Part shown: piece by piece, positions 1-64,000 of the stretch | Layout of the letters: the number at the start of each line of letters is the position of its first letter | How positions within the stretch are numbered: position 1 is the first letter of the stretch | Assembly: GCA_963826115.1 (NCBI GenBank) | Contig: CAWGVS010000006.1 | Span: forward strand, 576,001 to 640,000 | Length of the DNA: 64,000 nucleotides | Reading direction: 5' to 3' | From: an uncultured Candidatus Rokubacteria bacterium | Lineage (GTDB): Bacteria > Methylomirabilota > Methylomirabilia > Rokubacteriales > DASRDR01 | Notes under the pieces: generated by a model | Databases searched by the model: none | Seen by the model: only the letters and a program-made list of their open reading frames with translations | Told to the model about the DNA's origin: nothing | Program-made: the position numbers and the translations under genes

Positions 1-1
1 C

Positions 2-178
2 GAGTCGGGGGCGCTCGTCGGCTCGTCCGACCACGGCGTCAGCCTCTCCCTCTACGCGAAGGACCCGGACGGCCTCGAGTTCGAGGTCTTCTGGACGGTG
101 CCCGACGGCAAGCCCGTCGGCACGCGGCCGCTCCACCTCGAGGCGGAGCTGGCCCGGCGCGGGCTCCCCGTCTCCTGA
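2..178 (+). CDS. VOC/glyoxalase family protein, C-terminal part (truncated by window edge)
   Basis: Frame 2 reads ...SSDHGVSLSLYAKDPDGLEFEVFW...; DHG-x-S-x-S-x-Y-x-x-DPDG-x-E-x-E is the VOC motif of catechol 2,3-dioxygenase-like proteins; stop TGA 176-178. Confidence 0.8.
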   Translation, partial: ESGALVGSSDHGVSLSLYAKDPDGLEFEVFWTVPDGKPVGTRPLHLEAELARRGLPVS

Positions 179-208
179 CGCCGCCCGCGCCTTCCATCCC
201 CGCGAATC

Positions 209-237
209 TTGACACTATCGGGGGCGGTCCCTACACT
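209..237 (+). promoter_or_regulatory. sigma70-type promoter TTGACA-N17-TACACT
   Basis: Perfect -35 at 209-214, 17-nt spacer, -10 TACACT at 232-237, upstream of the gene at 306. Confidence 0.75.
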
Positions 238-305
238 CGCGCCAGCCGCCGGGGAATCCCGCGGCGCGGGCCGAGACCTCAGGGCGTCGAGCGAGGAGGC
301 CGGGA

Positions 306-644
306 GTGGCGGAGCCGGACCAGGGCTGCACGCATCCGTGGCTCAGGGTCACCTGCGGGGTCTGTGGCGAGGCGGTCGACGCGCTCGGTGAGACGCCGAT
401 CGAGGCAGGGTCCCAGGGGCACGCCTCGGTGAGCCGCCTCGGCGGCCCCGACTCGCAGGCCATCTTCATCGTGGCCCGAGGGCATCCGGAGCTCATGGAC
501 CAGCTCCGGACGGTCATGGGGCATGAGAGCGGCGTGAACATCATCGAGGACCGGCGCCAGCGGCCCCGCGAGGAGCAGACCGAGGAGAAGGCACGGGAGA
601 TCCGGAAGCGCCTCCGCGAGGAGGGCCCCCCGGACCAGGGCTAG
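306..644 (+). CDS. Small hypothetical protein with CxH-x6-CxxC putative Zn site and C-terminal DRRxRxR motif
   Basis: 112-aa ORF, GAGGAGG SD upstream of GTG, own promoter, GC3-biased codons. Confidence 0.7.
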   Translation: MAEPDQGCTHPWLRVTCGVCGEAVDALGETPIEAGSQGHASVSRLGGPDSQAIFIVARGHPELMDQLRTVMGHESGVNIIEDRRQRPREEQTEEKAREIRKRLREEGPPDQG

Positions 645-669
645 CGGGCGCCGGCTCCGGCCGCCGCCG

Positions 670-1569
670 CTAGCTCTTGGTCAGATCGGCGACCGGCGTG
701 CCGTGCCAGCCGGCCTCGCGCTTCTCCCAGTAGAGCTTCCGGAACCGGGTCGTGAGCGGCCCGGGCCGTCCGGCCCCCAGCGGCTTCCCGTCCACGCGCG
801 ACACCGGCATGATCCCGCCCGCCGTCGACGAGAGGAACGCCTCGTCCGCCGTCCGGAGCGCGTCCGGCGGCAGGTCCGCCTGCCGAGCGGGCACGCCGAG
901 CTCCACCGCGAGCTCCAGGACGGTCTGGCGCGTGATGCCTTCCAGGATGTTCCCGCGCGGCGTCGACAGCGCCCCGTCCTTCACGAGGAAGAGGTTGAAG
1001 CCCGGCCCCTCGGCGAGGTGCCCGGCGGGCGTGCAGAGGACCGCCGTGTCGGCGCCGCGGTCGAGCGCCTCGAACAGGCCCCGCTGGAGGTCCATCCAGT
1101 TGAAGTTCTTCACGCGCGGGTCGATCGCCTCCGTCGGCGTCCGCCGGTTGTCGACCATCGCGAGGTCGATGCCGATCTCCTGGCGCTCCGGGGGCACGAT
1201 CCAGATGTAGGGCAGCGCGAAGCCGACGAAGCGGTTCCGGCAGAGCCGCGGGTCGCGCTTGGTCATCGAGACGAACTCCCCGCGCGTCACGATCATCTGG
1301 ACGTACGAGTCCTCGAGGCCGGCCCGGTGGACGCACTCGGCCAGGATGCGCTTGAGCTCCTCGGGCGGATGCGGGCAGGTCAGCCGCGCGCCCGCGCACG
1401 ACCGGAGGAAGCGCGCCACGTGGTCGTCGAGCCGGAAGAAGCGGCCCTTCCATACCGACACCGTGTCGTACACCGCGTCGCCGCGCGTGAACCCGAGGTC
1501 GAAGAGCGGGATTCGCGCCTCGTGCGCGGGCGAGTACTCTCCGTCGATGAACGCCACACCGTCAGCCAT
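670..1569 (-). CDS. Fold-type IV PLP aminotransferase, probable (R)-selective amine transaminase
   Basis: RGDAVYDTVS, YVQMIVTRG, VKNFNWMDL, EGPGFN, LEGITR, SSTAGG motifs; SD GGGAGG. Confidence 0.9.
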   Translation of the reverse strand: MADGVAFIDGEYSPAHEARIPLFDLGFTRGDAVYDTVSVWKGRFFRLDDHVARFLRSCAGARLTCPHPPEELKRILAECVHRAGLEDSYVQMIVTRGEFVSMTKRDPRLCRNRFVGFALPYIWIVPPERQEIGIDLAMVDNRRTPTEAIDPRVKNFNWMDLQRGLFEALDRGADTAVLCTPAGHLAEGPGFNLFLVKDGALSTPRGNILEGITRQTVLELAVELGVPARQADLPPDALRTADEAFLSSTAGGIMPVSRVDGKPLGAGRPGPLTTRFRKLYWEKREAGWHGTPVADLTKS

Positions 1570-1649
1570 GATGCCTCCCTCGGTCGACGCCCTCGCGCCG
1601 GTCGTTCTGCGGCTCCGACGATCCGGGTCGGGCCGATCCGTCCACGACC

Positions 1650-1679
1650 ACGCTACGGGCTGCGCGGAGGCTGCGTCAA
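1650..1679 (-). promoter_or_regulatory. Putative sigma70 promoter TTGACG-N18-TAGCGT for the aminotransferase
   Basis: Hexamers read on the minus strand about 80 nt upstream of the ATG. Confidence 0.5.
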
Positions 1680-1711
1680 GGCCCGAGGGGATCCCGCCAC
1701 GGTGGAGAGGC

Positions 1712-1831
1712 TGGACCTACCGGGTGTGCGTTCACACCGGTCATGCCGGGCCCCACCCCACCAATCCCTCCATCCCCATCGCGGGCGATGTCGTGAGCAA
1801 CGAGTGCACGCTCAACGTGACCTTTCCCTGA
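1712..1831 (+). pseudogene. Orphan 3' gene remnant (WTYRVCVHT...VVSNECTLNVTFP*)
   Basis: Coding-like codon bias ending in TGA, no start or SD, lying between two divergent promoters. Confidence 0.4.
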
Positions 1832-1853
1832 CCCCGCGGTCCGCTTCGCAACG

Positions 1854-1883
1854 TTGACCGCCCCTGCGCCGGCCGCGTACGCT
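1854..1883 (+). promoter_or_regulatory. Putative sigma70 promoter TTGACC-N18-TACGCT for the thiolase operon
   Basis: Hexamers at 1854-1859 and 1878-1883. Confidence 0.5.
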
Positions 1884-1937
1884 GTGACCTGAGCGGGTCC
1901 GCCCGGGCCCCAGCCGTCGGGCCGCTCGGGAGGCGGC

Positions 1938-3062
1938 GTGAGCGACGTCTACATCGCGGGAGCGGCCATGACCCGGGTCGGCCGGCGGGACGACTCGCTG
2001 CCCGACCTCATGGCCGAGGCGGGGCGGGGGGCCCTCGCGGCGGCGGCGCTCGAGCGGCCCGACGCCCTGATCGTCTCGGCGATGAATCCCGAGGAGTTCG
2101 TCGGCGAGGGGAACTTCGCCTCCTACGTGGCCACCTACCTCGGGCTCGCGCGGGTCCCGAGCCTCCGCGCCGAGACGGCGACCTCGTCGGGCGCCGCCGC
2201 GCTCTTTGCGGCGTACGCGGCCGTCGCGGCGGGCCTCCACCGGACCGTGCTCGTGGTGGGCGGGGAGAAGATGACGCACCTCCCGACGCCGCGGGTGTCC
2301 GAGCTGATCAGCCGCTCGATCGATTCCTACGAGCGCTCGTACGGGGCGACGATGCCCGCGCTCGCCGGCCTCGTCACGCGCGCGTGGATGGCGAAGACCG
2401 GCGCCACGCTCCGGGACATCTCGCTGGTCGCCGTCAAGAACCACGCGAACGGGGCGAAGAACCCGCTCGCTCACTTCCAGGAGCCGGTGAGCCTCGAGAC
2501 CGTGCTCGAGAGCCGTCTCGTGGCGGACCCGCTTCGCCTCTACCACTGCTGCCCGATCTCCGACGGCGCGGCCGCCGTCGTCGTCCGCGCCGAGCGCGCG
2601 CCCGTCCGCATCGCCGGCATCGGGCAGGGAACGGACTATCACGCCCTCCGCTACCGCGATGTCTTCACCGGGTTCCGCGCGACGCGCCAGGCCGCCCGCG
2701 CGGCATTCCGGATGGCCGGCTACGGCCCCGAGCGCGTCGGCGTCGCCGAGCTTCACGACGCCTTCGCGCCGTTCGAGCTGATCTCGATGGAGGACACCGG
2801 GCTCGCTCCCCGGGGAAAGGCCGCCCGCATGGTCGCCCACGGCGAGACCGCGCTCGACGGGCGGCTGCCGGTGAACCCCTCGGGCGGGCTGAAGGCGCGC
2901 GGCCATCCGCTCGGCGGTACGGGCGTCGCGCAGCTGGTCGAGCTCTACTGGCAGCTCACCGGGCAGGCGACCGGCCGGCAGGTGTCGGCGCGGGTCGGGC
3001 TTGCCCAGTCGATCGGCGGGCTCGCCACGTCGAACTGGGTCACGCTCCTGGAGGCGGCGTGA
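1938..3062 (+). CDS. SCP2-type thiolase family protein lacking the nucleophilic Cys
   Basis: KNHANG, DGAAA, ELHDAF, NPSGGLKARGHPLGGTG motifs; ETATSSG in place of ExACASG; SD GGAGG. Confidence 0.9.
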   Translation: MSDVYIAGAAMTRVGRRDDSLPDLMAEAGRGALAAAALERPDALIVSAMNPEEFVGEGNFASYVATYLGLARVPSLRAETATSSGAAALFAAYAAVAAGLHRTVLVVGGEKMTHLPTPRVSELISRSIDSYERSYGATMPALAGLVTRAWMAKTGATLRDISLVAVKNHANGAKNPLAHFQEPVSLETVLESRLVADPLRLYHCCPISDGAAAVVVRAERAPVRIAGIGQGTDYHALRYRDVFTGFRATRQAARAAFRMAGYGPERVGVAELHDAFAPFELISMEDTGLAPRGKAARMVAHGETALDGRLPVNPSGGLKARGHPLGGTGVAQLVELYWQLTGQATGRQVSARVGLAQSIGGLATSNWVTLLEAA

Positions 3063-3550
3063 GCGCGCCGGCGGCGCCGGCGTCCGAGACGGGCGCGGCG
3101 GTCCCTCCGGAGCGCGCAGCGGCCCCGGCGCCGGCCGGCGCCATCCCCGCGTCGCGCTGTCCCCGCTGCGGGCGGACGTGCGCGCCGCCGGCTCGGTACT
3201 GCCCCGACGACGGGGCGGTCATGGCGCCCACGGCCGTGGCCGCGCACGGAGAGGTGGTCTCCTTCACCACGCTCTACTCGCCGCCGACGGGATTCGCCTC
3301 GCCGCTTCACCTCGCCCTGGTCGAGCTGTCGGGCGGCGCGAAGTTCTTCTGCCACGGCGCGGGCACGAAGGGGCTCCGCCCGGGGTCGCCGGTCACCATC
3401 GAGGCCGTGGACGACATCTACTACTTCTCCACCCTGAGCCTGGCCGGGCGCGCGGCGCTCTTCTGGCGCCGCCGCACCGAGACGGCGACCGGCCGCCTTT
3501 CCTCGTTCGCGAAGAGCGCCGCCAAGCGGCTCCTCCGGAGGACCCCATGA
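3059..3550 (+). CDS. DUF35 Zn-ribbon/OB-fold protein (thiolase partner)
   Basis: CPRCG...PP..YCPDDG, GEVVSFTT, LALVEL; GTGA overlap with the thiolase stop. Confidence 0.85.
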   Translation: MSAPAAPASETGAAVPPERAAAPAPAGAIPASRCPRCGRTCAPPARYCPDDGAVMAPTAVAAHGEVVSFTTLYSPPTGFASPLHLALVELSGGAKFFCHGAGTKGLRPGSPVTIEAVDDIYYFSTLSLAGRAALFWRRRTETATGRLSSFAKSAAKRLLRRTP

Positions 3551-4731
3551 GGCCCCTCGACGGCATCCGCGTGATCGACCTGTCCCGCGTCCTCGCGGGG
3601 CCCTACGGCACGATGCTCCTCGCCGACATGGGCGCCGAGGTGATCAAGGTGGAGGAGCCCGGGAAGGGGGACGACACCCGGGCCTGGCCGGCCTTCGCGG
3701 GCGGCGAGTCCACCTACTTCATGAGCGTCAACCGCGGGAAGAAGAGCCTGACGCTCGACCTCAAGGCCGAGGCCGGGAAGGCCGTCCTCCGAAAGCTCGT
3801 CGCCGGGGCGGACGTGCTCGTCGAGAACTTCCGGCCCGGGACGCTCGCGCGGCTCGGGTTCGGCTGGGAGGCCGTCCACGCGCTCAATCCCCGGCTCGTG
3901 TACTGCTCGATCTCGGGCTTCGGCGAGTCGGGGCCCGAGGCGAGCCGTCCGGGGTACGACCTCATCGTGCAGGGCGAGTCCGGCGTCATGGACCTCACCG
4001 GGTTTCCCGACGGGCCCCCCGTGAAGGTCGGCAACTCGATCGCCGATCTCGCCTCGGGCACGATGGCCGCGCAGGGGATCGTGCTGGCCCTGTTCGCGCG
4101 CGAGCGGCTCGGCGCGGGCCAGAAGGTCGAGATCTCGATGCTCGAGGTGATGGCGGCGCTCCTCACCTACCAGGGCCAGGGCTACCTGACGACGGGCGTG
4201 AGCCCCCGTCGCCGGGGGAACCAGCATCCGTCGATCGTGCCCTACGAGGTGTTCGAGGCGGCGGACGCGTACCTCACGGTCGGCGTCGCCAACAACTCCC
4301 TCTGGACGCGCTTCTGCCAGGCGATCGGCCATCCGGAGCTCGCGGCCGACCCGCGGTTCGACACCGAGGCGAAGCGCGTCGAGGGTCGGGACGCGCTGGT
4401 CCCGCTGCTCGCGGCGATCTTCCGGACGGCGCCCGCCGCGGAGTGGCTCGGGCGACTCGAGCGCGCGGGCGTGCCGGCGGGGAAGATCAAGTCGGTGGGC
4501 GAGGCGCTCGACTCCGAGCACCTCCTGGCGCGCGGCGCGATCGTGACCGTGAACCATCCGACGGCGGGGCGCATGCGGATGGTCGGCCCGCCGATCCGGC
4601 TGCACGGGACGCCCGCCGAGGCCGCGACGCCCGCGCCGCTCCTCGGCGAGCACACGGACGAGGTGCTCGCGAAGCTGCTGGGCTACTCGAGCGAGGGGAT
4701 CGCGGAGCTCCGCGCGTCCGGCGTCGTGTGA
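3547..4731 (+). CDS. CaiB/BaiF family III CoA transferase
   Basis: PLDGIRVIDLSRVLAGP, VENFRPG, GYDLIVQ, APLLGEHT; ATGA overlap. Confidence 0.95.
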   Translation: MRPLDGIRVIDLSRVLAGPYGTMLLADMGAEVIKVEEPGKGDDTRAWPAFAGGESTYFMSVNRGKKSLTLDLKAEAGKAVLRKLVAGADVLVENFRPGTLARLGFGWEAVHALNPRLVYCSISGFGESGPEASRPGYDLIVQGESGVMDLTGFPDGPPVKVGNSIADLASGTMAAQGIVLALFARERLGAGQKVEISMLEVMAALLTYQGQGYLTTGVSPRRRGNQHPSIVPYEVFEAADAYLTVGVANNSLWTRFCQAIGHPELAADPRFDTEAKRVEGRDALVPLLAAIFRTAPAAEWLGRLERAGVPAGKIKSVGEALDSEHLLARGAIVTVNHPTAGRMRMVGPPIRLHGTPAEAATPAPLLGEHTDEVLAKLLGYSSEGIAELRASGVV

Positions 4732-4747
4732 CGGCGGACCGTCCGGC

Positions 4748-4999
4748 TCACGCGGTCAAGGCGAAGGGCGAGGGCGCGTACCGCTCCAGGCGACCGGAGG
4801 CATGGGTGATCGGATCGGTGCGATGGAGCAGCTCGCAGAACGCGCGGTTGACGCGGCTCCACTCGCGGATGTCGAGGCACCCGACGCAGAGCGTCGAGCC
4901 GGGCAGGGTCGCCCAGCCGCACACGCGGCAGCTCGAGAGGACCGAGGTGTCGAGAATCGAGGATCCCATGTTCGTGTGGAGCAGGGGAGCAAGGATCAT
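4748..4999 (-). CDS. Small hypothetical protein with CxxC-x10-CxxC Zn-ribbon-like motif
   Basis: 83 aa from ATG 4999 with AAGAGG SD; CRVCGWATLPGSTLCVGC. Confidence 0.5.
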   Translation of the reverse strand: MILAPLLHTNMGSSILDTSVLSSCRVCGWATLPGSTLCVGCLDIREWSRVNRAFCELLHRTDPITHASGRLERYAPSPFALTA

Positions 5000-5258
5000 G
5001 CCCGCCTCTTGCGGGCCGATCGGCTGCGGGCGGGCGGAGCCGGACGGAGGCGAGCCAGGTGAGTGAACGCGTGTATTTCTGCGCATTTCCGGGTGGAGTC
5101 GCCGTGGATGTCGTCGGCGCAGATCGCGGACCGTCGACGTGGCAGACCGTCAGCCGCACGCGCGGACGTGTCACGGCGCGGCCGTCGTTCGGCACTCCGC
5201 GCGCCGGCGGCCGTCCGTGACCGCCGAGGGGCCGACGGTCCCGAAGTTCCCCGGAGGA

Positions 5259-5426
5259 ATGTCCGCGGCACCCGAGGTCACGGCCGGCGGCGGCTGCGCG
5301 AACCCGGCCTGCAGCTGCCTCGTCGATCCCGGTCGCCTCTGCTGCTGCGCCGCCTGCGCGCGGGCGGGCGAGGACGCCGACGCGTGCCACTGCGGGCACT
5401 TCGGATGCACGGCGCGCACGTTCTGA
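5259..5426 (+). CDS. Bacterial metallothionein-like Cys-rich peptide (start could be GTG 5217)
   Basis: CANPACSC...LCCCAAC...CHCGHFGC: 10 Cys and 2 His in 38 aa. Confidence 0.7.
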   Translation: MSAAPEVTAGGGCANPACSCLVDPGRLCCCAACARAGEDADACHCGHFGCTARTF

Positions 5427-5460
5427 GCGCGATCCCCCCGCGCGCCGCGGGCGGCCCGCG

Positions 5461-7554
<2,094 letters not shown>

Positions 7555-7701
7555 CCAGCGCTCGACCCTACGGGTCACGTGGCATGGCCACTGCACAGGT
7601 CGGTCGCGGAGGGCCCACATGACACGCGAGTCAGGTCGTCAGGCTCCCGCACCTGGAGGGGCCCTTCGGTGTGGCGGACACTGACACCGTCGCGGCTCAC
7701 G

Positions 7702-9189
7702 ATGCCCGCCGGCCACGGGCAGCAGCTCCTGCTGCTGTCTCTCGGCGGGCTGGTGCCGGCGCTCCTTTTCGTCGCCCTGTACGGACGGCCCGAGAGGCTC
7801 GTGCGCTTCTTCCCGGACGACGCGTTCTATTACCTGCAGGTGGCATGGACGGCTGCCCATGACGGAAGGGTTTCGTTTGACGGGCGGAACGTGACGACAG
7901 GATTCCATCCCCTGTTCTTCGCCTCGTGCGTGCTGTTGGCGACCCTCGCGAGCAAGGCTGGCGTCCTTGTCTTGGTGTTCGTCTTGAATGGACTGGCGTT
8001 GACGGCGACGCTGCAGATGCTGTTCGCGACGTTGACCGGCCCCATTGGTGCGCGGTCGCTGGCAACCACGGCGGGAATGCTGCCGTTGTTCACTATGCTG
8101 CTGTGGACCAGCTCCGGTCTTGAGTCTGCGGTGGTATTGCCGGTCGCCGCGGTCTTCGGCGCTGTCTGGCTAGGCAGTTCACGTGACGCGCATTCCAGCT
8201 GGCGATGGGGCCTCGGCATCGGCACGTGCGCAGCCCTCCTGTGTCTTGCTCGTTTGGATCTCGTCATCGCTCTTGGCCCGTTCGCGATCTATCTGCTGGC
8301 ACGGAACCTACGGTACCGCCAGCTCGGGCACTTGTCGTCTGCGGTCCTCGGCTACGCAGCGGTGATCGGTCCCTACTGTCTCTGGAATATCTGGCTCCAG
8401 GGCAACGTGATCCCGACGTCGGCGATCGTGAAGCTGACCCTGCAGCACTCCTTGGTCACTAACTGGCGGGCGTTGACGTTCGGCAACTCCGTCGGCGTCG
8501 TGCTCTTCTTGGTGCCGCTCGTTCTGAACCTGCTTGCCCTCTTCAAGCGCGTCTATGACGAGCACGAGGGACGCTACGTCGCGTTGTTGTCGCTCTCGGC
8601 GCTCCTCTACCTGGGCTATGTGCTCTTCCTGGGCAAGGGCGTGTTCCGCTGGTATCTGGCGTATCTCGTTTTCGGTTCGCTCGTAGCGTTGGTCGTGCTT
8701 GTTCGGTGGCTAGCGGACCACGTGCGGTTGCCTGATTCCTGGGCCTTCCGTCTTGTGTTCGCCGCGCTGGTCGGCGCGTGTAACATGGGATTCTTCATAG
8801 GCTGGTCGCACCAGGAAACGGTGAGCGTGGCCCTGTGGCGGATGACGAACGAGCTCAACGTCACCGTGCCGGCCAACGCTCGGCTGGCGACAGTCGACGC
8901 CGGTGTGGTTGGCTACTTCGGACGTTTCAAGGTCTTCGCCCTGGATGGTCTGGTCAATAGCCTGGAGAACTGGCGAAGATATCTGTCGCACGGCGACATC
9001 GCCGGTTACGTTCGAGCGGAGGGCGTCGAGTATCTGCTCATGCCCGAGACGGAGCAGCCGCAGCTGGATGAGGAGACGGTGGTGGTGCCGGGCCGCGTCG
9101 AGCTGATCCTGGGCAGCGACCAGCTGCTCGGCCGTCATGCGATAGCGCCCCGGTTCACCGAGAGACTCTATCGACTGAAGCCGGACTAG
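7702..9189 (+). CDS. Polytopic membrane protein, GT-C (ArnT/PMT-like) glycosyltransferase-like; atypical composition
   Basis: PDDAFYY after the first TM, TTGFHPL, SGLE, ARLD, DAGVVGYF, LDGLVN; many TM segments; start uncertain. Confidence 0.7.
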   Translation: MPAGHGQQLLLLSLGGLVPALLFVALYGRPERLVRFFPDDAFYYLQVAWTAAHDGRVSFDGRNVTTGFHPLFFASCVLLATLASKAGVLVLVFVLNGLALTATLQMLFATLTGPIGARSLATTAGMLPLFTMLLWTSSGLESAVVLPVAAVFGAVWLGSSRDAHSSWRWGLGIGTCAALLCLARLDLVIALGPFAIYLLARNLRYRQLGHLSSAVLGYAAVIGPYCLWNIWLQGNVIPTSAIVKLTLQHSLVTNWRALTFGNSVGVVLFLVPLVLNLLALFKRVYDEHEGRYVALLSLSALLYLGYVLFLGKGVFRWYLAYLVFGSLVALVVLVRWLADHVRLPDSWAFRLVFAALVGACNMGFFIGWSHQETVSVALWRMTNELNVTVPANARLATVDAGVVGYFGRFKVFALDGLVNSLENWRRYLSHGDIAGYVRAEGVEYLLMPETEQPQLDEETVVVPGRVELILGSDQLLGRHAIAPRFTERLYRLKPD

Positions 9190-9275
9190 CAGAGCTCGGT
9201 TCCTGCGGCCGCGTCCTGGCTCTGTCCTGACGGGCGAGGCCGCGCCGGCCTGCGAGCGTCAGCCGGCCCGCGCTG

Positions 9276-10565
9276 CTACTTCACCAGCCCGAAGCTCCTC
9301 GGCAGCCACCAGTAGATCTCGGGGAAGTAGGTCGTGATCGCCAGCACGACCAGCATGCAGGCGAGCAGCGGCAGGAGCGGCGGGAGAAGCTTGTCCATCG
9401 ACACGCGCCCGACCTTCACGGCGACGAACAGGGCCGTGCCCACCGGCGGGGTGGTCAGGCCGTAGGCCAGGTTGACGACCATGATCAGGCCGAGGTGCAC
9501 GAGGTCGATCCCGAACTTCTGCGACACCGGAATGAGGATCGGCACCAGCATGATCAGGGCCGGCGTCATGTCGACGAACATCCCGACCACCATCAAGAAG
9601 ACATTCAGGGTCAGGAGGAACAGCCACTTGCTGGCGATCAGGTCGAAGAAGTTGTCGGCCAGCATGCGCGGCAGGTTCTCGTAGGTCAGGATCCACGAGA
9701 ACACGGAGCAGGTGGCGATCAGCAGCATCACCACGGCGTTGGTCAGGCAGCACTGCCAGATGATCTCGGGCAGGTCGCGCCACTTGATCTCCTTGTACAC
9801 GAGAACCGTGAGCGCGAGCGCGTACACGCACGCGGCCGCGCCCGCCTCGGTCGCCGTGAACACGCCGGTGATGATGCCGCCCAGGATGATCACCATCGTG
9901 AAGACGCCGGCCAGGCCGTCCAGGACGCGCCGGACCTTCTCGCGCCGCGGTAGCCGGGGGAGGACCTTCTGGTGGTACAGCTTCCCGTGGACGAAGCTCG
10001 CGCCCATCAGCGACAGGCCGATCATGACGCCCGGGATGATGCCGGCCACGAACAGGGCCGCGATCGACACGGAGCCCGCGACGTGCGCGAAGATGATCAT
10101 GCCGATCGACGGCGGGATGATCGGGCCCATCGTCGCGGCGGTCAGCACGATGGCGGTGGCGAAGCGTCGCGAGTAGCCGTCCTTCACCATGGCCGGGATC
10201 ATCATGCTGCCGATGGACGACACCTCGGCGACCGCCGAGCCGGTCACGCCGCCGAAGAACATCGAGGCGACGCACACGATCTGGGCGAGGCTGCCCGGCA
10301 GCCACCCGACGAGCACCTCGGCCATGCGCACGAGCCGCATGGCCACCCCGCCCCGCGCCATCAGCGTGCCCGCGAACACGAAGAAGATCACCGCTAGCAG
10401 CGGGAACGTGTTGATGGCCGTGAGCATGCGCTGGACGATCGTGGCGTTGTCGACGCCGGGCAGAAGCAGCGTCGCCACCACCGAGGAGACGCCCACGGCG
10501 AACGAGATGGGGACGCCGACCGCCATCAGCGCCACGAAGACCAGGCCTAGGATGGTGAGCGTCAT
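9276..10565 (-). CDS. dctM: TRAP transporter large permease
   Basis: FGGVTGSAVAE, GPIIPPSI, FTATEA, TPPVG motifs. Confidence 0.95.
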   Translation of the reverse strand: MTLTILGLVFVALMAVGVPISFAVGVSSVVATLLLPGVDNATIVQRMLTAINTFPLLAVIFFVFAGTLMARGGVAMRLVRMAEVLVGWLPGSLAQIVCVASMFFGGVTGSAVAEVSSIGSMMIPAMVKDGYSRRFATAIVLTAATMGPIIPPSIGMIIFAHVAGSVSIAALFVAGIIPGVMIGLSLMGASFVHGKLYHQKVLPRLPRREKVRRVLDGLAGVFTMVIILGGIITGVFTATEAGAAACVYALALTVLVYKEIKWRDLPEIIWQCCLTNAVVMLLIATCSVFSWILTYENLPRMLADNFFDLIASKWLFLLTLNVFLMVVGMFVDMTPALIMLVPILIPVSQKFGIDLVHLGLIMVVNLAYGLTTPPVGTALFVAVKVGRVSMDKLLPPLLPLLACMLVVLAITTYFPEIYWWLPRSFGLVK

Positions 10566-10568
10566 GCG

Positions 10569-11075
10569 TCAGTCCACCGACTGGCCGACCTGGGACTCGT
10601 GCTGGCCCCGCAGGGCGTCGATCGTGGCCTTCAGCGCGAACAGCATGAGCAGCGCGCCGGACACCGGCATCGCCACGTAGTACCAGTAGTTCTTGAACGG
10701 AATCGTCTCCATCAGGTCGCCGCCGAACTCCTGGACGAAGACGACGCCGTAGCGGAGCACGATCCACCCGAAGCCGAGGATCAGGAGGCCGATGAACCCG
10801 CCGAGGCCGCGGCGGACGCGGGTGGGCAGCGCGTTGAAGAGGATGTCGAAGCCGACGTGCTCCCGCTTGGCCACGCAGGCGGCGGCGCCGAGGAAGGAGA
10901 TCCAGATCAGGAGGTAGCGGGGCACCTCCTCGGTCCAGGAGACGGCCTGGCCGAAGACGTAGCGGGCCACGACCGCCGCGACGACGATGACGAAGAGCGC
11001 CGTCGCCAGCGCGATGCAAACGAGGCGCACCGCCGCCAGAGCCCATGCGACCGCGAGATCGAGCAGGTGGAGCAC
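10569..11075 (-). CDS. dctQ: TRAP transporter small permease
   Basis: RYVF...WTEEVPRYLLIW..FLG, HVGFD; four TM segments. Confidence 0.92.
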   Translation of the reverse strand: MLHLLDLAVAWALAAVRLVCIALATALFVIVVAAVVARYVFGQAVSWTEEVPRYLLIWISFLGAAACVAKREHVGFDILFNALPTRVRRGLGGFIGLLILGFGWIVLRYGVVFVQEFGGDLMETIPFKNYWYYVAMPVSGALLMLFALKATIDALRGQHESQVGQSVD

Positions 11076-11139
11076 GTCCCCTCCGGGCGGGCGCCGCGAG
11101 GAACGGGGGTCGCCCGTTCCTCGCGGGCAGGCGGGGCGA

Positions 11140-12120
11140 TCAGAACTTCTTGCCGGAGTCGAGGATGAAGTCGATCGTCTTCTCGACGTTCAGGCGCTTG
11201 GCCTCGGCCGTCACGAGCGGCTTGACGGCGTCCATGAAGGGCTGCTTGTCCACCTCGATGATCTGGGTGAACTTGCTCTTCAGCTCGCCGAGGTCCTTGT
11301 TCTCGGAAACCTTCCAGGCGCCGCGCATGTAGCCCTGGGCCAGCGCCCCGGCCTGGACGACCGCGGCCTTCTGCTGGTCGTTGAGCTGGTTGTAGAGCTT
11401 CATGGACATGACGATCAGGTCCGGGATCCGCATGTGCTCGTCCAGGGTGTAGTACTTCGTGACCTCGTAGAACTTCTTGGTCACGACCGAGGGGTGGTTG
11501 TTCTCGGCGCCGTCCACCACGCCGGTCTGCAGCGCCGTGTAGAGCTCGGCCCACGCGACCGGCACCCCGGTGGCCCCCATCGCCTCCATGGTCTTCACCA
11601 TCACCGGCGAGGCCATGACGCGGATCTTCTGTCCCTTGAGGTCGGCGGGGGTCTTCACCGGCTTCTGGGTGAAGAAGTTGCGCGAGCCCGAGTCGATGTA
11701 GCCGATCTTCTTCAGCCCCTTCTCCTCGAGCGATTTGACGAACGCCTCTGCCTCCGGCTGCGCCAGGAACCACCAGAAGTGCTTCTCGTTCTTGAAAATG
11801 AACGGGAGCGAGAACATGTCCATCGCCGGGACGACCTGGTTCAGGTTCGACGCCGACACGGTCGTGAAGCCGATCGTCCCGTTCCGCACGCTCTGCACGT
11901 TCGCCACCGCGTCGCCCAGCTGCGTGTTGGCGTAGGTCTCGACCTTCACGGTGCCCTTGGTCAGCGTCTCGACCTGCTCGGCGAAATACCGCTCGGCGAG
12001 CGTGGACGGGTGGTCGAGCGGCTGGATGCCGGAGTACTTCGTGACGATCTGGGCGCTCGCCGGCAGCGCGACCAGGGCCACGGCGAGTGCAAGTGCTGCG
12101 TACGCCAAGCCTCTCTTCAT
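11140..12120 (-). CDS. dctP: TRAP transporter substrate-binding protein
   Basis: Signal peptide; LKGQKIRVM, ELYTALQTGVVDGAEN; SD AAGGGAGG before ATG 12120. Confidence 0.95.
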   Translation of the reverse strand: MKRGLAYAALALAVALVALPASAQIVTKYSGIQPLDHPSTLAERYFAEQVETLTKGTVKVETYANTQLGDAVANVQSVRNGTIGFTTVSASNLNQVVPAMDMFSLPFIFKNEKHFWWFLAQPEAEAFVKSLEEKGLKKIGYIDSGSRNFFTQKPVKTPADLKGQKIRVMASPVMVKTMEAMGATGVPVAWAELYTALQTGVVDGAENNHPSVVTKKFYEVTKYYTLDEHMRIPDLIVMSMKLYNQLNDQQKAAVVQAGALAQGYMRGAWKVSENKDLGELKSKFTQIIEVDKQPFMDAVKPLVTAEAKRLNVEKTIDFILDSGKKF

Positions 12121-12324
12121 GCCGTACCTCCCTTCAACTGAGTCGTTTGACAGCCTCTGGCCCCGCCGGGAACGCGTTCCCCCAGGATCCGGGGCGGTCC
12201 CTGGCGCGGCTCCTAGGAAACAGCACATCGTCTCGGAAGGCAATCGATGCGCGGGGACTGCCCCGCTCGCTCGGTGCCCGCCTCGGCCGCGGCCGGATCC
12301 TGCCGCGCGCAACGCCGGCGCCAC

Positions 12325-12918
12325 TCAGCGCCCCGGCATTCCCAGCAGGGAGCGTGTGGCCATCGCCTCGCCGTAGTGCGTCCACGGGTGGGTGAGACCG
12401 AGATAGCCGAGGAAGTAGCCCCGGCTCCTGTCGGGAAGGCCGACCCAGAACTCCTCCACCCACTGGCCGGCGGGCCGGAGCGGGCGATCCTCGTCGACGA
12501 CGCGCCGGATGTAGGCCTCGTCGTGCGCGACGTCCAGGTCCTCCGGGCGCAGGGCGTTGACGAGCGCGCGGGTCCGGCGCTCGAGCGTCTCCCAGTAGGC
12601 GCGCAGGGCGGCGAGGTCGATTCGCGCCGACAGGTCGGCCACCTCCGCGGCCGTCATCCCCGTGCCGATGTCCGGCTCCGGCGCGCCGAGGCGCGGCCCC
12701 CAGCCCTCCTCGAAGAAGAGCTGCGGGCGCCGGCCGACGAAGCGGCTCACCCCGACGTCCTCGGCGCGCGCCATGTGCCAGACGATCCAGGCGACCGGGT
12801 TCACCGCCGGCGCCGGACGCTGGCGGATCTGGGCGTCGCTCGGCTCGCCGAGGAGCCGCTCGCCCACGAACTGGTGGATCGGCTCGTAGCGTCGCAGGAA
12901 GAACTGGACGGCGTCCAT
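12325..12918 (-). CDS. DinB family protein
   Basis: NPVAWIVWHMARAED and THPWTHYGE (DinB His triad); SD GGAGG. Confidence 0.85.
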   Translation of the reverse strand: MDAVQFFLRRYEPIHQFVGERLLGEPSDAQIRQRPAPAVNPVAWIVWHMARAEDVGVSRFVGRRPQLFFEEGWGPRLGAPEPDIGTGMTAAEVADLSARIDLAALRAYWETLERRTRALVNALRPEDLDVAHDEAYIRRVVDEDRPLRPAGQWVEEFWVGLPDRSRGYFLGYLGLTHPWTHYGEAMATRSLLGMPGR

Positions 12919-13033
12919 GGCGTCCTCCGGGGGGGTCTCCAGGCCAACGCGCCCATCGCTTGCCCGCTGCCGGTCGCCCGAAGATACCCAGGAAGGGGTG
13001 TCCGAAGCCAGCCCCCGCCGCCCGGGCCGTTTC

Positions 13034-13063
13034 TTGACAGCCGCGCCGGGCCGCCGATATCGT
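13034..13063 (+). promoter_or_regulatory. sigma70 promoter TTGACA-N18-TATCGT for cimA
   Basis: Perfect -35 at 13034-13039 and TAnnnT -10 at 13058-13063. Confidence 0.65.
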
Positions 13064-13098
13064 GAGGGTCCCCTTTGCGGGACCCGGGAGGCACACCC

Positions 13099-14682
13099 AT
13101 GGCGCGCCAGGTCAAGATCTACGACACCACGCTCCGGGACGGCACCCAGGGAGAGGGCGTGTCCTTCTCCATGGAGGACAAGGTCCGCCTGGCCCAGCGT
13201 CTGGACGCGCTCGGCGTGCACTACATCGAGGGCGGCTGGCCCGGATCTAACCCGAAGGACATGCGGTTCTTCCGCCGGATCCTCGACGTCCCGCTGAAGC
13301 AAGCCCGTGTGGCCGCATTCGGCGCCACCCGCCGGGCCGGCATCCCCGCTGCGGCCGACGCGAGCCTCCAGGCCCTCGTCGAGGCGCGGACGCCGGTGGC
13401 CACGATCTTCGGGAAGTCCTGGCCGTTCCACGTCACCCACGCCCTCCAGACGACGCTGCCCGAGAACCTCCTGATGATCGCCGACTCGGTGGCCTTCCTC
13501 GTCCAGAACGTCGAGGAGGTCGTGTACGACGCCGAGCACTACTTCGACGGCTTCAAGCGCGATCGGGAGTACGCGCTCGAGACCCTCCGCGCGGCCGAGC
13601 GCGCGGGCGCGAGCTGCCTCGTGCTCTGCGACACGAACGGCGGGAGCCTGCCCTCGGAGGTCGCCGAGATCGTGCGCGAGACGCGGCGGCACGTCCGGAC
13701 CCCGCTCGGCATCCACGCCCACAATGACGGCGAGTGCGCGGTCGCGAACTCGCTGGCGGCGGTCCTCGAGGGCGCCGAGCAGGTGCAGGGGACGCTCAAC
13801 GGCTTCGGCGAGCGTTGCGGGAACGCGAACCTCGTGTCGATCATCCCGAACCTCTCGCTGAAGCTCGGGCTCCAGTCGATCCCGGAGCTCCACCTCCGCG
13901 AGATGCGGGACGTGGCGCGCTTCGCCTTCGAGCTCGCCAACCGGACGCCCTGGCAGAGCCAGCCGTTCGTCGGTGACTCGGCGTTCGCCCACAAGGCCGG
14001 GATGCACGTGTCGGCGATCCTGAAGCACCCCGAGACCTACGAGCACATCACCCCCGACCTCGTGGGCAACCACCGCCGGGTGCTGGTCTCGGAGCTCGCC
14101 GGGAAGTCGAACATCCTCTGGAAGGCGCGCGAGTACGGGATCGACCTCGAGAAGGAGACGCCGGAGACGCGCCGGATCCTCGACACGCTGAAGCGGCTCG
14201 AGGACGAGGGGTACCAGTTCGAGGGCGCCGAGGCGTCGTTCGAGCTCCTGATGGAGCGGGCCCTCGGGAACCACCGCGCGTACTTCGACCTCGACGGCTA
14301 CCGGGTGATCGTCGAGGCTCGGCGCGACGATCGGGAGCCCCTCGCCGAGGCGACGGTCAGGGTCCAGGTCAAGGGGATCTCCGAGCACACGGCCGCGACC
14401 GGGAACGGGCCGGTCAACGCGCTCGACCACGCGCTCCGGAAGGCCCTCCAGGAGTTCTACCCGAACCTCCAGGAGATGCACCTGGTCGACTACAAGGTGC
14501 GGATCCTCGACGAGACCAGCGGCACCGCGGCCAAGACGCGCGTCCTGATCACCTCCGCCGACGGCGAGGAGACCTGGGGCACCGTCGGCGTCGCCTGCAA
14601 CATCATCGACGCGTCCTGGCAGGCCCTGGTCGACTCGGTGGAGTACAAGCTCCGCCGCGACGAGCGCCGCAGTCTCCGGTAG
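13099..14682 (+). CDS. cimA: Citramalate synthase (LeuA/CimA family)
   Basis: [65 protein letters not shown]. Confidence 0.93.
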
Positions 14683-14699
14683 CGCCGCGAGCCCGAGGG

Positions 14700-14852
14700 A
14701 TGCTGGCGCGCCCGCGGCAGATCGTTCTGTCCCTCCTAGTCGTCGTGCCCGCCGTCCTGCTGGTCTCGGCCGACCGGGCCGGGGGCCAGTCGACGCCGCC
14801 CGCCTCGGAGCGCGACCCAAACCCGGCGACCTTGGAGGAAAGCGACCCGTGA
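14700..14852 (+). CDS. 50-aa signal-peptide-like mini ORF ending on the DJ-1 start (possible remnant)
   Basis: MLARPRQIVLSLLVVVPAVLLVSADRAGGQ...EESDP*; its TGA overlaps GTG 14849. Confidence 0.4.
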   Translation: MLARPRQIVLSLLVVVPAVLLVSADRAGGQSTPPASERDPNPATLEESDP

Positions 14853-15526
14853 GCTTCCACATCGGCTACGTGGTGTTCCCGAACCTGACGCAGCTCGACT
14901 TCACGGGGCCGCTCCAGGTGCTGAGTCGCCTGCCGGACTCGACGACGCACATCGTGGCCAAGACGCGCGCGCCGGTGCCGTCGGACACCCCGCTCGCCAT
15001 CCCGCCGACGGTGACGTTCGCGGACTGCCCGCCCCTCGACCTCCTCTGCGTGCCCGGTGGGTTCGGCGTGGACCAGGCGGTGGAGGACGAGGAGACGATC
15101 GCCTTCGTGCGCCGGGCCGCCGCGCGCGCGAGCTACGTCACGAGCGTCTGCACGGGCGCGTTCGTCCTCGGCGCGGCCGGCCTCCTCAGAGGGAAGCGCG
15201 CGACCACTCACTGGGCCTACCACCACCTCCTGCCGCGGGTGGGGGCGATCCCCGTGCACGAGCGGGTGGTCCGTGACGGCAACACGATCACCGGCGGCGG
15301 CGTCACCGCGGGCGTCGACTTCGCCTTCACGGTGATGAACGAGATCGCCGGGCCGGTCGTGACGCAGTCGGTGCAGCTCGGGATCGAGTACGATCCGAAG
15401 CCGCCCTTCGTAGGCGGGTCGCCCGGGCGCGCCCCGGCGGAGATCAAGGCGGCGGTCGACCAGCGCTACGCGCCGCGCCTCCCCGTGTTCGAGCAGATCC
15501 TCGACCGCGTCGCCGCGCGGCGCTAG
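14849..15526 (+). CDS. DJ-1/PfpI family protein (isonitrile hydratase InhA-like)
   Basis: TQLDFTGP, VPGG, SVCTGA, ATTHW, TGGGVTAGVDF, EYDPKPPF. Confidence 0.92.
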   Translation: MSFHIGYVVFPNLTQLDFTGPLQVLSRLPDSTTHIVAKTRAPVPSDTPLAIPPTVTFADCPPLDLLCVPGGFGVDQAVEDEETIAFVRRAAARASYVTSVCTGAFVLGAAGLLRGKRATTHWAYHHLLPRVGAIPVHERVVRDGNTITGGGVTAGVDFAFTVMNEIAGPVVTQSVQLGIEYDPKPPFVGGSPGRAPAEIKAAVDQRYAPRLPVFEQILDRVAARR

Positions 15527-15544
15527 CCCGAAGAACCTCCCGGA

Positions 15545-15576
15545 GCCCTCGACGCTCACCGGCGAGCGTCGAGGGC
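15545..15576 (+). terminator. 13-bp perfect hairpin downstream of the DJ-1 gene
   Basis: GCCCTCGACGCTC-ACCGGC-GAGCGTCGAGGGC; no clear U tract. Confidence 0.5.
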
Positions 15577-15716
15577 CTCTCCGCCTTCACCTGGACGTCG
15601 CCCGACTGCGCCCGCAGTCCCGCGCTGTTCTTCCGCCAGTGGTTGCCCGCGTCAGGGGAGGGACTGCCATGTAAAGCATTTCCACAGCTCACTATTTGCT
15701 CCGCATCCACAGTGTT

Positions 15717-15753
15717 TTGACACGTGATCTACTAATGTGTAGAGTTCACTACA
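15717..15753 (+). promoter_or_regulatory. chr promoter TTGACA-N17-TAGAGT overlapped by GTAG/CTAC inverted repeats (putative ChrB operator)
   Basis: -35 at 15717-22, -10 at 15740-45; TCTAC-N6-GTAGA at 15728-43 and TGTAG-N6-CTACA at 15738-53 in an AT-rich patch. Confidence 0.7.
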
Positions 15754-15755
15754 TC

Positions 15756-16733
15756 ATGAATACCGGCACGGCCTGGCTCCAGCTGGTCACGAGCCTCCCC
15801 ACGGAGAACGCGACGGAGCGCATGCGCGTCTGGCGCGCGCTGAAGGCGACGGGGGCCGGCGTGCTGCGGGACGGCGTCTACGTCCTGCCCGAGCGCCCGG
15901 ATCTCCAGGAGGTCCTCGTGGGCCTGGCCGCGGAGATCACCGAGGCTGGCGGGAGCGCGCACCTCCTGCGCGTGGAGTCGCGTGACGCGGCCCAGACCGA
16001 CGCGCTGCGGGCCCTGGTCGACCGGACGACAGACTACGCGGCCCTCGCGGACGAGATCGGCCGCGCGCGGAAACGCTTCACGCGGCGGGACCTGGCCGCC
16101 GTCCGCCGCCAGAGCCGGACCCTTCGCCGCCAGTTCGAAGCGCTCGCCGCGATCGACTTCTTTCCTGGGGCGGCGAAGGCCCACGCCGAGGCCGCGCTCC
16201 TCGAGGTGGAGGCGGCCGCCATCGAGATCTTGAGCCCCGGCGAGCCGCAGGGGCGACGCGGGCCGGTTCTCCGGCTCGATCGCAGCCAGTACCGGCGGCG
16301 CGTCTGGGCGACCCGCAAGGCGCCGTGGGTCGACCGCTTGGCCTGCGCGTGGCTCATCAAGCGGCACATCGATCCGGCCGCGTCCTTCGTCTGGCTGGAG
16401 ACCCCGGGCGACCTGCCGACCCGCGCCGTCGGATTCGATTTCGACGGGGCGCCATTCACCCACGTCGAGTCGCGCGTGACGTTCGAGGTGTTCCTGAAGA
16501 GCTTCGACCTCGACGGTGACGACGCGCTGCGGCGACTGGGCGACCTCGTCCACTACCTCGATGTAGGGGGGATCCCGGTGGCCGACGCGGCCGGGGTGGC
16601 GACGGCCCTCACCGGAGCCAAGCACCAGAGCCGCGACGACGACCAGCTCCTGAAGCACGCGCTCGCGCTGTTCGACTGGCTCTACGCCGCGTACACGGAG
16701 GCGGAGCGTGACGCGGAAGACGGGCCGGCCTGA
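15756..16733 (+). CDS. chrB: Chromate resistance regulator ChrB
   Basis: RMRVWRALK..G...LRDGVYVLP, IDFFPG, WATRKAPWVDRLACAWLIKRHID, GFDFDGA.FTH. Confidence 0.93.
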   Translation: MNTGTAWLQLVTSLPTENATERMRVWRALKATGAGVLRDGVYVLPERPDLQEVLVGLAAEITEAGGSAHLLRVESRDAAQTDALRALVDRTTDYAALADEIGRARKRFTRRDLAAVRRQSRTLRRQFEALAAIDFFPGAAKAHAEAALLEVEAAAIEILSPGEPQGRRGPVLRLDRSQYRRRVWATRKAPWVDRLACAWLIKRHIDPAASFVWLETPGDLPTRAVGFDFDGAPFTHVESRVTFEVFLKSFDLDGDDALRRLGDLVHYLDVGGIPVADAAGVATALTGAKHQSRDDDQLLKHALALFDWLYAAYTEAERDAEDGPA

Positions 16734-16739
16734 CCTAGC

Positions 16740-17720
16740 ATGCGCATCCTGTCGCGCCGCCAGGTCCTGGACCTGCTGGGCCTCCGCGAGTGCATCGCGG
16801 CGGTCGAGAGCGCCTTCCGCCTCCACGCCGAAGGTCGGACGCTCGGTCCGGGCGTGCTGGGGGTGCCCGCCCCGCGCGGCGGCTTCCACATCAAGGCGGC
16901 CGGGCTCGTCGGACCCCGCAGCTACTTCGCGGCCAAGACGAACGCGAACTTCCCGGAGAACCCGCGCCGATTCGGCGTGCCGACCATCCGCGGGACCGTC
17001 GTGCTCGCCGACGCCGAGACCGGCGAGCCCCTCGCGGTGATGGACTCCGCGAGCGTGACCGCTCTCCGGACCGGGGCGGCCACCGCCGTGGCCGCGAAGC
17101 ACCTGGCGCGGCCCGACTCGCGCGTCGCCACGCTCGTGGGGTGCGGCGCCCAGGGGGCGACGCAGCTGGCCGCCATCGCCGCCGTGCTTCCGTTGGAGCA
17201 CGCCTGGGTGCTCGACACCGACCCGGCGCGCGCCGAGGCGCTGGCCGTCCGGGCCCGGGCCGACCTCGGGATCCGCGTCTCGATCGCCACCGACCTCCGG
17301 GCCGCGCTGCGCGAGAGCGACGTGTGCGTCACCTGCACGCCGTCACGCCGTCCGCTCGTGTTCCGGGGCGACGTCGCGCCCGGGACCTTCGTCGCCGCCG
17401 CCGGGGCCGACAGCCAGGGCAAGCAGGAGCTCGAGCCGGCGCTGGTCGCGGCGTCGACGCTCGTCGTCGACGTGCTCGAGCAGTGCGCGGAGATCGGCGA
17501 GCTGCAGCACGCGCTGGCGGCGGGGCTGATGACCCGGGCGGGCGTGCACGCGGAGCTGCCGGACGTGGTCGCCGGCCGGCGGCCGGGCCGCACGCAGGAC
17601 GACGAGATCACGGTGTTCGACAGCTCGGGCACCGCGCTGCAGGACGTCGCCGCGGCCATCGTGGTCTACGAGCGGGCGCTCGCCCGTGGCTGCGGCACGG
17701 AGGTGACCCTCGATGACTGA
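16740..17720 (+). CDS. Ornithine cyclodeaminase/mu-crystallin family protein
   Basis: TALRTGAATAVA, GCGAQG, GAD...KQEL, FDSSGTALQD. Confidence 0.92.
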   Translation: MRILSRRQVLDLLGLRECIAAVESAFRLHAEGRTLGPGVLGVPAPRGGFHIKAAGLVGPRSYFAAKTNANFPENPRRFGVPTIRGTVVLADAETGEPLAVMDSASVTALRTGAATAVAAKHLARPDSRVATLVGCGAQGATQLAAIAAVLPLEHAWVLDTDPARAEALAVRARADLGIRVSIATDLRAALRESDVCVTCTPSRRPLVFRGDVAPGTFVAAAGADSQGKQELEPALVAASTLVVDVLEQCAEIGELQHALAAGLMTRAGVHAELPDVVAGRRPGRTQDDEITVFDSSGTALQDVAAAIVVYERALARGCGTEVTLDD

Positions 17721-18858
17721 GCCGGAGGGCGGCATGACCCCGGCCGGGGCCCGGCCCACGACGCGCGCCCTGGTCAACTACTTCCTCTATCTCGGCAGCC
17801 TGGGATTCGGGGGGCCGGTGGCGCTGGTCGGCTACATGCAGCGGGACCTCGTCGAGCGTCGCGGGTGGTTCACGAAGGAGGAGTACATGAAGTCCCTGGC
17901 GCTCGCCCAGCTGGCGCCGGGACCGCTGGCCGCGCAGCTGGCGATCTGCCTCGGCTACGTGCACTCGCGGATCACGGGGGCGACTGTGGTGGCGCTCGCG
18001 TTCGTCCTGCCGTCGTTCGGCATGACGGTGGCGATCAGCTGGCTCTACGTCCGCTTCGGCGGGCTCACGTGGATGCAGGCCGCGTTCTACGGCGTCGGGG
18101 CGGCGGTGATCGGGATCATCGTGCTCGCCGCCTACAAGCTGGCGAAGCTCACGATCGCCAAGGATCGGCTGCAGTGGGTGATCTTCGCGGTCCTCGCGGT
18201 GTCGACGGCGTGGACCGAGTCGGAGATCCTCTGGCTCTTCCTGCTCGCGGGGGTCGTCTCGATGGTGGCGTCGGCGCCGCCGGCGTGGCTCAAGCGGTCG
18301 GCGCCGGCGTGCCTCGCGGTGGCGGCCACGCCCGAGCTGCTCGCCCAGATCCTGCTCTTCTTCGCCAAGGCCGGCGCGTTCGTGTTCGGCAGCGGGCTCG
18401 CGATCGTGCCGTTCCTCTACGGCGGGGTGGTCCAGGAGTACGGCTGGCTCAACGACAAGCAGTTCCTGGACGCCGTCGCGGTCGCCATGCTGACGCCCGG
18501 CCCGATCGTCATCACCGTGGCCTTCATCGGCTATCTCGTGGCGAGCTTTCCCGGGGCGGTCGCGGCGGCGGTCGGCGTCTTCCTTCCGGTCTACCTGTTC
18601 GTCGTGATCCCGTACCCCTTCTTCGACCGCATCAGCGCCAACGTGAAGGTCAAGGCGTTCGTGGCGGGCGTGACGGCGGCGGCCTCCGGCACCATCGCGG
18701 GCGCCTGCTTCGTCCTCGCCCGCCGCGCCATCGTCGACGTGCCCACCCTCGTGATCGCGCTCGCGGTCCTCGGCATCACGTGGCGCTTCAAGGTGCCAGA
18801 ACCCCTGCTCATCGCGGCGGGCGCCGCGGCGGGCCTCGTCATCGTGTCACTGGGATGA
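17713..18858 (+). CDS. chrA: Chromate efflux transporter (two-domain CHR family)
   Basis: GSLGFGG, AQLAPGP, GAFVFGSG, TPGP motifs in two homologous halves. Confidence 0.95.
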   Translation: MTEPEGGMTPAGARPTTRALVNYFLYLGSLGFGGPVALVGYMQRDLVERRGWFTKEEYMKSLALAQLAPGPLAAQLAICLGYVHSRITGATVVALAFVLPSFGMTVAISWLYVRFGGLTWMQAAFYGVGAAVIGIIVLAAYKLAKLTIAKDRLQWVIFAVLAVSTAWTESEILWLFLLAGVVSMVASAPPAWLKRSAPACLAVAATPELLAQILLFFAKAGAFVFGSGLAIVPFLYGGVVQEYGWLNDKQFLDAVAVAMLTPGPIVITVAFIGYLVASFPGAVAAAVGVFLPVYLFVVIPYPFFDRISANVKVKAFVAGVTAAASGTIAGACFVLARRAIVDVPTLVIALAVLGITWRFKVPEPLLIAAGAAAGLVIVSLG

Positions 18859-18872
18859 GGAGCGTGCCATGA
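18855..18872 (+). other. Bridge mini-ORF MRSVP* linking the chrA stop to the chrF start
   Basis: ATG overlaps the chrA TGA; its TGA overlaps ATG 18869. Confidence 0.45.
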
Positions 18873-19690
18873 AGTGGATCACTCGTGAACGTGCGCGGGT
18901 CGACCGGATCGCCTGCCCCTGGCTGATCACGCGGTTCATCGATCCGAAGCCGGAGTTTCTCTTCGTCCCGGCCAATCAGGTGCTCGAGGCGGCGACGCGC
19001 GAGGGCGCGACCGCCTACGACATCCCCAGGGTCGAGCTGGGGCACCACGGGCCGGAATGCTCCTTCGACGCGTTCGTCGCGCGGTACGAGCTGGCGGATC
19101 CGGCCCTCGCCGGGCTGGCGCGCATCGTGCGGGGGGCCGATACCGACGACCGGGCGCTGACGCCGGAATCGGCGGGGCTCTACGCCGCGGCCACCGGATT
19201 CCAGGCGACGAGCCGGGACGACTTCGACAACATGGCGCGCCAGTTCCCGCTGTACGATGCCCTCTACGCGTACTGCCGGGCGCAGAGCCCGACACCGGCG
19301 ATGCCCCGGGTGCTGTTCGTCTGTCTCCACGGGGCGGCCAAGAGCGTCATCGGGGCGTCGCACTTCCGCCGGCTGGCCGCTGCCCGGGGCCTCGCGATGG
19401 ACGCGGTGGCCGCTGGCACGGAGCCCGACCCGGAGCTCGCGCCCGGGGCGGTGAAGGGGCTCGCCGGCGAGGGATTCTCGGCCACACCGAGCCGACCGCG
19501 GCCGGTCACGCTCTACGACCTGGCCAGCGCGTCGCGCATCGTCAGCTTCGGCTGCGACGTCGCCCCGGCGAAGGGCCAGCGGGTCGACCGCTGGGACGTG
19601 CCCGCGGTGAGCGACGGCTACGCCGCCGCGCGCGACCGCATCGTGGCGAACGTGGAGCGGCTGGTCTCGGAGCTCGCGGCCGGACGCTGA
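18869..19690 (+). CDS. chrF: ChrF (ChrB C-terminal-like) domain fused to an LMW-PTP/ArsC-like domain
   Basis: MKWITRER.RVDRIACPWLI.RFID, CSFDAF; then VLFVCLHGAAKS, AGTEP, SFGC, DRWDVP. Confidence 0.85.
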   Translation: MKWITRERARVDRIACPWLITRFIDPKPEFLFVPANQVLEAATREGATAYDIPRVELGHHGPECSFDAFVARYELADPALAGLARIVRGADTDDRALTPESAGLYAAATGFQATSRDDFDNMARQFPLYDALYAYCRAQSPTPAMPRVLFVCLHGAAKSVIGASHFRRLAAARGLAMDAVAAGTEPDPELAPGAVKGLAGEGFSATPSRPRPVTLYDLASASRIVSFGCDVAPAKGQRVDRWDVPAVSDGYAAARDRIVANVERLVSELAAGR

Positions 19691-19728
19691 CGCGCCGGCC
19701 CCCGACGAGCCCACGGCCCGAGCGCGCC

Positions 19729-20946
19729 TTAGCGCCGGGGCTCGATCGCCTGGAGGGCCTCGGCGGCGGCCTCCCGGACGCGCTCGTCAGGGTCGCGGAG
19801 GCCGGGCCGGAGCGCCGGCACGGCGTCGCGCGCCACCGGGCCCATCAGGCCGAGCGCGCGCGCGGCATTGATGCGGACCTGGCGGTCCGGATCCTGGCCG
19901 AAGGCCGCCGAGAGCGCCGGTACCGCCTCGCGCGCGGGCGGCGAGTGGAACCCCATCAGTCCGAACGCGGCCTCGGCCCGGACCTCGGCGTTGGGGTCGC
20001 GGAGCGTCTCCACCAGCGCGGCGATGGCCCCGCGCGGCGGCGCCTCCATGGACCGGAACGACGAGGCGGCCACCTTGCGCACGCCGGGCTCCGGGTCCTT
20101 GAGCGCGACCAGGAGGGCGGGCGTGACGCCCGGCCCGCCGTTCGGCTGCTGCCCGAGCCGCGTGAGCGTGTAGACGGCGTTCGTTCGCACGTCCGGCTCG
20201 GGGTCCCGGAGCATGGCGGCGAGCGGAGCGATCGCCTCGCGCGGCGGGGGCGCGAGAAAGCCGAGCGCCTGCGCCGCGAACGCTCGCTGCGCCGGATTGT
20301 TCGCGGGCTTGAGACCGTCCACCAGCAGGGGCATGAGGCGGCGGTCGTTGCTCTGCTGCTCGATGACCTTCCGCAGGGTCGATTGCGGGCGGTCGGAGAG
20401 CGAGTTCCCGAACGGCGTCCCGACCTCGGCGAAGAGCGTCGGGAAGATCTCGACGGCCGGCGCGGTGCCCGCGAGCCCCACCGCCGCGTTGTGGCGCGTC
20501 AGGGGATCGGGATCGCCGAGACTCGCGCGGAACGCCGGCGTCCACGCCCGCGGGTCCGCCTTGAGCTTCTTGAGGGTCCAGCCCATGTCCACGCGCGCCG
20601 GGCCGTCCGGCTCGGCGGCGACGGCCGTGGTCAGGACGGGCACGATCTGCGCCGCGGCGCCGTCGTAGCGCATGAGCGCGTCCGCCGCCCGGCGCCGCAC
20701 CCGCGGGTCGGGGTCCCGGACCGCGCGGAGCAGCGGGTCCACGGCCTCGGGCAAGGGCGCGAGGTCGCCGAGGGTCTTCGCGGCCTGCGCGCGGACCTGG
20801 GGGTCCTTGCTCTCGCGGATGTCGGTGAGCGCGCGGTCGGCCCGCTCCCGAGGCGTCTCTGGCTGGCCCCCGTCGAGGGCCGCGCAGCCCGCCGCCAGGA
20901 CGGCGCCGAGCAGGGCGAGGACGGCGAGCGTCGCGCGCATCCTCAT
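19729..20946 (-). CDS. HEAT-repeat lipoprotein
   Basis: Lipobox LAAGC; repeated L.DPDP.VR..AA.AL units. Confidence 0.88.
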   Translation of the reverse strand: MRMRATLAVLALLGAVLAAGCAALDGGQPETPRERADRALTDIRESKDPQVRAQAAKTLGDLAPLPEAVDPLLRAVRDPDPRVRRRAADALMRYDGAAAQIVPVLTTAVAAEPDGPARVDMGWTLKKLKADPRAWTPAFRASLGDPDPLTRHNAAVGLAGTAPAVEIFPTLFAEVGTPFGNSLSDRPQSTLRKVIEQQSNDRRLMPLLVDGLKPANNPAQRAFAAQALGFLAPPPREAIAPLAAMLRDPEPDVRTNAVYTLTRLGQQPNGGPGVTPALLVALKDPEPGVRKVAASSFRSMEAPPRGAIAALVETLRDPNAEVRAEAAFGLMGFHSPPAREAVPALSAAFGQDPDRQVRINAARALGLMGPVARDAVPALRPGLRDPDERVREAAAEALQAIEPRR

Positions 20947-21866
20947 GGCTTCGGCGCCGGCGCGCCGCCCCGGGCCGGCGCCGCGCGCAGGATGTCCTCC
21001 GCCCGGGCGCGGTAGCTCTTGTGCGCGGTGTCGACCGGCGTGTCGCCGAGCCGGTTCCGCGCCTTCGTGTCGGCGCCGTACTTGAGGAGCACCTCCAGCA
21101 TCTCCACCGCGTCCTGGCGGGCCGCGACGTGGAGGGGCGTGTCGCCGTCCGAGTCCTTCGGGCTGGCCGACGCGCCCCCGCGCAGGAGGGCCTCCACGAT
21201 CGGCCGGTTGTTGGCCGCCACCGCCTCGTGGAGGGGCGTCCGCCCGTTCTTGGCGGCGACGTCGGGCTTCGCGCCGGCCGAGAGGAGCACCTCGACGTTC
21301 GCGAGACCCTGGGCGCGGCCGGCCGCGAGGAAGAGCGCGGTCTCGCCCGCGGCGTCCACGGCGTCGGGGCGCGCGCCCGCCTTGAGGAGCACCGTCGCGA
21401 TGGAAGGCCGCGGCTCGCCGGCGCGCCCGGTCGTCTCGTGGAGGGCGGTCCGCCCGTCGCGACAGACGAGCGTCGCGTCCGCGCGCGCCCCGAGGATGTC
21501 GGCGACGTTCGAGGGATAGCCCTCGTTGGCGGCCACGCAGAGCGCGGTGTCGCCGTTCTTCGCCTGGGCGTTCACGGGCGCGCCGGCCTTGAGCAGGAGG
21601 CCGAGGGTCTTCCCGTCGCGCTGGCGCGCGGCGTGGTGGAGCGCCGTCCAGCCCGCGCGCCAGCCGCTCGGCTCGGCCGCGTCGGGGCGGACGCCCGCCT
21701 CGAGCAGGAGCCCCACGATCTCCACGTCGTCGCGGGAGGCCCGCAGGAGGAGCTCCTGCGGGGTGAGCGCGATCAGGCGGGACTCGAGCGTCTTGCGGGC
21801 GCGCGCGGCGTCCGCCGCCGCCGTGACGGCCACCAGCGCCGTCAGGGCGACGAGCGCCGCCCGCAT
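20943..21866 (-). CDS. Exported ankyrin-repeat protein
   Basis: Signal peptide from ATG 21866; repeats G.TALH.AA...LL..GA; ATGA overlap with the HEAT gene. Confidence 0.9.
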   Translation of the reverse strand: MRAALVALTALVAVTAAADAARARKTLESRLIALTPQELLLRASRDDVEIVGLLLEAGVRPDAAEPSGWRAGWTALHHAARQRDGKTLGLLLKAGAPVNAQAKNGDTALCVAANEGYPSNVADILGARADATLVCRDGRTALHETTGRAGEPRPSIATVLLKAGARPDAVDAAGETALFLAAGRAQGLANVEVLLSAGAKPDVAAKNGRTPLHEAVAANNRPIVEALLRGGASASPKDSDGDTPLHVAARQDAVEMLEVLLKYGADTKARNRLGDTPVDTAHKSYRARAEDILRAAPARGGAPAPKP

Positions 21867-21927
21867 CGCGCGGGCCGAGCGGAACCCCGGGCCGGATTCC
21901 ACGATTCGCCGGGCGGGACGGACCGCG

Positions 21928-22389
21928 CTAGAGGCCCGCGCGCTGGCGCCAGGCGAGGATCTGGCCGGCGTGCTCGCGGTAGTGGTGGGGGCCGTTCAGG
22001 TCCACCACGCGCGTTGCGGTCTTGTCGGGCCCGAAGCGCGACTCGGGGACCGCGGCGGCCGCGGCGAGGAAGTCACGGTGGGACGCGTCGAGCGCCGCGC
22101 GGAGGCCCGCGACGGTCAGGCCGCGCCGCGCGCCGACCAGACGCGCGTTCCAGCCGTCGAGATCCGCGTAGCTCACGCCGTCGGCGAGCGGCTTCTCCCC
22201 GCGCGCGATGCGCTCGAGCACCGGGATCATCTCGCGATGCCAGCCGGTGATGTGCGCGAGGATCTCGCGGATGCCCCAGGTCCCGAACCAGGGCCGTCGC
22301 ATGGCCTCGTCGTCGAGCCCCACCAGGGCGCGCTTCAAGGCCCCGAGATCGTCGTCGGCCCGTCGGAGGAGGTCGGCCTTCAGGCTCAT
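21928..22389 (-). CDS. DinB-like four-helix-bundle protein (ClbS/DfsB-like)
   Basis: WGIREILAHITGW, DGWNA, HHYREH. Confidence 0.8.
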   Translation of the reverse strand: MSLKADLLRRADDDLGALKRALVGLDDEAMRRPWFGTWGIREILAHITGWHREMIPVLERIARGEKPLADGVSYADLDGWNARLVGARRGLTVAGLRAALDASHRDFLAAAAAVPESRFGPDKTATRVVDLNGPHHYREHAGQILAWRQRAGL

Positions 22390-22462
22390 CGCGCCCGAGG
22401 GTAGCACGATCCGGACGGCCGGCGCGGCGATGCTGGGTGGCGCGCGTGGTAGGCTCGGGGAC

Positions 22463-22885
22463 GTGGTCGAGCACACCACGACCGTCCAGGTGCGCTGGGG
22501 CGACGCGGATCCCGCGGGGATCGCGTTCTACCCGCGCTTCTTCGAGTGGTACGACATCGGCACCGAGGCCCTCTTCGCCTCGCTGGGCCTCGCGTGGCCC
22601 GAGGCGTTCCCGCGCTACGGGATCGTCGGCGTGCCCATCCTGGAGGCGGGGTCGCGCTTCGTCTCGCCGGTCCGCTACGGCGACGCCGTCGCGGTCCGGA
22701 CGCGCGTCGCGTGGGTGCGCGGGAAGACGTTCCGCGTCGAGCACGAGCTCTCCGTCGGCGCCCGCCGCTGCGCCGAGGGCTTCGAGGTCCGGGCCTGGGT
22801 GGCGCGCCCGGAGTCGCCGGACGCGTCTCTCCGCGCCCTCCCCATCCCGCCCGACGTCGTCGCGAAGCTCACCGGCGGCGACTGA
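22463..22885 (+). CDS. Acyl-CoA thioesterase (4-HBT/YbgC family)
   Basis: VRWGDADPAGIAFYPRFFEW, F.SP.RYGD. Confidence 0.9.
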   Translation: MVEHTTTVQVRWGDADPAGIAFYPRFFEWYDIGTEALFASLGLAWPEAFPRYGIVGVPILEAGSRFVSPVRYGDAVAVRTRVAWVRGKTFRVEHELSVGARRCAEGFEVRAWVARPESPDASLRALPIPPDVVAKLTGGD

Positions 22886-22914
22886 GCCGCCGGCCCGCGG
22901 CGCGGCCGCGGCGA

Positions 22915-23040
22915 TCAGACCCGGGGGCGTCGCGCGGTGAAGACGTGCGCGCGGCGGCGGCAGCGCACGGGGTGGTCGCCGAGCTCGGCGGCGACGTTGC
23001 GGGCGATGGTTCCGACGAACGCCGCGTGCTGCTCCGCCGT
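22915..23040 (-). pseudogene. 3' remnant resembling a class I SAM methyltransferase C-terminus
   Basis: TAEQHAAFVGTIARNVAAELGDHPVRCRRRAHVFTARRPRV*; no ATG, but ACG preceded by GGGAGG. Confidence 0.4.
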
Positions 23041-23051
23041 GGCGCCTCCCG

Positions 23052-23882
23052 CTACTGCTTCACCGCGCCGAAGGTGAGCCCGGTGACGATGTGGCGCTGG
23101 ACGATCAGCGCCAGCACGAGGACCGGGAGCGTGATCATCGTCGCCGCGGCGGCCAGCGTGCCCCAGTTGATCTCCTCGTAGGAGATCATGTTGAAGACGG
23201 CGATCGGAAGGGTGCGGGTCTCACGGCCGGCCAGGATCACCGAGAAGAGGAAGTTGTTCCACGAGAACACGAACGACAGGATCGCCGTCGCCATCACCCC
23301 CGGCCGCACCAGCGGCAGGGCCACGCGCCAGAACACGCCGAAGTAGGAGCAGCCGTCGATCAGCGCGGCGTCCTCCAGGTCGGGCGGCACGTCCTCGAAG
23401 AAGCCGATCATGACCCAGATGATGATCGGGAGGCCCACGATCAGGTGCGTCAGGATGAGCGCCGCGTGCGTGTCCACCAGCCTGAGCTGCCGGAAGAAGA
23501 TGTACCAGGGGATGAGATACGAGATGCCGGGGATGATCCGGGCCACCAGCACGGTAAGCGCGAGGCGCTGCTGCCGCCAGCGCGCGATGGAGTAGGCGGC
23601 GGGGAGCCCGACGGCCAGGCCGAGCGCCGTGCAGCCGGCGGCCACCACGAGGCTGTTCCAGGTGTAGAGGAGGAACGGATACTTCGTGAAGACCTCCCGG
23701 TAGCCCTTCAGGGTCAGGCTGAACCAGAAGAAGGACGGCGGATAGGCCGTCGCCTCCACCTGGGGCTTCAGCGACAGCGTGAACATCCAGTAAAAGACGA
23801 ACACCGTCGGGAACATGAAGAGCGCGGCCAGCGCGTAGAACCCGGCCGTGCGGAGCGCGCTGCGCCGGCCCCGGCTCACCAT
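23052..23882 (-). CDS. Carbohydrate ABC transporter permease (MalG-like)
   Basis: LEDAALIDGC EAA loop, FSWNNF, GLTFGAVK. Confidence 0.95.
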   Translation of the reverse strand: MVSRGRRSALRTAGFYALAALFMFPTVFVFYWMFTLSLKPQVEATAYPPSFFWFSLTLKGYREVFTKYPFLLYTWNSLVVAAGCTALGLAVGLPAAYSIARWRQQRLALTVLVARIIPGISYLIPWYIFFRQLRLVDTHAALILTHLIVGLPIIIWVMIGFFEDVPPDLEDAALIDGCSYFGVFWRVALPLVRPGVMATAILSFVFSWNNFLFSVILAGRETRTLPIAVFNMISYEEINWGTLAAAATMITLPVLVLALIVQRHIVTGLTFGAVKQ

Positions 23883-24817
23883 GCGGCGGTCCGCCGGAGC
23901 TTGATCAGGATCAGCGAGGTGCCCATCACGATGGCGAACAGGGCCACCGCCATGGACGACGCGTAGCCCATGTTGAAGTACGAGAAGGCCTGGTTGAAGA
24001 GCAGGATGTTGATCGTCTCCGTCGAGTTCGCGGGCCCGCCCTGCGTCATGATGAAGATGATGTCGAACGTCTTGATGGCGTCGATGGCGCGGAACAGGAT
24101 CGCGACCACCAGGGCCGGCCGGAGGAGGGGCAGCGTGATGTGCCAGAACGACTGGAGCGCGGAGGCCCCGTCGATCCGCGCGGCCTCGTAGGGTTCCTGG
24201 GGCAGGCTCGCCAGCCCGGCGAGGGCGATCAGCATGATGAGCGGCGTCCACTGCCAGATGTCCACCACGGCCAGCGCGTAGAGCGCCGTCCCGCTGGAGT
24301 AGGTCCACTTGAACGGCGCCAGGTGGAGCACCGACAGGAGGTAGTTCGCCACTCCCAGCGTCGGGTGGTACATCATCACGAACACGAGCCCGATGGCGAC
24401 CGGCGTCGCCACCATCGGCAGGATCGCGAGCGTCCGCAGGAGGCCGCGCCCCCAGAATTCACGGTTGAAGAGGAGCGCCATCGCGACGCCGAGCACCGCC
24501 TCGCCGGCGACCACCAGGGCGGTGAAGTAGAGCGTGCGGACCACCGCCATCTGGAACCGGGGATCGCCGAAGAGGATCTTCCGATAGTTCGCGAGGCCGA
24601 CGAGCTTCGGCGGCGTCAGGCTGGAGGCGAACCAGTCCTGCAGGCTCATCCACACCGTGTAGACCACGGGGTAGACGATGATCGCCGCGACCAGGAGGAC
24701 GGCCGGCGCCGGGAAGATCCAGCGGGCGTGCCGATGCAGCCAGCGCCCGAGGCGGCCCGACGCGGTCGGGGCCGGCCCGCGCGCGGCCAGATCCGTGGTC
24801 GCCGCCGGGATGCTCAC
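23876..24817 (-). CDS. Carbohydrate ABC transporter permease (MalF-like)
   Basis: VGLANY, DIWQWTP, YEAARIDGA, TQGGP. Confidence 0.95.
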   Translation of the reverse strand: MSIPAATTDLAARGPAPTASGRLGRWLHRHARWIFPAPAVLLVAAIIVYPVVYTVWMSLQDWFASSLTPPKLVGLANYRKILFGDPRFQMAVVRTLYFTALVVAGEAVLGVAMALLFNREFWGRGLLRTLAILPMVATPVAIGLVFVMMYHPTLGVANYLLSVLHLAPFKWTYSSGTALYALAVVDIWQWTPLIMLIALAGLASLPQEPYEAARIDGASALQSFWHITLPLLRPALVVAILFRAIDAIKTFDIIFIMTQGGPANSTETINILLFNQAFSYFNMGYASSMAVALFAIVMGTSLILIKLRRTAAW

Positions 24818-24888
24818 GGACGCCCGGACGAGCGTCCCCGGCCGACCTGGTCGAGGCGGCCGGGGACGCCGGATCGAGCGGCGCTCAT
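24814..24888 (-). other. Bridge mini-ORF MSAARSGVPGRLDQVGRGRSSGRP* linking the SBP stop to the permease start
   Basis: ATG overlaps the SBP TGA; its TGA overlaps GTG 24817. Confidence 0.45.
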
Positions 24889-26237
24889 CCTTCGGTTTTG
24901 TTCAGCATGTCCTGGAATTCCTTCTGCGCCTCGGCGAGCACCTGGGCGGAGGGGGCGCCTTCGATGGCCTTCTGGATCGCCACGCCGATGATGTCGCGGT
25001 ACTCGGTCACCCCCACGATCTCGGGGAGCCCGAGCCGGCCGATCTTGAGCGCATCCTGGTATGCCTGGTACCAGTCCGCCGGCATCTTGGGCTTCGCCTT
25101 GACCTCGGGATCCGTCCAGGGCGAGTTGCGTGCGACGCCGACGCCGGCCAGAAGCTCGCGCGCCGCGTTCGGCTTGTTGGTGGCCCACTGGGCGAACAGG
25201 AAGGCGGCCTCCTTGTTCCGGGACTGGGTCGAGACCGCCATGCCGGTCCCGTACAGGGACGAGAACGCCCCGGCCGGCCCCGGCGGCATCGCGACGTAGC
25301 CCACCTTCCCGACGATCTTCGACTTCGTCGCGTCCTCGAACTGGTTCGCGAAGTTGATGCCGTCGAAGTACGTGGCGACCTGGCCCTGCATGAACGACGC
25401 GGAGCACTCGTACCAGTTGAAGTTGATCACGCCGGGTGGGCCGTACTTCCGGAGCACACCCGCGTACCAGTCGAGCGCCGCGACGTTCTCCTTGCTGTCG
25501 AGCGCGGCCTTGCCGTCCTTCGTGAGGAAGTCCGCGCCGAACGAGAACTGCGTGTTGCTGAACATGGTGGCGTTCGCGTTCTTGAGCCCGCGGAAGACGG
25601 CGCCGTACATGCCGGGCGGGGTGTGGAACTGCTTGGCCTGCGCTTCCCACTCGGCATGGCTCTTCGGCGGCTTCAGGCCCTTCTGGGCGTACAGGTCCTT
25701 CCGGTAGAAGAGAATGACCGCGTCGACGAAGGCCGGGAGGGCGGAGATGCTGCCGTCCTTCTGCGTGATGATCGACTTGGCGCCGCCGGCGATGTCGTCG
25801 AAGTCCCAGTCGGCCGGCGTCAGCGTCCGGTCCTGGAGGAACCGGTTCAGGGGCTCGTACCAGCCGGCCTTCCAGAAGCGCTTCTTCTCCACGTGGAGCG
25901 AGGTGAAGAATCCGTCGACACCGCCGGAGGCCGAGGTCATCTCGACGACGAGCTTCTGGCGAGCCTGGATCTCGGGCAGGGTCTCCCACTTGATCTTCAT
26001 CCCCGAGAGCGACTCGAACTCCGGGATGTTCTTCTCCAGCACCTCGACCCAGGGGTGCTTGGAGAGGATGAGGAACAGCTCCTTGCCCTGGAAGCGTTTC
26101 CAGTTGAAGCCCTGGGCGCGGGCCGGCGTGAAGACGAACGGCCCGGCGGCGGCCGAGGCCAGCGCCGTCGCGCCGAGGCGGAGCGCCGTGCGTCGAGAGA
26201 GTGTCCCCGGGTTCGCTGTCGTCTCTTCGTGGGCCAT
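24885..26237 (-). CDS. Sugar ABC substrate-binding protein with Tat signal (paralog 1)
   Basis: SRRTALRLG Tat motif; LFYRKDL, SBP family 1 pattern; SD AAGGAGG. Confidence 0.92.
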   Translation of the reverse strand: MAHEETTANPGTLSRRTALRLGATALASAAAGPFVFTPARAQGFNWKRFQGKELFLILSKHPWVEVLEKNIPEFESLSGMKIKWETLPEIQARQKLVVEMTSASGGVDGFFTSLHVEKKRFWKAGWYEPLNRFLQDRTLTPADWDFDDIAGGAKSIITQKDGSISALPAFVDAVILFYRKDLYAQKGLKPPKSHAEWEAQAKQFHTPPGMYGAVFRGLKNANATMFSNTQFSFGADFLTKDGKAALDSKENVAALDWYAGVLRKYGPPGVINFNWYECSASFMQGQVATYFDGINFANQFEDATKSKIVGKVGYVAMPPGPAGAFSSLYGTGMAVSTQSRNKEAAFLFAQWATNKPNAARELLAGVGVARNSPWTDPEVKAKPKMPADWYQAYQDALKIGRLGLPEIVGVTEYRDIIGVAIQKAIEGAPSAQVLAEAQKEFQDMLNKTEG

Positions 26238-26289
26238 GGGGTCCTCCTTTGGCTCGAGGAGTCTGGGCGGTTGGGGGTGGACGGAGCCC

Positions 26290-27078
26290 TCAGCGGGCGG
26301 CCGCGGGCCCTCCGAGGTCGCGCGCCACCGCGAGGTCGGCGCTCACGTCGCGCTGGATCGTCGGGCTCAGCACGATCTCCTCCACCACCGTGCGCGGCGG
26401 GAGCGTGACGCAGAGCAGGATGGCGGCGGCCACGTCCTCGGGTTGCATCATCGAGGCGCGGGCGCGCGCGTCGGGAACGAGCGGCCGGTTCTCGAGGATC
26501 GGCGTGTCCACCTCGGCGGGCAGGATCGTGGTCGCCCGGATGCCCTTCTCGCGCAGCACCGTGTGGACGTGCCCCATCAGGTTCCTGACGGCGGCCTTCG
26601 CCGCCCCGTACGGCGCGCCGCCGAGGAGCCCGGGCCGGAACGCGGCGGCCGAGGAGACGGTCACGATTGTGCCGCCGCCCCGCGCGATCATGTCCGGCAA
26701 GACGGCCTGGGTGAGGGCGTAGACGCCGGTCATGTTGACCGCGAACACGCGCTCCCACTCCTCGAGGTCGACCCAGCGGACGTTCCGGACCCGGCTCGAC
26801 GAGCCCGCGTTGTTGACCAGCACGTCCACGCGCCCGTGATGCCCGACGGTCCAGCGGGCGAGGGCGACGGCCTGCTCCGGGCTGCCGACGTCGACCGTCC
26901 GGGCGTCGGCGCGGCCGCCGGCCCGGGTGATCTCGGCGACGAGCGCGTCCAGAGGGGCGCGCCGCCGCCCGGCGAGCACGACGGCGGCGCCCTCGGCCGC
27001 GAGCATGAGCGCGGTGGCGCGGCCGATGCCGCTGCCGGCGCCGGTCACGATGGCCACCTGCCCGTCGAGCTTGCCCAC
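26290..27078 (-). CDS. SDR family oxidoreductase
   Basis: TGAGSGIG, NNAG, YGAAK. Confidence 0.93.
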   Translation of the reverse strand: MGKLDGQVAIVTGAGSGIGRATALMLAAEGAAVVLAGRRRAPLDALVAEITRAGGRADARTVDVGSPEQAVALARWTVGHHGRVDVLVNNAGSSSRVRNVRWVDLEEWERVFAVNMTGVYALTQAVLPDMIARGGGTIVTVSSAAAFRPGLLGGAPYGAAKAAVRNLMGHVHTVLREKGIRATTILPAEVDTPILENRPLVPDARARASMMQPEDVAAAILLCVTLPPRTVVEEIVLSPTIQRDVSADLAVARDLGGPAAAR

Positions 27079-27086
27079 GCGAGCCT

Positions 27087-27788
27087 CTAGTGGGACGAGG
27101 CGCGCCCGAGGACGCGCTCGCGCAGGCCGTCGAGGCTGAAGTCCTTGCCGACCACGTACTCGCGCAGCGCGCGCTCGTGCTCGTGGACCTTCCGGCACTG
27201 CGCGTAGACGCGGTCGGCGATCTCGATCGGCACCGTGGTCACGCCGTTCGCGTCGGCGTGGATCAGGTCGCCCGGGGCGACGCGCACCCCGTCGACGGTC
27301 ACGGGCACGCCGACGTCGACCACGTTGAACGTGCCGTGGGACGGGGCCACGCCGAGCGCGAAGACGTGGAACCGGAGGGGGCGGATGCTCTCCAGGTCAC
27401 GCACGGCGCCGTCGGTGACGAGCCCGAGCGCGCCGAGGCGGGCGCCGATCGTCGCCATGACGTCGCCGAGGTGGACGGAGTGCGCGGCGGCCGGGCTCAC
27501 GTCCTGGAAGACCAGGACCGCCGGCTTCGGCGCGGCGGCGAGGGTCTCCCAGAGCGCCATGAACGGCTCGCGGCGGCGCGGCTGGCCGGGCGTCATGCTG
27601 TCGCAGGTCGCGGTCACCGCGTACCCGGCCATCACGCCGAGCTCCGGCGTGAGGCAGCGCACGCGCGCGCCCATGAAGCCCTCGCTGTCGTCGCGGGACT
27701 TGAACGCCTCGATGGCGTTGCAGATCGTGGGGGTGTCCACCGAGGCGAGCTCGGCGAGCAGGGCGGGATCGAGGATCCGTCGGGTCAC
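27087..27788 (-). CDS. RraA/HMG-aldolase family protein
   Basis: DTPTICNAIE, GDVM, TDGAVRD, GDLIHADANG. Confidence 0.9.
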   Translation of the reverse strand: MTRRILDPALLAELASVDTPTICNAIEAFKSRDDSEGFMGARVRCLTPELGVMAGYAVTATCDSMTPGQPRRREPFMALWETLAAAPKPAVLVFQDVSPAAAHSVHLGDVMATIGARLGALGLVTDGAVRDLESIRPLRFHVFALGVAPSHGTFNVVDVGVPVTVDGVRVAPGDLIHADANGVTTVPIEIADRVYAQCRKVHEHERALREYVVGKDFSLDGLRERVLGRASSH

Positions 27789-27879
27789 GTGTACTCCCTC
27801 ATGGCGAGCCCGGGCAGGGCGGCGGTGGCGCCGGGCCAGACGCCCGACGCCACGCGCCCCGACCGGTGCGGATGACGTT

Positions 27880-29232
27880 CTAGCTTTCGGTGCGGTTCAG
27901 GAGGTCCTGGAAGTCCTTGTGCGCCTCCGCCAGCACCTGCGCCGACGGCGCCCCCTCGATCGCCTTCTGGATGGCGACCCCGATGATGTCCCGGTACTCG
28001 GTGACGCTGTTGATCTCGGGGAGCCCGGGCTTCCCGATCTTCAACGACTCGAGATACGCGTCGTACCAGCTCTGGGGCATCTTCGGCTTGGCCTTGACCT
28101 CGGGGTTCGTCCAGGCCGACGCGCGGCCCACGCCGACGCCGGCGAGAAGCTCGCGGACCGCGTTCTGCTTGTTCGTGGACCAGCAGCAGAACAGGTACGC
28201 CGCTTCCTTGTTCTTGCTCTGCGTGGACACGGCCATCGCGTTCGTGAACGTGCAGGTGTAGTGGCCGGCCGGGCCCGCCGGCAAGACCGAGTATGCCACC
28301 TTGCCCGCGATCTTCGACTTGCTCGGGTCCTCGAACTGGTTGGCGAAGTTGACGCCGTCGAAGTAGATGCCGACCTGGCCCTGCATGAAGGCGGCCGAGG
28401 CCTCGTACCAGTTGAAGTTGACGACGCCCGGCGGGCCGTACTGCCGGAGCATGCCCGCGTAGAGGTCCATCGTCTTCGCCCACTCCGGCGTGTTGATGGC
28501 CGACTTCCCGTCCTTCGTGAGGTAGTCGCCGCCCATCGCGAAGAGCAGGTACGCCCAGGGCGTGGCGTTGGCGTTCTTGAGCCCGCGGTAGACGATGCCG
28601 TACATGCCGGGCGGGCCATGAAGGGCCTTGGCCTGGCTCTCCATCTCCGCCACCGTCTTGGGCGCCTTCCATCCCTTCTGGTCGTAGAGGTCCTTGCGGT
28701 AGAAGAGCACGAAGGGGTCGACGAAGGTCGGGATGCCGCTGATCGTCTTGTCGGGCTGCTGCACGGCCAGCTTGGCGCCGGGCAGGATGTCGTTCCAGTC
28801 GAAGTCGGGCGGCGTCAGCGTGGCGTCCTCGAGGAACTTGTTGATGGGCTGGTACCACCCGGACTTCCAGAAGCGGCGCTTCTCCACGTGCGTCGAGGAG
28901 TGGAAGCCGTCCACGCCGCCCGAGCCGCCGGTCATCTCGACGACCAGCTTCTGGCGCCCCTGGACCTCGGGCAGGATCTCGTACTTCACCTTCATCCCGG
29001 TCATCGACTCGAACTCCGGGATGTGCGTGACCATCTCGTCGACCCACGGGTGCTTGTAGAACAGGAAGAAGAGCTCCTTCCCCTGGAAGCGCTTCCAGTT
29101 GAAACCCTGGGCGCGCGCGGGCGTGAAGACGAACGGGCCGGTGGCCGCGCCGGCCGCGGCGGCGGCGCCCAGGCGGAGCACGGTGCGGCGGGAGACGGCG
29201 CCGGCGCGCGGCGCGGATCGAGTGTCGTCCAT
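27880..29232 (-). CDS. Sugar ABC substrate-binding protein with Tat signal (paralog 2)
   Basis: SRRTVLRLG; close paralog of 24885-26237; SD AAGGAG. Confidence 0.92.
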   Translation of the reverse strand: MDDTRSAPRAGAVSRRTVLRLGAAAAAGAATGPFVFTPARAQGFNWKRFQGKELFFLFYKHPWVDEMVTHIPEFESMTGMKVKYEILPEVQGRQKLVVEMTGGSGGVDGFHSSTHVEKRRFWKSGWYQPINKFLEDATLTPPDFDWNDILPGAKLAVQQPDKTISGIPTFVDPFVLFYRKDLYDQKGWKAPKTVAEMESQAKALHGPPGMYGIVYRGLKNANATPWAYLLFAMGGDYLTKDGKSAINTPEWAKTMDLYAGMLRQYGPPGVVNFNWYEASAAFMQGQVGIYFDGVNFANQFEDPSKSKIAGKVAYSVLPAGPAGHYTCTFTNAMAVSTQSKNKEAAYLFCCWSTNKQNAVRELLAGVGVGRASAWTNPEVKAKPKMPQSWYDAYLESLKIGKPGLPEINSVTEYRDIIGVAIQKAIEGAPSAQVLAEAHKDFQDLLNRTES

Positions 29233-29361
29233 GACACACTCCTTTGGCGTGCTAGGATCCAGATTGTCGCTCGGGGGTGCCGAGTAGTCTGTGACACCGG
29301 TCCCGATCCTGTCAAGGCGAGACCCGTCACGCGCCACGAGCCACGAGCAAGGAGGCCTCCG

Positions 29362-30273
29362 ATGCGGTTCGGCTGCATGCTGCCCACCCTCGGCCCGCTG
29401 AGCGGGCCCGACGCGATCGTCCGCGCGGCCCAGCGCGCCGAGGCGCTCGACTATCACTCGGCGTGGGTCGCGGATCGCCTCCTGTATCCGCTCGCTCCGC
29501 GGACGCCGTACCCGGTCACGTCCGATGGCTCCTTGCCGGAGTACTTCAAGCGCTGCCTCGATCCGGTCGAGGCCCTGACCTTCGCGGCGGCGCACACGCG
29601 GCGGATCACGCTCGGGACGAGCATCCTCAACATGCCCTTCTACCATCCCGTCGTGCTCGCGCGGCGGCTCGCCACGCTCGACGTCCTGTGCGGCGGCCGC
29701 CTCCGTGTCGGGCTCGGCCAGGCCTGGTCGGCCGACGAGCTCGAGGCGGTGAACGCCGACACGAAGGTCCGCGGCTCGCGGGGGGACGAGTTCATCGCCG
29801 TCCTGAAGGCCATGTGGGGTCCCGACCCCGTCGAGTTCCAGGGCCGGCACTTCCGGGTCGCGCGCTCGATCGTGGGCCTGAAGCCGGTCCGGCTGCCGCG
29901 CCCGCCGCTCTACCTCGCCGCCTACGCGCCGGCGGCGCTCCGTCGCGCGGCGACCGTCTCGGACGGCTGGCTGGTCTCGACCCTCCCGCTCGCCTACCTC
30001 GGCCAGATGCTGCCGCAGCTCCACGCGCTCGCCAAGGAGGCCGGGCGCAATCCCGCCCACCTCGAGGTCATCTACATGACGGCCGCGGAGGTCACGGCGG
30101 CGCCCCTCGACGAGGGCCAGCGCGCGGTCCTCTGCGGGAGCGCCGCGCAGGTTCGCGCCGACGTCGGGCGGCTCCGAGACGCCGGCGTCACCGAGGTGAT
30201 CGGCTGGAGCGGCGGCGAGACGGTCGACGCGATGCTGACGAGCCTCGAGCGCTTCCGCGAGGCCGCGGGATGA
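29362..30273 (+). CDS. LLM-class, probably F420-dependent oxidoreductase
   Basis: AQRAEALDYHSAWVADR, LDPVEAL, LATLDVLCGGR; SD AAGGAGG. Confidence 0.88.
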   Translation: MRFGCMLPTLGPLSGPDAIVRAAQRAEALDYHSAWVADRLLYPLAPRTPYPVTSDGSLPEYFKRCLDPVEALTFAAAHTRRITLGTSILNMPFYHPVVLARRLATLDVLCGGRLRVGLGQAWSADELEAVNADTKVRGSRGDEFIAVLKAMWGPDPVEFQGRHFRVARSIVGLKPVRLPRPPLYLAAYAPAALRRAATVSDGWLVSTLPLAYLGQMLPQLHALAKEAGRNPAHLEVIYMTAAEVTAAPLDEGQRAVLCGSAAQVRADVGRLRDAGVTEVIGWSGGETVDAMLTSLERFREAAG

Positions 30274-31262
30274 CCGCGAAGATCCGCTTCGGCGTCTTCA
30301 CCGGCGTCGCGCAGACCCCCTGGCGCGATCTCCTCGAGGTCTGGGAGCGCATCGACGAGATGGGCTTCGACACCGGCTGGGTGCCGGACCACTTCTACGC
30401 GGGTTACGGCGACCCGGCGGGGCCGTGCTTCGAGGCGGGCACCGTGCTGGCCGCGGTGGCGGCGCGCACGCGCCGGATCGGCGTCGGGCCGCTCGTCCTC
30501 AGCAACACGTTCCGCCACCCGGCGGTCCTGGCCAACATGGCGGCGAGCCTCGACCACGTCTCCGAGGGGCGCTTCACGCTGGGGCTCGGCGCGGGCTGGC
30601 TCCAGTCGGAGCACGACGGCTACGCGCTCCCGTACGGCACCACGAAGGACCGCATCGAGCGCCTGGACGAGGCGCTCACCGTCATCCGCCTCCTCCACAC
30701 CGAGCGCCGCGCGACGTTCAACGGGCGGTTCTACCGGCTCGACGACGCGCTGTGCGAGCCCAAGCCCTACGGCGGCCGGCGGCTGCCGGTCCTCGTCGGC
30801 GGGGGCGGGGAGCGCCTCACGCTCCGGGTCGTCGCGAAGCACGCGGACGAGTGGAACGGCGAGGTCGGGCCGAGCGGGTTCGCGCGGAAGCTCGACGTGC
30901 TCCGCGAGCACTGCCGCGCGGTCGGCCGCAACCCGGCCGACATCCGCGTCTCCGTGGTCCTCCGGAGCGAGGCCCAGGCCGAGGCGATGTGGGAAGGGAT
31001 GATCCGCATGAACAACCCGAACCTCCTGGCGGAGCGCCGCCGCCTCGAGGCCGAGGGCGTCTCCGCCGCGGACCTCGAGGCGCGGCTCAAGGCCTGGGTC
31101 TGGGAGTCGCTCCTGCCCGTGGACGAGAGCCGGGCGATCGACCGGCTCCAGGACTTCGTCGCGGTCGGCGTCACGCACTTCATCGTGGCGGCCCGCCCGC
31201 CCTACGATCTCGCGGGGCTCGAGCGCTTCCTCTCGCGCGTGGCCGCCCGCGTGCGCAGCTAG
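30270..31262 (+). CDS. LLM-class, probably F420-dependent oxidoreductase
   Basis: WVPDHF, NTFRHPAVLA, LGLGAGW, GGGGERLTL; ATGA overlap. Confidence 0.9.
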   Translation: MTAKIRFGVFTGVAQTPWRDLLEVWERIDEMGFDTGWVPDHFYAGYGDPAGPCFEAGTVLAAVAARTRRIGVGPLVLSNTFRHPAVLANMAASLDHVSEGRFTLGLGAGWLQSEHDGYALPYGTTKDRIERLDEALTVIRLLHTERRATFNGRFYRLDDALCEPKPYGGRRLPVLVGGGGERLTLRVVAKHADEWNGEVGPSGFARKLDVLREHCRAVGRNPADIRVSVVLRSEAQAEAMWEGMIRMNNPNLLAERRRLEAEGVSAADLEARLKAWVWESLLPVDESRAIDRLQDFVAVGVTHFIVAARPPYDLAGLERFLSRVAARVRS

Positions 31263-31280
31263 CCGGGAGGCCAGCGCCCG

Positions 31281-32687
31281 TCAGGGCGCGACCGCGGCGT
31301 CCCGTCCGAAGGCGGTCTGCGCCGCGGCCGCCGTCGGGGCACGGCCGCTCGCGACCAGCGCGAGCGCGCGCAGCCCGAGCAGCGACTCGTCGACCGCGGT
31401 CGGTGGCGTGACGGCGTAGCCGGTCGCCGCCGCGAGGAGCCCGGGCAGCGCGGGCAGCCGGCGCGCGAGCCCGCCGCTCAGCGCGACGCGGCCGAGCGCC
31501 CGCCCGGGATCGAGGCGGGGCACCAGCGCGGCGTACTGGGCGACGAACGCCCGCAGCACGGACGCGAGGTAGTTCCGCACGGTGAGCGTCCCGTCCTCGA
31601 TGCGGCCGAGTCGACCGCCGTCCCGGTAGCCCCACGCGCCCTGGAAGACCGCGAGGTCGACGTCGAGACTGGCCGCGGCCACGTCGTCGGCGCCGAGGCC
31701 GGCGAGCTCCCCCCAGAAGTCCGGGGCCGGCGCGCCGCCCGCGCGCGCCGCGTCCTCGAGGAAGCCGAGGAACGTCGCGAGCGCCCGGCCTCCCGGGATG
31801 TGCGTGATCGCGTGGAGCATGCCGCCGTCGAAGTACGGCCGCCGCTCGACCGCGGGGTCGGCGGACGGGCGATCGAGGGCGGCGAGCTGGGAGCCCGTGC
31901 CGAGGTTCAGCGAGACGCAGTCGGGGGCGGTCACGCCCGCGCCCAGGAGCGTCGTCTGGTGGTCGCCGGCGCCGACGTGGAGCGGGATCGCGCGGCCGCG
32001 GTGGTGCCAGGTCCCGGCCACGGCGCTCGCCCCGGCGGCCGCCGCGGCGAGGCGGACCGTGCGGCCCGTCAGCTCGCGCACGAGCGCCAGGAGGTCGTCC
32101 GAGCCCCGTCCCGTCTCCACGTCGTAGAGCGCCATGCCGGCGAGCATCGTGGGGTGGCCGAGGCCCGTGGCCGCTCGGTCCACGCGCGCGAGCCAGTCGG
32201 GCAGGGACACCACGTGGAGCCCGTCGGGGAGCGGCGTCTCGCGCAGGAGGTGGACGAGGTTCATGAGGGGCAGACCCGGGCGGGGGCGCATGCCGGTGAT
32301 CGCCCGGAAGCGGTCGCCGAGGGCGCGCGTGACGAGCGTGACGCTGTCGACGCCGCCGATCGGCTCGCGCGAGCGCTCGTCCCGCCAGCCCACGTAGCCG
32401 GAGCGGGGCTGCCCCGCGTCGTCGACGAGCGCGAAGCCGTGCATCTCGCTGCACGTCACGATTCCGGCGAGCGGGGCGTCGGACTCGTCCGCGTAGCGCC
32501 GGCAGAGCTCGAGGAAGCGGTCGCGAATCGCCTCGAGCGGCACCTCGAAGCGCCCGGGCGGCCCCGGGCTCGGCGCGATCGCCGGGTGATGGCGCACCCG
32601 GGTGAGCGCGCCCGTCTCGACGTCGATGAGCGCGGACTTGGTGCTGGTCGTCCCGAAGTCGATGCCGAGATAGGGCGGGACGGTCAC
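31281..32687 (-). CDS. FGGY-family carbohydrate kinase (sedoheptulokinase-like)
   Basis: LGIDFGTTSTK, EMHG, GDHQ, NLGTGSQ, PYF, SGG. Confidence 0.85.
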   Translation of the reverse strand: MTVPPYLGIDFGTTSTKSALIDVETGALTRVRHHPAIAPSPGPPGRFEVPLEAIRDRFLELCRRYADESDAPLAGIVTCSEMHGFALVDDAGQPRSGYVGWRDERSREPIGGVDSVTLVTRALGDRFRAITGMRPRPGLPLMNLVHLLRETPLPDGLHVVSLPDWLARVDRAATGLGHPTMLAGMALYDVETGRGSDDLLALVRELTGRTVRLAAAAAGASAVAGTWHHRGRAIPLHVGAGDHQTTLLGAGVTAPDCVSLNLGTGSQLAALDRPSADPAVERRPYFDGGMLHAITHIPGGRALATFLGFLEDAARAGGAPAPDFWGELAGLGADDVAAASLDVDLAVFQGAWGYRDGGRLGRIEDGTLTVRNYLASVLRAFVAQYAALVPRLDPGRALGRVALSGGLARRLPALPGLLAAATGYAVTPPTAVDESLLGLRALALVASGRAPTAAAAQTAFGRDAAVAP

Positions 32688-33304
32688 GGCAGCTCGAGGA
32701 TCACCTGGTACGCCGACGGGTTGAGCGCGCGCATGGCGGGGTGGTCGGACGGGAAGTCGCGGTCGCCGATCACCTGGTCGACGAGGTCGCGCGGCGCGCC
32801 GTGCGGCGGCTCGAGCCGCACGATCAGGCGGCAGCGCGGCGAGGCGATCGCGTCGAGCCGGCCGCCCCGCCAGTCCACGACCGTCCCGCCGTAGTCCCAC
32901 GCGAAGCCGGCCAGCGCGAAGGGCCGCTCGTTCAGCCGCTCGAGCGTCCGGAGGTCGGTGCCGATCTCGATGTCCCGGTAGCCACGCCAGCGGCTCTCGC
33001 CGTCCACCATGAGCCAGATCTTGGACTGGAGCACGGCCCGATCCTTCCACACGACGCTGAGACGGCGCCGCGGGTCGTCGGGGAAGATCACCGTGCCCGG
33101 CCGCGTCTCGCCCTCGCCGATCTCGACGGCGCCGTCGCGGAGCTGGTTCGGGGCGAAGGCGCGGGCGAGGAGCGCCGGCGAGACCTGGCGGTCGAGCATC
33201 CGCCCGGGATCGCGAAGCGTGAGCGCGCACGGATCGGCCGGCGTCACCGCCAGTCCCGCCGGCGCGCCGGCCGCCACCACCGCGACGCCGAGCGCGACGG
33301 CCAC
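32684..33304 (-). CDS. Exported hypothetical protein
   Basis: Signal-like N-terminus; GFAWDYGG motif; GTGA overlap with the kinase; start uncertain. Confidence 0.7.
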   Translation of the reverse strand: MAVALGVAVVAAGAPAGLAVTPADPCALTLRDPGRMLDRQVSPALLARAFAPNQLRDGAVEIGEGETRPGTVIFPDDPRRRLSVVWKDRAVLQSKIWLMVDGESRWRGYRDIEIGTDLRTLERLNERPFALAGFAWDYGGTVVDWRGGRLDAIASPRCRLIVRLEPPHGAPRDLVDQVIGDRDFPSDHPAMRALNPSAYQVILELP

Positions 33305-33385
33305 CAGCCTCGCGCGGTGGCCCTCGCCGTCACCCGGGCGGGGCGGCCTCAGGCCGTTCCTCAGCGCGGCCGGGCCGTCGCGCGG

Positions 33386-34495
33386 CTACGGCACGATGGC
33401 GCCGCGGGTGACGTGGCCGTCCTCCTGCTGGCGGAAGGCCTCGTTGATCTCGGCGAGCGGGAACGTGTGGGACAGGATGCGGTCGTAGGGGTAGCGCTCG
33501 CGCGTGCGGATCATGAGGTCGAGCGCGCCCTTCAAGTGCTCCGCCTCGTAGTGGGCGACGCCGATGATGCGGCGGTTCCCGAAGAGGATCCACGAGGGGT
33601 CGAAGCGCGTCTCCCAGCCGACGTTGATGTTGCCGACCTCGAGGTACGCGCCCTCGGGCGCCGTCATCCGGAGCCCCTCGTCCACGACGTTGGGGTTGCC
33701 GACCAGCTCCATCACCACGTCGGCCCCCCACCGCTCGGTGAGCTCCAGCACGCGCTCGATCCGCGCCGCCGGCGTCGGGCACTCGCGCATGTCCACGATC
33801 TCGTCGGCGCCGAAGTCCTTGGCGAGCGCGAGCCGCTCCTCGACGCCGTCGATCACGATGATCCGGGACGCGCCCATCTCGCGGGCGACGGCGCAGGCGT
33901 AGACGCCGAGGCCGCCGGCGCCCTGGATCGCGACGGTGCGCCCGGCCTTGAAGCCCGCGATCTCGAGGGCCGCGTAGACCTGGGTGAGGGCGCAGTTGAT
34001 GCCGGCGGCCATCCCGTCGGTGATCTCGTCGGGGATCCGGAAGATCGCGTGGTTCGGGCCGAGGTAGAAGTACTCGCCGTAGCCGCCCTGGAAGTGCGGC
34101 CACACCTCGCACGACACCGACCAGTTCGACTGGCGCGTCGGGCAGGACTTGAAGGTCCGGCGGAGGCAGGCGCGGCAGCGACCGCAGGGCAGGAAGTAGC
34201 GGTAGATGACGCGATCGCCCTCGCGGAGGGGCTGGCCCGCCGAGTCGGTCGTCACGCCGGCGCCGAGCTTGTGGACCGTGCCCATGTGCTCGTGGCCGGT
34301 GTTGAGCGGGAGCTTCCGCCCCCGCTTCTCCATGTCCTGCTCGCCCTTCCAGTAGTGCATGTCGGACCCGCAGACGTTCGCGATCGCGACCTTGACGACC
34401 AGCGCGCCGGGCTTCGGCTCCGGCACCGGATACTCGCGGATCTCGAAGCCCTTGCCGAGGCCCATCCACGCCGCCAGCTTGCCCGTCTCAGCCAT
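33386..34495 (-). CDS. Zinc-binding alcohol dehydrogenase (MDR family)
   Basis: CGSDMH, GHE, CGRCRAC...C structural Zn site, GAGGLG. Confidence 0.93.
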   Translation of the reverse strand: MAETGKLAAWMGLGKGFEIREYPVPEPKPGALVVKVAIANVCGSDMHYWKGEQDMEKRGRKLPLNTGHEHMGTVHKLGAGVTTDSAGQPLREGDRVIYRYFLPCGRCRACLRRTFKSCPTRQSNWSVSCEVWPHFQGGYGEYFYLGPNHAIFRIPDEITDGMAAGINCALTQVYAALEIAGFKAGRTVAIQGAGGLGVYACAVAREMGASRIIVIDGVEERLALAKDFGADEIVDMRECPTPAARIERVLELTERWGADVVMELVGNPNVVDEGLRMTAPEGAYLEVGNINVGWETRFDPSWILFGNRRIIGVAHYEAEHLKGALDLMIRTRERYPYDRILSHTFPLAEINEAFRQQEDGHVTRGAIVP

Positions 34496-34701
34496 CGTGT
34501 CGCTCCTTGTCGCGGGGAAATGAGGTCGGGAACGCCGCCCAGTCTACATCGTCGCCGGACGGGCGGCATCCGGCCGGGTCTGCCCCCAGGACGCTCGACC
34601 GCTTGACGCCCGCCCCCGGCGACGCCAATGTGGGCCGTCTTGCCGGAGCCCCGTGCCGAGTACCGCGGGCGCCCGGACCATTCCGTGGAGGGAGCTCCAG
34701 C

Positions 34702-35823
34702 GTGCCACCGAGGCGGGTCGCGGTCGTCGGAGCCGGCTGGAGTGGCGTTGCCGCGGCTCGTCGGCTCCACGACCTCGGCGTGGCCGTCGAGGTCTTCGAG
34801 GCCGCGGACACGGCGGGCGGCCACTCCCGCGCGGAGCGCCTCCGCGGCGTGCTCTACGAGCCGAACGGCCCCCACGTGTTCCACACCTCGGACCCGCGCG
34901 TCGCGGACTTCGTCCACCGCTTCGGGCTCGTCCGGCCGTACGCGCACCGGCCGCTGACCCTGGTGCGGGTCGACGGCGAGCTCCGGCACTTCTCGTGGCC
35001 GCTCCAGCTGGAGGAGCTCCGGTCGCTGCCGGAATGGACCCGGATCCGGACTGAGCTCGCCACCCGGCCGGCCGTCCCCGCCACGAGCGACTTCGAGGCG
35101 TACTGCGTGTCGCTCCTGGGCGAGACGCTGTACCGGCTGTTCGTCTATCACTACACGGTCAAGCAGTGGGGCGTCGCGCCGCGGACCCTTGGGGCGGAGA
35201 TGGCCGTTCGCCGCATCCACCTCCGGGACGACGGGGACCGGCGTCTTCATCGGGAGACGTGGGAGTACTTCTCGCCGGAGGGCGTGAACCCGGTCGTCGA
35301 GGCGGCGCTCCGCGACATCCCGCTCCACCTGGGCGTGGAGGTGTCTCTCGCCGACCTCGGCGCCGCGCCGTTCCGGGCGTTCGACGCCGCCGTCGTGACG
35401 GCGCCGCTCGACGCGTTCTCGGGCGCGGCGACCGCGCTCCCGTGGCGCGGGATCCGGGTGGAGGCCCGGTACTGCGAGACCGAGACGCCGGACGCGACCG
35501 TGACCCGCGGCTACGCCGTGAACCGGCCCGATCCCGACGTGCCGTTCACGCGCACGGTGGAGACCAAGCACGCGAGCGGGCAGCGGATCCGGGGCACCGT
35601 CGTCTGCGAGGAGTACCCGGGGCACCCGGCGAAGCACTACCCGGTGCCCACGAAGGATCACGAGCACGAGCGGCGGAACCGCGCCCTCCAGGCCCTGATC
35701 CGCCGGGAGAGCCCGGTGCCCGTCGTCTTCTGCGGGCGGCTGGCGAACTACGTCTACATCAACCAGGACGAGGCGATCCTCCAGGGCCTGCGCGCGGCCG
35801 ACGAGCTGGCCGGTCTCGGCTGA
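34702..35823 (+). CDS. UDP-galactopyranose mutase-like flavoprotein
   Basis: VGAGWSG, GPHVFHT, YTVKQWG, FTRTVETKH, GRLANYVY; SD GGAGGGAG. Confidence 0.8.
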   Translation: MPPRRVAVVGAGWSGVAAARRLHDLGVAVEVFEAADTAGGHSRAERLRGVLYEPNGPHVFHTSDPRVADFVHRFGLVRPYAHRPLTLVRVDGELRHFSWPLQLEELRSLPEWTRIRTELATRPAVPATSDFEAYCVSLLGETLYRLFVYHYTVKQWGVAPRTLGAEMAVRRIHLRDDGDRRLHRETWEYFSPEGVNPVVEAALRDIPLHLGVEVSLADLGAAPFRAFDAAVVTAPLDAFSGAATALPWRGIRVEARYCETETPDATVTRGYAVNRPDPDVPFTRTVETKHASGQRIRGTVVCEEYPGHPAKHYPVPTKDHEHERRNRALQALIRRESPVPVVFCGRLANYVYINQDEAILQGLRAADELAGLG

Positions 35824-35938
35824 CCGGGCGGCGCCGCGCTCCGGCGCGGCGCCGTGGCGGCCGCGACGCCCGTGATACGCTAGCGCCGTTCCGTGCGGGT
35901 TGGCCGAGCCGGCCCGCGTCACCGACAGGGAGGCTCCG

Positions 35939-37009
35939 ATGCGCGTCGGCTACTTCACGATGCCCCTCCATCCCCCCGGCGCCGATCCCGGCCGCACGAT
36001 GGCCGACGACCTCGAGCAGCTCGTCTTCCTCGACGGGCTCGGCTACGAGGAGGCGTGGATCGGCGAGCACATCACGGCGGAGTGGGAGAACATCCCGTGC
36101 CCGGACCTCTTCATCGCCCAGGCGCTCGGGATGACGCGTCGGATGAAGCTCGGGACCGGCGTCTCGTGCCTCCCGAACCACAACCCGCTGATGCTGGCGC
36201 AGCGCATCGCGCAGCTCGACCAGATGGCGCGCGGCCGGTTCCTGTGGGGTGTCGGCTCGGGCGGGTTCCCGGGCGACCTCGAGCTGTTCGAGCTCGACTC
36301 GAAGGCCGGAGAGCACCGCGCGGTCACGCGCGCGATGCTGGACCTCGTCCTCGACCTCTGGAACGACCCGAAGCCCGGGGTCTACGAGGCGCCGCGCTGG
36401 CGGTTCCGCGTCCCGGAGCCGCAGGAGGACATCGCGCTCCGGCTCCACCTCCGGCCGTACCAGCGGCCCCACCCGCCGATCGCGGTCGCGGGGGTGACGG
36501 AGAAGTCGGACACGCTCGCGCTGGCCGGCGAGCGCGGCTACATCCCGATGAGCATCAACTTCGTGCCGCCGCGCGTCCTCAAGACCCACTGGGCCTCGAT
36601 CGAGGCCGGCGCGCGCCAGGGCGGGCGGGTGGCCGACCGCGGGACCTGGCGCATCGCCCGCGACGTCTTCATCGCCGACACGACGGCGGAGGCGCGCCGG
36701 CAGGCGCTCACCGGCAACATGGCTCGCGACTGGACCGGCTACTTCTTCCCGCTCCTCCGCAAGGGGCGGGGGCTCGACGTCATGAAGCAGGACCCCGCCA
36801 TGCCGGACAGCGCGCTCACGCTCGAGTACCTCGCCGACCACCTGTGGCTGGTCGGCGACCCCGACGAGGTCGTGCGGAAGATCCGCGCGCTCCGCGACGA
36901 GGTCGGCGACTTCGGCACGCTCCTCGTCATCGGCCACGAGTGGGAGCCGCGGGAGGCGTGGACGAAGTCCATGCGGCTCCTGGTCGACGACGTGCTCCCC
37001 CGGCTGTGA
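35939..37009 (+). CDS. LLM-class flavin-dependent oxidoreductase
   Basis: FTMPLHPP, EAWIGEH, LDQMARGR, PYQRPHPP; SD GGAGG. Confidence 0.92.
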   Translation: MRVGYFTMPLHPPGADPGRTMADDLEQLVFLDGLGYEEAWIGEHITAEWENIPCPDLFIAQALGMTRRMKLGTGVSCLPNHNPLMLAQRIAQLDQMARGRFLWGVGSGGFPGDLELFELDSKAGEHRAVTRAMLDLVLDLWNDPKPGVYEAPRWRFRVPEPQEDIALRLHLRPYQRPHPPIAVAGVTEKSDTLALAGERGYIPMSINFVPPRVLKTHWASIEAGARQGGRVADRGTWRIARDVFIADTTAEARRQALTGNMARDWTGYFFPLLRKGRGLDVMKQDPAMPDSALTLEYLADHLWLVGDPDEVVRKIRALRDEVGDFGTLLVIGHEWEPREAWTKSMRLLVDDVLPRL

Positions 37010-37038
37010 CCCTCGCCCGACAGGAGAACGCCCCGTGA
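37006..37038 (+). other. Bridge mini-ORF (M)TLARQENAP* linking the LLM stop to the DSD1 start
   Basis: GTG overlaps the LLM TGA; its TGA overlaps GTG 37035. Confidence 0.45.
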
Positions 37039-38147
37039 CCACGCGCGCGCCCGCCGTCGTCGGAACGCCCGTCGCCGAGATCGACACGCCCGCGCTCGTC
37101 GTCGACCTCGACGCCTACGAGCACAACCTGGACCTGATGGCCGCGTCGCTCGCCGGCAAGCCGGTCCGCCTCCGCGGCCACGCCAAGACCCACAAGTGCC
37201 CCGTCGTCGCGCTCCACCAGATCGCCCGGGGCGCCGTCGGGTCCTGCTGCCAGAAGGTGAGCGAGGCCGAGGCGATGGTCGCCGGCGGCGTGCGGAACGT
37301 CCTCGTCTCCAACGAGATCGTGGACCGCCGCAAGATCGACCGGCTCGTCGCCCTCGCCCGGCAGGCCGAGGTCTCGGTGTGCGTCGACGACCCCCGGAAC
37401 GTCGACGACCTCGACGCGGCCGCGCGCGCCGCCGGCGTGCGCCTGGCGGTCCTGGTCGAGATCGACGTCGGCAACCTCCGGTGCGGCGTCGCGCCCGGCG
37501 AGCCCGCGGTCGCGCTGGCCCGGCACGTGGCGGCGAAGCGCGGGCTCCGGTTCGCGGGGCTCCAGGCCTACTACGGCCGCGCGCAGCACATCAACGAGGA
37601 GGAGAAGCGCCGGGCGGCGATCGACACGTGCATCGCCGACGTGCGGCACACCGTCGACCTCCTCGCGCGGGAGGGGCTCGCCTGCGAGATGGTGTCGGGC
37701 GCCGGGACCGGCAGCTACCGCTGGGAGGCGGCGAGCGGCGTCTACAACGAGGTCCAGGCCGGCTCCTACTGCTTCATGGACGTGGAGTACGGGCTCGTCG
37801 AGGGCTTCCCGCGCGAGTTCCGGCAGTCGCTCTTCGTCCTGGCGGCCGTCATGAGCCGCCCGGCCCCCGAGCGCGCGGTGGTCGACGCCGGGCTGAAGGC
37901 GCTCTCCGTCGACAAGGGAATGCCGCGCGTCCACGGCCTCGCCGGCGTCGAGTTCCAGCGGGCGTCGGACGAGCACGGCGTGCTGCATGTCGGGCCCGGC
38001 GCCCAGGGCCTCAGCCTCGGCGACCGCGTGTGGCTGATCCCCGGCCACTGCGACCCGACCATCAACCTCTACGACTGGTACGTCGCGGTCCGCGACGGCC
38101 GGGTCGAGGCCCTCTGGCCGATCACCGCGCGCGGCGCGGTCCTGTGA
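37035..38147 (+). CDS. DSD1/D-threonine aldolase family PLP enzyme (3-hydroxy-D-aspartate aldolase-like)
   Basis: TPAL, HAKTHK, CCQK, GAGTG, SDEHG, PGHCDPT. Confidence 0.92.
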   Translation: MTTRAPAVVGTPVAEIDTPALVVDLDAYEHNLDLMAASLAGKPVRLRGHAKTHKCPVVALHQIARGAVGSCCQKVSEAEAMVAGGVRNVLVSNEIVDRRKIDRLVALARQAEVSVCVDDPRNVDDLDAAARAAGVRLAVLVEIDVGNLRCGVAPGEPAVALARHVAAKRGLRFAGLQAYYGRAQHINEEEKRRAAIDTCIADVRHTVDLLAREGLACEMVSGAGTGSYRWEAASGVYNEVQAGSYCFMDVEYGLVEGFPREFRQSLFVLAAVMSRPAPERAVVDAGLKALSVDKGMPRVHGLAGVEFQRASDEHGVLHVGPGAQGLSLGDRVWLIPGHCDPTINLYDWYVAVRDGRVEALWPITARGAVL

Positions 38148-38959
38148 CCGAGCCGCCCCGGCGCCGGCGCCCCGTCGCGGGGAGCACGGCGACGTGGCGC
38201 GAGGCGGGCGCCGGCCCCCCGCTCGTCCTGGTCCACGGCGCCGGCGGCTCCGCGGATCTCTGGGACCCGCAGCTCGACGGGCTGGCCGACGTCGCGCGCG
38301 TGGTCGCGCCGGACCTCCCGGGCCATGGGCGCGCGCCGGGGCAGGGGAAGCCCAGCATCGCCGCCTACGCCGTGTGGCTCGGCACCTTCCTCGGGACGCT
38401 CCGCGCGGGGCGCGCGGTCGTCGTCGGGCACTCGATGGGCGGCGCGGTCGCGCAGGCGCTCGCGCTCCGCTCGCCCGGACGCCTGGCCGGGCTGGTGCTG
38501 ATCGGCACCGGCGCCAAGCTCCGCGTGCTCCCGCGCCTCGTGGACCTCCTGCGCCAGCGCCCCCGTGAGGCCCAGAGCCTCATCCACGACCTCGTGTTCG
38601 CGGCCGCGACGCCGCGGGAATGCGGCCAGGCCGTCGATCGCGTCCTGCGCCAGGGCGCGCCGCTCGTGACGCTCGGCGACTACCTGGCGTGCGACCGGTT
38701 CGACGTCCGGGCCGAGCTCGAGCGCATCCGGCTTCCGACCCTCGTCGTCGCGGGCGCCGAGGACCGGCTCACGCCCCCGAAGTACGCGCGGTTCCTCGCC
38801 GACCAGATCCCGGGTGCGCGCCTGGTCGAGATTCCCGGCGCGGGACACTTCCCGCAGCTCGAGCAGCCCCGGGCGGTGAACGCCGCGATCCGCGAGTTCC
38901 TGGCGGGTGTTGGCGGCGGAGCGGCGGGCGGCCGGGAGCCGACGGCCGCGCCGTCATGA
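38144..38959 (+). CDS. Alpha/beta hydrolase
   Basis: VHGAGG, DLPGHG, GHSMGG, ED, AGH triad; GTGA overlap. Confidence 0.92.
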   Translation: MTEPPRRRRPVAGSTATWREAGAGPPLVLVHGAGGSADLWDPQLDGLADVARVVAPDLPGHGRAPGQGKPSIAAYAVWLGTFLGTLRAGRAVVVGHSMGGAVAQALALRSPGRLAGLVLIGTGAKLRVLPRLVDLLRQRPREAQSLIHDLVFAAATPRECGQAVDRVLRQGAPLVTLGDYLACDRFDVRAELERIRLPTLVVAGAEDRLTPPKYARFLADQIPGARLVEIPGAGHFPQLEQPRAVNAAIREFLAGVGGGAAGGREPTAAPS

Positions 38960-40497
38960 GAGTGATCCGCGTCTCGGTGACCGACGGCGGCGCGCCCGGC
39001 GATCCGGGCCGGAAGGTTCGCCGGCTGGTGCTGCTCGGCATCGTGATCGGCGTCGGCCTGCCCCTCCTCGTCGCCTTCGGCGTGGGGCGCGGCCTCTACC
39101 AGGCGTTCTTCCGGACGCCGGAGCTCCGCGCCCTCCTCTTCGAGGGCGGGCGGGTCGCGCGGGGCGCCGTCCTCCCGGTGGCCGACGGCGCCGTCGTGCT
39201 GAGCCAGGAGAACGCGCAGCCCGTGGCCGAGGCGATCCGCGCCGGCGCGCGACAGGCCGGGCAGGCGCGCGTGTACCTGAGCCGGATCGGCGCGCCGCCC
39301 GCCGACAAGCCGCGCTGGGACGTCGCGCTCGAGGGCGTGGCCGGGCCGGACGCGGGCCAGGTGCGCCTCTGGCTCGGCGGCGCCCGCGTGCTGGTCGCGA
39401 TCCGCGAGCGCCTCGAGGCGCGCGCCCTCGATACCGGGGTCGTGGCGTGGGTCGCCACGATGTCCGACGCGATCCACGCCGCCTGCCGCCAGTGCCTCGC
39501 GGTCGGGGGCGGCCGGGTCGTCGTCCTCGCGGCCGACGGCGTCGTGCAGGCCTTCGACGGGGCGACCGGGCGGCCGCTCTGGAGGGCCGAGACGCGGCTC
39601 AACCGACCGGTCGCGCCGGACCTCGAGATCGCGGGCGCCCTCGTGGGCTTCGTCGACCGCGGGGCGGCCGGGCGGGACGCCGAGCTCGTCCTGGTCCGCG
39701 CGGACTCGGGCCAGCCGGTCCGGCGGATCGCGCCGGGCTGCGGGACGCCGGCGCTCGACACGACGCAGGCCGAGTACGCGGGCGATCGCGTGGTCCTGGC
39801 ACTCGGCCGCGGCGGCGTCGCGTCCTGCTTCGAGGCCTGGGATCTCCGGCGCGGGGCGCGGATCTGGCAGACCGCGCTGCCCCGGCCCGGCGCGCGGGTC
39901 GACGAGGCGCGCGTCCCCTGGTACGCGGCCGACGCGCGGAGTCTCCACGTGGGGCAGGCGAGCGTCTCGGCCGGGGCGCGCGGCACGGTGTGGTCGCTCG
40001 CCCTCGACACGGGCCGGCTCCGCTCCTGGCCGGCGCCGGAGGGCTACGAGACGCGCGTCCTCGACGCGCGGGACGGCGCGCTGATCCTGCGCGCCACCCG
40101 TCAGCGCGGCACGGTGCGGGACGAGCTCTGGGCGCTCGACGTCGAGCGCGGCGCCACGCTGTGGGAGAAGCCGCTCGGCGCGACGGGCGGCGCGCCGCCG
40201 CGCTGGACGGCGCGGCTCGTCCCGGCCGGCGTGGCGCTTCTCCAGGCGCTCGACGGGCCCAGCCGGGTCGCGCACGAGACGCTCGATCTCCGCACCGGCC
40301 GGAGCCTCGCCGGCGCGACCGCCGAGGTCGAGGCCGCCAGCTGGGACGGCGTCGCGTGGACCGACGAGGCCGCGTGGCTCACGATGGCCTCGCCGTACCG
40401 GGTGGACCTCCGCGCGGGGGCGGTGGCGCGCGCCTGGCCGTGGCAGAGCCTGGCCAACTGCAAGAACATCGGTGGAAAGGTGGTGTGCACGCGATGA
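38956..40497 (+). CDS. Membrane-anchored PQQ-like beta-propeller protein
   Basis: N-terminal TM; repeated A.D..TG...W units; ATGA overlap. Confidence 0.75.
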   Translation: MRVIRVSVTDGGAPGDPGRKVRRLVLLGIVIGVGLPLLVAFGVGRGLYQAFFRTPELRALLFEGGRVARGAVLPVADGAVVLSQENAQPVAEAIRAGARQAGQARVYLSRIGAPPADKPRWDVALEGVAGPDAGQVRLWLGGARVLVAIRERLEARALDTGVVAWVATMSDAIHAACRQCLAVGGGRVVVLAADGVVQAFDGATGRPLWRAETRLNRPVAPDLEIAGALVGFVDRGAAGRDAELVLVRADSGQPVRRIAPGCGTPALDTTQAEYAGDRVVLALGRGGVASCFEAWDLRRGARIWQTALPRPGARVDEARVPWYAADARSLHVGQASVSAGARGTVWSLALDTGRLRSWPAPEGYETRVLDARDGALILRATRQRGTVRDELWALDVERGATLWEKPLGATGGAPPRWTARLVPAGVALLQALDGPSRVAHETLDLRTGRSLAGATAEVEAASWDGVAWTDEAAWLTMASPYRVDLRAGAVARAWPWQSLANCKNIGGKVVCTR

Positions 40498-40826
40498 GGA
40501 AGGGACCGTTGCGCCGGGGCGGGCTGGTCGTCCGCCCCGCCGATCACCGCGGCGACTTCTTCCGGGTCCTGCAGGAGACGGAGCGGAGCCAGACCGCGGT
40601 CATGACCGTCGCGCCCGGCCAGGACGCGGGCCCCGAGGAGACCCACGTCGCCGACCAGATCCTCTACGTGATCGAGGGCCAGGCCGAGGTGCGCATCGGG
40701 ACGGAGCTCGCGATCGCCGGTCCCGGGACGCTCGTCACGATCCCCGCGGGGACGCCTCACCACGTCCGGAGCACGGGCGCGGTCTCGCTCTTCTTCCTCA
40801 CGGTCTACGCCCCGCCGGAGTACTGA
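40494..40826 (+). CDS. Cupin domain protein
   Basis: EETH.ADQ.LYVIEG, IPAGTPH, YAPPEY. Confidence 0.9.
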   Translation: MRKGPLRRGGLVVRPADHRGDFFRVLQETERSQTAVMTVAPGQDAGPEETHVADQILYVIEGQAEVRIGTELAIAGPGTLVTIPAGTPHHVRSTGAVSLFFLTVYAPPEY

Positions 40827-40885
40827 GCACCCGGCGAGACGCGTGGTGAGGCGGCCGGCGCCCCGCCCGCCTCGGCGTGCCGCCG

Positions 40886-42004
<1,119 letters not shown>

Positions 42005-42152
42005 GACGCCATTCTAACCGGACTTCTTCCGCGCGAGCGCCCACGCTGGCGACCGGCGCGCCGCGCGTGCCAGAATCGGTCCAAGCCGGGGTGAGGCCCC
42101 GAGTGTGACGATCGGCGACCGAGGGGCCTGGCCCCACCAAGGAGACACCGCG

Positions 42153-42941
42153 ATGCGCTACGAGACGATCACGCTGGACGTCGCCCAGGGGATCGCCACC
42201 ATCACCCTGAACCGCCCGGAGGCCTACAACGCGCTGACCCTCACCCTCGCCCGGGAGCTCTTCGGCGCCGTGCTCGAGGTGGACGAGGACCCCGCGGTCC
42301 GCTGCGTCGTCCTCACGGGCGCGGGGAAGGCGTTCTGCGGCGGCGGCGACGTCAAGGAGTTCGCGCAGGGCCTGCCGCGCGTCGGGGTCCTGCTGAAGGA
42401 GCTGACGACGTACATCCACGGCGTGGTCTCGCGGCTCGTCCGTACGCCGAAGCCCGTCATCACCGCCGTCAACGGCGTGGCGGCCGGCGGCGGGCTCGCC
42501 CTCGCGCTGGGGGGTGACCTCGTCATCGCCGCCGAGTCGGCGCGCTTCACGATGGCCTACTCGCGCATCGGGGCCACGCCCGACGGGTCCTCGACCTACT
42601 GGCTGCCGCGCCTTTGCGGCATCCGGCGCGCGATGGAGCTCTTCTACACGAACCGCGTCCTCACCGCGAAGGAGGCCGTGGAGTGGGGGATCGCGACCCG
42701 CGCCGTTCCCGATGCGGAGTTCCCCGCCGCGGTGCGCGCGCTGGCGGCGGAGCTCGCCCAGGGCCCGACGCTCGCGCTGGGGCGGGGGAAGCGCCTCCTC
42801 CACCTCTCGACGACCGAGAGCCTCGAGACGCAGATGGAGCACGAGAGTCAGGCGATCGCCCAGAGCGGCCACACGGACGACTTCGCCGAGGGCGTCCGCG
42901 CCTTCTCGGAGAAGCGTCCGGCGACCTTCCGCGGCCGCTAG
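42153..42941 (+). CDS. Enoyl-CoA hydratase/isomerase (PaaG-like)
   Basis: LNRPE, FCGGGD, AAGGG, PDG, EGVRAF.EKR; SD AAGGAG. Confidence 0.93.
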   Translation: MRYETITLDVAQGIATITLNRPEAYNALTLTLARELFGAVLEVDEDPAVRCVVLTGAGKAFCGGGDVKEFAQGLPRVGVLLKELTTYIHGVVSRLVRTPKPVITAVNGVAAGGGLALALGGDLVIAAESARFTMAYSRIGATPDGSSTYWLPRLCGIRRAMELFYTNRVLTAKEAVEWGIATRAVPDAEFPAAVRALAAELAQGPTLALGRGKRLLHLSTTESLETQMEHESQAIAQSGHTDDFAEGVRAFSEKRPATFRGR

Positions 42942-43040
42942 GTGCGGCTCGGCCCGCCCGCTTCCCCGCGCGGCGCTCCCGCGCCCGGCCGGCGGCCGGG
43001 CGCCCGGCCGGGGGCCGGCGGCCTCCCCGGTTCGCGGGAG

Positions 43041-43487
43041 CTAGCGGCGGCGCTTCGCGGGCGCGCGGCGGGCCGGCTTCCGGGCCCGCGACGCGGCGCG
43101 CGCCGGCGGCATCGCGGCGACGGTCCGGATCTCGATCAGGAGCCCCGCGCGCGGCAGGACGGCCTGCACCGTCGTCCGCGCCGGCGGGTCCGTCGGGAAG
43201 AAGGTCTTGTAGACCTCGTTGAACGCCGCGAAGTCGCCGATGTCGGAGAGGAGGCACAGGCACTCGATCGAGTGCGCGAGCGAGGTGCCGGCCGCCTTGA
43301 GGATCGCCTCGACGTTCTGGAGCACCTGCCGCGTCTGCTCGCGGATGCCGCCGGCCACGATCTGGCTCGTGGCGGGGTCGAGCGCGACCTGCCCGGCCAC
43401 GTAGACGAGATCGCCGTGACGGATGCCCTGGGAGTAGGGGAGACCGGTGCGGGGGCCCTTGTCGGTGCTGATGACCTGGCGCTTCAT
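43041..43487 (-). CDS. RidA family protein with basic C-terminal tail
   Basis: PYSQG, VAGQV, FNEVY, PPART, IEI; SD GGAGGAG. Confidence 0.92.
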   Translation of the reverse strand: MKRQVISTDKGPRTGLPYSQGIRHGDLVYVAGQVALDPATSQIVAGGIREQTRQVLQNVEAILKAAGTSLAHSIECLCLLSDIGDFAAFNEVYKTFFPTDPPARTTVQAVLPRAGLLIEIRTVAAMPPARAASRARKPARRAPAKRRR

Positions 43488-43655
43488 GTGCTCCTCCGTC
43501 GTGGGTCGAGGCGGGCCCGGCGGCCGACGGGACGGGCCGTCCTCGTGCGCGCGGGCGAGGGGCGTCGGCCGGCCGTCAGGGTGGCACGGTTCCCCGTGGC
43601 CGGCAACCGGTCGGCGTCGTCGCGCGCCGGGCGGGCCGGGCCTCTGCCGGATCGC

Positions 43656-45002
43656 CTAGAGTAGCCCTTGCAGATGCTGCTCGATCGCGCGCTTCAGCGA
43701 CTGCCCGGTCGTTTCGTCGCGCGACGCGGCCAACGGCCAGTCGATGGGCCGCCCGAGGCGGGACTCCACCGTCGCCCGCTGCGCCGGATCTCTCATGCCC
43801 GCGCGGACCAGGAAGTCCGTCATGGGGCCGTGTCGCATGGCTGCACGCGCCTCCTCCCTGCTGCGGAGGCTCGTCACCGGCGACAGCGTCACCTCTCGTT
43901 CGTCCAAGGGTGGGAACCGGAACGCCGCTCGGGGTGGCGGCTGGTTCGCGGTGATCTTCGTCATCTCGATGGCAAACTGACTGTCGAAATCCATGACGCG
44001 AAGCCACGAGTACGCGACCGGCTTGGCCGGATCGACGACGGCCTCGAGTTGTCTGCCTCCCGCGGCCGCCCCCGAGAGCAGGAATCGCTGCCCTCCCAGG
44101 CTCCGGACCGACTGCCGCCACCCCGGGCCGCCCACCAGCGAGGTCAGCGTCAGCCGCACGCCCGCCTCGGCGCTCCCCGCGCTCAACAGTTCGGCCCCAT
44201 GGTGCAGTTGGGTCTCGGTCACCTCGACGCGGACTTCCCAATCCCCGTGCCACAGGCTCGGCCCGTCGAGGGGGTTGTACGTCAGGATCCGATCCCCGAT
44301 CCCGACGAACGCAGGAACCCCGTCATGGAGGATGACGCAAGCCCGGTCGGAGGGTGCCTCGACCCAGCACCACACGGCGACCGGGAACTGCGTCGGCTCC
44401 TTCCCGATCAGGGTCCGAGCCGCGAACGCGAAGGACCGGAGCGTCGTCCGGTGCGAGTCGAGGTCGGGGGCGAGTCCCACCAGCCGCTCGGCCAGGTCGT
44501 CTCTGCGCTGGCGATACTCTCGGCTGAAGTTCTGAGCGAGACGACTCCGCGTCGTCTCGTCAGCCTCGGCCACGACCCGGTCGATCGGTCGCCCGGTCAC
44601 GGGGTGAAACAGCCACTGGAGGTCGTCGTCGAGGAGGAACAGAGAGCACGTGCCCCTGGTGTTCGCCGCTTGATCGCGCTGGCACCTGCCCATGGCCGCG
44701 GCTCCGGCGGACTCTCGGGACGTCTGGCTGTGCGCGATGAAGTAGGGTCCCGCGGAGTTCCAGGCCCACGCGCGATGCCGTGGGAACGCGAAGTACTGGT
44801 CAAGGGCTCGCTCCGCGTCATCCGCCGAGAACATGGGGAGCGCGAGGCCGCCCGGTGGCCGCATGGCTCTCGGATCCGACTGTGTCGCGCAGCTGGCGGC
44901 CACGAGGAGGCACGCGCTCGCGAGCGCCGCGGCCAGAGGCCTCGAATGAGGCCGATCGGTGAGGGGAGTGTTGTCCCGGGACCGGGCCCGCCTACCGGAC
45001 AA
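43656..45002 (-). CDS. Hypothetical putative lipoprotein; atypical composition
   Basis: 448-aa ORF; LVAASC lipobox-like; more A/T-ending codons than the flanks; start uncertain. Confidence 0.65.
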   Translation of the reverse strand: MSGRRARSRDNTPLTDRPHSRPLAAALASACLLVAASCATQSDPRAMRPPGGLALPMFSADDAERALDQYFAFPRHRAWAWNSAGPYFIAHSQTSRESAGAAAMGRCQRDQAANTRGTCSLFLLDDDLQWLFHPVTGRPIDRVVAEADETTRSRLAQNFSREYRQRRDDLAERLVGLAPDLDSHRTTLRSFAFAARTLIGKEPTQFPVAVWCWVEAPSDRACVILHDGVPAFVGIGDRILTYNPLDGPSLWHGDWEVRVEVTETQLHHGAELLSAGSAEAGVRLTLTSLVGGPGWRQSVRSLGGQRFLLSGAAAGGRQLEAVVDPAKPVAYSWLRVMDFDSQFAIEMTKITANQPPPRAAFRFPPLDEREVTLSPVTSLRSREEARAAMRHGPMTDFLVRAGMRDPAQRATVESRLGRPIDWPLAASRDETTGQSLKRAIEQHLQGLL

Positions 45003-46023
45003 ATGTCGCCTGCCGCGCGGTCTCGATCGAGCGAAGGACGTCGTCGGGCTCGAAGACCCGGTGGGCGAGGAGCAGCTCGAGCTCGTGGCGGAGCGTCGTT
45101 CCGAGGAGGTACGTGCCGTCGGTGTTGACCGTCGTCCGCACGCCCGCGTCGCGGAGCGTCTGGTAGACCTCGCGGAGGTCGTCCCACCCGGCGACCGCGC
45201 GGGTCCGGAGGTTCGACGAGGGGCAGAGCTCGAGCACCGTGCCCTCGCCGCTCAGCCGTCGCATGAGCTCCTTGTTCCGGGCCGCGGCGATCCCGTGGCC
45301 GATGCGGTCGGGCTGGAGCTTCTCGAGGACGGCGAAGACGCCGTCGGCCCCGGTGTGCGAGGTCTCGCCGGTGTGGATGGTCGTGCCGAGCCCGGCGGCG
45401 CGCGCCCGCGCGAACAAGTCGTGGTAGCGGTCGACGTCGCCGCCGAACTCGAGGGTGTGCTGCTCGGGGCCGGCCAGGTCGATGCCGACCACGCCGTGGT
45501 CCCGGTAGCGCTCGGCCTTCCGCACGATGATGTCGTTCAGCTCGTAGTCGAACTCGCGGGCGAGACAGAAGATCAGCCCGGCGCGGACGCCGTAGGCGAG
45601 GCACGCGCGCTCCATCCCGTGGATGGCGGCGATGATGATGTGGTCGAGGTCCCGCTCGCCGCCCAGGTTCCGCTTCATGGGATTGAACCGGAGCTCGATG
45701 AGCGAGACGCGAGACGAGCGGTACTCCTTGCCGATGATCGAGTAGACCGAGCGCTCGATCGCCGCGGGCGACGACTGGATGCGCTCGGTCCAGCGGTGGA
45801 GGATCTCGAGGTAGGTGTCGAGCGACTGGACGCGCTCGGGGTCGGCGTACACGAGGTCGCGGAACTCCGGGTAGGTCCGGACCGGCAGCTTGAACCCGTG
45901 GTCGTGGGCGATCTCCCAGAGCACGTGGGGCGCGACCGCGGCGCCCACGTGGATGTGGAGGTCGACGAGCTCGCTGGCGTCGAGAAGCTGCCGGCCCGCG
46001 TCGGGGACGCGCGGCTCGCTCAC
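44992..46023 (-). CDS. add: Adenosine deaminase family protein
   Basis: DLHIH, DLAGPE, HTGE, RIGHG, CPSSN, NTD. Confidence 0.9.
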   Translation of the reverse strand: MSEPRVPDAGRQLLDASELVDLHIHVGAAVAPHVLWEIAHDHGFKLPVRTYPEFRDLVYADPERVQSLDTYLEILHRWTERIQSSPAAIERSVYSIIGKEYRSSRVSLIELRFNPMKRNLGGERDLDHIIIAAIHGMERACLAYGVRAGLIFCLAREFDYELNDIIVRKAERYRDHGVVGIDLAGPEQHTLEFGGDVDRYHDLFARARAAGLGTTIHTGETSHTGADGVFAVLEKLQPDRIGHGIAAARNKELMRRLSGEGTVLELCPSSNLRTRAVAGWDDLREVYQTLRDAGVRTTVNTDGTYLLGTTLRHELELLLAHRVFEPDDVLRSIETARQATFVR

Positions 46024-46067
46024 CGCGCGCTCCGGTCGGCCGCGCGGTCCGCGGGCTCCGCGCTCAT
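46020..46067 (-). other. Bridge mini-ORF MSAEPADRAADRSAR* linking the SBP stop to the deaminase start
   Basis: ATG overlaps the SBP TGA; its TGA overlaps GTG 46023. Confidence 0.45.
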
Positions 46068-47158
46068 CCGCCGACCCGGTAGGCGCGCGCCTCGGCGGCG
46101 ATCTTCTCGGGGTCGAAGCGGTTGATCTCGTCGATCAGCTCGTTGGTCACGAGCTCCTGCGCCGTCACCGCCTGCTTGATGATCGCGGTCTTCAGCATGA
46201 AGTCGGCGTAGGCCTGGTAGTTCGCCTCGGAGTTCTCGCCCCAGCGCTTGACCCCGGCCTTCTCGAGCTTCCAGTTCTGGGCGCGCGCCTGGAGCACCTT
46301 GGCGTCGTCGCGGAGCGCCGTCGCCTCGTCCTTCCCGGTGGGCTTGGTCGCCGGGAAGACGTCCCAGAGGATCCGGATGGCGGCCTCGGGGTTGGCGATG
46401 GCGAACACCGTCCCCTTCGCGTAGCTCCGCGCGAGCGCCACCGCCTCCTTGCGCCGCGCGCGCAGCGTCTCCTCGAGCGCGAGGAAGCCGTTCGACGGGA
46501 AGCGGTCGATCGCCCGCGTGTCGAGGAGCCGGAGCTTCACGCCGGCGTTCTCGACCATGGCGTACTGAGTGTCGAACTGGCTCAGCGCGTCGACCTGGCC
46601 CCCGCGGACCATGGCCGCGGTCTGGGCGCCCTCGCCGGCCACGACGATGTTGACGTCCGTGTCCGGGTTGAGCCCGATCATGCGCACGAGCTCCCGGGCG
46701 ACGAGCACGCCCCCCGATCCCATCGAGATCACCCCGATGCGCTTGCCGCGGAGGTCCCCGAGCTCCTTGACCGGGCTGTCCTGCGGCACGGCGATCCCGT
46801 AGATGTTCCCCTGGTAGGCGGTGTAGAAGATCTGCGCCTTGATGCCCTGCGGGCGGCCGATGGCCAGCGGCTCCACGCTCGGCAGGGAGAAGTCGACCTC
46901 GCGCACCGCCACGTTCTTCACGCAGTCCGTCGACCCGGGCATCGGCACCAGCTCGACGTCGATGCCCTCTTGCTTGAGCCAGCCGAGCTTGGCGGCGATC
47001 GCGAACGGCGCGGCGGCCGCCGACACCGTGCGCGCGCACCAGCCCACCTTGAGCTTCGTCAGCTGGGCGCTCGCCGGCCCCGTGAGCGCCGCGACGCCGA
47101 GCAGCAGGGAGACGGCCGCGGCCAGGGCGACGACGCGGCGGGAGCGGGACCTCACCAT
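46064..47158 (-). CDS. NitT/TauT (NMT1/SsuA-like) ABC substrate-binding protein
   Basis: Signal peptide; G..KQEGIDVE, DLRGKRIG, GQVDA, NPEAA. Confidence 0.9.
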   Translation of the reverse strand: MVRSRSRRVVALAAAVSLLLGVAALTGPASAQLTKLKVGWCARTVSAAAAPFAIAAKLGWLKQEGIDVELVPMPGSTDCVKNVAVREVDFSLPSVEPLAIGRPQGIKAQIFYTAYQGNIYGIAVPQDSPVKELGDLRGKRIGVISMGSGGVLVARELVRMIGLNPDTDVNIVVAGEGAQTAAMVRGGQVDALSQFDTQYAMVENAGVKLRLLDTRAIDRFPSNGFLALEETLRARRKEAVALARSYAKGTVFAIANPEAAIRILWDVFPATKPTGKDEATALRDDAKVLQARAQNWKLEKAGVKRWGENSEANYQAYADFMLKTAIIKQAVTAQELVTNELIDEINRFDPEKIAAEARAYRVGG

Positions 47159-48012
47159 GCGGTGACCTCCTTCTTGGCGGCGCGCGGGTCGCGCGCGAGC
47201 GACGGGGGCACGGGGGCGTCCTCTTCGGCGCGCTCGGGGGCGGCCTTCTCCGACGGGTCCCAGAAGAGCACCCGCCGGCGGACCAGCTGGATCGCCCGGC
47301 TGAGCCCGAGGCCGACGAACGAGAGCACCAGCAGCACCGAGAACTGGCCCGAGACGTCCATCGTGAAGTTCATGCTCTGGATGAGCATGCCGAGCCCGGC
47401 GGTCGCCCCGACGAACTCGCCGACGATCGCGCCGATCAGCGCGAAGATCATCGCGATGTCGAGGCCGGCCATCACGAACGGCAGCGCGTTGGGGAGCCGC
47501 AGCATCCAGAAGATCTGGCGGTCGCTGGCCGCGAGCGAGCGCATGAGGCTCACCCGGTCCTCGTCGGCCGAGCGGAGCCCGACCATCGTGTTGACGAGCA
47601 GCGGGAAGAAGGCGACCAGCGCCGCGTTGACGACCTTCGACATGAGCCCGAGGCCGAACCAGATGACGATGAGCGGCGCGAGCGCGATCTTCGGCAAGGA
47701 CTGGAACATGACGATGTACGGGTAGAGGAAGTACTCGACCCACCGGCTCATGGCGACGGCGGTGCCGAGCCCGAAGCCGAGAGCCGAGCCGACCAGGAAG
47801 CCGAGGAGCGTCTCGGTCAGCGTGTACCAGAGGTGCTTCAGGTAGAGCCCGCTCGCGAGGCCGCGCCAGAGCGCCACCGCCACCGCGGAGGGCGCGGGCA
47901 GGATGAACGGCGGGACCTGGAACCAGCGGACGGCGCCCTCCCAGAGCGCCATGGACCCGAAGAAGAAGACGGCGGTGAGGGCCAGGCTCCGGCCGCGGCC
48001 CATGCCCGTCAT
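47152..48012 (-). CDS. NitT/TauT ABC permease
   Basis: LPAPS, PKIALAPL, FFP, AIVGEF, GLG. Confidence 0.93.
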   Translation of the reverse strand: MTGMGRGRSLALTAVFFFGSMALWEGAVRWFQVPPFILPAPSAVAVALWRGLASGLYLKHLWYTLTETLLGFLVGSALGFGLGTAVAMSRWVEYFLYPYIVMFQSLPKIALAPLIVIWFGLGLMSKVVNAALVAFFPLLVNTMVGLRSADEDRVSLMRSLAASDRQIFWMLRLPNALPFVMAGLDIAMIFALIGAIVGEFVGATAGLGMLIQSMNFTMDVSGQFSVLLVLSFVGLGLSRAIQLVRRRVLFWDPSEKAAPERAEEDAPVPPSLARDPRAAKKEVTAW

Positions 48013-48044
48013 CCGTCCACTCGCCCGGACGCTGCGGCGCTCAT
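48009..48044 (-). other. Bridge mini-ORF MSAAASGRVDG* linking the SDR stop to the permease start
   Basis: ATG overlaps the SDR TGA; its TGA overlaps ATG 48012. Confidence 0.45.
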
Positions 48045-48877
48045 CCCGTGTAGTGCTCGTACCAGTCCTGGCGCGCGCGGAAGTCGTCCGGGTACACCGT
48101 GACCTTCTCCGGCGCGAACTCGAAATCCTCGCCCTCGCGCGCAATCGTCTCGACAAGGGGCCAGGCGTCGAAGCGATGACCGCTGTAGCGCCCCGGCGGC
48201 TGGGCGGCGAGCCAGACCCAGGCGCCGCCGAGACGGACCGGATCCGTCCAGGTCGAGCGGACCTCGGCCGGCGCCCGGTCGTGCTCCGCCCAGGTCACCC
48301 GCGTCGGCTTGATGCGGGCGCCCGGCCCGATCGTGTTGAGCGCGATGTTGTGCTCCCGCGCCTCGAGGGAGAGCGCTTTCACGAAGCCCTCGACGCCGTG
48401 CTTGACCGCGCAGTACGCGATCTCCTCCAGGTAGCCGCGCACACTCGAGCCGCTGGCGATGCCGATGACGTGGCCGCCGCCCTGGGCCTTCATCCGGGGC
48501 CAGGCGGCGCGCGCGCAGTTGAACATCCCGCCGAGGCCGACGGCGATCTGGCGGGACCACTCGGCATGGGTGGTCGCCTCGAAGGTGATGAGCGGCATGT
48601 AGATCGCGTTGTGCACCACGACATCGAGGCGACCCCAGCGGCCGACGATCCGCTCCACGACGCCCTCGCACTGGACGAGGTCGGCCGCGTCGGAACGGCA
48701 TTCGAGGAACTCCGTCCCGTCGGCGGCGAGGTCCCGCCCGCAGCGCTCGAGCTCCGCGTCGTCGAGGTCCGTCACGCAGACCCGGGCCCCCGCGAGGCCG
48801 AAGGCGCGGGCGATGCCCCAGCCGAGACCGCGCGCCGCGCCGGTGACGAGGGCCACGGTGCCGGGGCGGAGCTTCAC
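48041..48877 (-). CDS. SDR family oxidoreductase
   Basis: TGAARGLG, HNA, YCAVK. Confidence 0.92.
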   Translation of the reverse strand: MKLRPGTVALVTGAARGLGWGIARAFGLAGARVCVTDLDDAELERCGRDLAADGTEFLECRSDAADLVQCEGVVERIVGRWGRLDVVVHNAIYMPLITFEATTHAEWSRQIAVGLGGMFNCARAAWPRMKAQGGGHVIGIASGSSVRGYLEEIAYCAVKHGVEGFVKALSLEAREHNIALNTIGPGARIKPTRVTWAEHDRAPAEVRSTWTDPVRLGGAWVWLAAQPPGRYSGHRFDAWPLVETIAREGEDFEFAPEKVTVYPDDFRARQDWYEHYTG

Positions 48878-48881
48878 CGCG

Positions 48882-49706
48882 TTACCCGTCCAGTCGCCCG
48901 GCCGTCGCGAAGCGCCGGCGGATGTTCCGGACGTGCTCGCCGAAGGCGGGCGTGCTCATGACGTCGAGCGGCCGCGGGTGCGGGAGGTCCACCCGGATGT
49001 CCTCGAGGATCCGCCCGGGGCGCGGGCTCATGACGAGGACGCGGTCCCCCAGGAACACGGCCTCGGGGATCGAGTGCGTGATGAAGACCACCGTCTTCTT
49101 CCGCTCGAGCCAGATCCGCTGGAGCTCGACGTTCATCTGCTCGCGGGTCATGGCGTCGAGCGCCCCGAACGGCTCGTCCATGAGGAGCATCGCGGGATCG
49201 TGGACGAGGGCGCGCGTCAGCGCGACGCGCTGCTGCATCCCGCCCGACAGCTCCCAGGGGTAGCGGCGCTCGAAGCCCGCGAGGCCGACGAGGGCCAGGA
49301 GGTCGAGCGCCGTCTGCCGGTGGCGCTCGCGGGGAAGGCGCTGGACGTCGATCGGGAGGAGCACGTTGTCGAGCACGGTCCGCCACGGGAAGAGGACCGG
49401 GGACTGGAAGACGACGCCGATGTCCTGACGCGGGCCGGTGATCGGCGTGCCGCGAAGCCGGGCGTCCCCGTGCGACGGGGCCATGAGCCCGGCGAGGATC
49501 TTGAGGAGCGTGGTCTTCCCGCAGCCGGAGGGGCCGACCACGGCCACGAAGTCGCCCTCGCCGACGCCGAAGCTGATGCCCTCGAGCGCCGCGACGACGC
49601 CGTCGCGGGTCGCGTAGCGCTTGGAGAGGTCCCTGACGGCGATCGCGTCCGCGTGCGAGATGGGCCGCTCGCCTCCGCCGGATCGGTGTGGCGCCACTGG
49701 CGGCAA
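48882..49706 (-). CDS. NitT/TauT ABC ATP-binding protein
   Basis: GPSGCGKT, LSGGMQQR, DEPFGALD, ITH; start TTG 49706 or GTG 49697. Confidence 0.95.
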   Translation of the reverse strand: MPPVAPHRSGGGERPISHADAIAVRDLSKRYATRDGVVAALEGISFGVGEGDFVAVVGPSGCGKTTLLKILAGLMAPSHGDARLRGTPITGPRQDIGVVFQSPVLFPWRTVLDNVLLPIDVQRLPRERHRQTALDLLALVGLAGFERRYPWELSGGMQQRVALTRALVHDPAMLLMDEPFGALDAMTREQMNVELQRIWLERKKTVVFITHSIPEAVFLGDRVLVMSPRPGRILEDIRVDLPHPRPLDVMSTPAFGEHVRNIRRRFATAGRLDG

Positions 49707-49714
49707 GTGCGGGG

Positions 49715-49741
49715 ATTATACCGCACCCCCCAGGGTATACT
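49715..49741. promoter_or_regulatory. Back-to-back -10 elements: TATAAT (minus, 49720-49715) and TATACT (plus, 49736-49741)
   Basis: Each lies 8 nt from the start codon of its divergent gene; no SD. Confidence 0.6.
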
Positions 49742-49749
49742 GCCGCCGC

Positions 49750-51183
49750 ATGTCCGTGGAGCCCGCGGGAGAGGCGCCGGTCCAGCCGGGCGACGGGCCG
49801 CCCCGCCTGAACCCGTGGGTCACGGGCGTCGCGCTCGTCCTCCTCGCGGCCCTGGCCGTCCTCCTCTTCTGGCCTGCCCACGGGCTCGACACTCTCGACC
49901 ATCCGGAGGAGTCGCTCGAGCGCGTCGTCTCGCGCGACATGGACTTCCGGGCGGCCGCCGTCGCGGCGCCCGCCTGGGAGCGCCGGCTCTTCGCGCTGGC
50001 GTTCTCCCCCGACGCGGCCGCGCGGGCCGACGCCATCGCCTGGTACGAGGAGCTCGCCGGGACGGACGTGTCGCCGCTCGTCCAGCTCAACCGGATCGTC
50101 CTGCTCGTCGAGGACGGCCAGGCGGAGGCCGCCCGCGCCGCGCTGTCCGCGTGGGCGCCGACGGACGACTGGGGCCGGCGGCTCGGCCAGTGGGCGCACG
50201 CCGCGTACGGCGCGGAGCCCCCGCCGCCCGAGGAGCTCCGCGCCGCGCTCGACGCGACGCGCCGGGACCTGCCGCCCGGCTGGTTCGCCGACCGCCTCAC
50301 GGTCCGGCTCGCCGAGCGCGGCGGTGACGCCGCGGCGGCCGCCGAGGCGGAGCGCGCGACCCAGCGGCGCGGGGCCCGGCTCGTGTGGCGCCTCCGTGCG
50401 ATCCTGGCGAGCGAGACGCTCCTCGTCGGGCTCGGGCTGGTCGCGCTCGTCGCGTGGCTCGGCGCCCCGGGCGGGCGCGCCGCGCGCGTCGCGGACGCGC
50501 CCGTGCCGCCGGGGTGGCGGCTCGCCGAGGGTGTCGGGCTCTTCGCGCGCGGCGCCGTCGGACTGGTCGGCGTGGCGATCGTGTGGCCGATCCTGCCGGA
50601 CCGCTCGTGGTCGACGCTCGTCGTCTCGGTGCTCCAGACGATCCCGCTCGGGGCCTACCTCTTCTGGTACTGCCGCCGCTCGTGGTCGGTCTTCGCGGAG
50701 ACGTTCGGGCTTGCGGTGGCGCGCGCGCGGTGGCCCACGCTCGCCCGGGCGACCGTCGGCCTCGCCGGCGTGTCGACCCTGGCCGACGTGCTGATCGAGC
50801 TCGGCGGGACGCGGCTCGGCGTCGGGACGCACTGGGCCGACGGCTTCCAGGAGCGCCTCGTCTGGGGCACGCCGGGCCAGGTCTGGGCGGACGTCGTGGA
50901 CAGCTGCGTGTTCGCGCCGGTCCTCGAGGAGATCCTGTTCCGCGGCGTGCTCTACGCGACCCTCCGGCTCCGCCTCGGGCCGGCGCCGGCCACCCTCGCG
51001 AGCGCCACGCTCTTCGCGCTGGCGCACGGTTACGGCGTCGTCGGGTTCGCCTCGGTCCTGGGGAGCGGCATCCTCTGGGCCGTCGCGTACGAGCGGACCC
51101 GCAGCCTCTGGCCCGGCATGCTGGCGCACGCGGCGAGCAACGTCCAGGCGACGGCGATCGTCCTCGCGACCCTCCGCTTCTAG
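49750..51183 (+). CDS. CPBP (CAAX/Abi) intramembrane protease with N-terminal extracytoplasmic helical domain
   Basis: EEILFRG, FALAH, HAASN motifs. Confidence 0.88.
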   Translation: MSVEPAGEAPVQPGDGPPRLNPWVTGVALVLLAALAVLLFWPAHGLDTLDHPEESLERVVSRDMDFRAAAVAAPAWERRLFALAFSPDAAARADAIAWYEELAGTDVSPLVQLNRIVLLVEDGQAEAARAALSAWAPTDDWGRRLGQWAHAAYGAEPPPPEELRAALDATRRDLPPGWFADRLTVRLAERGGDAAAAAEAERATQRRGARLVWRLRAILASETLLVGLGLVALVAWLGAPGGRAARVADAPVPPGWRLAEGVGLFARGAVGLVGVAIVWPILPDRSWSTLVVSVLQTIPLGAYLFWYCRRSWSVFAETFGLAVARARWPTLARATVGLAGVSTLADVLIELGGTRLGVGTHWADGFQERLVWGTPGQVWADVVDSCVFAPVLEEILFRGVLYATLRLRLGPAPATLASATLFALAHGYGVVGFASVLGSGILWAVAYERTRSLWPGMLAHAASNVQATAIVLATLRF

Positions 51184-52853
51184 CCCGGGGCCCCGTCGGT
51201 CTCTCCGCGGGGCCGGCCGCGGCGGGCGATGTGGAGGTGCAGGATCTTGCCGGAGGCCGCCGGGAGCGGCGGCCGCCGCTCCACGCGGACGACCTTTGCG
51301 TCGCTCCACACCGCGCCCATGATGCGCGCGGCCCCCGACCCGGCCCCGATCGCCGCGAGGAACGTCTCGGCGACCTGGGCGGCGTCCAGCGGCCCGACGG
51401 CGGGATGGACGAGGAGCCGCACGACCGGCTCGCCGGTGGCCGTCTCGTCCTCGACGAGCTGGTAGTCGGTGGGACCGCCGCCGAAGCGCTGGGGCAGCGC
51501 GCGCTCCAGCACGCCCACGACGTCCACGTCGTGGAAGGTCATGCCGGCCGCCGTGAGCTTCTCGTGGCTCAGCACGCCCTCGAGGTGGGTCGTCCAGCCG
51601 AGGCGCTCGAGCGGGCAGCCGCACGCCCGCGGGCGGAGCGCGGCCTGGTCGCCCATGGAGAGGTTCAGCATCACGAGCGGGGTGGCCCGCCGGAGCGAGG
51701 TCACCAGGAGCGAGGCGCTGTCCGCCGGCTGCACGATGGCGTGGAGGTCGTGGAAGACGTGCATGTCGTCCGCGGACTCGGGCGCGAGGCATCCCCACGC
51801 CAGCGGCCCCGTCTCCATCGAGCCGTACCGCGCGGTGGCCTGCGCGCCGCTCCGCCGGATCGCCGCCAGCTTGGCGTCGGTCACCGGCTCGCCGGAGACG
51901 GTGAAGCGCGCGCCGCGGAGCTCGATGCCGGCGTCGACCGCGGCCTGGCAGGCGCGGACCGCCGAGCTGGGCAGCGTCCGGATCCACGGCGTGCCGCCGC
52001 GGCGGAGCACCGCGGCCATCCAGCGCGCGACGGGCAGGGGGGCGTCGAGCGGCGCGTGAACGGGACCCGGCAGGGGCGTGCCGGCCACGAGGCTCGCCCC
52101 GCGAACCAGCCGGTGACTCCACCGATAGCGCGGGTGAAGGCCGGGATCGGACGGGTCGACCTGGGTGAACCAGCGCGCGACCCGCGTCCCGAAGCTGCTG
52201 AGCTTCAGCATGCGATAGAGGGCCGCTCCCCCGGGCACGGCCCATGCCGCCTTCACCCAGTCGGACCCGCCGGCCGCGTCGACGGCGAGACACGTGTTGA
52301 CGCCGTGGTCGCGGATGAACGCGAGGTCCATCAGCAAGGTAGTTTCGAGTCCGCGGCTCCCGCTGCTCGCCACGGGGACGTGCCGCGCCGCCAGCGGGTT
52401 CAGCAGCATGCCGGGCTCGGGCTCCACCGTGAGGCTGCCGCGGACGACGGGCCGCCGGCCCTTGGCCTCGTCGACCGTGAGGCGGACTCCCGAGTCCAGG
52501 AGCTGCCGGAGCGCCGCCTCCAGACCGTCCCGGCGGACGAGGCGCTCGAGGTCGCCGAGCTCGCAGCCCGCGTGACGCAAGAGCCGGAGGTAGACGCTGG
52601 CCGGGTAGCCGTAGATCGCGTCGCGCGCGAGCGCGAGGAAGTCCGCTTCCCGGCGCTCGAGCCGCCGCGCGAGCTCCCGCCGCGCGTCACTCAGGGTGAG
52701 CGGCCGGCGGAGGAAGCGCGCGACGGGTCCCGCGAGCCCCGCGGCGACGCGCAGGTCGTATCCGATCCCGTGGCGGCCGAGTGGGTGGCGCAGCGCTCCC
52801 TCCGACCCCGGGCGTGGACCAGCAGGGGACCACGGCGACCGGGCCCCCGTCAA
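51180..52853 (-). CDS. Divergent adenylate-forming enzyme (PaaK/F390 synthetase-like)
   Basis: SSGSRG P-loop-like, SGE, YGSMETG, MGD, CGC, C-terminal SGK; start uncertain. Confidence 0.7.
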   Translation of the reverse strand: MTGARSPWSPAGPRPGSEGALRHPLGRHGIGYDLRVAAGLAGPVARFLRRPLTLSDARRELARRLERREADFLALARDAIYGYPASVYLRLLRHAGCELGDLERLVRRDGLEAALRQLLDSGVRLTVDEAKGRRPVVRGSLTVEPEPGMLLNPLAARHVPVASSGSRGLETTLLMDLAFIRDHGVNTCLAVDAAGGSDWVKAAWAVPGGAALYRMLKLSSFGTRVARWFTQVDPSDPGLHPRYRWSHRLVRGASLVAGTPLPGPVHAPLDAPLPVARWMAAVLRRGGTPWIRTLPSSAVRACQAAVDAGIELRGARFTVSGEPVTDAKLAAIRRSGAQATARYGSMETGPLAWGCLAPESADDMHVFHDLHAIVQPADSASLLVTSLRRATPLVMLNLSMGDQAALRPRACGCPLERLGWTTHLEGVLSHEKLTAAGMTFHDVDVVGVLERALPQRFGGGPTDYQLVEDETATGEPVVRLLVHPAVGPLDAAQVAETFLAAIGAGSGAARIMGAVWSDAKVVRVERRPPLPAASGKILHLHIARRGRPRGETDGAPG

Positions 52854-52855
52854 CC

Positions 52856-53908
52856 TCAGCAGCGCGGGCAGACGGGCCCGGGCGGCGCGCGCCCGCCGAG
52901 CTCCCGCTGTACGAACGTCTCCGAGAGGGCGAACGGTTGGCGCGCGTGGAGCGCCGTCTGGCTCACGGCGGCTGCGAGGACGAGCAGCGCCGTCGCCAGC
53001 ACAAGACGCGGGCCGGCCGTCGCGGCCGGATCGATCCCGCGCTCGGCCGGCGCCTGTCGCGGGCTCCGGTAGACGACGCCGTACGCCACCGCGGCCAGAG
53101 CGACGCCCGCGAGGACGTCGAGCAGGTAGTGCTCACCGAGCGCGACGGCCGCCAAGCTCACGAGCGCGAGGTAGAGGCCGAAGGGCCACGCCGACGCGCC
53201 GAGACGCCCGGCGGCGACCAGGAGGACGAGGGCGGGGAAGGCCGCGTGGAGGGACGGCATGGCGGCCACCGGATTCGTGTCGAACGTCTTCCGGAGCCCC
53301 GGCGCAGCGCGGCCGTACACGTCGTCGACGACGCGGCGGACCGGCGGGATCGCTCCGAGGTCCGCCGCCATCCAGGGCGGCACGGTCGGCAGGACGACGT
53401 GGCTCGCTAGGCCGAGGGCCATCAGGAGGAGCATGGCGGCGGCGAAGTGGCTGAAGGCATCGCGGCGGAGGAGCCAGAGCCCGAGGCCGAACAGGAGGAA
53501 CGACACGAAGTGGGACGCGTGCACGGCGACCAGGACGGGCGCGAGCGGAGCCGGCGCGTGTGGGCCCAGCACGAGCGGCTGCAGACGCGTGGGCGCCGTC
53601 TCGCCCACGAGGAGCGCCCGCTCGAGGCGGATCACATAGCTCATGTAGAGCGGGAGCCCGAGCGTCGTGACCGCGGCGAACACGCCGGCCCGGAGGCTGT
53701 CGAACAGGACCACGCCGGCCAGGAAGACCGCCCAGTCGCGAACGAACTCCCCGAGCCGTCGCGCGACGAGGGCCGCCAGGAACAGCGCGGCGAGGAGCGC
53801 CTTGACGCCGAGGCCATAGGGACCCAGGACGGCGAACACGAGCACGCCGCCCGCGTAGAGGAGGAGCGGGCCGACCGGGAGCGCGCCGCCGCGGCGGTCG
53901 CCGATCAT
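52856..53908 (-). CDS. PAP2 superfamily, Aur1/Ipt1-like membrane phosphotransferase
   Basis: PTVPPWM, NPVAAMPSLHAA, GEHYLLD. Confidence 0.85.
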   Translation of the reverse strand: MIGDRRGGALPVGPLLLYAGGVLVFAVLGPYGLGVKALLAALFLAALVARRLGEFVRDWAVFLAGVVLFDSLRAGVFAAVTTLGLPLYMSYVIRLERALLVGETAPTRLQPLVLGPHAPAPLAPVLVAVHASHFVSFLLFGLGLWLLRRDAFSHFAAAMLLLMALGLASHVVLPTVPPWMAADLGAIPPVRRVVDDVYGRAAPGLRKTFDTNPVAAMPSLHAAFPALVLLVAAGRLGASAWPFGLYLALVSLAAVALGEHYLLDVLAGVALAAVAYGVVYRSPRQAPAERGIDPAATAGPRLVLATALLVLAAAVSQTALHARQPFALSETFVQRELGGRAPPGPVCPRC

Positions 53909-54088
53909 GCCGCGCGTCCGGCGCCCGTCCGCGGGGCTCGTCTTCTCACCGGCCGATCATGTCGCCCCGGCCGGGCGGAGGCAATGGCCGACGATGGCCT
54001 TGAGGGGCCTACCGGCGCGGGGTAAGATGACGCCCGTGCCGCCGCGACACGGCGGCGCCCGCCCGCGCACACAGGAGACGCTCGCGCC

Positions 54089-54781
54089 ATGGCCATGCCT
54101 CGCTCCCGTCGGGTCCCGACCCGGCCCGTTTCCGCGCCGGAGCTCTGCGCCCGCTACGGCCGGCTCTACGTGGCCGCGATCACGGACGTCCTCGACCACC
54201 TGGGGAAGACGCGGCAGACGCTGCCCCACGACATCGTCGGGCTCACGCCCGGGACCCGCGTCGCGGGCCTCGCGTTCCCGGCGGCCGGCCGGCCCACGCG
54301 GACGCCGGACCCCGAGCGCGCCATCCGCGCCTTCCTGACGCTCCTCGGCGCGGTGCCGCGGGACGCCGTCCTGGTGGTCAAGTCGAACGACCGGGAGTCG
54401 GCCCACTTCGGCGAGCTCTCCGCGGTGGCCATGAAGGCCAAGGGCGTCCGCGGCGTGGTGATCGACGGGGCGACGCGCGACGCCGAGTACATCCTGAAGG
54501 AGCGGTTCCCCGTGTTCTGCCGGTACCGGACGCCGCTCGACTCGTTGCCGCGCTGGCGCGCGACGGAGTGGGGCCGTCCGGTGACGATCGGCGGGGTCCG
54601 GGTCGCGCCGGGCGACGTGGTGGTGGGCGACCTCGACGGGGTGGCGGTGGTGCCGAACGCGCTGGCGCTGCCCGTGCTGCTCGAGTGCGAGCGGCTGCTG
54701 TCGACCGAGAACCGGGTCCGCGACGCCGTCCGGAAAGGGATGGCGCCGCTCGCGGCGTACGAGAAGTTCGGCGTGTTCTAG
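54089..54781 (+). CDS. RraA/HMG-aldolase family protein
   Basis: AITDVLD, FGELS, IDGATRD, GDVVVGDLDG. Confidence 0.9.
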   Translation: MAMPRSRRVPTRPVSAPELCARYGRLYVAAITDVLDHLGKTRQTLPHDIVGLTPGTRVAGLAFPAAGRPTRTPDPERAIRAFLTLLGAVPRDAVLVVKSNDRESAHFGELSAVAMKAKGVRGVVIDGATRDAEYILKERFPVFCRYRTPLDSLPRWRATEWGRPVTIGGVRVAPGDVVVGDLDGVAVVPNALALPVLLECERLLSTENRVRDAVRKGMAPLAAYEKFGVF

Positions 54782-54795
54782 CGGAGGACGAGACG

Positions 54796-55971
54796 ATGAT
54801 GGAGTTGATGATCGCAGAGTCGATGGGACGCCTGGGCACCGAGACCGCCTTCGAGGTGCTGGCGCGGGCGCGCGCGCTCGAGCGCCAGGGCAAGAACGTC
54901 GTGCACCTCGAGATCGGCGAGCCGGACTACGACACGCCGGCGCACATCCGCGAGGCGGCCAAGCGGGCCCTCGACGCGGGCGCGACCCACTACGGGCCCT
55001 CCGCCGGGCTGCCCGAGCTCCGGGAGGCGATCGCCGAGCACATCGAGAAGACCCGCGGCGTGCCGGTCGAGCCGGACGAGGTCGTGGTGACGCCGGGCGC
55101 CAAGCCCATCATGTACTTCGTGATCATGGCGCTCACGAACCCGGGCGACGAGGTCGTCTACCCGAATCCCGGGTTTCCCATCTACGAATCGGTCATCAAC
55201 TTCGTGGGCGGGAAGCCGGTGCCGATCCCGCTCCTCGAGGAGACCGGTTTCGGCTTCGACCTGAAGGAGCTCGAGAAGCGGGTCTCCAAGAAGACCAAGC
55301 TCATCATCATCAACTCTCCCGAGAACCCGACGGGCGGCGTGCTGAGCCCCGAGGACGTCGGCCGGATCGCGGACCTCGCGCGTCACTACCGGGTGCCGGT
55401 GCTGTCGGACGAGATCTACCGGCGCTTCATGTACGACGGCGAGTTTGCCTCGATCGCGAGCCTCCCGGGCATGAAGCCCCAGACGATCATCCTGGACGGC
55501 TTCTCGAAGTCCTACGCGATGACCGGGTGGCGCCTCGGCTTCGGCGTGATGCCGAAGGTGCTCGCCGAGCACCTCACGCGCCTCATGACCAACTCCGTGT
55601 CCTGCACGGCGACGTTCATCCAGCACGCCGGCATCGCCGCGCTGCGGGGCGACGACACGCCGGTGCAGACGATGGTGGAGGAGTTCCGCCACCGGCGCGA
55701 CCTGATCGTCGACGGGCTCAACCGGATCCCGGGCGTCAGCTGCAAGCGGCCGCGCGGCGCGTTCTATGTGTTCCCCAACGTCAAGTCCTTCGAGCGGCCG
55801 TCCAAGGAGATCGCCACCCACCTCCTCGAGAACGCGGGCGTGGCGGTGCTCGGCGGGACCGCCTTCGGCCAGTTCGGCGAGGGGTACCTCCGGCTCTCGT
55901 ACGCGGCCTCGCGCGACACCATCAAGGAAGCGCTCGCGCGCATGGAGCGCGGGCTCGCCAGCCTTCGCTGA
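54796..55971 (+). CDS. Class I/II PLP aminotransferase (AspC-like)
   Basis: GEPD, NSPENPTG, SDEIY, GFSKSYAMTGWRLG; SD GGAGG. Confidence 0.95.
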   Translation: MMELMIAESMGRLGTETAFEVLARARALERQGKNVVHLEIGEPDYDTPAHIREAAKRALDAGATHYGPSAGLPELREAIAEHIEKTRGVPVEPDEVVVTPGAKPIMYFVIMALTNPGDEVVYPNPGFPIYESVINFVGGKPVPIPLLEETGFGFDLKELEKRVSKKTKLIIINSPENPTGGVLSPEDVGRIADLARHYRVPVLSDEIYRRFMYDGEFASIASLPGMKPQTIILDGFSKSYAMTGWRLGFGVMPKVLAEHLTRLMTNSVSCTATFIQHAGIAALRGDDTPVQTMVEEFRHRRDLIVDGLNRIPGVSCKRPRGAFYVFPNVKSFERPSKEIATHLLENAGVAVLGGTAFGQFGEGYLRLSYAASRDTIKEALARMERGLASLR

Positions 55972-55980
55972 GGGAATGCC

Positions 55981-56661
55981 ATGGCGATCCTGACGGAGCG
56001 GGACCGCGCGGCGGTCCGCGGCGAGCTCCAGAAGCTCGCGGGCCCGGTCAAGCTGGTCGTGTTCTCGACGCAGCTCGGCGCGTCGGAGTACTGTCTGGAG
56101 ACGGAGCGGCTGGTCAAGGAGGTCGCGGAGTGCTCCGACCTGGTCACCGTGGAGATCCTGAACCTCCACATCGACCGGGAGCGAGCCGAGGCCTACGGCG
56201 TGGACCGCGTGCCCGCCATCGTGGTCGAGGGCGCGCGCGACTACGGGATCCGCTTCGTCGGCATCCCGATGGGCTACGAGTTCACGAACCTGATCGACTC
56301 GATGATCACCGCCTCATCCGGGACGCCGTCCCTCAGCGCCGAGACGCTCGAGCGCCTCGCCGGCCTCAAGGAGCGGGTCCACATCCAGGTCTTCTCCACC
56401 CCCACCTGACCCCACTGCCCCCGGGCCGTGCGCCTGGCGCATCACCTCGCGGTGGCCTCGGAGTGGATCCGCGGCGACTGCGTGGAGGCGACCGAGTTCC
56501 CCGACCTGGCCCAGCGCTACAGCGTCATGGCCGTGCCGAAGACCGTGGTCAACGACCGCGTGTCGTTCGAGGGCGCCGTGCCCGAGGCCGAGTTCGTCGA
56601 CGCGGTCCTCCGCGCGGTGGGCGCGCCGGACGCGGGCGGCGAGAACGAGGAGCCGCGATGA
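55981..56661 (+). CDS. Protein-disulfide oxidoreductase (AhpF-NTD/PDO-like, two thioredoxin folds), probable selenoprotein with Sec143 (TGA 56407-56409)
   Basis: One continuous frame ...FSTPT-TGA-PHCPRAV...YSVMAVPKTVVND...FEGAVPE; TGA aligns to the first Cys of the CPxC site; 226 codons. Confidence 0.85.
56412..56455 (+). promoter_or_regulatory. Putative bacterial SECIS hairpin immediately 3' of the UGA
   Basis: CCACUGC (56412-18) pairs with GCGGUGG (56449-55); apical GUGCGC-CUG-GCGCAU (56428-42), loop about 25 nt after the UGA. Confidence 0.5.
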
Positions 56662-56735
56662 CCTGGGAGCAGGCGCTCGCCGCCCTGGCGATCGGCGCCG
56701 TCGTCGTGCTCCTCTGGCGCCGGGGCCTCGGCTGA
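56658..56735 (+). CDS. Small single-TM peptide MTWEQALAALAIGAVVVLLWRRGLG* (possible readthrough to TAG 56819)
   Basis: ATGA overlap with the PDO stop, GAGGAG SD, hydrophobic helix followed by RR. Confidence 0.6.
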   Translation: MTWEQALAALAIGAVVVLLWRRGLG

Positions 56736-56842
56736 CGCCCGCCCCCGGGCCCCGGCGGGGCGCCCACGTCGTCGGCCGACCGGCAGAGCGGCCCGACCGA
56801 CCCCGCACCCCGCCGCTAGGTCGCCGGCGCCCCCGGGCGGGC

Positions 56843-57382
56843 TCAGCCGCCCGCGAGGAACGCCGGGTCGACGCGGATCTCGTGGAGGAACGTGATCGCC
56901 CCGGCCGGATCGCGCTCGACGAGGCGGACGAGGTCGGGCGCTTCCCAGAAGACGTACGCCGGGCGCGGCACCGCGTACGCGACCGCGTGGCCGTCGCGCA
57001 CGCGCACCACCCGGAGCACCGGGCTCCCGCCTGACGCGAGGTAGGCGTAGAAGCGGCCGTCGTTGCGCGCGGCGGCGGGCCGCGGGATCCCGTCGAACAC
57101 CTGGACGAGGCGGCGGTCCTCCCGGACCAGCCACGTCTCGTAGCCGCGGTCCGCGCCCACCGGCTCGGCCCGGCTCGGGTGCGGCCCCATCTCGCGGGCG
57201 GTCTCGCCGGCGATCCGGAGCGGCGTGCGCACGCGGTACGTGCGCACGCGGTAGTCGGCGCCCACCGGGAGGTCGAAGGACGCGCGCGTGTACACGTCGC
57301 AGGACGTGGCGGCGGCGGCCGCCACCGCCACGACGGCGAGGCCGGCGAAGAGGAGTGGCCGGGTGATCCCCAATCGGCGCAT
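56843..57382 (-). CDS. Hypothetical exported protein
   Basis: 179-aa ORF with signal-like N-terminus and GC3 bias. Confidence 0.65.
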   Translation of the reverse strand: MRRLGITRPLLFAGLAVVAVAAAAATSCDVYTRASFDLPVGADYRVRTYRVRTPLRIAGETAREMGPHPSRAEPVGADRGYETWLVREDRRLVQVFDGIPRPAAARNDGRFYAYLASGGSPVLRVVRVRDGHAVAYAVPRPAYVFWEAPDLVRLVERDPAGAITFLHEIRVDPAFLAGG

Positions 57383-57437
57383 CGGGCCCGGTGCGCGGAG
57401 CGCGCCCGGCCCGGTCGGTCGCGAGCCTACGGTCGGG

Positions 57438-59193
57438 TCAGCGGGCGCGAAGCCGGCTGCCGAGCGCCTCCCACTCCGCGCGGATGCCGCGGGGCAGGCG
57501 GTCCCCGAACTTCTGGAAGAACTCGGCCTGGTTCCGGTGGTTGCCCTGCCAGCCCTCGCGGTCCACGGCGAGGAGCTCCGCCATCGCGCCGGGCGGGAGG
57601 TCGAGGCCGTGCGTCGGGATCGCGCCCGGCGCGGGGCGGTAGCCGATCGACGTCTCCTCGGCCTTGCCGCCGTCGCGGCAGCGCTCGATGATCCACTCGA
57701 GGACGCGGAGGTTCTCGCCGAAGCCCGGCCAGAGGAACCGTCCCGCCGCGTCCCGCCGGAACCAGTTGATGCGGAAGATCTTCGGCGGGCGCGTGAGCCG
57801 CTGTCCCACCTCGAGCCAGTGCCCCCAGTAGTCGGCCATGTTGTAGCCGCAGAAGGGGAGCATGGCCATCGGATCGCGGCGCACGACGCCGACGGCGCCG
57901 GTCGCCGCGGCGGTGGTCTCCGACGCGAGCGTCGCGCCCAGGAACGTCCCGTGCTGCCAGTTGAAGGACTGGAACACGAGCGGGATCAGCGCGCGCCGGC
58001 GCGCGCCGAAGAGGATCGCGCTGATCGGCACGCCCTGGGGCGCCTGCCACTCGGGCGAGAGGGTCGGGCAGCGCGTCGCGGGGACCGTGAATCGGCTGTT
58101 CGGGTGGGCGGCGGCCTCCCCGCTCTGGGGCGTCCAGGGCCGGCCGCGCCAGTCGATCGCGGACGCGGGCGCGGGGTCGTCGTGGCCTTCCCACCACACC
58201 GTGTTGTCGGGGCGGAGCGCGACGTTCGTGTAGATCGTGTCCCGGCGGATCGTCTCGGTGGCGTTCCGGTTGGTGTGGGAGTTGGTCCCCGGCACCACGC
58301 CGAAGAAGCCGTTCTCCGGATTGACCGCCCAGAGGCGGCCGTCGGGGCCGGGCCGGAGCCACGCGATGTCCTCGCCGACGGTGTGGATCTTCCAGCCCTT
58401 CATGGACGGCGGCGGCGTCAGCATCGCCAGGTTCGTCTTGCCGCACGCGCTCGGGAACGCGCCGCAGACGTAGGTGATCTCGCCGTCCGGGCTCTCGATG
58501 CCGACGATCAGCATGTGCTCGGCGAGCCAGCCCTCGCGGCGGCCGACGGAGCCGGCGATCCGGAGCGACATGCACTTCTTGGAGAGGAGCGCGTTGCCGC
58601 CGTAGCCGGAGCCCACGCTCCAGATCGTTTGCTCCTCCGGGAAGTGGCAGATGAAGCGGCGCTCGACGTCGAGGTCGGCCGTCGAGTGAAGCCCGCGCGT
58701 GAAGTCGCCGGAGGCGCCCAGGTGGTCGAGGGCGACCTGCCCCATCCGCGTCATGATCCGCATGTTGAGGACGACGTACCGGCTGTCCGTGACCTGGACG
58801 CCCACGCGGCTGAACGACGAGCCGGGCGGTCCCATCAGGAAGGGGATGACGTACATCGTGCGGCCGGCCATGGAGCCGTCGAGGATCTTCCCGAGCCGGT
58901 CGTAGCCGTCCGCCGGCGACATCCAGTTGTTCGTGGGGCCGGCGTCGTCCTTGTCGCGGGAGCAGATGAAGGTGAGGTGCTCGGTCCGGGCGACGTCGTT
59001 GGCGGCGCTCCGGTGGAGGTAGGAGCCGGGCAGACGGTGGCTGGTCGAGAGGCAGGAGCTCCGCGTCGCGGACAGCCGCCTCGGTCAGGCGCTCCCGCTC
59101 CGCGTCGGAGCCGTCGCACCAGACGACGTCGTCGGGCCGGCAGAGCCGCACGGCGTCGTCCACCCACCGACGGACAGCCTCGTTCCCGCCCAT
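57438..59193 (-). CDS. pckG: Phosphoenolpyruvate carboxykinase (GTP), single-base frameshift near 59040
   Basis: WCDGS in the first frame; DVARTE, GPTNNW, GSGYGGN, WLAEHM, AFPSACGKTN, NPENGFFG, RRDPMAMLPF in the second. Confidence 0.92.
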
Positions 59194-59268
59194 GCTGACT
59201 GGGATTACGGTAGCGCGACCCCTGGCCCGGGGTCAATCGTTCGCGGCTTGGGGTAGGATGAAGCCACC

Positions 59269-61260
59269 ATGATCCTGGGCGCGGCGGCAGGCCGCGGGCC
59301 GTCGCGTCTCCGACTCCTCGGCGCGTGCCTGGCCGTCGGGTGCGTGGTGGCCGCGCTCCACTTCTTCCGGCCGCCCCTCCTGGCGCGGGCCGACCTCGTG
59401 GTCTACGACCGGCTCCTCACCGTCGCGCCGCTCCGCGCGCCGTCGGGCACGGTCGCGCTCGTCGAGATCGACGAGCGGAGCCTCGCCGAGGGCGGCCGCT
59501 GGCCGTGGCCCCGGGACCGCGTCGCCGAGCTCCTCGACCGGGTCCGCGCGCTCGGCGCGGTCGCGGTCGGCCTGGACATCCTCTTCTCCGAGCCGGACGC
59601 GGGCGGCGAGACGCCCGGCGCCGCCGGGGCGGCGCCGGGCGCGCTCTCGGCGCGGGACGCGGCGCTCGCGGCCGCGCTCGGCCGGGGACCGTTCGTCGTC
59701 GGCTACGCCTTCACGTTCGACCGGCCGGTCGACCGCATCTGCCAGCTCCGGTCCATCGGCCTCACGCGCGCCGCGGCGGGCGGCGCCCTGAGGGACGTGC
59801 CGCGCGCGACCGGCGTGCTCTGCAGCCTCGGTCCGCTCGGCGCCGCGGCGGCCTCGAGCGGCTTCATGAACGCGTCGCCGGACGCGGACGGCGTCCTCCG
59901 CCGCATGCCGCAGATCGTGGAGTTCGGGGGGGAGGTCTATCCGAGCCTCGCGCTCGCGACCGTCCGGACCGGGCTCGCCGCCGAGCGGCTCTCGCTCGTC
60001 GACCCCGCGGCGGGCTGGCCGGCCCTGCGGCTCGGCGACCGCGAGGTGCCGCTCGACGCCGACGGCAGCATGCTCGTCCGCTTCCGCGGGCCGGCCGGGA
60101 CCTTCCCGCGCGTTCCGGCGATCGACGTCCTCCGGGACCGCGCGCCGGCCGGCGTGCTCGCGGGCCGGATCGTGTTCGTGGGCGTGGCCGCCCTCGGGCT
60201 CGGCGACACGGTCGCCACGCCGCTCGGCACGTTCATGCCCGGCGCCGAGGTGCACGCGACCGTGGCCGACAACCTCCTCCGCGGGGACCTCGTCCGCCGC
60301 CCGCCGCGCGCGACCGCCGGCGAGGTCGGCCTGGTCTTCCTCGCCGCGCTCGGCGTGGCCGCGGGCGTGATCGGCCTCGGCTGGCGGTGGACCCTGCCCC
60401 TCGCCGTCGGGGGCGGGGTCCTCCTGTGGGTCGGCGCGGGATGGCTTCTCGGCAGCCTCGGCACGTTCGTCTCGCCGCTGTTCCCGTCGCTCGCGCTCCT
60501 GGGCGCTCTCGCCGCCGCCGCGCTCCACAAGCTCGTCGCCGAGCGGGCGCGCGCCGACCAGAGCACCCGCCAGCTCCGCACCGCGCGCGAGATGATCCTC
60601 CACGCCCTGACCTCGCTCACCGAGACGCGGGACTTCGAGACCGGGGCGCATCTCGTCCGGTGCAGCAGCTACGCGCGGTCCCTCGGCGAGGCGCTCGCCC
60701 CGCACCCGAAGTTCCGGAGCTTCCTCACGCCGGAGACGATCGACCTCATCGCGCGGCTGGCGCCCATCCACGACATCGGGAAGGTCGGGGTGGCGGACCG
60801 GACGCTCCGGAAACCCGGGCCGCTCTCCGACGACGAGCGGGAGGAGATGGCGCGGCATCCGATCTACGGGCGCGACGTGATCGTGCGCACCGAGGAGCGG
60901 GTGGGGGTGCGCGACGACTTCCTGCTGACGCTCGCGAAGGAGATCGTCTACTCGCATCACGAGCGCTGGGACGGCTCCGGCTACCCGGAGGGCCTCCGCG
61001 GCGAGGCGATCCCCGTCCCCGGACGGATGGTCGCGCTCGTCGACGTCTACGACGCCCTCTCGAGCGCGCGCGTCTACAAGGGCGCGCTCCCGCACGACGA
61101 GGTGGTCCACGCCATCGTGTCGGGGCGGGGCGCCCACTTCGATCCGGACATGGTCGACGCCTTCCTCCGGATCCAGGAGGACTGGCGCCGGATCGCGATC
61201 GACTTCGCGGACGAGCGCGAGGAGCCCGCCGCCGAGCCGCGGGGGCCGGCGGCGGGGTAG
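59269..61260 (+). CDS. CHASE2 sensor plus HD-GYP phosphodiesterase
   Basis: IDERSL, WPWPR, DADGVLRR, PGAEVHA; three TMs; ETGAH, HDIGK, HHERWDGSGYP, DVYDAL. Confidence 0.93.
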   Translation: MILGAAAGRGPSRLRLLGACLAVGCVVAALHFFRPPLLARADLVVYDRLLTVAPLRAPSGTVALVEIDERSLAEGGRWPWPRDRVAELLDRVRALGAVAVGLDILFSEPDAGGETPGAAGAAPGALSARDAALAAALGRGPFVVGYAFTFDRPVDRICQLRSIGLTRAAAGGALRDVPRATGVLCSLGPLGAAAASSGFMNASPDADGVLRRMPQIVEFGGEVYPSLALATVRTGLAAERLSLVDPAAGWPALRLGDREVPLDADGSMLVRFRGPAGTFPRVPAIDVLRDRAPAGVLAGRIVFVGVAALGLGDTVATPLGTFMPGAEVHATVADNLLRGDLVRRPPRATAGEVGLVFLAALGVAAGVIGLGWRWTLPLAVGGGVLLWVGAGWLLGSLGTFVSPLFPSLALLGALAAAALHKLVAERARADQSTRQLRTAREMILHALTSLTETRDFETGAHLVRCSSYARSLGEALAPHPKFRSFLTPETIDLIARLAPIHDIGKVGVADRTLRKPGPLSDDEREEMARHPIYGRDVIVRTEERVGVRDDFLLTLAKEIVYSHHERWDGSGYPEGLRGEAIPVPGRMVALVDVYDALSSARVYKGALPHDEVVHAIVSGRGAHFDPDMVDAFLRIQEDWRRIAIDFADEREEPAAEPRGPAAG

Positions 61261-61275
61261 CCCGCCCGCGCGGCG

Positions 61276-61683
61276 CTACTGCCGCCAGCTCTCCTTGTCG
61301 AGCTTGAGCTTGCCGCCCTCGCGCACGATGTTGATCGTGCCCTTCGCCTCGCCGGGGCTCATGACGCCCTTGCCGACCGCCTCGAGCACGTAGCCGGTGT
61401 CCGTCCTGGACTCCTTCACGACCTTGACGTCCTTCACGTCCATCGCCTTCATGAGGCCGAACATCTTGGCGCGGTCTTCCTTCGGGGTCTTGTCGACCAT
61501 CTCGACCCGTCCCTTCGACAGGTACGGAAGGAGCTCCTCGACGGCCTTGGCCTTCGCGAAGGCGGCCCGGTACTCCGCGTAGAACTTCGCGCCCTCGCCG
61601 GTCGGCTGGGCCTCGACGAGGGATCCCGCGGCGAGCAGAATCCCGACGAGGAGCGCCGCCGCGACACGGACGTGGATCGCCAT
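61276..61683 (-). CDS. Small exported hypothetical protein
   Basis: Signal peptide (VEA/Q), SD AAGGAGG, strong codon bias. Confidence 0.8.
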   Translation of the reverse strand: MAIHVRVAAALLVGILLAAGSLVEAQPTGEGAKFYAEYRAAFAKAKAVEELLPYLSKGRVEMVDKTPKEDRAKMFGLMKAMDVKDVKVVKESRTDTGYVLEAVGKGVMSPGEAKGTINIVREGGKLKLDKESWRQ

Positions 61684-61852
61684 GATGCCTCCTTGGTCTG
61701 GGGGGTCGTCGCGCCCGCGACTCCGGGGTACGCGGATCCGCGTGCGTAGTTGAACCGGTGGACGGCGGCAGCGTCAACTGCTGACTCCGGGGTCGCGCTC
61801 GACGCCGGCCGCCGCCTCGACGGGGTCCGGACCCGCTGCTACAATGACCGCC

Positions 61853-62329
61853 GTGACGGCGGCCGGTTCGGATCTCGCTTCCCTTCCGGACCGGCTCTTC
61901 ACCTATGGCACGCTGATGACCGGCTTCTCGCGGCGCCCGCTCCTCGGCGCGGCCGCCCACCTCGAGGGGATGGGGCGCATCCGCGGCTCCCTCTACCACT
62001 TCGGCGACTACCCGGGGCTGGTCCTCGACGACGGCGGCTGGGTGGCGGGCGAGCTCTACCGCGTGCCCGACCTGCCGGCGCGGCTGCCGGCCCTGGACCG
62101 CGAGGAGTGGTACGACGCCCGCGACGAGACGGGGAGCCTCTACCTCCGGCGCACGGTGCCGGTGCACGGCGTGGGCGGCGAGGTGCGGGAGGCCTGGGTG
62201 TACGCGTACAACGAGCGATTCGGGGCGGCGGCGAGCCGCGGGCCCCGGGTCGAGTCTGGCGACTGGCGCGCCCATCTCGAGGGCGCGCGCGGAACTCATA
62301 CAGTGCCAACGCTGGAGGACCTTCGATGA
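61853..62329 (+). CDS. Gamma-glutamylcyclotransferase family protein
   Basis: LFTYGTL, YPG, GELY, LD.EE, AWVY; GTG 61853 lies 7 nt after TGCTACAAT. Confidence 0.88.
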   Translation: MTAAGSDLASLPDRLFTYGTLMTGFSRRPLLGAAAHLEGMGRIRGSLYHFGDYPGLVLDDGGWVAGELYRVPDLPARLPALDREEWYDARDETGSLYLRRTVPVHGVGGEVREAWVYAYNERFGAAASRGPRVESGDWRAHLEGARGTHTVPTLEDLR

Positions 62330-63709
62330 CCATGGCGGCGTCCGACCTCGTCAAGAACGACCAGGCCCACCTCATCCACCCCCAGCACCACTCGTCCGAG
62401 GCCGCCGAGCCCCTCGTGATCGTGGAAGGGAAGGGCGCGGTCATCAAGGACATCAACGGCCACGAGTACATCGACGGGCTCGCGGGCCTCTGGAACGTCA
62501 GCGTCGGGCACGGCCGGGAGGAGCTGGCGAAGGCCGCGTACGACCAGATGAAGACGCTCGCGTACTACTCGAACTACGTCGGCTACTCGAACATCCCCGC
62601 CGTCGAGCTGGCCACCAAGATCGTCAGCCTTACCTACACGAACATGGCGGCCGTCTACTTCACCTGCGGCGGCGCCGAGGCGAACGAGTCCGCCTTCAAG
62701 ACCGCGCGCTTCTACTGGAAGGCGAAGGGCAAGCCGAACAAGGTCAAGGTCATCGCCCGGCAGAACGCCTACCACGGCGTCACCCTCCAGGCGATGAGCG
62801 CGACCGGCATGGCGCCCTTCTGGAAGATGTTCGAGCCGCGCGTGCCCGGCTTCCTCCACATCCAGGCGCCGTACCCGTACCGCTTCCAGGGCGCGAAGCC
62901 CGGGGAGACGGTGGGGCAGGCGGCGGCCCGCGAGCTCGAGGAGGCGATCCTGCGGGAGGGCGCCGACACGGTGGCGGCCTTCATCGCGGAGCCGATCATC
63001 GGCGGCGGCGGCGTGATCGTCCCGCCGGACGACTACTTTCCCGCGGATCCGCGAGATCTGCACGAAGCACGAGGTCCTGTTCATCGCCGACGAGGTGATC
63101 ACGGGCTTCTGCCGGACCGGCCAGTGGTTCGCGCTGACGCACTGGAACGTCCAGCCGGACATCCAGTCCTTCGCGAAGGCCGTGACCTCCGGCTACGCGC
63201 CGCTCGGCGGCATCGTGGTGAACCGCGACATCTTCGAGACCATGAACTCGGTCAAGCCCGAGGACCGGTGGATGCACGCCTACACCTACTCGGGGCACCC
63301 GATGTGCTGCGCGGTCGGGCTGGCGAACCTCGCCATCATGGAGCGGGAGCGGCTCTGGGAGCGGTCGGCCAAGCTGGGGACGCGCCTCTACCAGGGGCTG
63401 CTCGAGCTCCAGAAGGAGCTGCCGGTCATCGGCGACGTGCGCGGCGGCAAGGGCCTGATCGCGGCCATCGAGCTCGTCTCCGACCGGACGACCAAGGCGG
63501 GCTTCCCGGCGGACCAGAAGGTGGGCCTCCGGATGCGCCGCGACATGGAGAAGCGCGGGTTCGCGACCCGCATCCGGAGCTACCCGGTGCCGGACGGCTC
63601 GATCGCCGAGATGATCTTCTTCTCGCCGCCGCTCGTCATCACCGAGCAGCAGATCGACCGCGTGCTGGAGACGGTGCGGGCGTCGATCAAGGCGGTCCTG
63701 CCGCACTAG
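62326..63709 (+). CDS. Class III PLP aminotransferase (omega-amino acid:pyruvate type), single-base frameshift near 63037-63040
   Basis: YIDGLAGLWN, AYHG, FIAEP, then DEVITGFCRTG, FAKAVTSGYAP, HAYTYSGHP in the next frame. Confidence 0.92.
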
Positions 63710-63738
63710 TCGGTCAACGACCGCTGCGGGCGGTCTCG

Positions 63739-63780
63739 ACGGGGCGTCGGCCGGAAGGCCGGCGCCCCGTTCGCGTTTCC
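63739..63780 (+). terminator. Hairpin terminator after the aminotransferase
   Basis: ACGGGGCGTCGGCC-GGAA-GGCCGGCGCCCCGT, 14-bp stem with GNRA loop and partial U tail. Confidence 0.65.
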
Positions 63781-63787
63781 CTCGCTC

Positions 63788-63817
63788 TTGACGGCAGGTC
63801 CCGGATGGCCGTAGTGT
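63788..63817 (+). promoter_or_regulatory. Putative sigma70 promoter TTGACG-N18-TAGTGT
   Basis: Lies just after the terminator, upstream of the next gene. Confidence 0.45.
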
Positions 63818-63902
63818 CCGGGCCGAGTCGCCGTCCAGCCGCCGGAGCGCGCCGCGCCGAGCGGCTGCCTTCCCGGGTTCCCAGGGCTCCAGGAGGTTCG
63901 TG

Positions 63903-64000
63903 ATGCGCCCACGCCGCCGGCTCCTGCTCGTGGTCCTGTTCGCCATGCTCGCGGCGTCGTCCGCCGGGCTCCCGCCGGTCGGGGCGGGGGGCGTCCCTCC
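63903..64000 (+). CDS. N-terminus of an exported protein (truncated by window edge)
   Basis: AGGAGG SD; MRPRRRLLLVVLFAMLAASSAG signal peptide. Confidence 0.6.
   Translation, partial: MRPRRRLLLVVLFAMLAASSAGLPPVGAGGVP

Follow-up and report, generated by a model that had tools for sequence, protein, structure and literature searches.

Mini-ORFs that bridge stop and start codons at gene junctions of a high-GC bacterial genome

Known reinitiation systems and the anatomy of the bridges

Coupling by termination-reinitiation (TeRe) has been described for unidirectional gene pairs with a 4-nt ATGA or GTGA overlap, and reinitiation is nearly lost at a spacing of around 20 nt (Huber et al. 2023, PMC10666635). 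The mini-ORFs analyzed here, referred to as bridges, start on the stop codon of one gene and end on the start codon of the next. The same overlap is found at each end of a bridge and the same restart by the terminating ribosome is proposed. However, compared to the TeRe gene pairs (PMC10666635), the partner at the upstream end is not a gene but a frame of 2-30 codons that bears no coding signature, and two overlaps follow each other across a spacer. The abstract and section 9 of that paper mention neither bridging ORFs nor a frame bias of positive gaps.

Short ribosome-delivering ORFs and MIRUs are described in a review (PMC12548453), according to which the latter constitute a dispersed and apparently mobile family of mycobacterial repeats (Supply et al. 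1997, cited therein). Like MIRUs, the bridges sit at stop/start junctions and carry an ORF that overlaps the flanking genes. Unlike MIRUs, the five spacers of the window (the whole stretch of 64,000 nt that was analyzed) and most of the 136 bridges of the genome are unique sequences, many with spacers of only 4-25 nt, and the bridges are best read as MIRU-type relay ORFs of a non-repeat kind. In bicistronic design vectors a meaningless short ORF ends on the start codon of the gene of interest, just as a bridge ends on the next start, but there it is an engineered device with its own Shine-Dalgarno sequence (SD), which is not fed by the termination of an upstream gene. This design, with its ribosome-delivering short leader ORF, is mentioned in the same review (PMC12548453). 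Moreover, ribosome footprints have revealed leader uORFs with NUGA overlaps in M. tuberculosis, and the preprint reports that canonical initiation signals are absent from over half of the downstream ORFs (D'Halluin et al., bioRxiv 10.1101/2022.06.01.494293). As reported there, these too are short unannotated ORFs with a 4-nt overlap with an annotated ORF or uORF, for which TeRe is proposed; the bridges differ in that they lie between genes, begin on the upstream stop, usually have an SD and were recognized in the sequence.

All five bridges claimed in the initial annotation were recovered by inspection of the sequence (Table 1). In each, the ATG or GTG start lies on the upstream TGA and the terminal TGA on the downstream ATG or GTG, so that the NTGA stop/start overlap that serves as the TeRe criterion is present at both ends of all five. 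The gaps are those claimed, each of them 1 mod 3. The peptides of 24888-24814, 46067-46020 and 48044-48009 begin with MSA. The same downstream starts were chosen by a gene caller that was blind to the bridge feature, and the N-termini of all five downstream proteins align with those of relatives at the called starts. Two statements had to be corrected. An SD-like GGAG precedes three of the downstream starts (18869, 37035 and 46023) and not two, and the assertion that every operon-internal RTGA (ATGA or GTGA) stop is either the next start or part of a bridge is inexact, since among the 16 same-strand RTGA-stop junctions of the window five are -4 overlaps, five are bridges and six are neither (gaps 158, 2, -7, 11, -7 and 765). 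The five bridges represent an upper-tail count, as the mean is 1.38 per 64-kb window and at least five are found in 3 of 104 windows.

Table 1. Bridge mini-ORFs of the window and the genes that flank them
Feature	Position	Strand	Remarks
Junction 1 upstream, chromate transporter family	17713..18858	+	Pfam PF02417, E 3e-78; stop GGA-TGA, ATGA overlap; own gene call
Bridge 1	18855..18872	+	MRSVP; gap 10; AGGAG 5 nt 5' of next start
Junction 1 downstream, ChrB C-terminal domain protein	18869..19690	+	Pfam PF09828; start ATGA
Junction 2 upstream, ABC solute-binding protein	24885..26237	-	Pfam PF01547; stop ATGA; own gene call
Bridge 2	24814..24888	-	24 aa; gap 67; strong hairpin with 13-bp stem in spacer
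Junction 2 downstream, ABC permease	23876..24817	-	Pfam PF00528; start GTGA; own gene call
Junction 3 upstream, luciferase-like monooxygenase	35939..37009	+	Pfam PF00296; stop GTGA; ORF open from 35900; own gene call
Bridge 3	37006..37038	+	10 aa; gap 25; AGGAG 9 nt 5' of next start
Junction 3 downstream, alanine-racemase-N / D-serine-dehydratase-like	37035..38147	+	Pfam PF01168, PF14031; start GTGA
Junction 4 upstream, NMT1/THI5-like binding protein	46064..47158	-	Pfam PF09084; stop ATGA; longest ORF to 47743; own gene call
Bridge 4	46020..46067	-	15 aa; gap 40
Junction 4 downstream, adenosine-deaminase family	44992..46023	-	Pfam PF00962; start GTGA
Junction 5 upstream, short-chain dehydrogenase	48041..48877	-	Pfam PF00106; stop ATGA; own gene call
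Bridge 5	48009..48044	-	11 aa; gap 28
Junction 5 downstream, ABC permease	47152..48012	-	Pfam PF00528; start ATGA; own gene call

Genome-wide excess and frame dependence

We have collected all same-strand gene pairs with gaps of 1-100 nt in the genome (72% GC; n = 2085 junctions), where the genes were those of a purpose-written simple caller and not of a curated annotation. When stop type, start type and frame are treated as independent, 64.7 bridges are expected, whereas 136 were found. The gap frame was biased genome-wide: the double-RTGA junctions are distributed 30/145/35 over the three gap classes mod 3, compared to 546/912/627 for all junctions. More specifically, at gaps of 1 mod 3 the downstream gene has an RTGA start in 145 of the 236 cases with an RTGA stop versus 218 of the 676 with other stops, and in the other two frames these numbers are 65/242 and 217/931 (z = 4.46 for the difference in log odds). 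The two-end link is graded by how good a start the codon on the stop is (gap 1 mod 3: ATG 29/47, GTG 116/189, TTG 16/35, CTG 105/348, TAG/TAA 97/293) and survives restriction to strong-SD starts, for which RTGA starts are about twice as common in the connecting frame, both in this genome and in a congener (0.44-0.45 versus 0.18-0.33). A test that does not depend on the start calls gave a similar picture, with RTGA as the first stop in the opened frame in 182/236 cases versus 225/383 and 180/293 in the comparison sets. Within the double-RTGA spacers of 1 mod 3 (n = 145), in-frame stops were not depleted relative to shuffled spacers (136 open, 130.4 expected).

A gradation by start-codon identity, with ATG and GTG above TTG and TTG above CTG, is not predicted by composition, and the gap mod 3 is independent of the choice among in-frame starts. 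Together with the start-independent test, and with effects that hold for strong-SD starts, within gap-length bins and in a second genome, this makes it improbable that the bridges merely reflect chance, base composition or gene calling in TGA-rich DNA. Such an origin would draw on the abundance of RTGA (23% of the stops and 31% of the starts across the junctions), on the long off-frame ORFs of high-GC DNA, on the home-made caller and on the selection of the five bridges by eye in a window from the upper tail. Moreover, a weak link between the two ends is present even in the frame in which no bridge is possible, both in the studied genome (30/78 versus 118/468) and in the congener (15/28 versus 35/167). 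The bridge excess itself was reproduced in the congener (2 Mb), with 43 bridges among 725 junctions versus 22.7 expected, and there the two-end link was not frame-specific (log odds 0.57 versus 0.60). A sample from another family, of 117 junctions only, showed no excess (3 bridges versus 2.3 expected).

The mini-ORF interiors lack a coding-like composition (GC at the codon positions 0.69/0.78/0.82, like control spacers), and no conserved peptide sequence was found at the bridges in comparisons with relatives. Both sequence and length vary even where a bridge is kept, as in the six lengths at 37006 and the 9 of 24 residues that differ at 24888 in the closest relative, and a search of positions 18000-49000 of the window against Rfam at gathering score gave no matches. 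Therefore, despite the MSA opening of three of the five peptides, a role of the mini-ORF products as functional micropeptides or as amino-acid-sensing leader peptides is highly improbable. The five window spacers do not belong to a repeat family, with only short GC-rich matches in their own genome and the 2-Mb congener, and no tandem copy-number variation was found, as flanks and units are dissimilar at the bridges and the length variants at 37006 are unalike. Among the inspected part of the 74 bridge spacers of at least 22 nt, at least three share a repeat family. A repeat family of about 56 nt in the studied genome, separate from the window spacers, looks MIRU-like.

Restart frames and a possible mechanism

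The firmest result of the analysis is that the frames opened by an RTG on the upstream TGA stay short, which was repeated in the congener and, weakly, in another family. These frames were compared with those in which no start codon lies on the stop, and intrusions that reach further than 30 nt into the next gene were counted. In the studied genome such intrusions occur in 23/236 versus 240/641 cases at gaps of 1 mod 3 (p 2.5e-17) and in 26/78 versus 328/452 at gaps of 0 mod 3 (p 7e-11); the corresponding numbers are 10/88 versus 69/189 and 5/28 versus 122/155 in the congener, and 5/17 versus 35/56 (p 0.025) in the other family (400 kb, pooled). The sign of the effect does not differ between the four gap-length bins, whichever of the two genomes or frames is taken (Mantel-Haenszel z -4.1 to -8.5). 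The effect suggests that stop-overlapping starts are used and that, as a consequence, selection ends the opened frames at or before the next gene.

The best reading, to which we give an even chance, is that TeRe takes place at starts that overlap a stop, and that the opened frame is closed, or the ribosome handed over, where the next gene starts. An ATG or GTG on the TGA of a gene would be a live restart codon in a high-GC genome, at which the just-terminated ribosome could reinitiate without an SD, as at ordinary 4-nt overlaps. Across a co-oriented spacer selection would act against a restart frame that enters the next gene, and the commonest outcome would be a spacer of 1 mod 3, in which that frame ends in a TGA on the next ATG or GTG. 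The product would be a meaningless mini-ORF of 2-30 codons with a stop/start overlap at each end, which would take the ribosome out of the wrong frame when it arrives at the next start and would probably pass it on to a second reinitiation. The relay across spacers that was proposed initially fits the statistics, i.e. the roughly two-fold excess over independence, the short restart frames and one frame-locked junction, although these do not prove it. Ribosomes may restart at RTGA stops, and hand-over might, beyond closure, add to the expression of the downstream gene. The term 'dedicated linker ORFs', however, is overstated: an SD of at least 4 bases precedes 64-67% of the bridged downstream genes, versus 46-54% at other junctions, and because most of them carry their own SD a relay would not be needed for initiation.

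The same SDs are in line with an alternative that we consider rather unlikely, namely that the restarts are real, that selection just closes the wrong frame, and that the downstream gene relies on its own SD without any hand-over, stop-on-start being simply the commonest place of the first TGA. The congener, which has the closure effect but no frame-specific link, agrees with this alternative: the exact stop-on-start class shows no excess over early closure there (45/78 versus 0.56 in controls). In the studied genome, by contrast, exact closures are over-represented (138 of 213 early closures versus 0.47 in controls), and a preference for the exact form was seen in this genome and not in the congener. 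The alternative is further opposed by the doubling of RTGA starts in the connecting frame at strong-SD starts in both genomes, and by the junction at 37006, where 13 of 14 genomes hold the exact form and not merely some early stop.

Returning to restart with closure or hand-over, we tentatively extend it to a claim that falls somewhat short of an even chance: all AUG and GUG codons on UGA stops would be live in high-GC bacteria, and a frame rule for spacers would therefore apply, by which the restart frame either dies at once or ends on the next start after a spacer of 1 mod 3. The unannotated, sequence-free relay ORFs, which would number hundreds (about 2-3% of the genes here), would in that case amount to a general layer of translational coupling that has so far gone undescribed and that spans distances at which direct reinitiation fails. 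If RTGA restarts translation regardless of whether a gene follows, the length of operon spacers is not free to drift, the synonymous choice of the last codon (G- or A-ending versus C-ending) affects the next gene, and gene callers and operon designers should take an RTGA stop for a site of initiation. The loss of reinitiation within about 20 nt (PMC10666635) would also be reconciled with the wider spacing of many operon genes.

The junctions in related genomes

Bridges turn over rapidly. For 32 bridges an orthologous junction is present in the congener, and 22 of these are not bridges there. The other 10 are bridged despite scrambled spacers, which is moderately above the approximately 6 expected from the inertia of both ends and the frame, and the length changes in four of them are 3, 3, 15 and 18 nt. 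Such turnover would be expected of functionless scars that have yet to decay, whether left by insertion into a former 4-nt overlap, by the frameshift of an N-terminus or by the deletion of a gene. Indeed, 7 of 23 congener bridges correspond to a -4 overlap in the sister genome, versus 5/98, 8/121 and 22/122 for the other classes of positive gaps, and the MIRU-like 56-nt repeat family generates a few bridges. At junction 4, two of the seven loci with both genes are bridged (gaps 40 and 82), three are -4 overlaps, one has an in-frame extension of 53 nt and one a repeat insertion with an in-frame stop, the insertions differing among the loci that lack the overlap. Some bridges, including 46067-46020, do derive from insertion into a former 4-nt overlap. 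The scars of deleted genes put forward in the initial annotation are not supported as a general account, given the absence of coding-like composition and of duplicated flanks at the two RTGA sites (similarity 2.62 versus 2.61 of 8). Moreover, neutral insertion predicts all three frames, in conflict with the 30/145/35 distribution, and scars explain neither the short restart frames in the non-bridging frame nor the frame lock at 37006, and we doubt strongly that scars are the explanation.

Four of the five window bridges are young or recurrent. At junction 1 the bridge is confined to the studied genome (1 of the 15 loci at which both genes are present); the relatives retain the ATGA start at 18869 and have TAG, TAA or CTGA stops with gaps of 9-26 in all three frames. 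Bridge 2 is found in 2 of 16 loci, those of the studied genome and its closest relative, while in most congeners the genes are 7 nt apart, with CTGA...GTGA, and in one they form a -4 overlap. Its spacer hairpin, which lacks a terminator-like T run, has a predicted fold of -49 kcal/mol. Bridge 5 is shared with the closest relative at equal length with a diverged spacer, and the two genes are adjacent in these two genomes alone. The exception is 37006-37038, which is retained in 12 of 13 congeners in addition to the studied genome, with unalike spacers and gaps of 10, 16, 25, 67, 82 and 91, all 1 mod 3. Orthologues of junctions 1 and 2 without RTGA wander, in these same genomes, through all three frames. 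The prediction that orthologous spacers change by multiples of 3 was thus borne out at this one junction of the five and failed at two or more. One metatranscriptome contig, derived from a relative and not from the studied genome, spans 37006-37038.

Mini-ORFs at operon junctions of the window

The five mini-ORFs that the initial annotation had described at operon junctions are all present in the sequence, with their positions and spacer lengths borne out (see table). At the 5' end of each lies an ATG or GTG, the last two bases of which, together with the next A, form the TGA stop of the upstream gene. At the 3' end lies a TGA, the first two bases of which are the last two of the ATG or GTG of the downstream gene. 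We refer to such a mini-ORF as a bridge, to ATGA or GTGA as RTGA, to the stop-overlapping ATG or GTG (RTG) as the restart codon, and to a gap of 1 mod 3 as the connecting frame.

Junctions of the window and other features with coordinates
Feature	Position (strand)	Spacer (nt)	Upstream / downstream gene (Pfam)	Remarks
Junction 1	18855-18872 (+)	10	chromate transporter / ChrB-domain protein	bridge in this genome alone; stops in relatives TAG, TAA or CTGA
Junction 2	24888-24814 (-)	67	ABC solute-binding protein / permease	bridge common only to this genome and its closest relative
Junction 3	37006-37038 (+)	25	luciferase-like monooxygenase / D-serine-dehydratase-like protein	bridge in this genome and in 12 of 13 congeners; in the remaining one, a 25-nt gap as here and a TAA stop
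Junction 4	46067-46020 (-)	40	NMT1-like binding protein / adenosine-deaminase-family protein	found as a bridge in 2 of 7 genomes (gaps 40, 82 nt) and as a 4-nt overlap in 3; of the other two, one has a 53-nt extension in frame and one a repeat insertion that contains an in-frame stop
Junction 5	48044-48009 (-)	28	short-chain dehydrogenase / ABC permease	bridge common only to this genome and its closest relative
7-nt overlaps (ATGG..TGA)	23876-23882, 47152-47158 (-)			after RTGA stops
Inverted repeat	24826-24870 (-)			13 bp, perfect, in the junction 2 spacer
Intergenic stretch	40824-40884	59	two convergent genes	353 other letters in relatives' soil-metagenome contigs (two runs)
Dispersed repeat, ~56 nt (outside window)	G000:C5:1280326-1280385			unit spans one RTGA to the next
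Similar copies	C5:1527519, C10:337083, C6:357371, C12:466304, C4:209492
Tandem copies	C11:93246-93396			three copies, period 56 nt

The genes that flank the five bridges are ordinary. Their downstream starts, as proposed earlier, were likewise picked by our gene caller, which contains no rule on stop/start overlaps, and the proteins of relatives align from these positions. The claim of the initial annotation that operon-internal RTGA stops fall without exception into two kinds, those starting the following gene and those forming a bridge, turned out to be inexact: the 16 such junctions of the window comprise 5 overlaps, 5 bridges and 6 cases of neither kind. The ABC-transporter operons of bridges 2 and 5 also contain two 7-nt overlaps; there the next gene was called from a start other than the stop-overlapping RTG. 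The mini-ORF of junction 2 as a whole folds at -49 kcal/mol; its hairpin has neither a T run nor an Rfam match, and a search of 24700-25000 returned no known RNA family, terminator or promoter. Rfam gave no family match at any of the window mini-ORFs, and the five spacers do not belong to a repeat family.

All junction statistics rest on our own gene calls, based on log-odds of in-frame dicodons, trained on long ORFs selected by GC3, on learned weights for start codons and Shine-Dalgarno (SD) bins, and on greedy resolution of overlaps. In the parent genome (6.24 Mb in 12 contigs; GC content of the window 72%) 5401 genes were called, yielding 4087 same-strand junctions; 590 of these are ordinary 4-nt stop/start overlaps, and in 2085 the genes lie 1-100 nt apart. 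Bridges occur at a mean of 1.38 per 64 kb and at least five are found in 3 of 104 windows, so that the five of the present window represent an upper-tail count. The statistics cover two related genomes, namely the parent genome and a congener (2 Mb sampled), and a small third sample from another family (400 kb); the relatives are not independent.

Restart frames and the excess of bridges

The firmest result is that the frames opened by a stop-overlapping ATG or GTG are kept from entering the next gene, as would be expected if these codons were working restart codons. We measured the share of junctions whose restart frame extends over more than 30 nt of the following gene, and compared junctions that have RTG at the stop with those that have no start codon there. 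The share is reduced also at gaps of 0 mod 3, where a bridge is impossible, and every one of the four gap-length bins agrees in sign, in either genome and in either frame (Mantel-Haenszel z -4.1 to -8.5).

Junctions with a restart frame that extends over more than 30 nt of the following gene
Genome	Gap	RTG	No start codon	p
Parent genome	1 mod 3	23/236	240/641	2.5e-17
Parent genome	0 mod 3	26/78	328/452	7e-11
Congener	1 mod 3	10/88	69/189	8e-6
Congener	0 mod 3	5/28	122/155	1e-9
Other family	both frames pooled	5/17	35/56	0.025

RTGA stops are rarer where the restart frame cannot be cheaply closed; in both genomes they make up 14% at gaps of 0 mod 3 versus 26-30% at the other gaps. This deficit and the avoidance of long restart frames are replicated in the congener, as is a surplus of RTGA starts, which, irrespective of the upstream stop, are about 2-fold commoner in the connecting frame (0.40-0.45 versus 0.18-0.33) and remain so in both genomes with strong-SD starts. 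Over the whole parent genome, TGA stops follow a G or A in only 22% of cases at convergent gene ends and in 37% when the next gene is co-oriented and more than 150 nt away, compared to 45% G or A at codon third positions overall. The low figure at convergent ends may mean that the terminal genes of units avoid restart codons in general; it may also be an effect of stop context.

Bridges themselves are in excess in the parent genome. RTGA makes up 22.9% of the upstream stops and 30.9% of the downstream starts among the 2085 junctions, and the gaps are distributed 546/912/627 over 0/1/2 mod 3; under independence 64.7 bridges are expected, versus 136 observed (144 at any gap). The genome-wide count by gap mod 3 that the initial annotation had proposed gives 30/145/35 double-RTGA junctions, an excess at 1 mod 3. 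In this connecting frame the downstream start is RTGA at 145/236 junctions with an RTGA stop versus 218/676 with other stops, and in the other two frames at 65/242 versus 217/931. The frame-specific link of the two ends (log-odds difference, z = 4.46) holds up under restriction to starts whose SD has at least 4 or at least 5 bases. Gaps of 7-13 nt (45/58 versus 26/102) and 14-30 nt (38/57 versus 55/151) show it most strongly; at 31-60 nt it is weaker, without significance (32/69 versus 55/160). It is also graded with the stop-overlapping codon: in the connecting frame RTGA starts number 29/47 for ATG, 116/189 for GTG, 16/35 for TTG, 105/348 for CTG and 97/293 for TAG/TAA. A test free of start calls, which reads the frame one base behind that of the upstream gene, agrees in direction: RTGA is the first stop met in 182/236 junctions versus 225/383 and 180/293. 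An SD of at least 4 bases precedes 64-67% of bridged starts versus 46-54% elsewhere; the bridge adds to the SD and does not replace it. Short gaps between co-oriented genes show a 3-nt periodicity over the whole genome, with 55, 63, 57 and 59 cases at 1, 4, 7 and 10 nt, 21, 49, 22 and 40 at 0, 3, 6 and 9 nt, and 56, 39, 36 and 32 at 2, 5, 8 and 11 nt.

The congener has 43 bridges versus 22.7 expected, and its double-RTGA junctions fall 15/47/15 by frame versus 195/289/241 for all junctions; the link of the two ends is not frame-specific there (log odds 0.57 versus 0.60). Restart followed by mere closure of the frame, with no hand-over to the next gene, is a reading that we regard as rather improbable. 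The evidence on closure exactly on the start differs by genome: it accounts for 138/213 early closures versus 0.47 in controls in the parent genome, and for 45/78 versus 0.56, no excess, in the congener. In the sample from the other family the bridge count (3 versus 2.3 expected) is not informative.

Evolution and origin of bridge junctions

Between the parent genome and the congener 639 orthologous junction pairs were obtained as reciprocal best hits, with a median protein identity of 82%. In the congener the counterparts of 32 bridges of the parent genome are 10 bridges, 3 4-nt overlaps, 18 other positive gaps of at most 100 nt and 1 gap of more than 100 nt. The spacers of the ten conserved bridges are barely alignable; six have the same length and four have changed by 3, 3, 15 and 18 nt. 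The frame is kept at 18/32 bridges versus 68/187 in the other positive-gap classes. From the inertia of the ends (~0.69 each) and the frame about 6 retained bridges are predicted, versus the 10 observed, and therefore bridge conservation is real but modest. Conversely, 7/23 bridges of the congener are 4-nt overlaps in the parent genome, a tie that is stronger than in other classes, and copies of a small repeat are present in some of these bridge and overlap cases.

Each window junction was examined in 41 relatives. Among the bridge carriers at junction 3 six gap lengths occur (10, 16, 25, 67, 82 and 91 nt); each is 1 mod 3, and the spacers are unalike. In the same genomes junctions 1 and 2 have non-RTGA orthologues with gaps in all three frames, and this drift provides an internal control for the frame lock at junction 3. 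Among wider orthologues of junction 3 the gene pair is adjacent in 3/80 loci, all three duplicating junctions already counted. At junction 4, insertions of 2 mod 3 have led to bridges and one of 0 mod 3 to an N-terminal extension, and 1 mod 3 is found in none. The bridge of junction 2 stems from an insertion of 60 nt, which bears the hairpin, into a spacer of 7 nt (CTGA...GTGA); only the closest relative shares this insertion.

Evolutionary scars, an artefact and functional peptides share, taken together, what probability the restart readings leave. Mini-ORF interiors lack a coding-like codon-position composition, by which a scar of coding sequence was rejected, and the peptides are not conserved in relatives. 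Selection against in-frame stops was undetectable (136/145 spacers open versus 130.4 in shuffles). Tandem duplication was also rejected as the origin, since flank similarity between the two RTGA sites does not exceed that of shuffled pairs (2.62 versus 2.61 and 2.63 versus 2.60, of 8). With respect to possible indels in the assembly, at most 24% of sampled sequence words were found in any one sequencing run, all such runs being metagenomes of relatives; contigs from these cross 37006-37038 and 46020-46067 without net length change, which has no bearing on the present assembly.

Possible hand-over of ribosomes and relation to known systems

Termination-reinitiation at 4-nt overlaps is established and, according to PMC10666635, falls steeply with distance to be nearly lost at ~20 nt. 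We infer from the junction statistics and the conservation pattern, which fit such a process, that a ribosome could reinitiate at any stop-overlapping ATG or GTG. Selection would then remove the restart codon, close the frame early, or set the spacer length such that the frame ends on the next start, where a second reinitiation might follow. We give this combination of restart, closure and hand-over about an even chance.

[quoted passage not shown] Unlike these, the bridges lie in unique and often very short spacers that separate two annotated genes, and they appear as a genome-wide frame rule. A non-exhaustive literature search found no report of a positive-gap frame bias or of non-repeat bridge ORFs, and a term search of an eLife paper (PMC9094748) no passage on reinitiation or coupling. 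The present analysis adds a genome-wide test on non-repeat spacers and the contrast in long restart frames.

Elsewhere in the parent genome there is a dispersed repeat of ~56 nt, which looks MIRU-like, and one copy makes a bridge with a 52-nt gap. The period of its tandem copies is 2 mod 3, and each unit would therefore be a chained mini-ORF. The congener has a junction repeat of its own, with a short GGCC hairpin.

What the first reader, a model, noticed from the sequence alone, without database searches (positions are those of the whole stretch)
55981..56661. Hidden selenoprotein: PDO/AhpF-NTD-like oxidoreductase with a UPHC active site and SECIS-like hairpin
Seen: the ORF track splits this gene into 55981-56409 and 56428-56661, but both halves are in one frame separated by a single TGA in the context FSTPT-TGA-PHC. 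A hairpin follows immediately (CCACUGC/GCGGUGG lower stem, GUGCGC-CUG-GCGCAU apex). The N-terminal redox site is degenerate (SEYC). Established: PDOs of the Pyrococcus furiosus type are about this length with a C-terminal CPYC, and bacterial Sec insertion uses UGA plus an adjacent 3' SECIS. Inference: UGA143 encodes Sec, giving a UxxC thiol oxidoreductase that standard gene callers would miss. The apical loop does not match the E. coli fdhF-type consensus (G in the first loop positions), so the SECIS may be lineage-specific.
Basis: partly seen in the sequence, partly recalled or inferred. Interest (0 to 1): 0.85.

Follow-up and report, generated by a model that had tools for sequence, protein, structure and literature searches.

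The report
Selenocysteine disulfide oxidoreductase, known family
The two short reading frames are one gene for a thioredoxin-fold disulfide oxidoreductase whose active-site cysteine is replaced by selenocysteine, a real but already catalogued kind of selenoprotein that routine gene calling cuts in half.

Summary
Window 55981-56661 is one frame, broken only by TGA at 56407-56409 (TPT-U-PHC). The gene is a full-length member of NCBIfam TIGR02187 "PDO_seleno_TRX".

Evidence that the TGA encodes selenocysteine:
- It sits at the same column in 30 of 30 orthologues fetched.
- All 81 family matches in 121 genomes of the phylum carry an in-frame TGA.
- Homologues from other phyla have TGC or TGT at that column.
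- The genome holds selA, selB, tRNA-Sec and selD.
- The part after the TGA is under purifying selection.

The conserved element is a smaller hairpin inside it, 56416-56441. It has a 6-bp stem and a CGUGC loop that begins 17 nt after UGA. Six consecutive codons across it are invariant in 30 of 30 orthologues. It meets the published bacterial SECIS model and resembles the hairpins of about 19 other selenoprotein candidates in this genome. So the SECIS is canonical, not lineage-specific.

[quoted passage not shown] This is a new member of a known kind, and interest is modest.

The parts
55981..56661 (+). Whole coding sequence of the selenoprotein: 226 residues, with the true stop TGA at 56659-56661. 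A GAGG Shine-Dalgarno-like motif overlaps the stop of the upstream aminotransferase gene.
   Evidence: frame. (TIGR02187, 262.5 bits, residues 6-211 on model positions 2-208 of 209). (1J08 E 6.5e-45, 1A8L E 6.8e-44, query residues 1-213). (median dN/dS 0.32 before and 0.24 after the TGA).
56407..56418 (+). Redox motif U143-P-H-C146. The Sec codon TGA is 56407-56409.
   Evidence: TGA at this column in 30 of 30 orthologues. All 81 matches in the phylum sample carry one in-frame TGA. Cys in 15 of 16 full-length distant homologues. Among 80 loci from other lineages the codon is TGA 23, TGC 32, TGT 22, with no motif found in 3.
56416..56441 (+). Proposed SECIS, called hairpin B here. Lower stem UGC/GCA (56416-18 with 56439-41). 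Upper stem CCGGGC/GCCUGG (56421-26 with 56432-37). Apical loop CGUGC (56427-31), which begins 17 nt after the UGA.
   Evidence: RNAalifold consensus of the 30 orthologues. 96.8% of cells paired; pair 21-42 is CG 14, UA 6, unpaired 8. Codons 147-152 (56419-56436) use one codon each in 30 of 30. The hairpin alone folds at -11.6 kcal/mol. All six upper pairs form in 11 of 22 distant Sec forms against 1 of 54 Cys forms. It is of the same type as the hairpins of other selenoprotein candidates of this genome.
56412..56456 (+). It is present and thermodynamically favoured in this sequence but is not conserved.
   Evidence: MFE fold; apex pair 34-42 is unpaired in 14 of 28 distinct sequences, lower pair 16-57 in 23 of 28, and no measure exceeds the shuffles; the apex is fully paired in 0 of 22 distant Sec forms.
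56083..56094 (+). Degenerate N-terminal site S35-E-Y-C38, aligned with CQYC of the Pyrococcus PDOs.
   Evidence: alignment; the first Cys is absent in 30 of 30 orthologues, and the second is also replaced (S, T, A) in several.
56658..56735 (+). 25-codon hydrophobic ORF (MTWEQALAALAIGAVVVLLWRRGLG). Its ATG overlaps the selenoprotein's stop (ATGA). It is a possible translationally coupled membrane peptide of unknown function.
   Evidence: by eye a similar ORF is seen downstream in 13 of 14 same-genus loci, and a longer variant in 4 of 5 family-level loci. No Pfam match.

Best explanation
Window 55981-56661 encodes one 226-residue protein of the protein-disulfide-oxidoreductase (PDO) / AhpF-N-terminal-domain family. 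It has two tandem thioredoxin folds. Only the C-terminal redox motif is intact, and its first cysteine is replaced by selenocysteine (U143-P-H-C146).

UGA143 is recoded by the genome's own SelA/SelB/tRNA-Sec/SelD machinery. SelB is recruited by a small in-frame hairpin at 56416-56441: a 6-bp upper stem and a CGUGC loop with GU at positions 2-3, starting 17 nt after the UGA.

Shown here: the single frame, family membership, the conserved UGA, Cys/Sec pairing, the Sec machinery, and RNA-level constraint on the hairpin.

Inferred, not shown:
- Sec is actually inserted.
- The protein cycles between a selenol/thiol and a selenenylsulfide form.
- It passes reducing equivalents, probably from an unlinked thioredoxin reductase, to disulfide substrates such as peroxiredoxins, as the AhpF N-terminal domain does for AhpC.
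For: 1. One frame with one internal TGA.
2. Full-length TIGR02187 'PDO_seleno_TRX' match, 262.5 bits against a cut-off of 185. Pfam Thioredoxin_3. End-to-end alignment with solved PDOs 1J08 and 1A8L, with U143 on the first Cys of CPYC.
3. TGA at the same column in 30 of 30 orthologues of 58-100% identity. All 81 matches in 121 genomes of the phylum carry one in-frame TGA (two of those genomes, G080 and G119, are unpublished).
4. Cys at that column in 15 of 16 full-length distant homologues. Across other phyla the codon is TGA 23, TGC 32, TGT 22 of 80 loci.
5. tRNA-Sec scores 76.9 bits with anticodon tca. selA (576 bits) and selB (348 bits) lie next to it on contig C8. selD (393 bits) itself holds an in-frame TGA.
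6. TGA is still the normal stop: it ends the gene in 26 of 30 orthologues.
7. Purifying selection after the TGA (median dN/dS 0.24). P144, C146, P147, R148 and A149, which lie before the GTG of the second table-11 ORF, are invariant in 30 of 30.
8. Hairpin B is the RNAalifold consensus with 96.8% of cells paired. Six consecutive 4- to 6-fold degenerate codons across it are invariant in 30 of 30, the only such run in the gene.
9. Hairpin B meets all four constraints of the published bacterial SECIS model (passage of PMC13188914).
10. A strict hairpin of this type occurs after 15 of 20 selenoprotein-candidate TGAs of this genome, against 2 of 245 other in-frame TGAs. All 19 other candidates match Pfam families; the match spans the TGA in 18 and ends three residues before it in L140.
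11. All six upper pairs form in 11 of 22 distant Sec forms against 1 of 54 Cys forms.
12. Metatranscriptome contigs of two studies bridge the TGA, and no change is listed at 56407-56409.
Against: - No direct evidence of selenium in the protein.
- Within the order hairpin B is invariant, so only one pair (21-42) covaries, and it is unpaired in 8 of 28 distinct sequences.
- A third, overlapping 4-bp register (GUGC/GCNC, loop GCCUG) is also enriched in Sec forms, 10 of 22 against 5 of 54. It is the main hairpin in some Chloroflexota and Bacillota Sec forms. The exact pairing used by SelB is therefore not settled.
- The loop GU is simply the conserved Val150 codon and is present in Cys forms too, 52 of 54.
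- Rfam has no matching SECIS family.
- The 20 genome candidates were picked by eye before the hairpin count.
- The relatives are kin, not independent samples.
- No redox partner is adjacent in this genome; the canonical thioredoxin reductase is on another contig.
Confidence: 0.9

Rival explanations
1. The gene is a selenoprotein, but the functional SECIS is the reader's large hairpin (apex GUGCGC-CUG-GCGCAU), or the overlapping 4-bp register GUGC-GCCUG-GCGC, rather than hairpin B. On this reading it is a lineage-adapted element.
For: Register GUGC/GCNC is fully paired in 10 of 22 distant Sec forms against 5 of 54 Cys forms. The equivalent position carries the best hairpin in L094, L098 and L122.
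Against: The apex is fully paired in 0 of 22 distant Sec forms. Its CUG loop lacks the G required by the model. The 4-bp register gives only -4.0 kcal/mol, short of the model's -7.5.
Confidence: 0.1
2. The TGA is a true stop. The locus is a split gene or two separate genes: a 142-aa N-terminal thioredoxin-fold protein and a 77-aa C-terminal one that starts at GTG 56428.
For: Table 11 yields exactly these ORFs. Public databases hold many 141-142-aa products.
Against: The second ORF would start after the redox motif and so would lack any active site. Residues 144-149, between the TGA and that GTG, are conserved as protein in 30 of 30. The TGA is never replaced by another stop in the 30 orthologues read, and all 81 matches of the phylum sample carry one in-frame TGA. 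Homologues in other phyla are single full-length proteins with Cys there. A SECIS-type hairpin and the full Sec machinery are present.
Confidence: 0.03
3. The UGA is read through, but by a near-cognate tRNA (Cys or Trp) or by a lineage-wide reassignment of UGA rather than by Sec-tRNA.
For: Sequence alone cannot tell which residue is inserted.
Against: TGA ends this same gene in 26 of 30 orthologues, so it is not reassigned. A dedicated tRNA-Sec, selA, selB and selD are present. The hairpin type is specific to candidate Sec codons, 15 of 20 against 2 of 245.
Confidence: 0.03
4. The TGA is a sequencing or assembly error, or the gene is a recent pseudogene.
For: None beyond the bare presence of a stop codon.
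Against: The same codon occurs at the same column in the 30 independently assembled genomes read, and all 81 matches of the phylum sample carry one in-frame TGA. dN/dS after it is 0.24. DNA and RNA contigs of other runs bridge it, and no change is listed there.
Confidence: 0.01

Closest known systems
[quoted passage not shown] Source: tables in PMC13188914 and PMC9312934. PMC1794560 lists it in Carboxydothermus hydrogenoformans and Symbiobacterium thermophilum.
   Same: Same NCBIfam model. Same UxxC position in the C-terminal thioredoxin fold. Same Cys/Sec pairing. A SECIS lies directly 3' of the UGA.
   Different: The lineage differs: the closest named relatives are Methylomirabilota / Rokubacteria MAGs. 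Here every one of the 81 matches in the phylum sample carries an in-frame TGA. I did not fetch or align ABB15282.1 itself.
Protein disulfide oxidoreductases of Pyrococcus furiosus (PDB 1A8L) and P. horikoshii (1J08), Aquifex aeolicus (2AYT, 2YWM) and Aeropyrum pernix (2HLS)
   Same: Same length and an end-to-end alignment (E 6.8e-44 to 1.5e-28). The C-terminal TPTCPYCP motif aligns with TPTUPHCP.
   Different: Those proteins carry Cys, not Sec. The Pyrococcus proteins have a second, N-terminal CQYC, which is SEYC here and lacks its first Cys in 30 of 30 orthologues.
N-terminal domain of alkyl hydroperoxide reductase subunit F (AhpF; PDB 1ZYN, 1HYU, 4O5Q)
   Same: Two thioredoxin folds, with the single redox motif in the second one. 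Detectable homology (E 1.2e-14; TIGR03140 74.4 bits). The proposed direction of electron flow to a peroxiredoxin is the same.
   Different: There is no fused FAD/NADH reductase part: the protein is 226 aa, and 74.4 bits falls far short of the AhpF cut-off of 502.9. No ahpC is adjacent in this genome. Two of 30 relatives have a Sec-peroxiredoxin gene immediately downstream.
Consensus bacterial SECIS model (bSECISearch model as given in the Fig. 2 legend of PMC13188914)
   Same: Hairpin B has a 5-nt loop, a 6-bp upper stem, G at loop position 2 followed by U, a 17-nt spacing, and folds at -11.6 kcal/mol alone.
   Different: The loop's first and last bases (C, C) cannot form the N1-N2 pair that the commonest pattern shows. 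No Rfam SECIS family matches.

Membership tests
TIGR02187 PDO_seleno_TRX (protein disulfide oxidoreductase) | Whole-protein score above the curated cut-off, over the full model | tested here: met
   262.5 bits against a cut-off of 185; residues 6-211 on model positions 2-208 of 209.
TIGR02187 PDO_seleno_TRX (protein disulfide oxidoreductase) | Two tandem thioredoxin folds in about 226 residues | tested here: met
   Tested by sequence only. The protein aligns end to end (query 1-213) with the solved two-fold PDOs 1J08 and 1A8L. No structure was predicted.
TIGR02187 PDO_seleno_TRX (protein disulfide oxidoreductase) | C-terminal CxxC-type redox motif (CPYC in Pyrococcus) | tested here: met
   UPHC aligns with CPYC, with Sec in place of the first Cys.
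Pyrococcus-type PDO with two active sites | N-terminal CxxC (CQYC) | tested here: not met
   The site reads SEYC here. The first Cys is absent in 30 of 30 orthologues.
TIGR02187 PDO_seleno_TRX (protein disulfide oxidoreductase) | Thiol-disulfide oxidoreductase activity | not testable with these tools
   Needs an enzyme assay.
Bacterial selenoprotein | In-frame UGA aligned with Cys in homologues | tested here: met
   Cys in 15 of 16 full-length homologues. TGC or TGT in 54 and TGA in 23 of 80 loci from other lineages.
Bacterial selenoprotein | UGA conserved among orthologues, with coding constraint downstream | tested here: met
   TGA at the same column in 30 of 30. All 81 phylum matches carry one in-frame TGA. 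dN/dS 0.24 after the UGA.
Bacterial selenoprotein | selA, selB, selC (tRNA-Sec) and selD in the genome | tested here: met
   All four score above the family cut-offs. ARAGORN calls tRNA-SeC with anticodon tca.
Bacterial selenoprotein | Selenium actually incorporated at the UGA | not testable with these tools
   Needs 75Se labelling or mass spectrometry.
Bacterial SECIS (model in PMC13188914, Fig. 2 legend) | Apical loop of 3-9 nt and upper stem of 4-16 bp | tested here: met
   Hairpin B has a loop of 5 nt and a stem of 6 bp.
Bacterial SECIS (model in PMC13188914, Fig. 2 legend) | G in one of the first two loop positions, usually followed by G or U | tested here: met
Hairpin B has the loop CGUGC.
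Bacterial SECIS (model in PMC13188914, Fig. 2 legend) | 16-37 nt between the UGA and the apical loop | tested here: met
   17 nt (56410-56426).
Bacterial SECIS (model in PMC13188914, Fig. 2 legend) | MFE of -7.5 kcal/mol or lower | tested here: met
   -11.6 kcal/mol for 56416-56441 alone. -8.9 for the upper stem-loop.
Bacterial SECIS (model in PMC13188914, Fig. 2 legend) | Base pairs supported by covariation | tested here: inconclusive
   8 of 9 pairs never vary within the order. One pair shows CG 14, UA 6, unpaired 8. Distant Sec forms keep or shift the stem with changed letters, e.g. L062, L069, L096.
Bacterial SECIS (model in PMC13188914, Fig. 2 legend) | Binding by SelB and dependence of read-through on the hairpin | not testable with these tools
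   Needs a reporter or binding assay.
AhpF (alkyl hydroperoxide reductase subunit F) | N-terminal double thioredoxin fold fused to an FAD/NAD(P)H reductase part | tested here: not met
   TIGR03140 scores 74.4 bits against a cut-off of 502.9, and only the N-terminal model positions match. The protein ends at residue 226.

The most novel reading that the evidence does not exclude
The Sec form of this oxidoreductase is fixed across a whole order: no Cys form was seen in 81 matches. It may serve as a central reductant for an unusually large, thioredoxin-fold-rich selenoproteome. It is translationally coupled to a conserved 25-residue membrane peptide that could tether or partner it at the membrane. 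In addition, the stereotyped hairpin of this lineage (NGUNN loop, 16-21 nt after the UGA, 15 of 20 against 2 of 245) could serve as a lineage-specific detector for unknown selenoprotein families.
Probability: 0.1. Interest if true: 0.45.

Novelty: new member of a known kind. Interest (0 to 1): 0.25.

Why it matters
**Annotation.** In public protein collections 104 of the 120 best hits listed are 129-164-aa pieces that cover only the part before the Sec codon. Several are named 'alkyl hydroperoxide reductase subunit AhpF' or 'hypothetical protein'. The active site of a protein present in most genomes of this soil and groundwater lineage is therefore missing from the databases.

**SECIS detail.** Conservation points to a small canonical hairpin, not to the most stable fold. 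Energy-based SECIS calls in very G+C-rich genomes can therefore pick the wrong structure.

**Biology.** Nothing here changes what is known about selenoproteins.

Tried and rejected
- **Rfam** at gathering threshold on the whole window, and at E up to 10 on 56350-56520, gave no SECIS family, only chance matches.
- **Sigma-70 promoter and intrinsic-terminator scans** of 55700-57000 found nothing.
- **A split gene, a pseudogene, a sequencing error and UGA reassignment** were each considered and rejected; see the rivals.
- **Sequencing runs.** All four runs laid are contigs, not raw reads. They cannot show rare variants, expression level or transcript ends. Thirty rows of the table of other letters were not shown. 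Stretches without cover in those runs mean nothing.
- **Redox partner.** I looked for an adjacent partner. The neighbours are an aminotransferase, an RraA-like protein, a PAP2 protein, GTP-PEPCK and an unknown 179-aa protein. No reductase or peroxiredoxin lies nearby. The canonical thioredoxin reductase is on contig C5.
- **Not done.** No structure was predicted and no complex was folded, because the sequence match to solved PDOs was already decisive.
- **Papers.** I saw search listings and passages only of PMC1794560, PMC13188914, PMC9312934 and PMC1088965. Searches inside PMC12013277 and PMC13326102 for AhpF, Methylomirabilota and TIGR02187 found nothing. The study cited in PMC13188914 for a Methylomirabilota MAG with 63 predicted selenoprotein genes was not read. 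Supplements are closed, so I cannot say whether this gene is already on that list. The only search for this lineage's selenoproteins was (3 papers).
Full report
**1. The observation**

Under table 11 the region splits into ORFs 55981-56409 (142 aa) and 56428-56661 (77 aa). Both are in one frame, interrupted only by TGA at 56407-56409 in the context FSTPT-TGA-PHC. Read through, the product has 226 residues and ends at a second TGA, 56659-56661.

It is the minimum-free-energy fold of 56400-56470: -33.6 kcal/mol, z = -2.36, and 6 of 200 shuffles fold at least as well. The N-terminal site reads SEYC; by my count these are residues 35-38.

**2. What the protein is**

- The read-through protein matches NCBIfam TIGR02187, named 'PDO_seleno_TRX', over the full model at 262.5 bits (cut-off 185).
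- The AhpF models match only their N-terminal part and fall far below their cut-offs.
- Pfam gives Thioredoxin_3 on residues 134-210.
- Against solved structures it aligns end to end with the protein disulfide oxidoreductases of Pyrococcus horikoshii (1J08, E 6.5e-45) and P. furiosus (1A8L, E 6.8e-44). Next come Aquifex (2YWM, 2AYT), Aeropyrum (2HLS) and, more distantly, AhpF N-terminal domains (1ZYN, E 1.2e-14).
- U143 lies on the first Cys of the C-terminal CPYC. The N-terminal CQYC of the Pyrococcus proteins is SEYC here.
- With a single redox motif in the second fold, the site layout is that of the AhpF N-terminal domain. There is no fused reductase part.

**3. Is the TGA a selenocysteine codon?**

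*Orthologues.* A search of 40 relatives plus the own genome found a match in 38 of 41 genomes. All 36 matches that cover nearly the whole protein carry an in-frame TGA. I extracted the gene from the 30 loci fetched (58-100% identity). The TGA is at the same column in 30 of 30, in the motif TPT-U-P[HY]C-PRAVRLA.

*Phylum sample.* In an evenly drawn sample of 121 genomes of the phylum, 77 have a family match at E <= 1e-20. All 81 matches show one in-frame TGA, so no Cys form was seen. Genomes G080 and G119 in that sample are unpublished.

*Cys/Sec pairing.* Of 16 full-length homologues of 45-64% identity from the protein collection, 15 have Cys at this column. The exception, P0003, has Leu. Among 80 loci from named public genomes the codon is TGA in 23, TGC in 32 and TGT in 22; in 3 my motif search failed. 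By record title the Sec forms occur in Methylomirabilota / Rokubacteria, NC10, Acidobacteria / Terriglobia, Anaerolineae / Chloroflexota and Bacillota. One of the two search patterns required Cys, so this ratio is not a frequency.

*Machinery.* The genome holds the following:
- a tRNA-Sec (76.9 bits; ARAGORN gives SeC, anticodon tca);
- selA (576 bits) and selB (348 bits, full model) beside it on contig C8;
- selD (393 bits), which itself contains an in-frame TGA.

*TGA is not reassigned.* It ends this same gene in 26 of 30 orthologues.

*Selection.* Median pairwise dN/dS is 0.32 for codons 1-142 and 0.24 for codons 144-212. Residues 144 and 146-149 lie before the GTG of the second table-11 ORF and are invariant in 30 of 30.

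*Transcripts.* Metatranscriptome contigs from two studies bridge the codon: X16 record 11 covers 56269-56489 with 3 differences, and X17 record 20 covers 56346-56444. No other letter is listed at 56407-56409 in any of the four runs laid. These are contigs, and 30 rows of that table were not shown.

**4. The SECIS**

80.5% of cells are paired, and no measure exceeds the shuffles. Apex pair 34-42 is unpaired in 14 of 28 distinct sequences, and lower pair 16-57 in 23 of 28.

*The conserved hairpin (B).* RNAalifold on the same alignment picks a smaller hairpin at window 56416-56441: UGC..CCGGGC-CGUGC-GCCUGG.GCA. In it 96.8% of cells are paired. Eight of nine pairs never vary. The ninth is CG in 14, UA in 6 and unpaired in 8.

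*Constraint at synonymous sites.* The strongest signal is not covariation. Codons 147-152 (CCC CGG GCC GTG CGC CTG, 56419-56436; Pro, Arg, Ala, Val, Arg, Leu) each use a single codon in 30 of 30 orthologues. This is the only run of invariant codons longer than one in the gene. Six of the ten zero-entropy degenerate codons of the gene lie in this stretch (Mann-Whitney p = 0.005).

*Fit to the published model.* Hairpin B meets the bacterial SECIS model quoted in PMC13188914:

| Constraint | Hairpin B |
|---|---|
| Apical loop 3-9 nt | 5 nt |
| Upper stem 4-16 bp | 6 bp |
| G in the first two loop positions, usually followed by G or U | G at position 2, followed by U |
| 16-37 nt from the UGA to the loop | 17 nt |
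| MFE of -7.5 kcal/mol or lower | -11.6 kcal/mol alone |

*Control within the genome.* A scan found 265 in-frame TGAs with coding-like flanks on both sides. I picked 20 by eye as redox-motif candidates, including this gene. All 19 others match Pfam families: AhpC-TSA/Redoxin 7, CMD (AhpD-like) 5, UGSC 2, Rhodanese 2, and one each for molybdopterin oxidoreductase, ThiF and GRDB. The match spans the TGA in 18 of them; in L140 (GRDB) it ends three residues before it. A strict hairpin (GU in the loop, spacing at most 22 nt, stem at least 6 bp, -7.5 kcal/mol or lower) follows 15 of the 20 candidates but only 2 of the other 245 TGAs. Hairpin B is of exactly this type, so the element is ordinary for this genome.

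*Control across phyla.* All six upper pairs of B form at the homologous positions in 11 of 22 Sec forms against 1 of 54 Cys forms. Some Sec forms keep the stem with changed letters (L062, L096, L110) or with a shifted, extended stem (L069).

*Evidence against B.*
- A third 4-bp register is also enriched in Sec forms, 10 of 22 against 5 of 54.
- The loop GU is the Val150 codon and occurs in Cys forms too.
- Rfam has no matching family.

I take hairpin B as the SECIS with about three-in-four confidence. That a SECIS lies in 56416-56445 I consider near certain.

**5. How it probably works**

*Shown:* the gene, the Sec codon, the machinery and the constrained hairpin.

*Inferred from the family:*
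- SelB carrying Sec-tRNA binds the hairpin while the ribosome sits at UGA143.
- The protein cycles between a selenol/thiol and a selenenylsulfide form at U143/C146.
- It transfers reducing equivalents to disulfide substrates.

A canonical thioredoxin reductase exists elsewhere in the genome (C5:885134-886030, 404 bits) and is a plausible donor.

For the acceptor there is one hint. In 2 of 30 related loci (L049, L051) a peroxiredoxin gene with Sec at the peroxidatic position (AFTPGU, AFTSGU) starts at the stop of this gene. In this genome no partner is adjacent.

**6. Comparison with what is known, and novelty**

[quoted passage not shown] It was tabulated in 2006 for Carboxydothermus and Symbiobacterium (PMC1794560) (passages only). 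The NCBIfam model name itself contains 'seleno'. PMC13188914 also reports that a Methylomirabilota MAG was predicted to hold 63 selenoprotein genes. I did not read that study.

The closest named relatives of this gene are Methylomirabilota / Rokubacteria MAGs. In the public protein collection, 104 of the 120 best hits are 129-164-aa fragments that cover only the part before the TGA.

The finding is therefore real and correctly interpreted at its core. It is a new member of a known kind. Its practical value is annotation repair and a corrected SECIS. Interest is 0.25.

Noticed in passing
window 56658-56735 (+): A 25-codon hydrophobic ORF (MTWEQ...LLWRRGLG) whose ATG overlaps the selenoprotein's stop (ATGA). 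By eye a similar ORF follows the gene in 13 of 14 same-genus loci, and a longer variant (...RWVLPRFGVPT) in 4 of 5 family-level loci. None was seen in the order-level loci. No Pfam match.
   Followed up: partly
window 56733-56775 and the same place in L029-L046: The small ORF ends in TGA and is followed about 15 nt later by a G+C-rich hairpin. The hairpin changes by compensating letters between relatives (of the type GGCUCCG...CGGAGCC against GGCUUCGG...CCGAAGCC). The read-through tails are not conserved, so a terminator-like stem seems more likely than a second SECIS. This was not tested.
   Followed up: no
G000, 19 places listed (loci L138-L156): The genome holds at least 19 further candidate selenoprotein genes: AhpC-TSA/Redoxin 7, CMD (AhpD-like) 5, UGSC 2, rhodanese 2, formate-dehydrogenase-like molybdopterin oxidoreductase 1, ThiF/MoeB-like 1, GRDB-like 1. 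Most have an NGUNN-loop hairpin 16-21 nt after the TGA.
   Followed up: partly
G000:C5 + strand, oriented position 1830615; G000:C11 + strand, oriented position 37408: Two further in-frame TGAs that I had not picked as candidates also carry the strict SECIS-type hairpin (contexts HVUTAC and GFLUTR). They may be additional selenoprotein genes.
   Followed up: no
G000:C5:561687-562604 (L009); G000:C8:81424-86039: selD itself contains an in-frame TGA. selB, selA and tRNA-Sec lie together on contig C8.
   Followed up: partly
L049 (917-2221, - strand) and L051 (1476-2675): In two order-level relatives, a BCP-like peroxiredoxin gene with an in-frame TGA at the peroxidatic position (AFTPGU, AFTSGU) and an N-terminal hydrophobic segment starts at the stop of the oxidoreductase gene.
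   Followed up: partly
L042, L043, L045, L046, L048, L050, L052-L057, downstream of the gene: Many family- and order-level relatives have an ORF with the motif LFAYGTLM(R/S/T)G directly downstream. It looks like a gamma-glutamylcyclotransferase-like protein; that name is from memory and was not tested.
   Followed up: no
protein P0003: A 219-aa database protein, 64% identical, shows Leu (TPTLPYC) at the Sec column, while all genomic orthologues read here have TGA.
   Followed up: no
window 56377-56438: In soil and freshwater metagenome and metatranscriptome contigs, several records of other organisms match only this 62-nt stretch (redox motif plus hairpin) and diverge on both sides (tables 7 and 8). 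This fits the exceptional nucleotide conservation of this piece.
   Followed up: no
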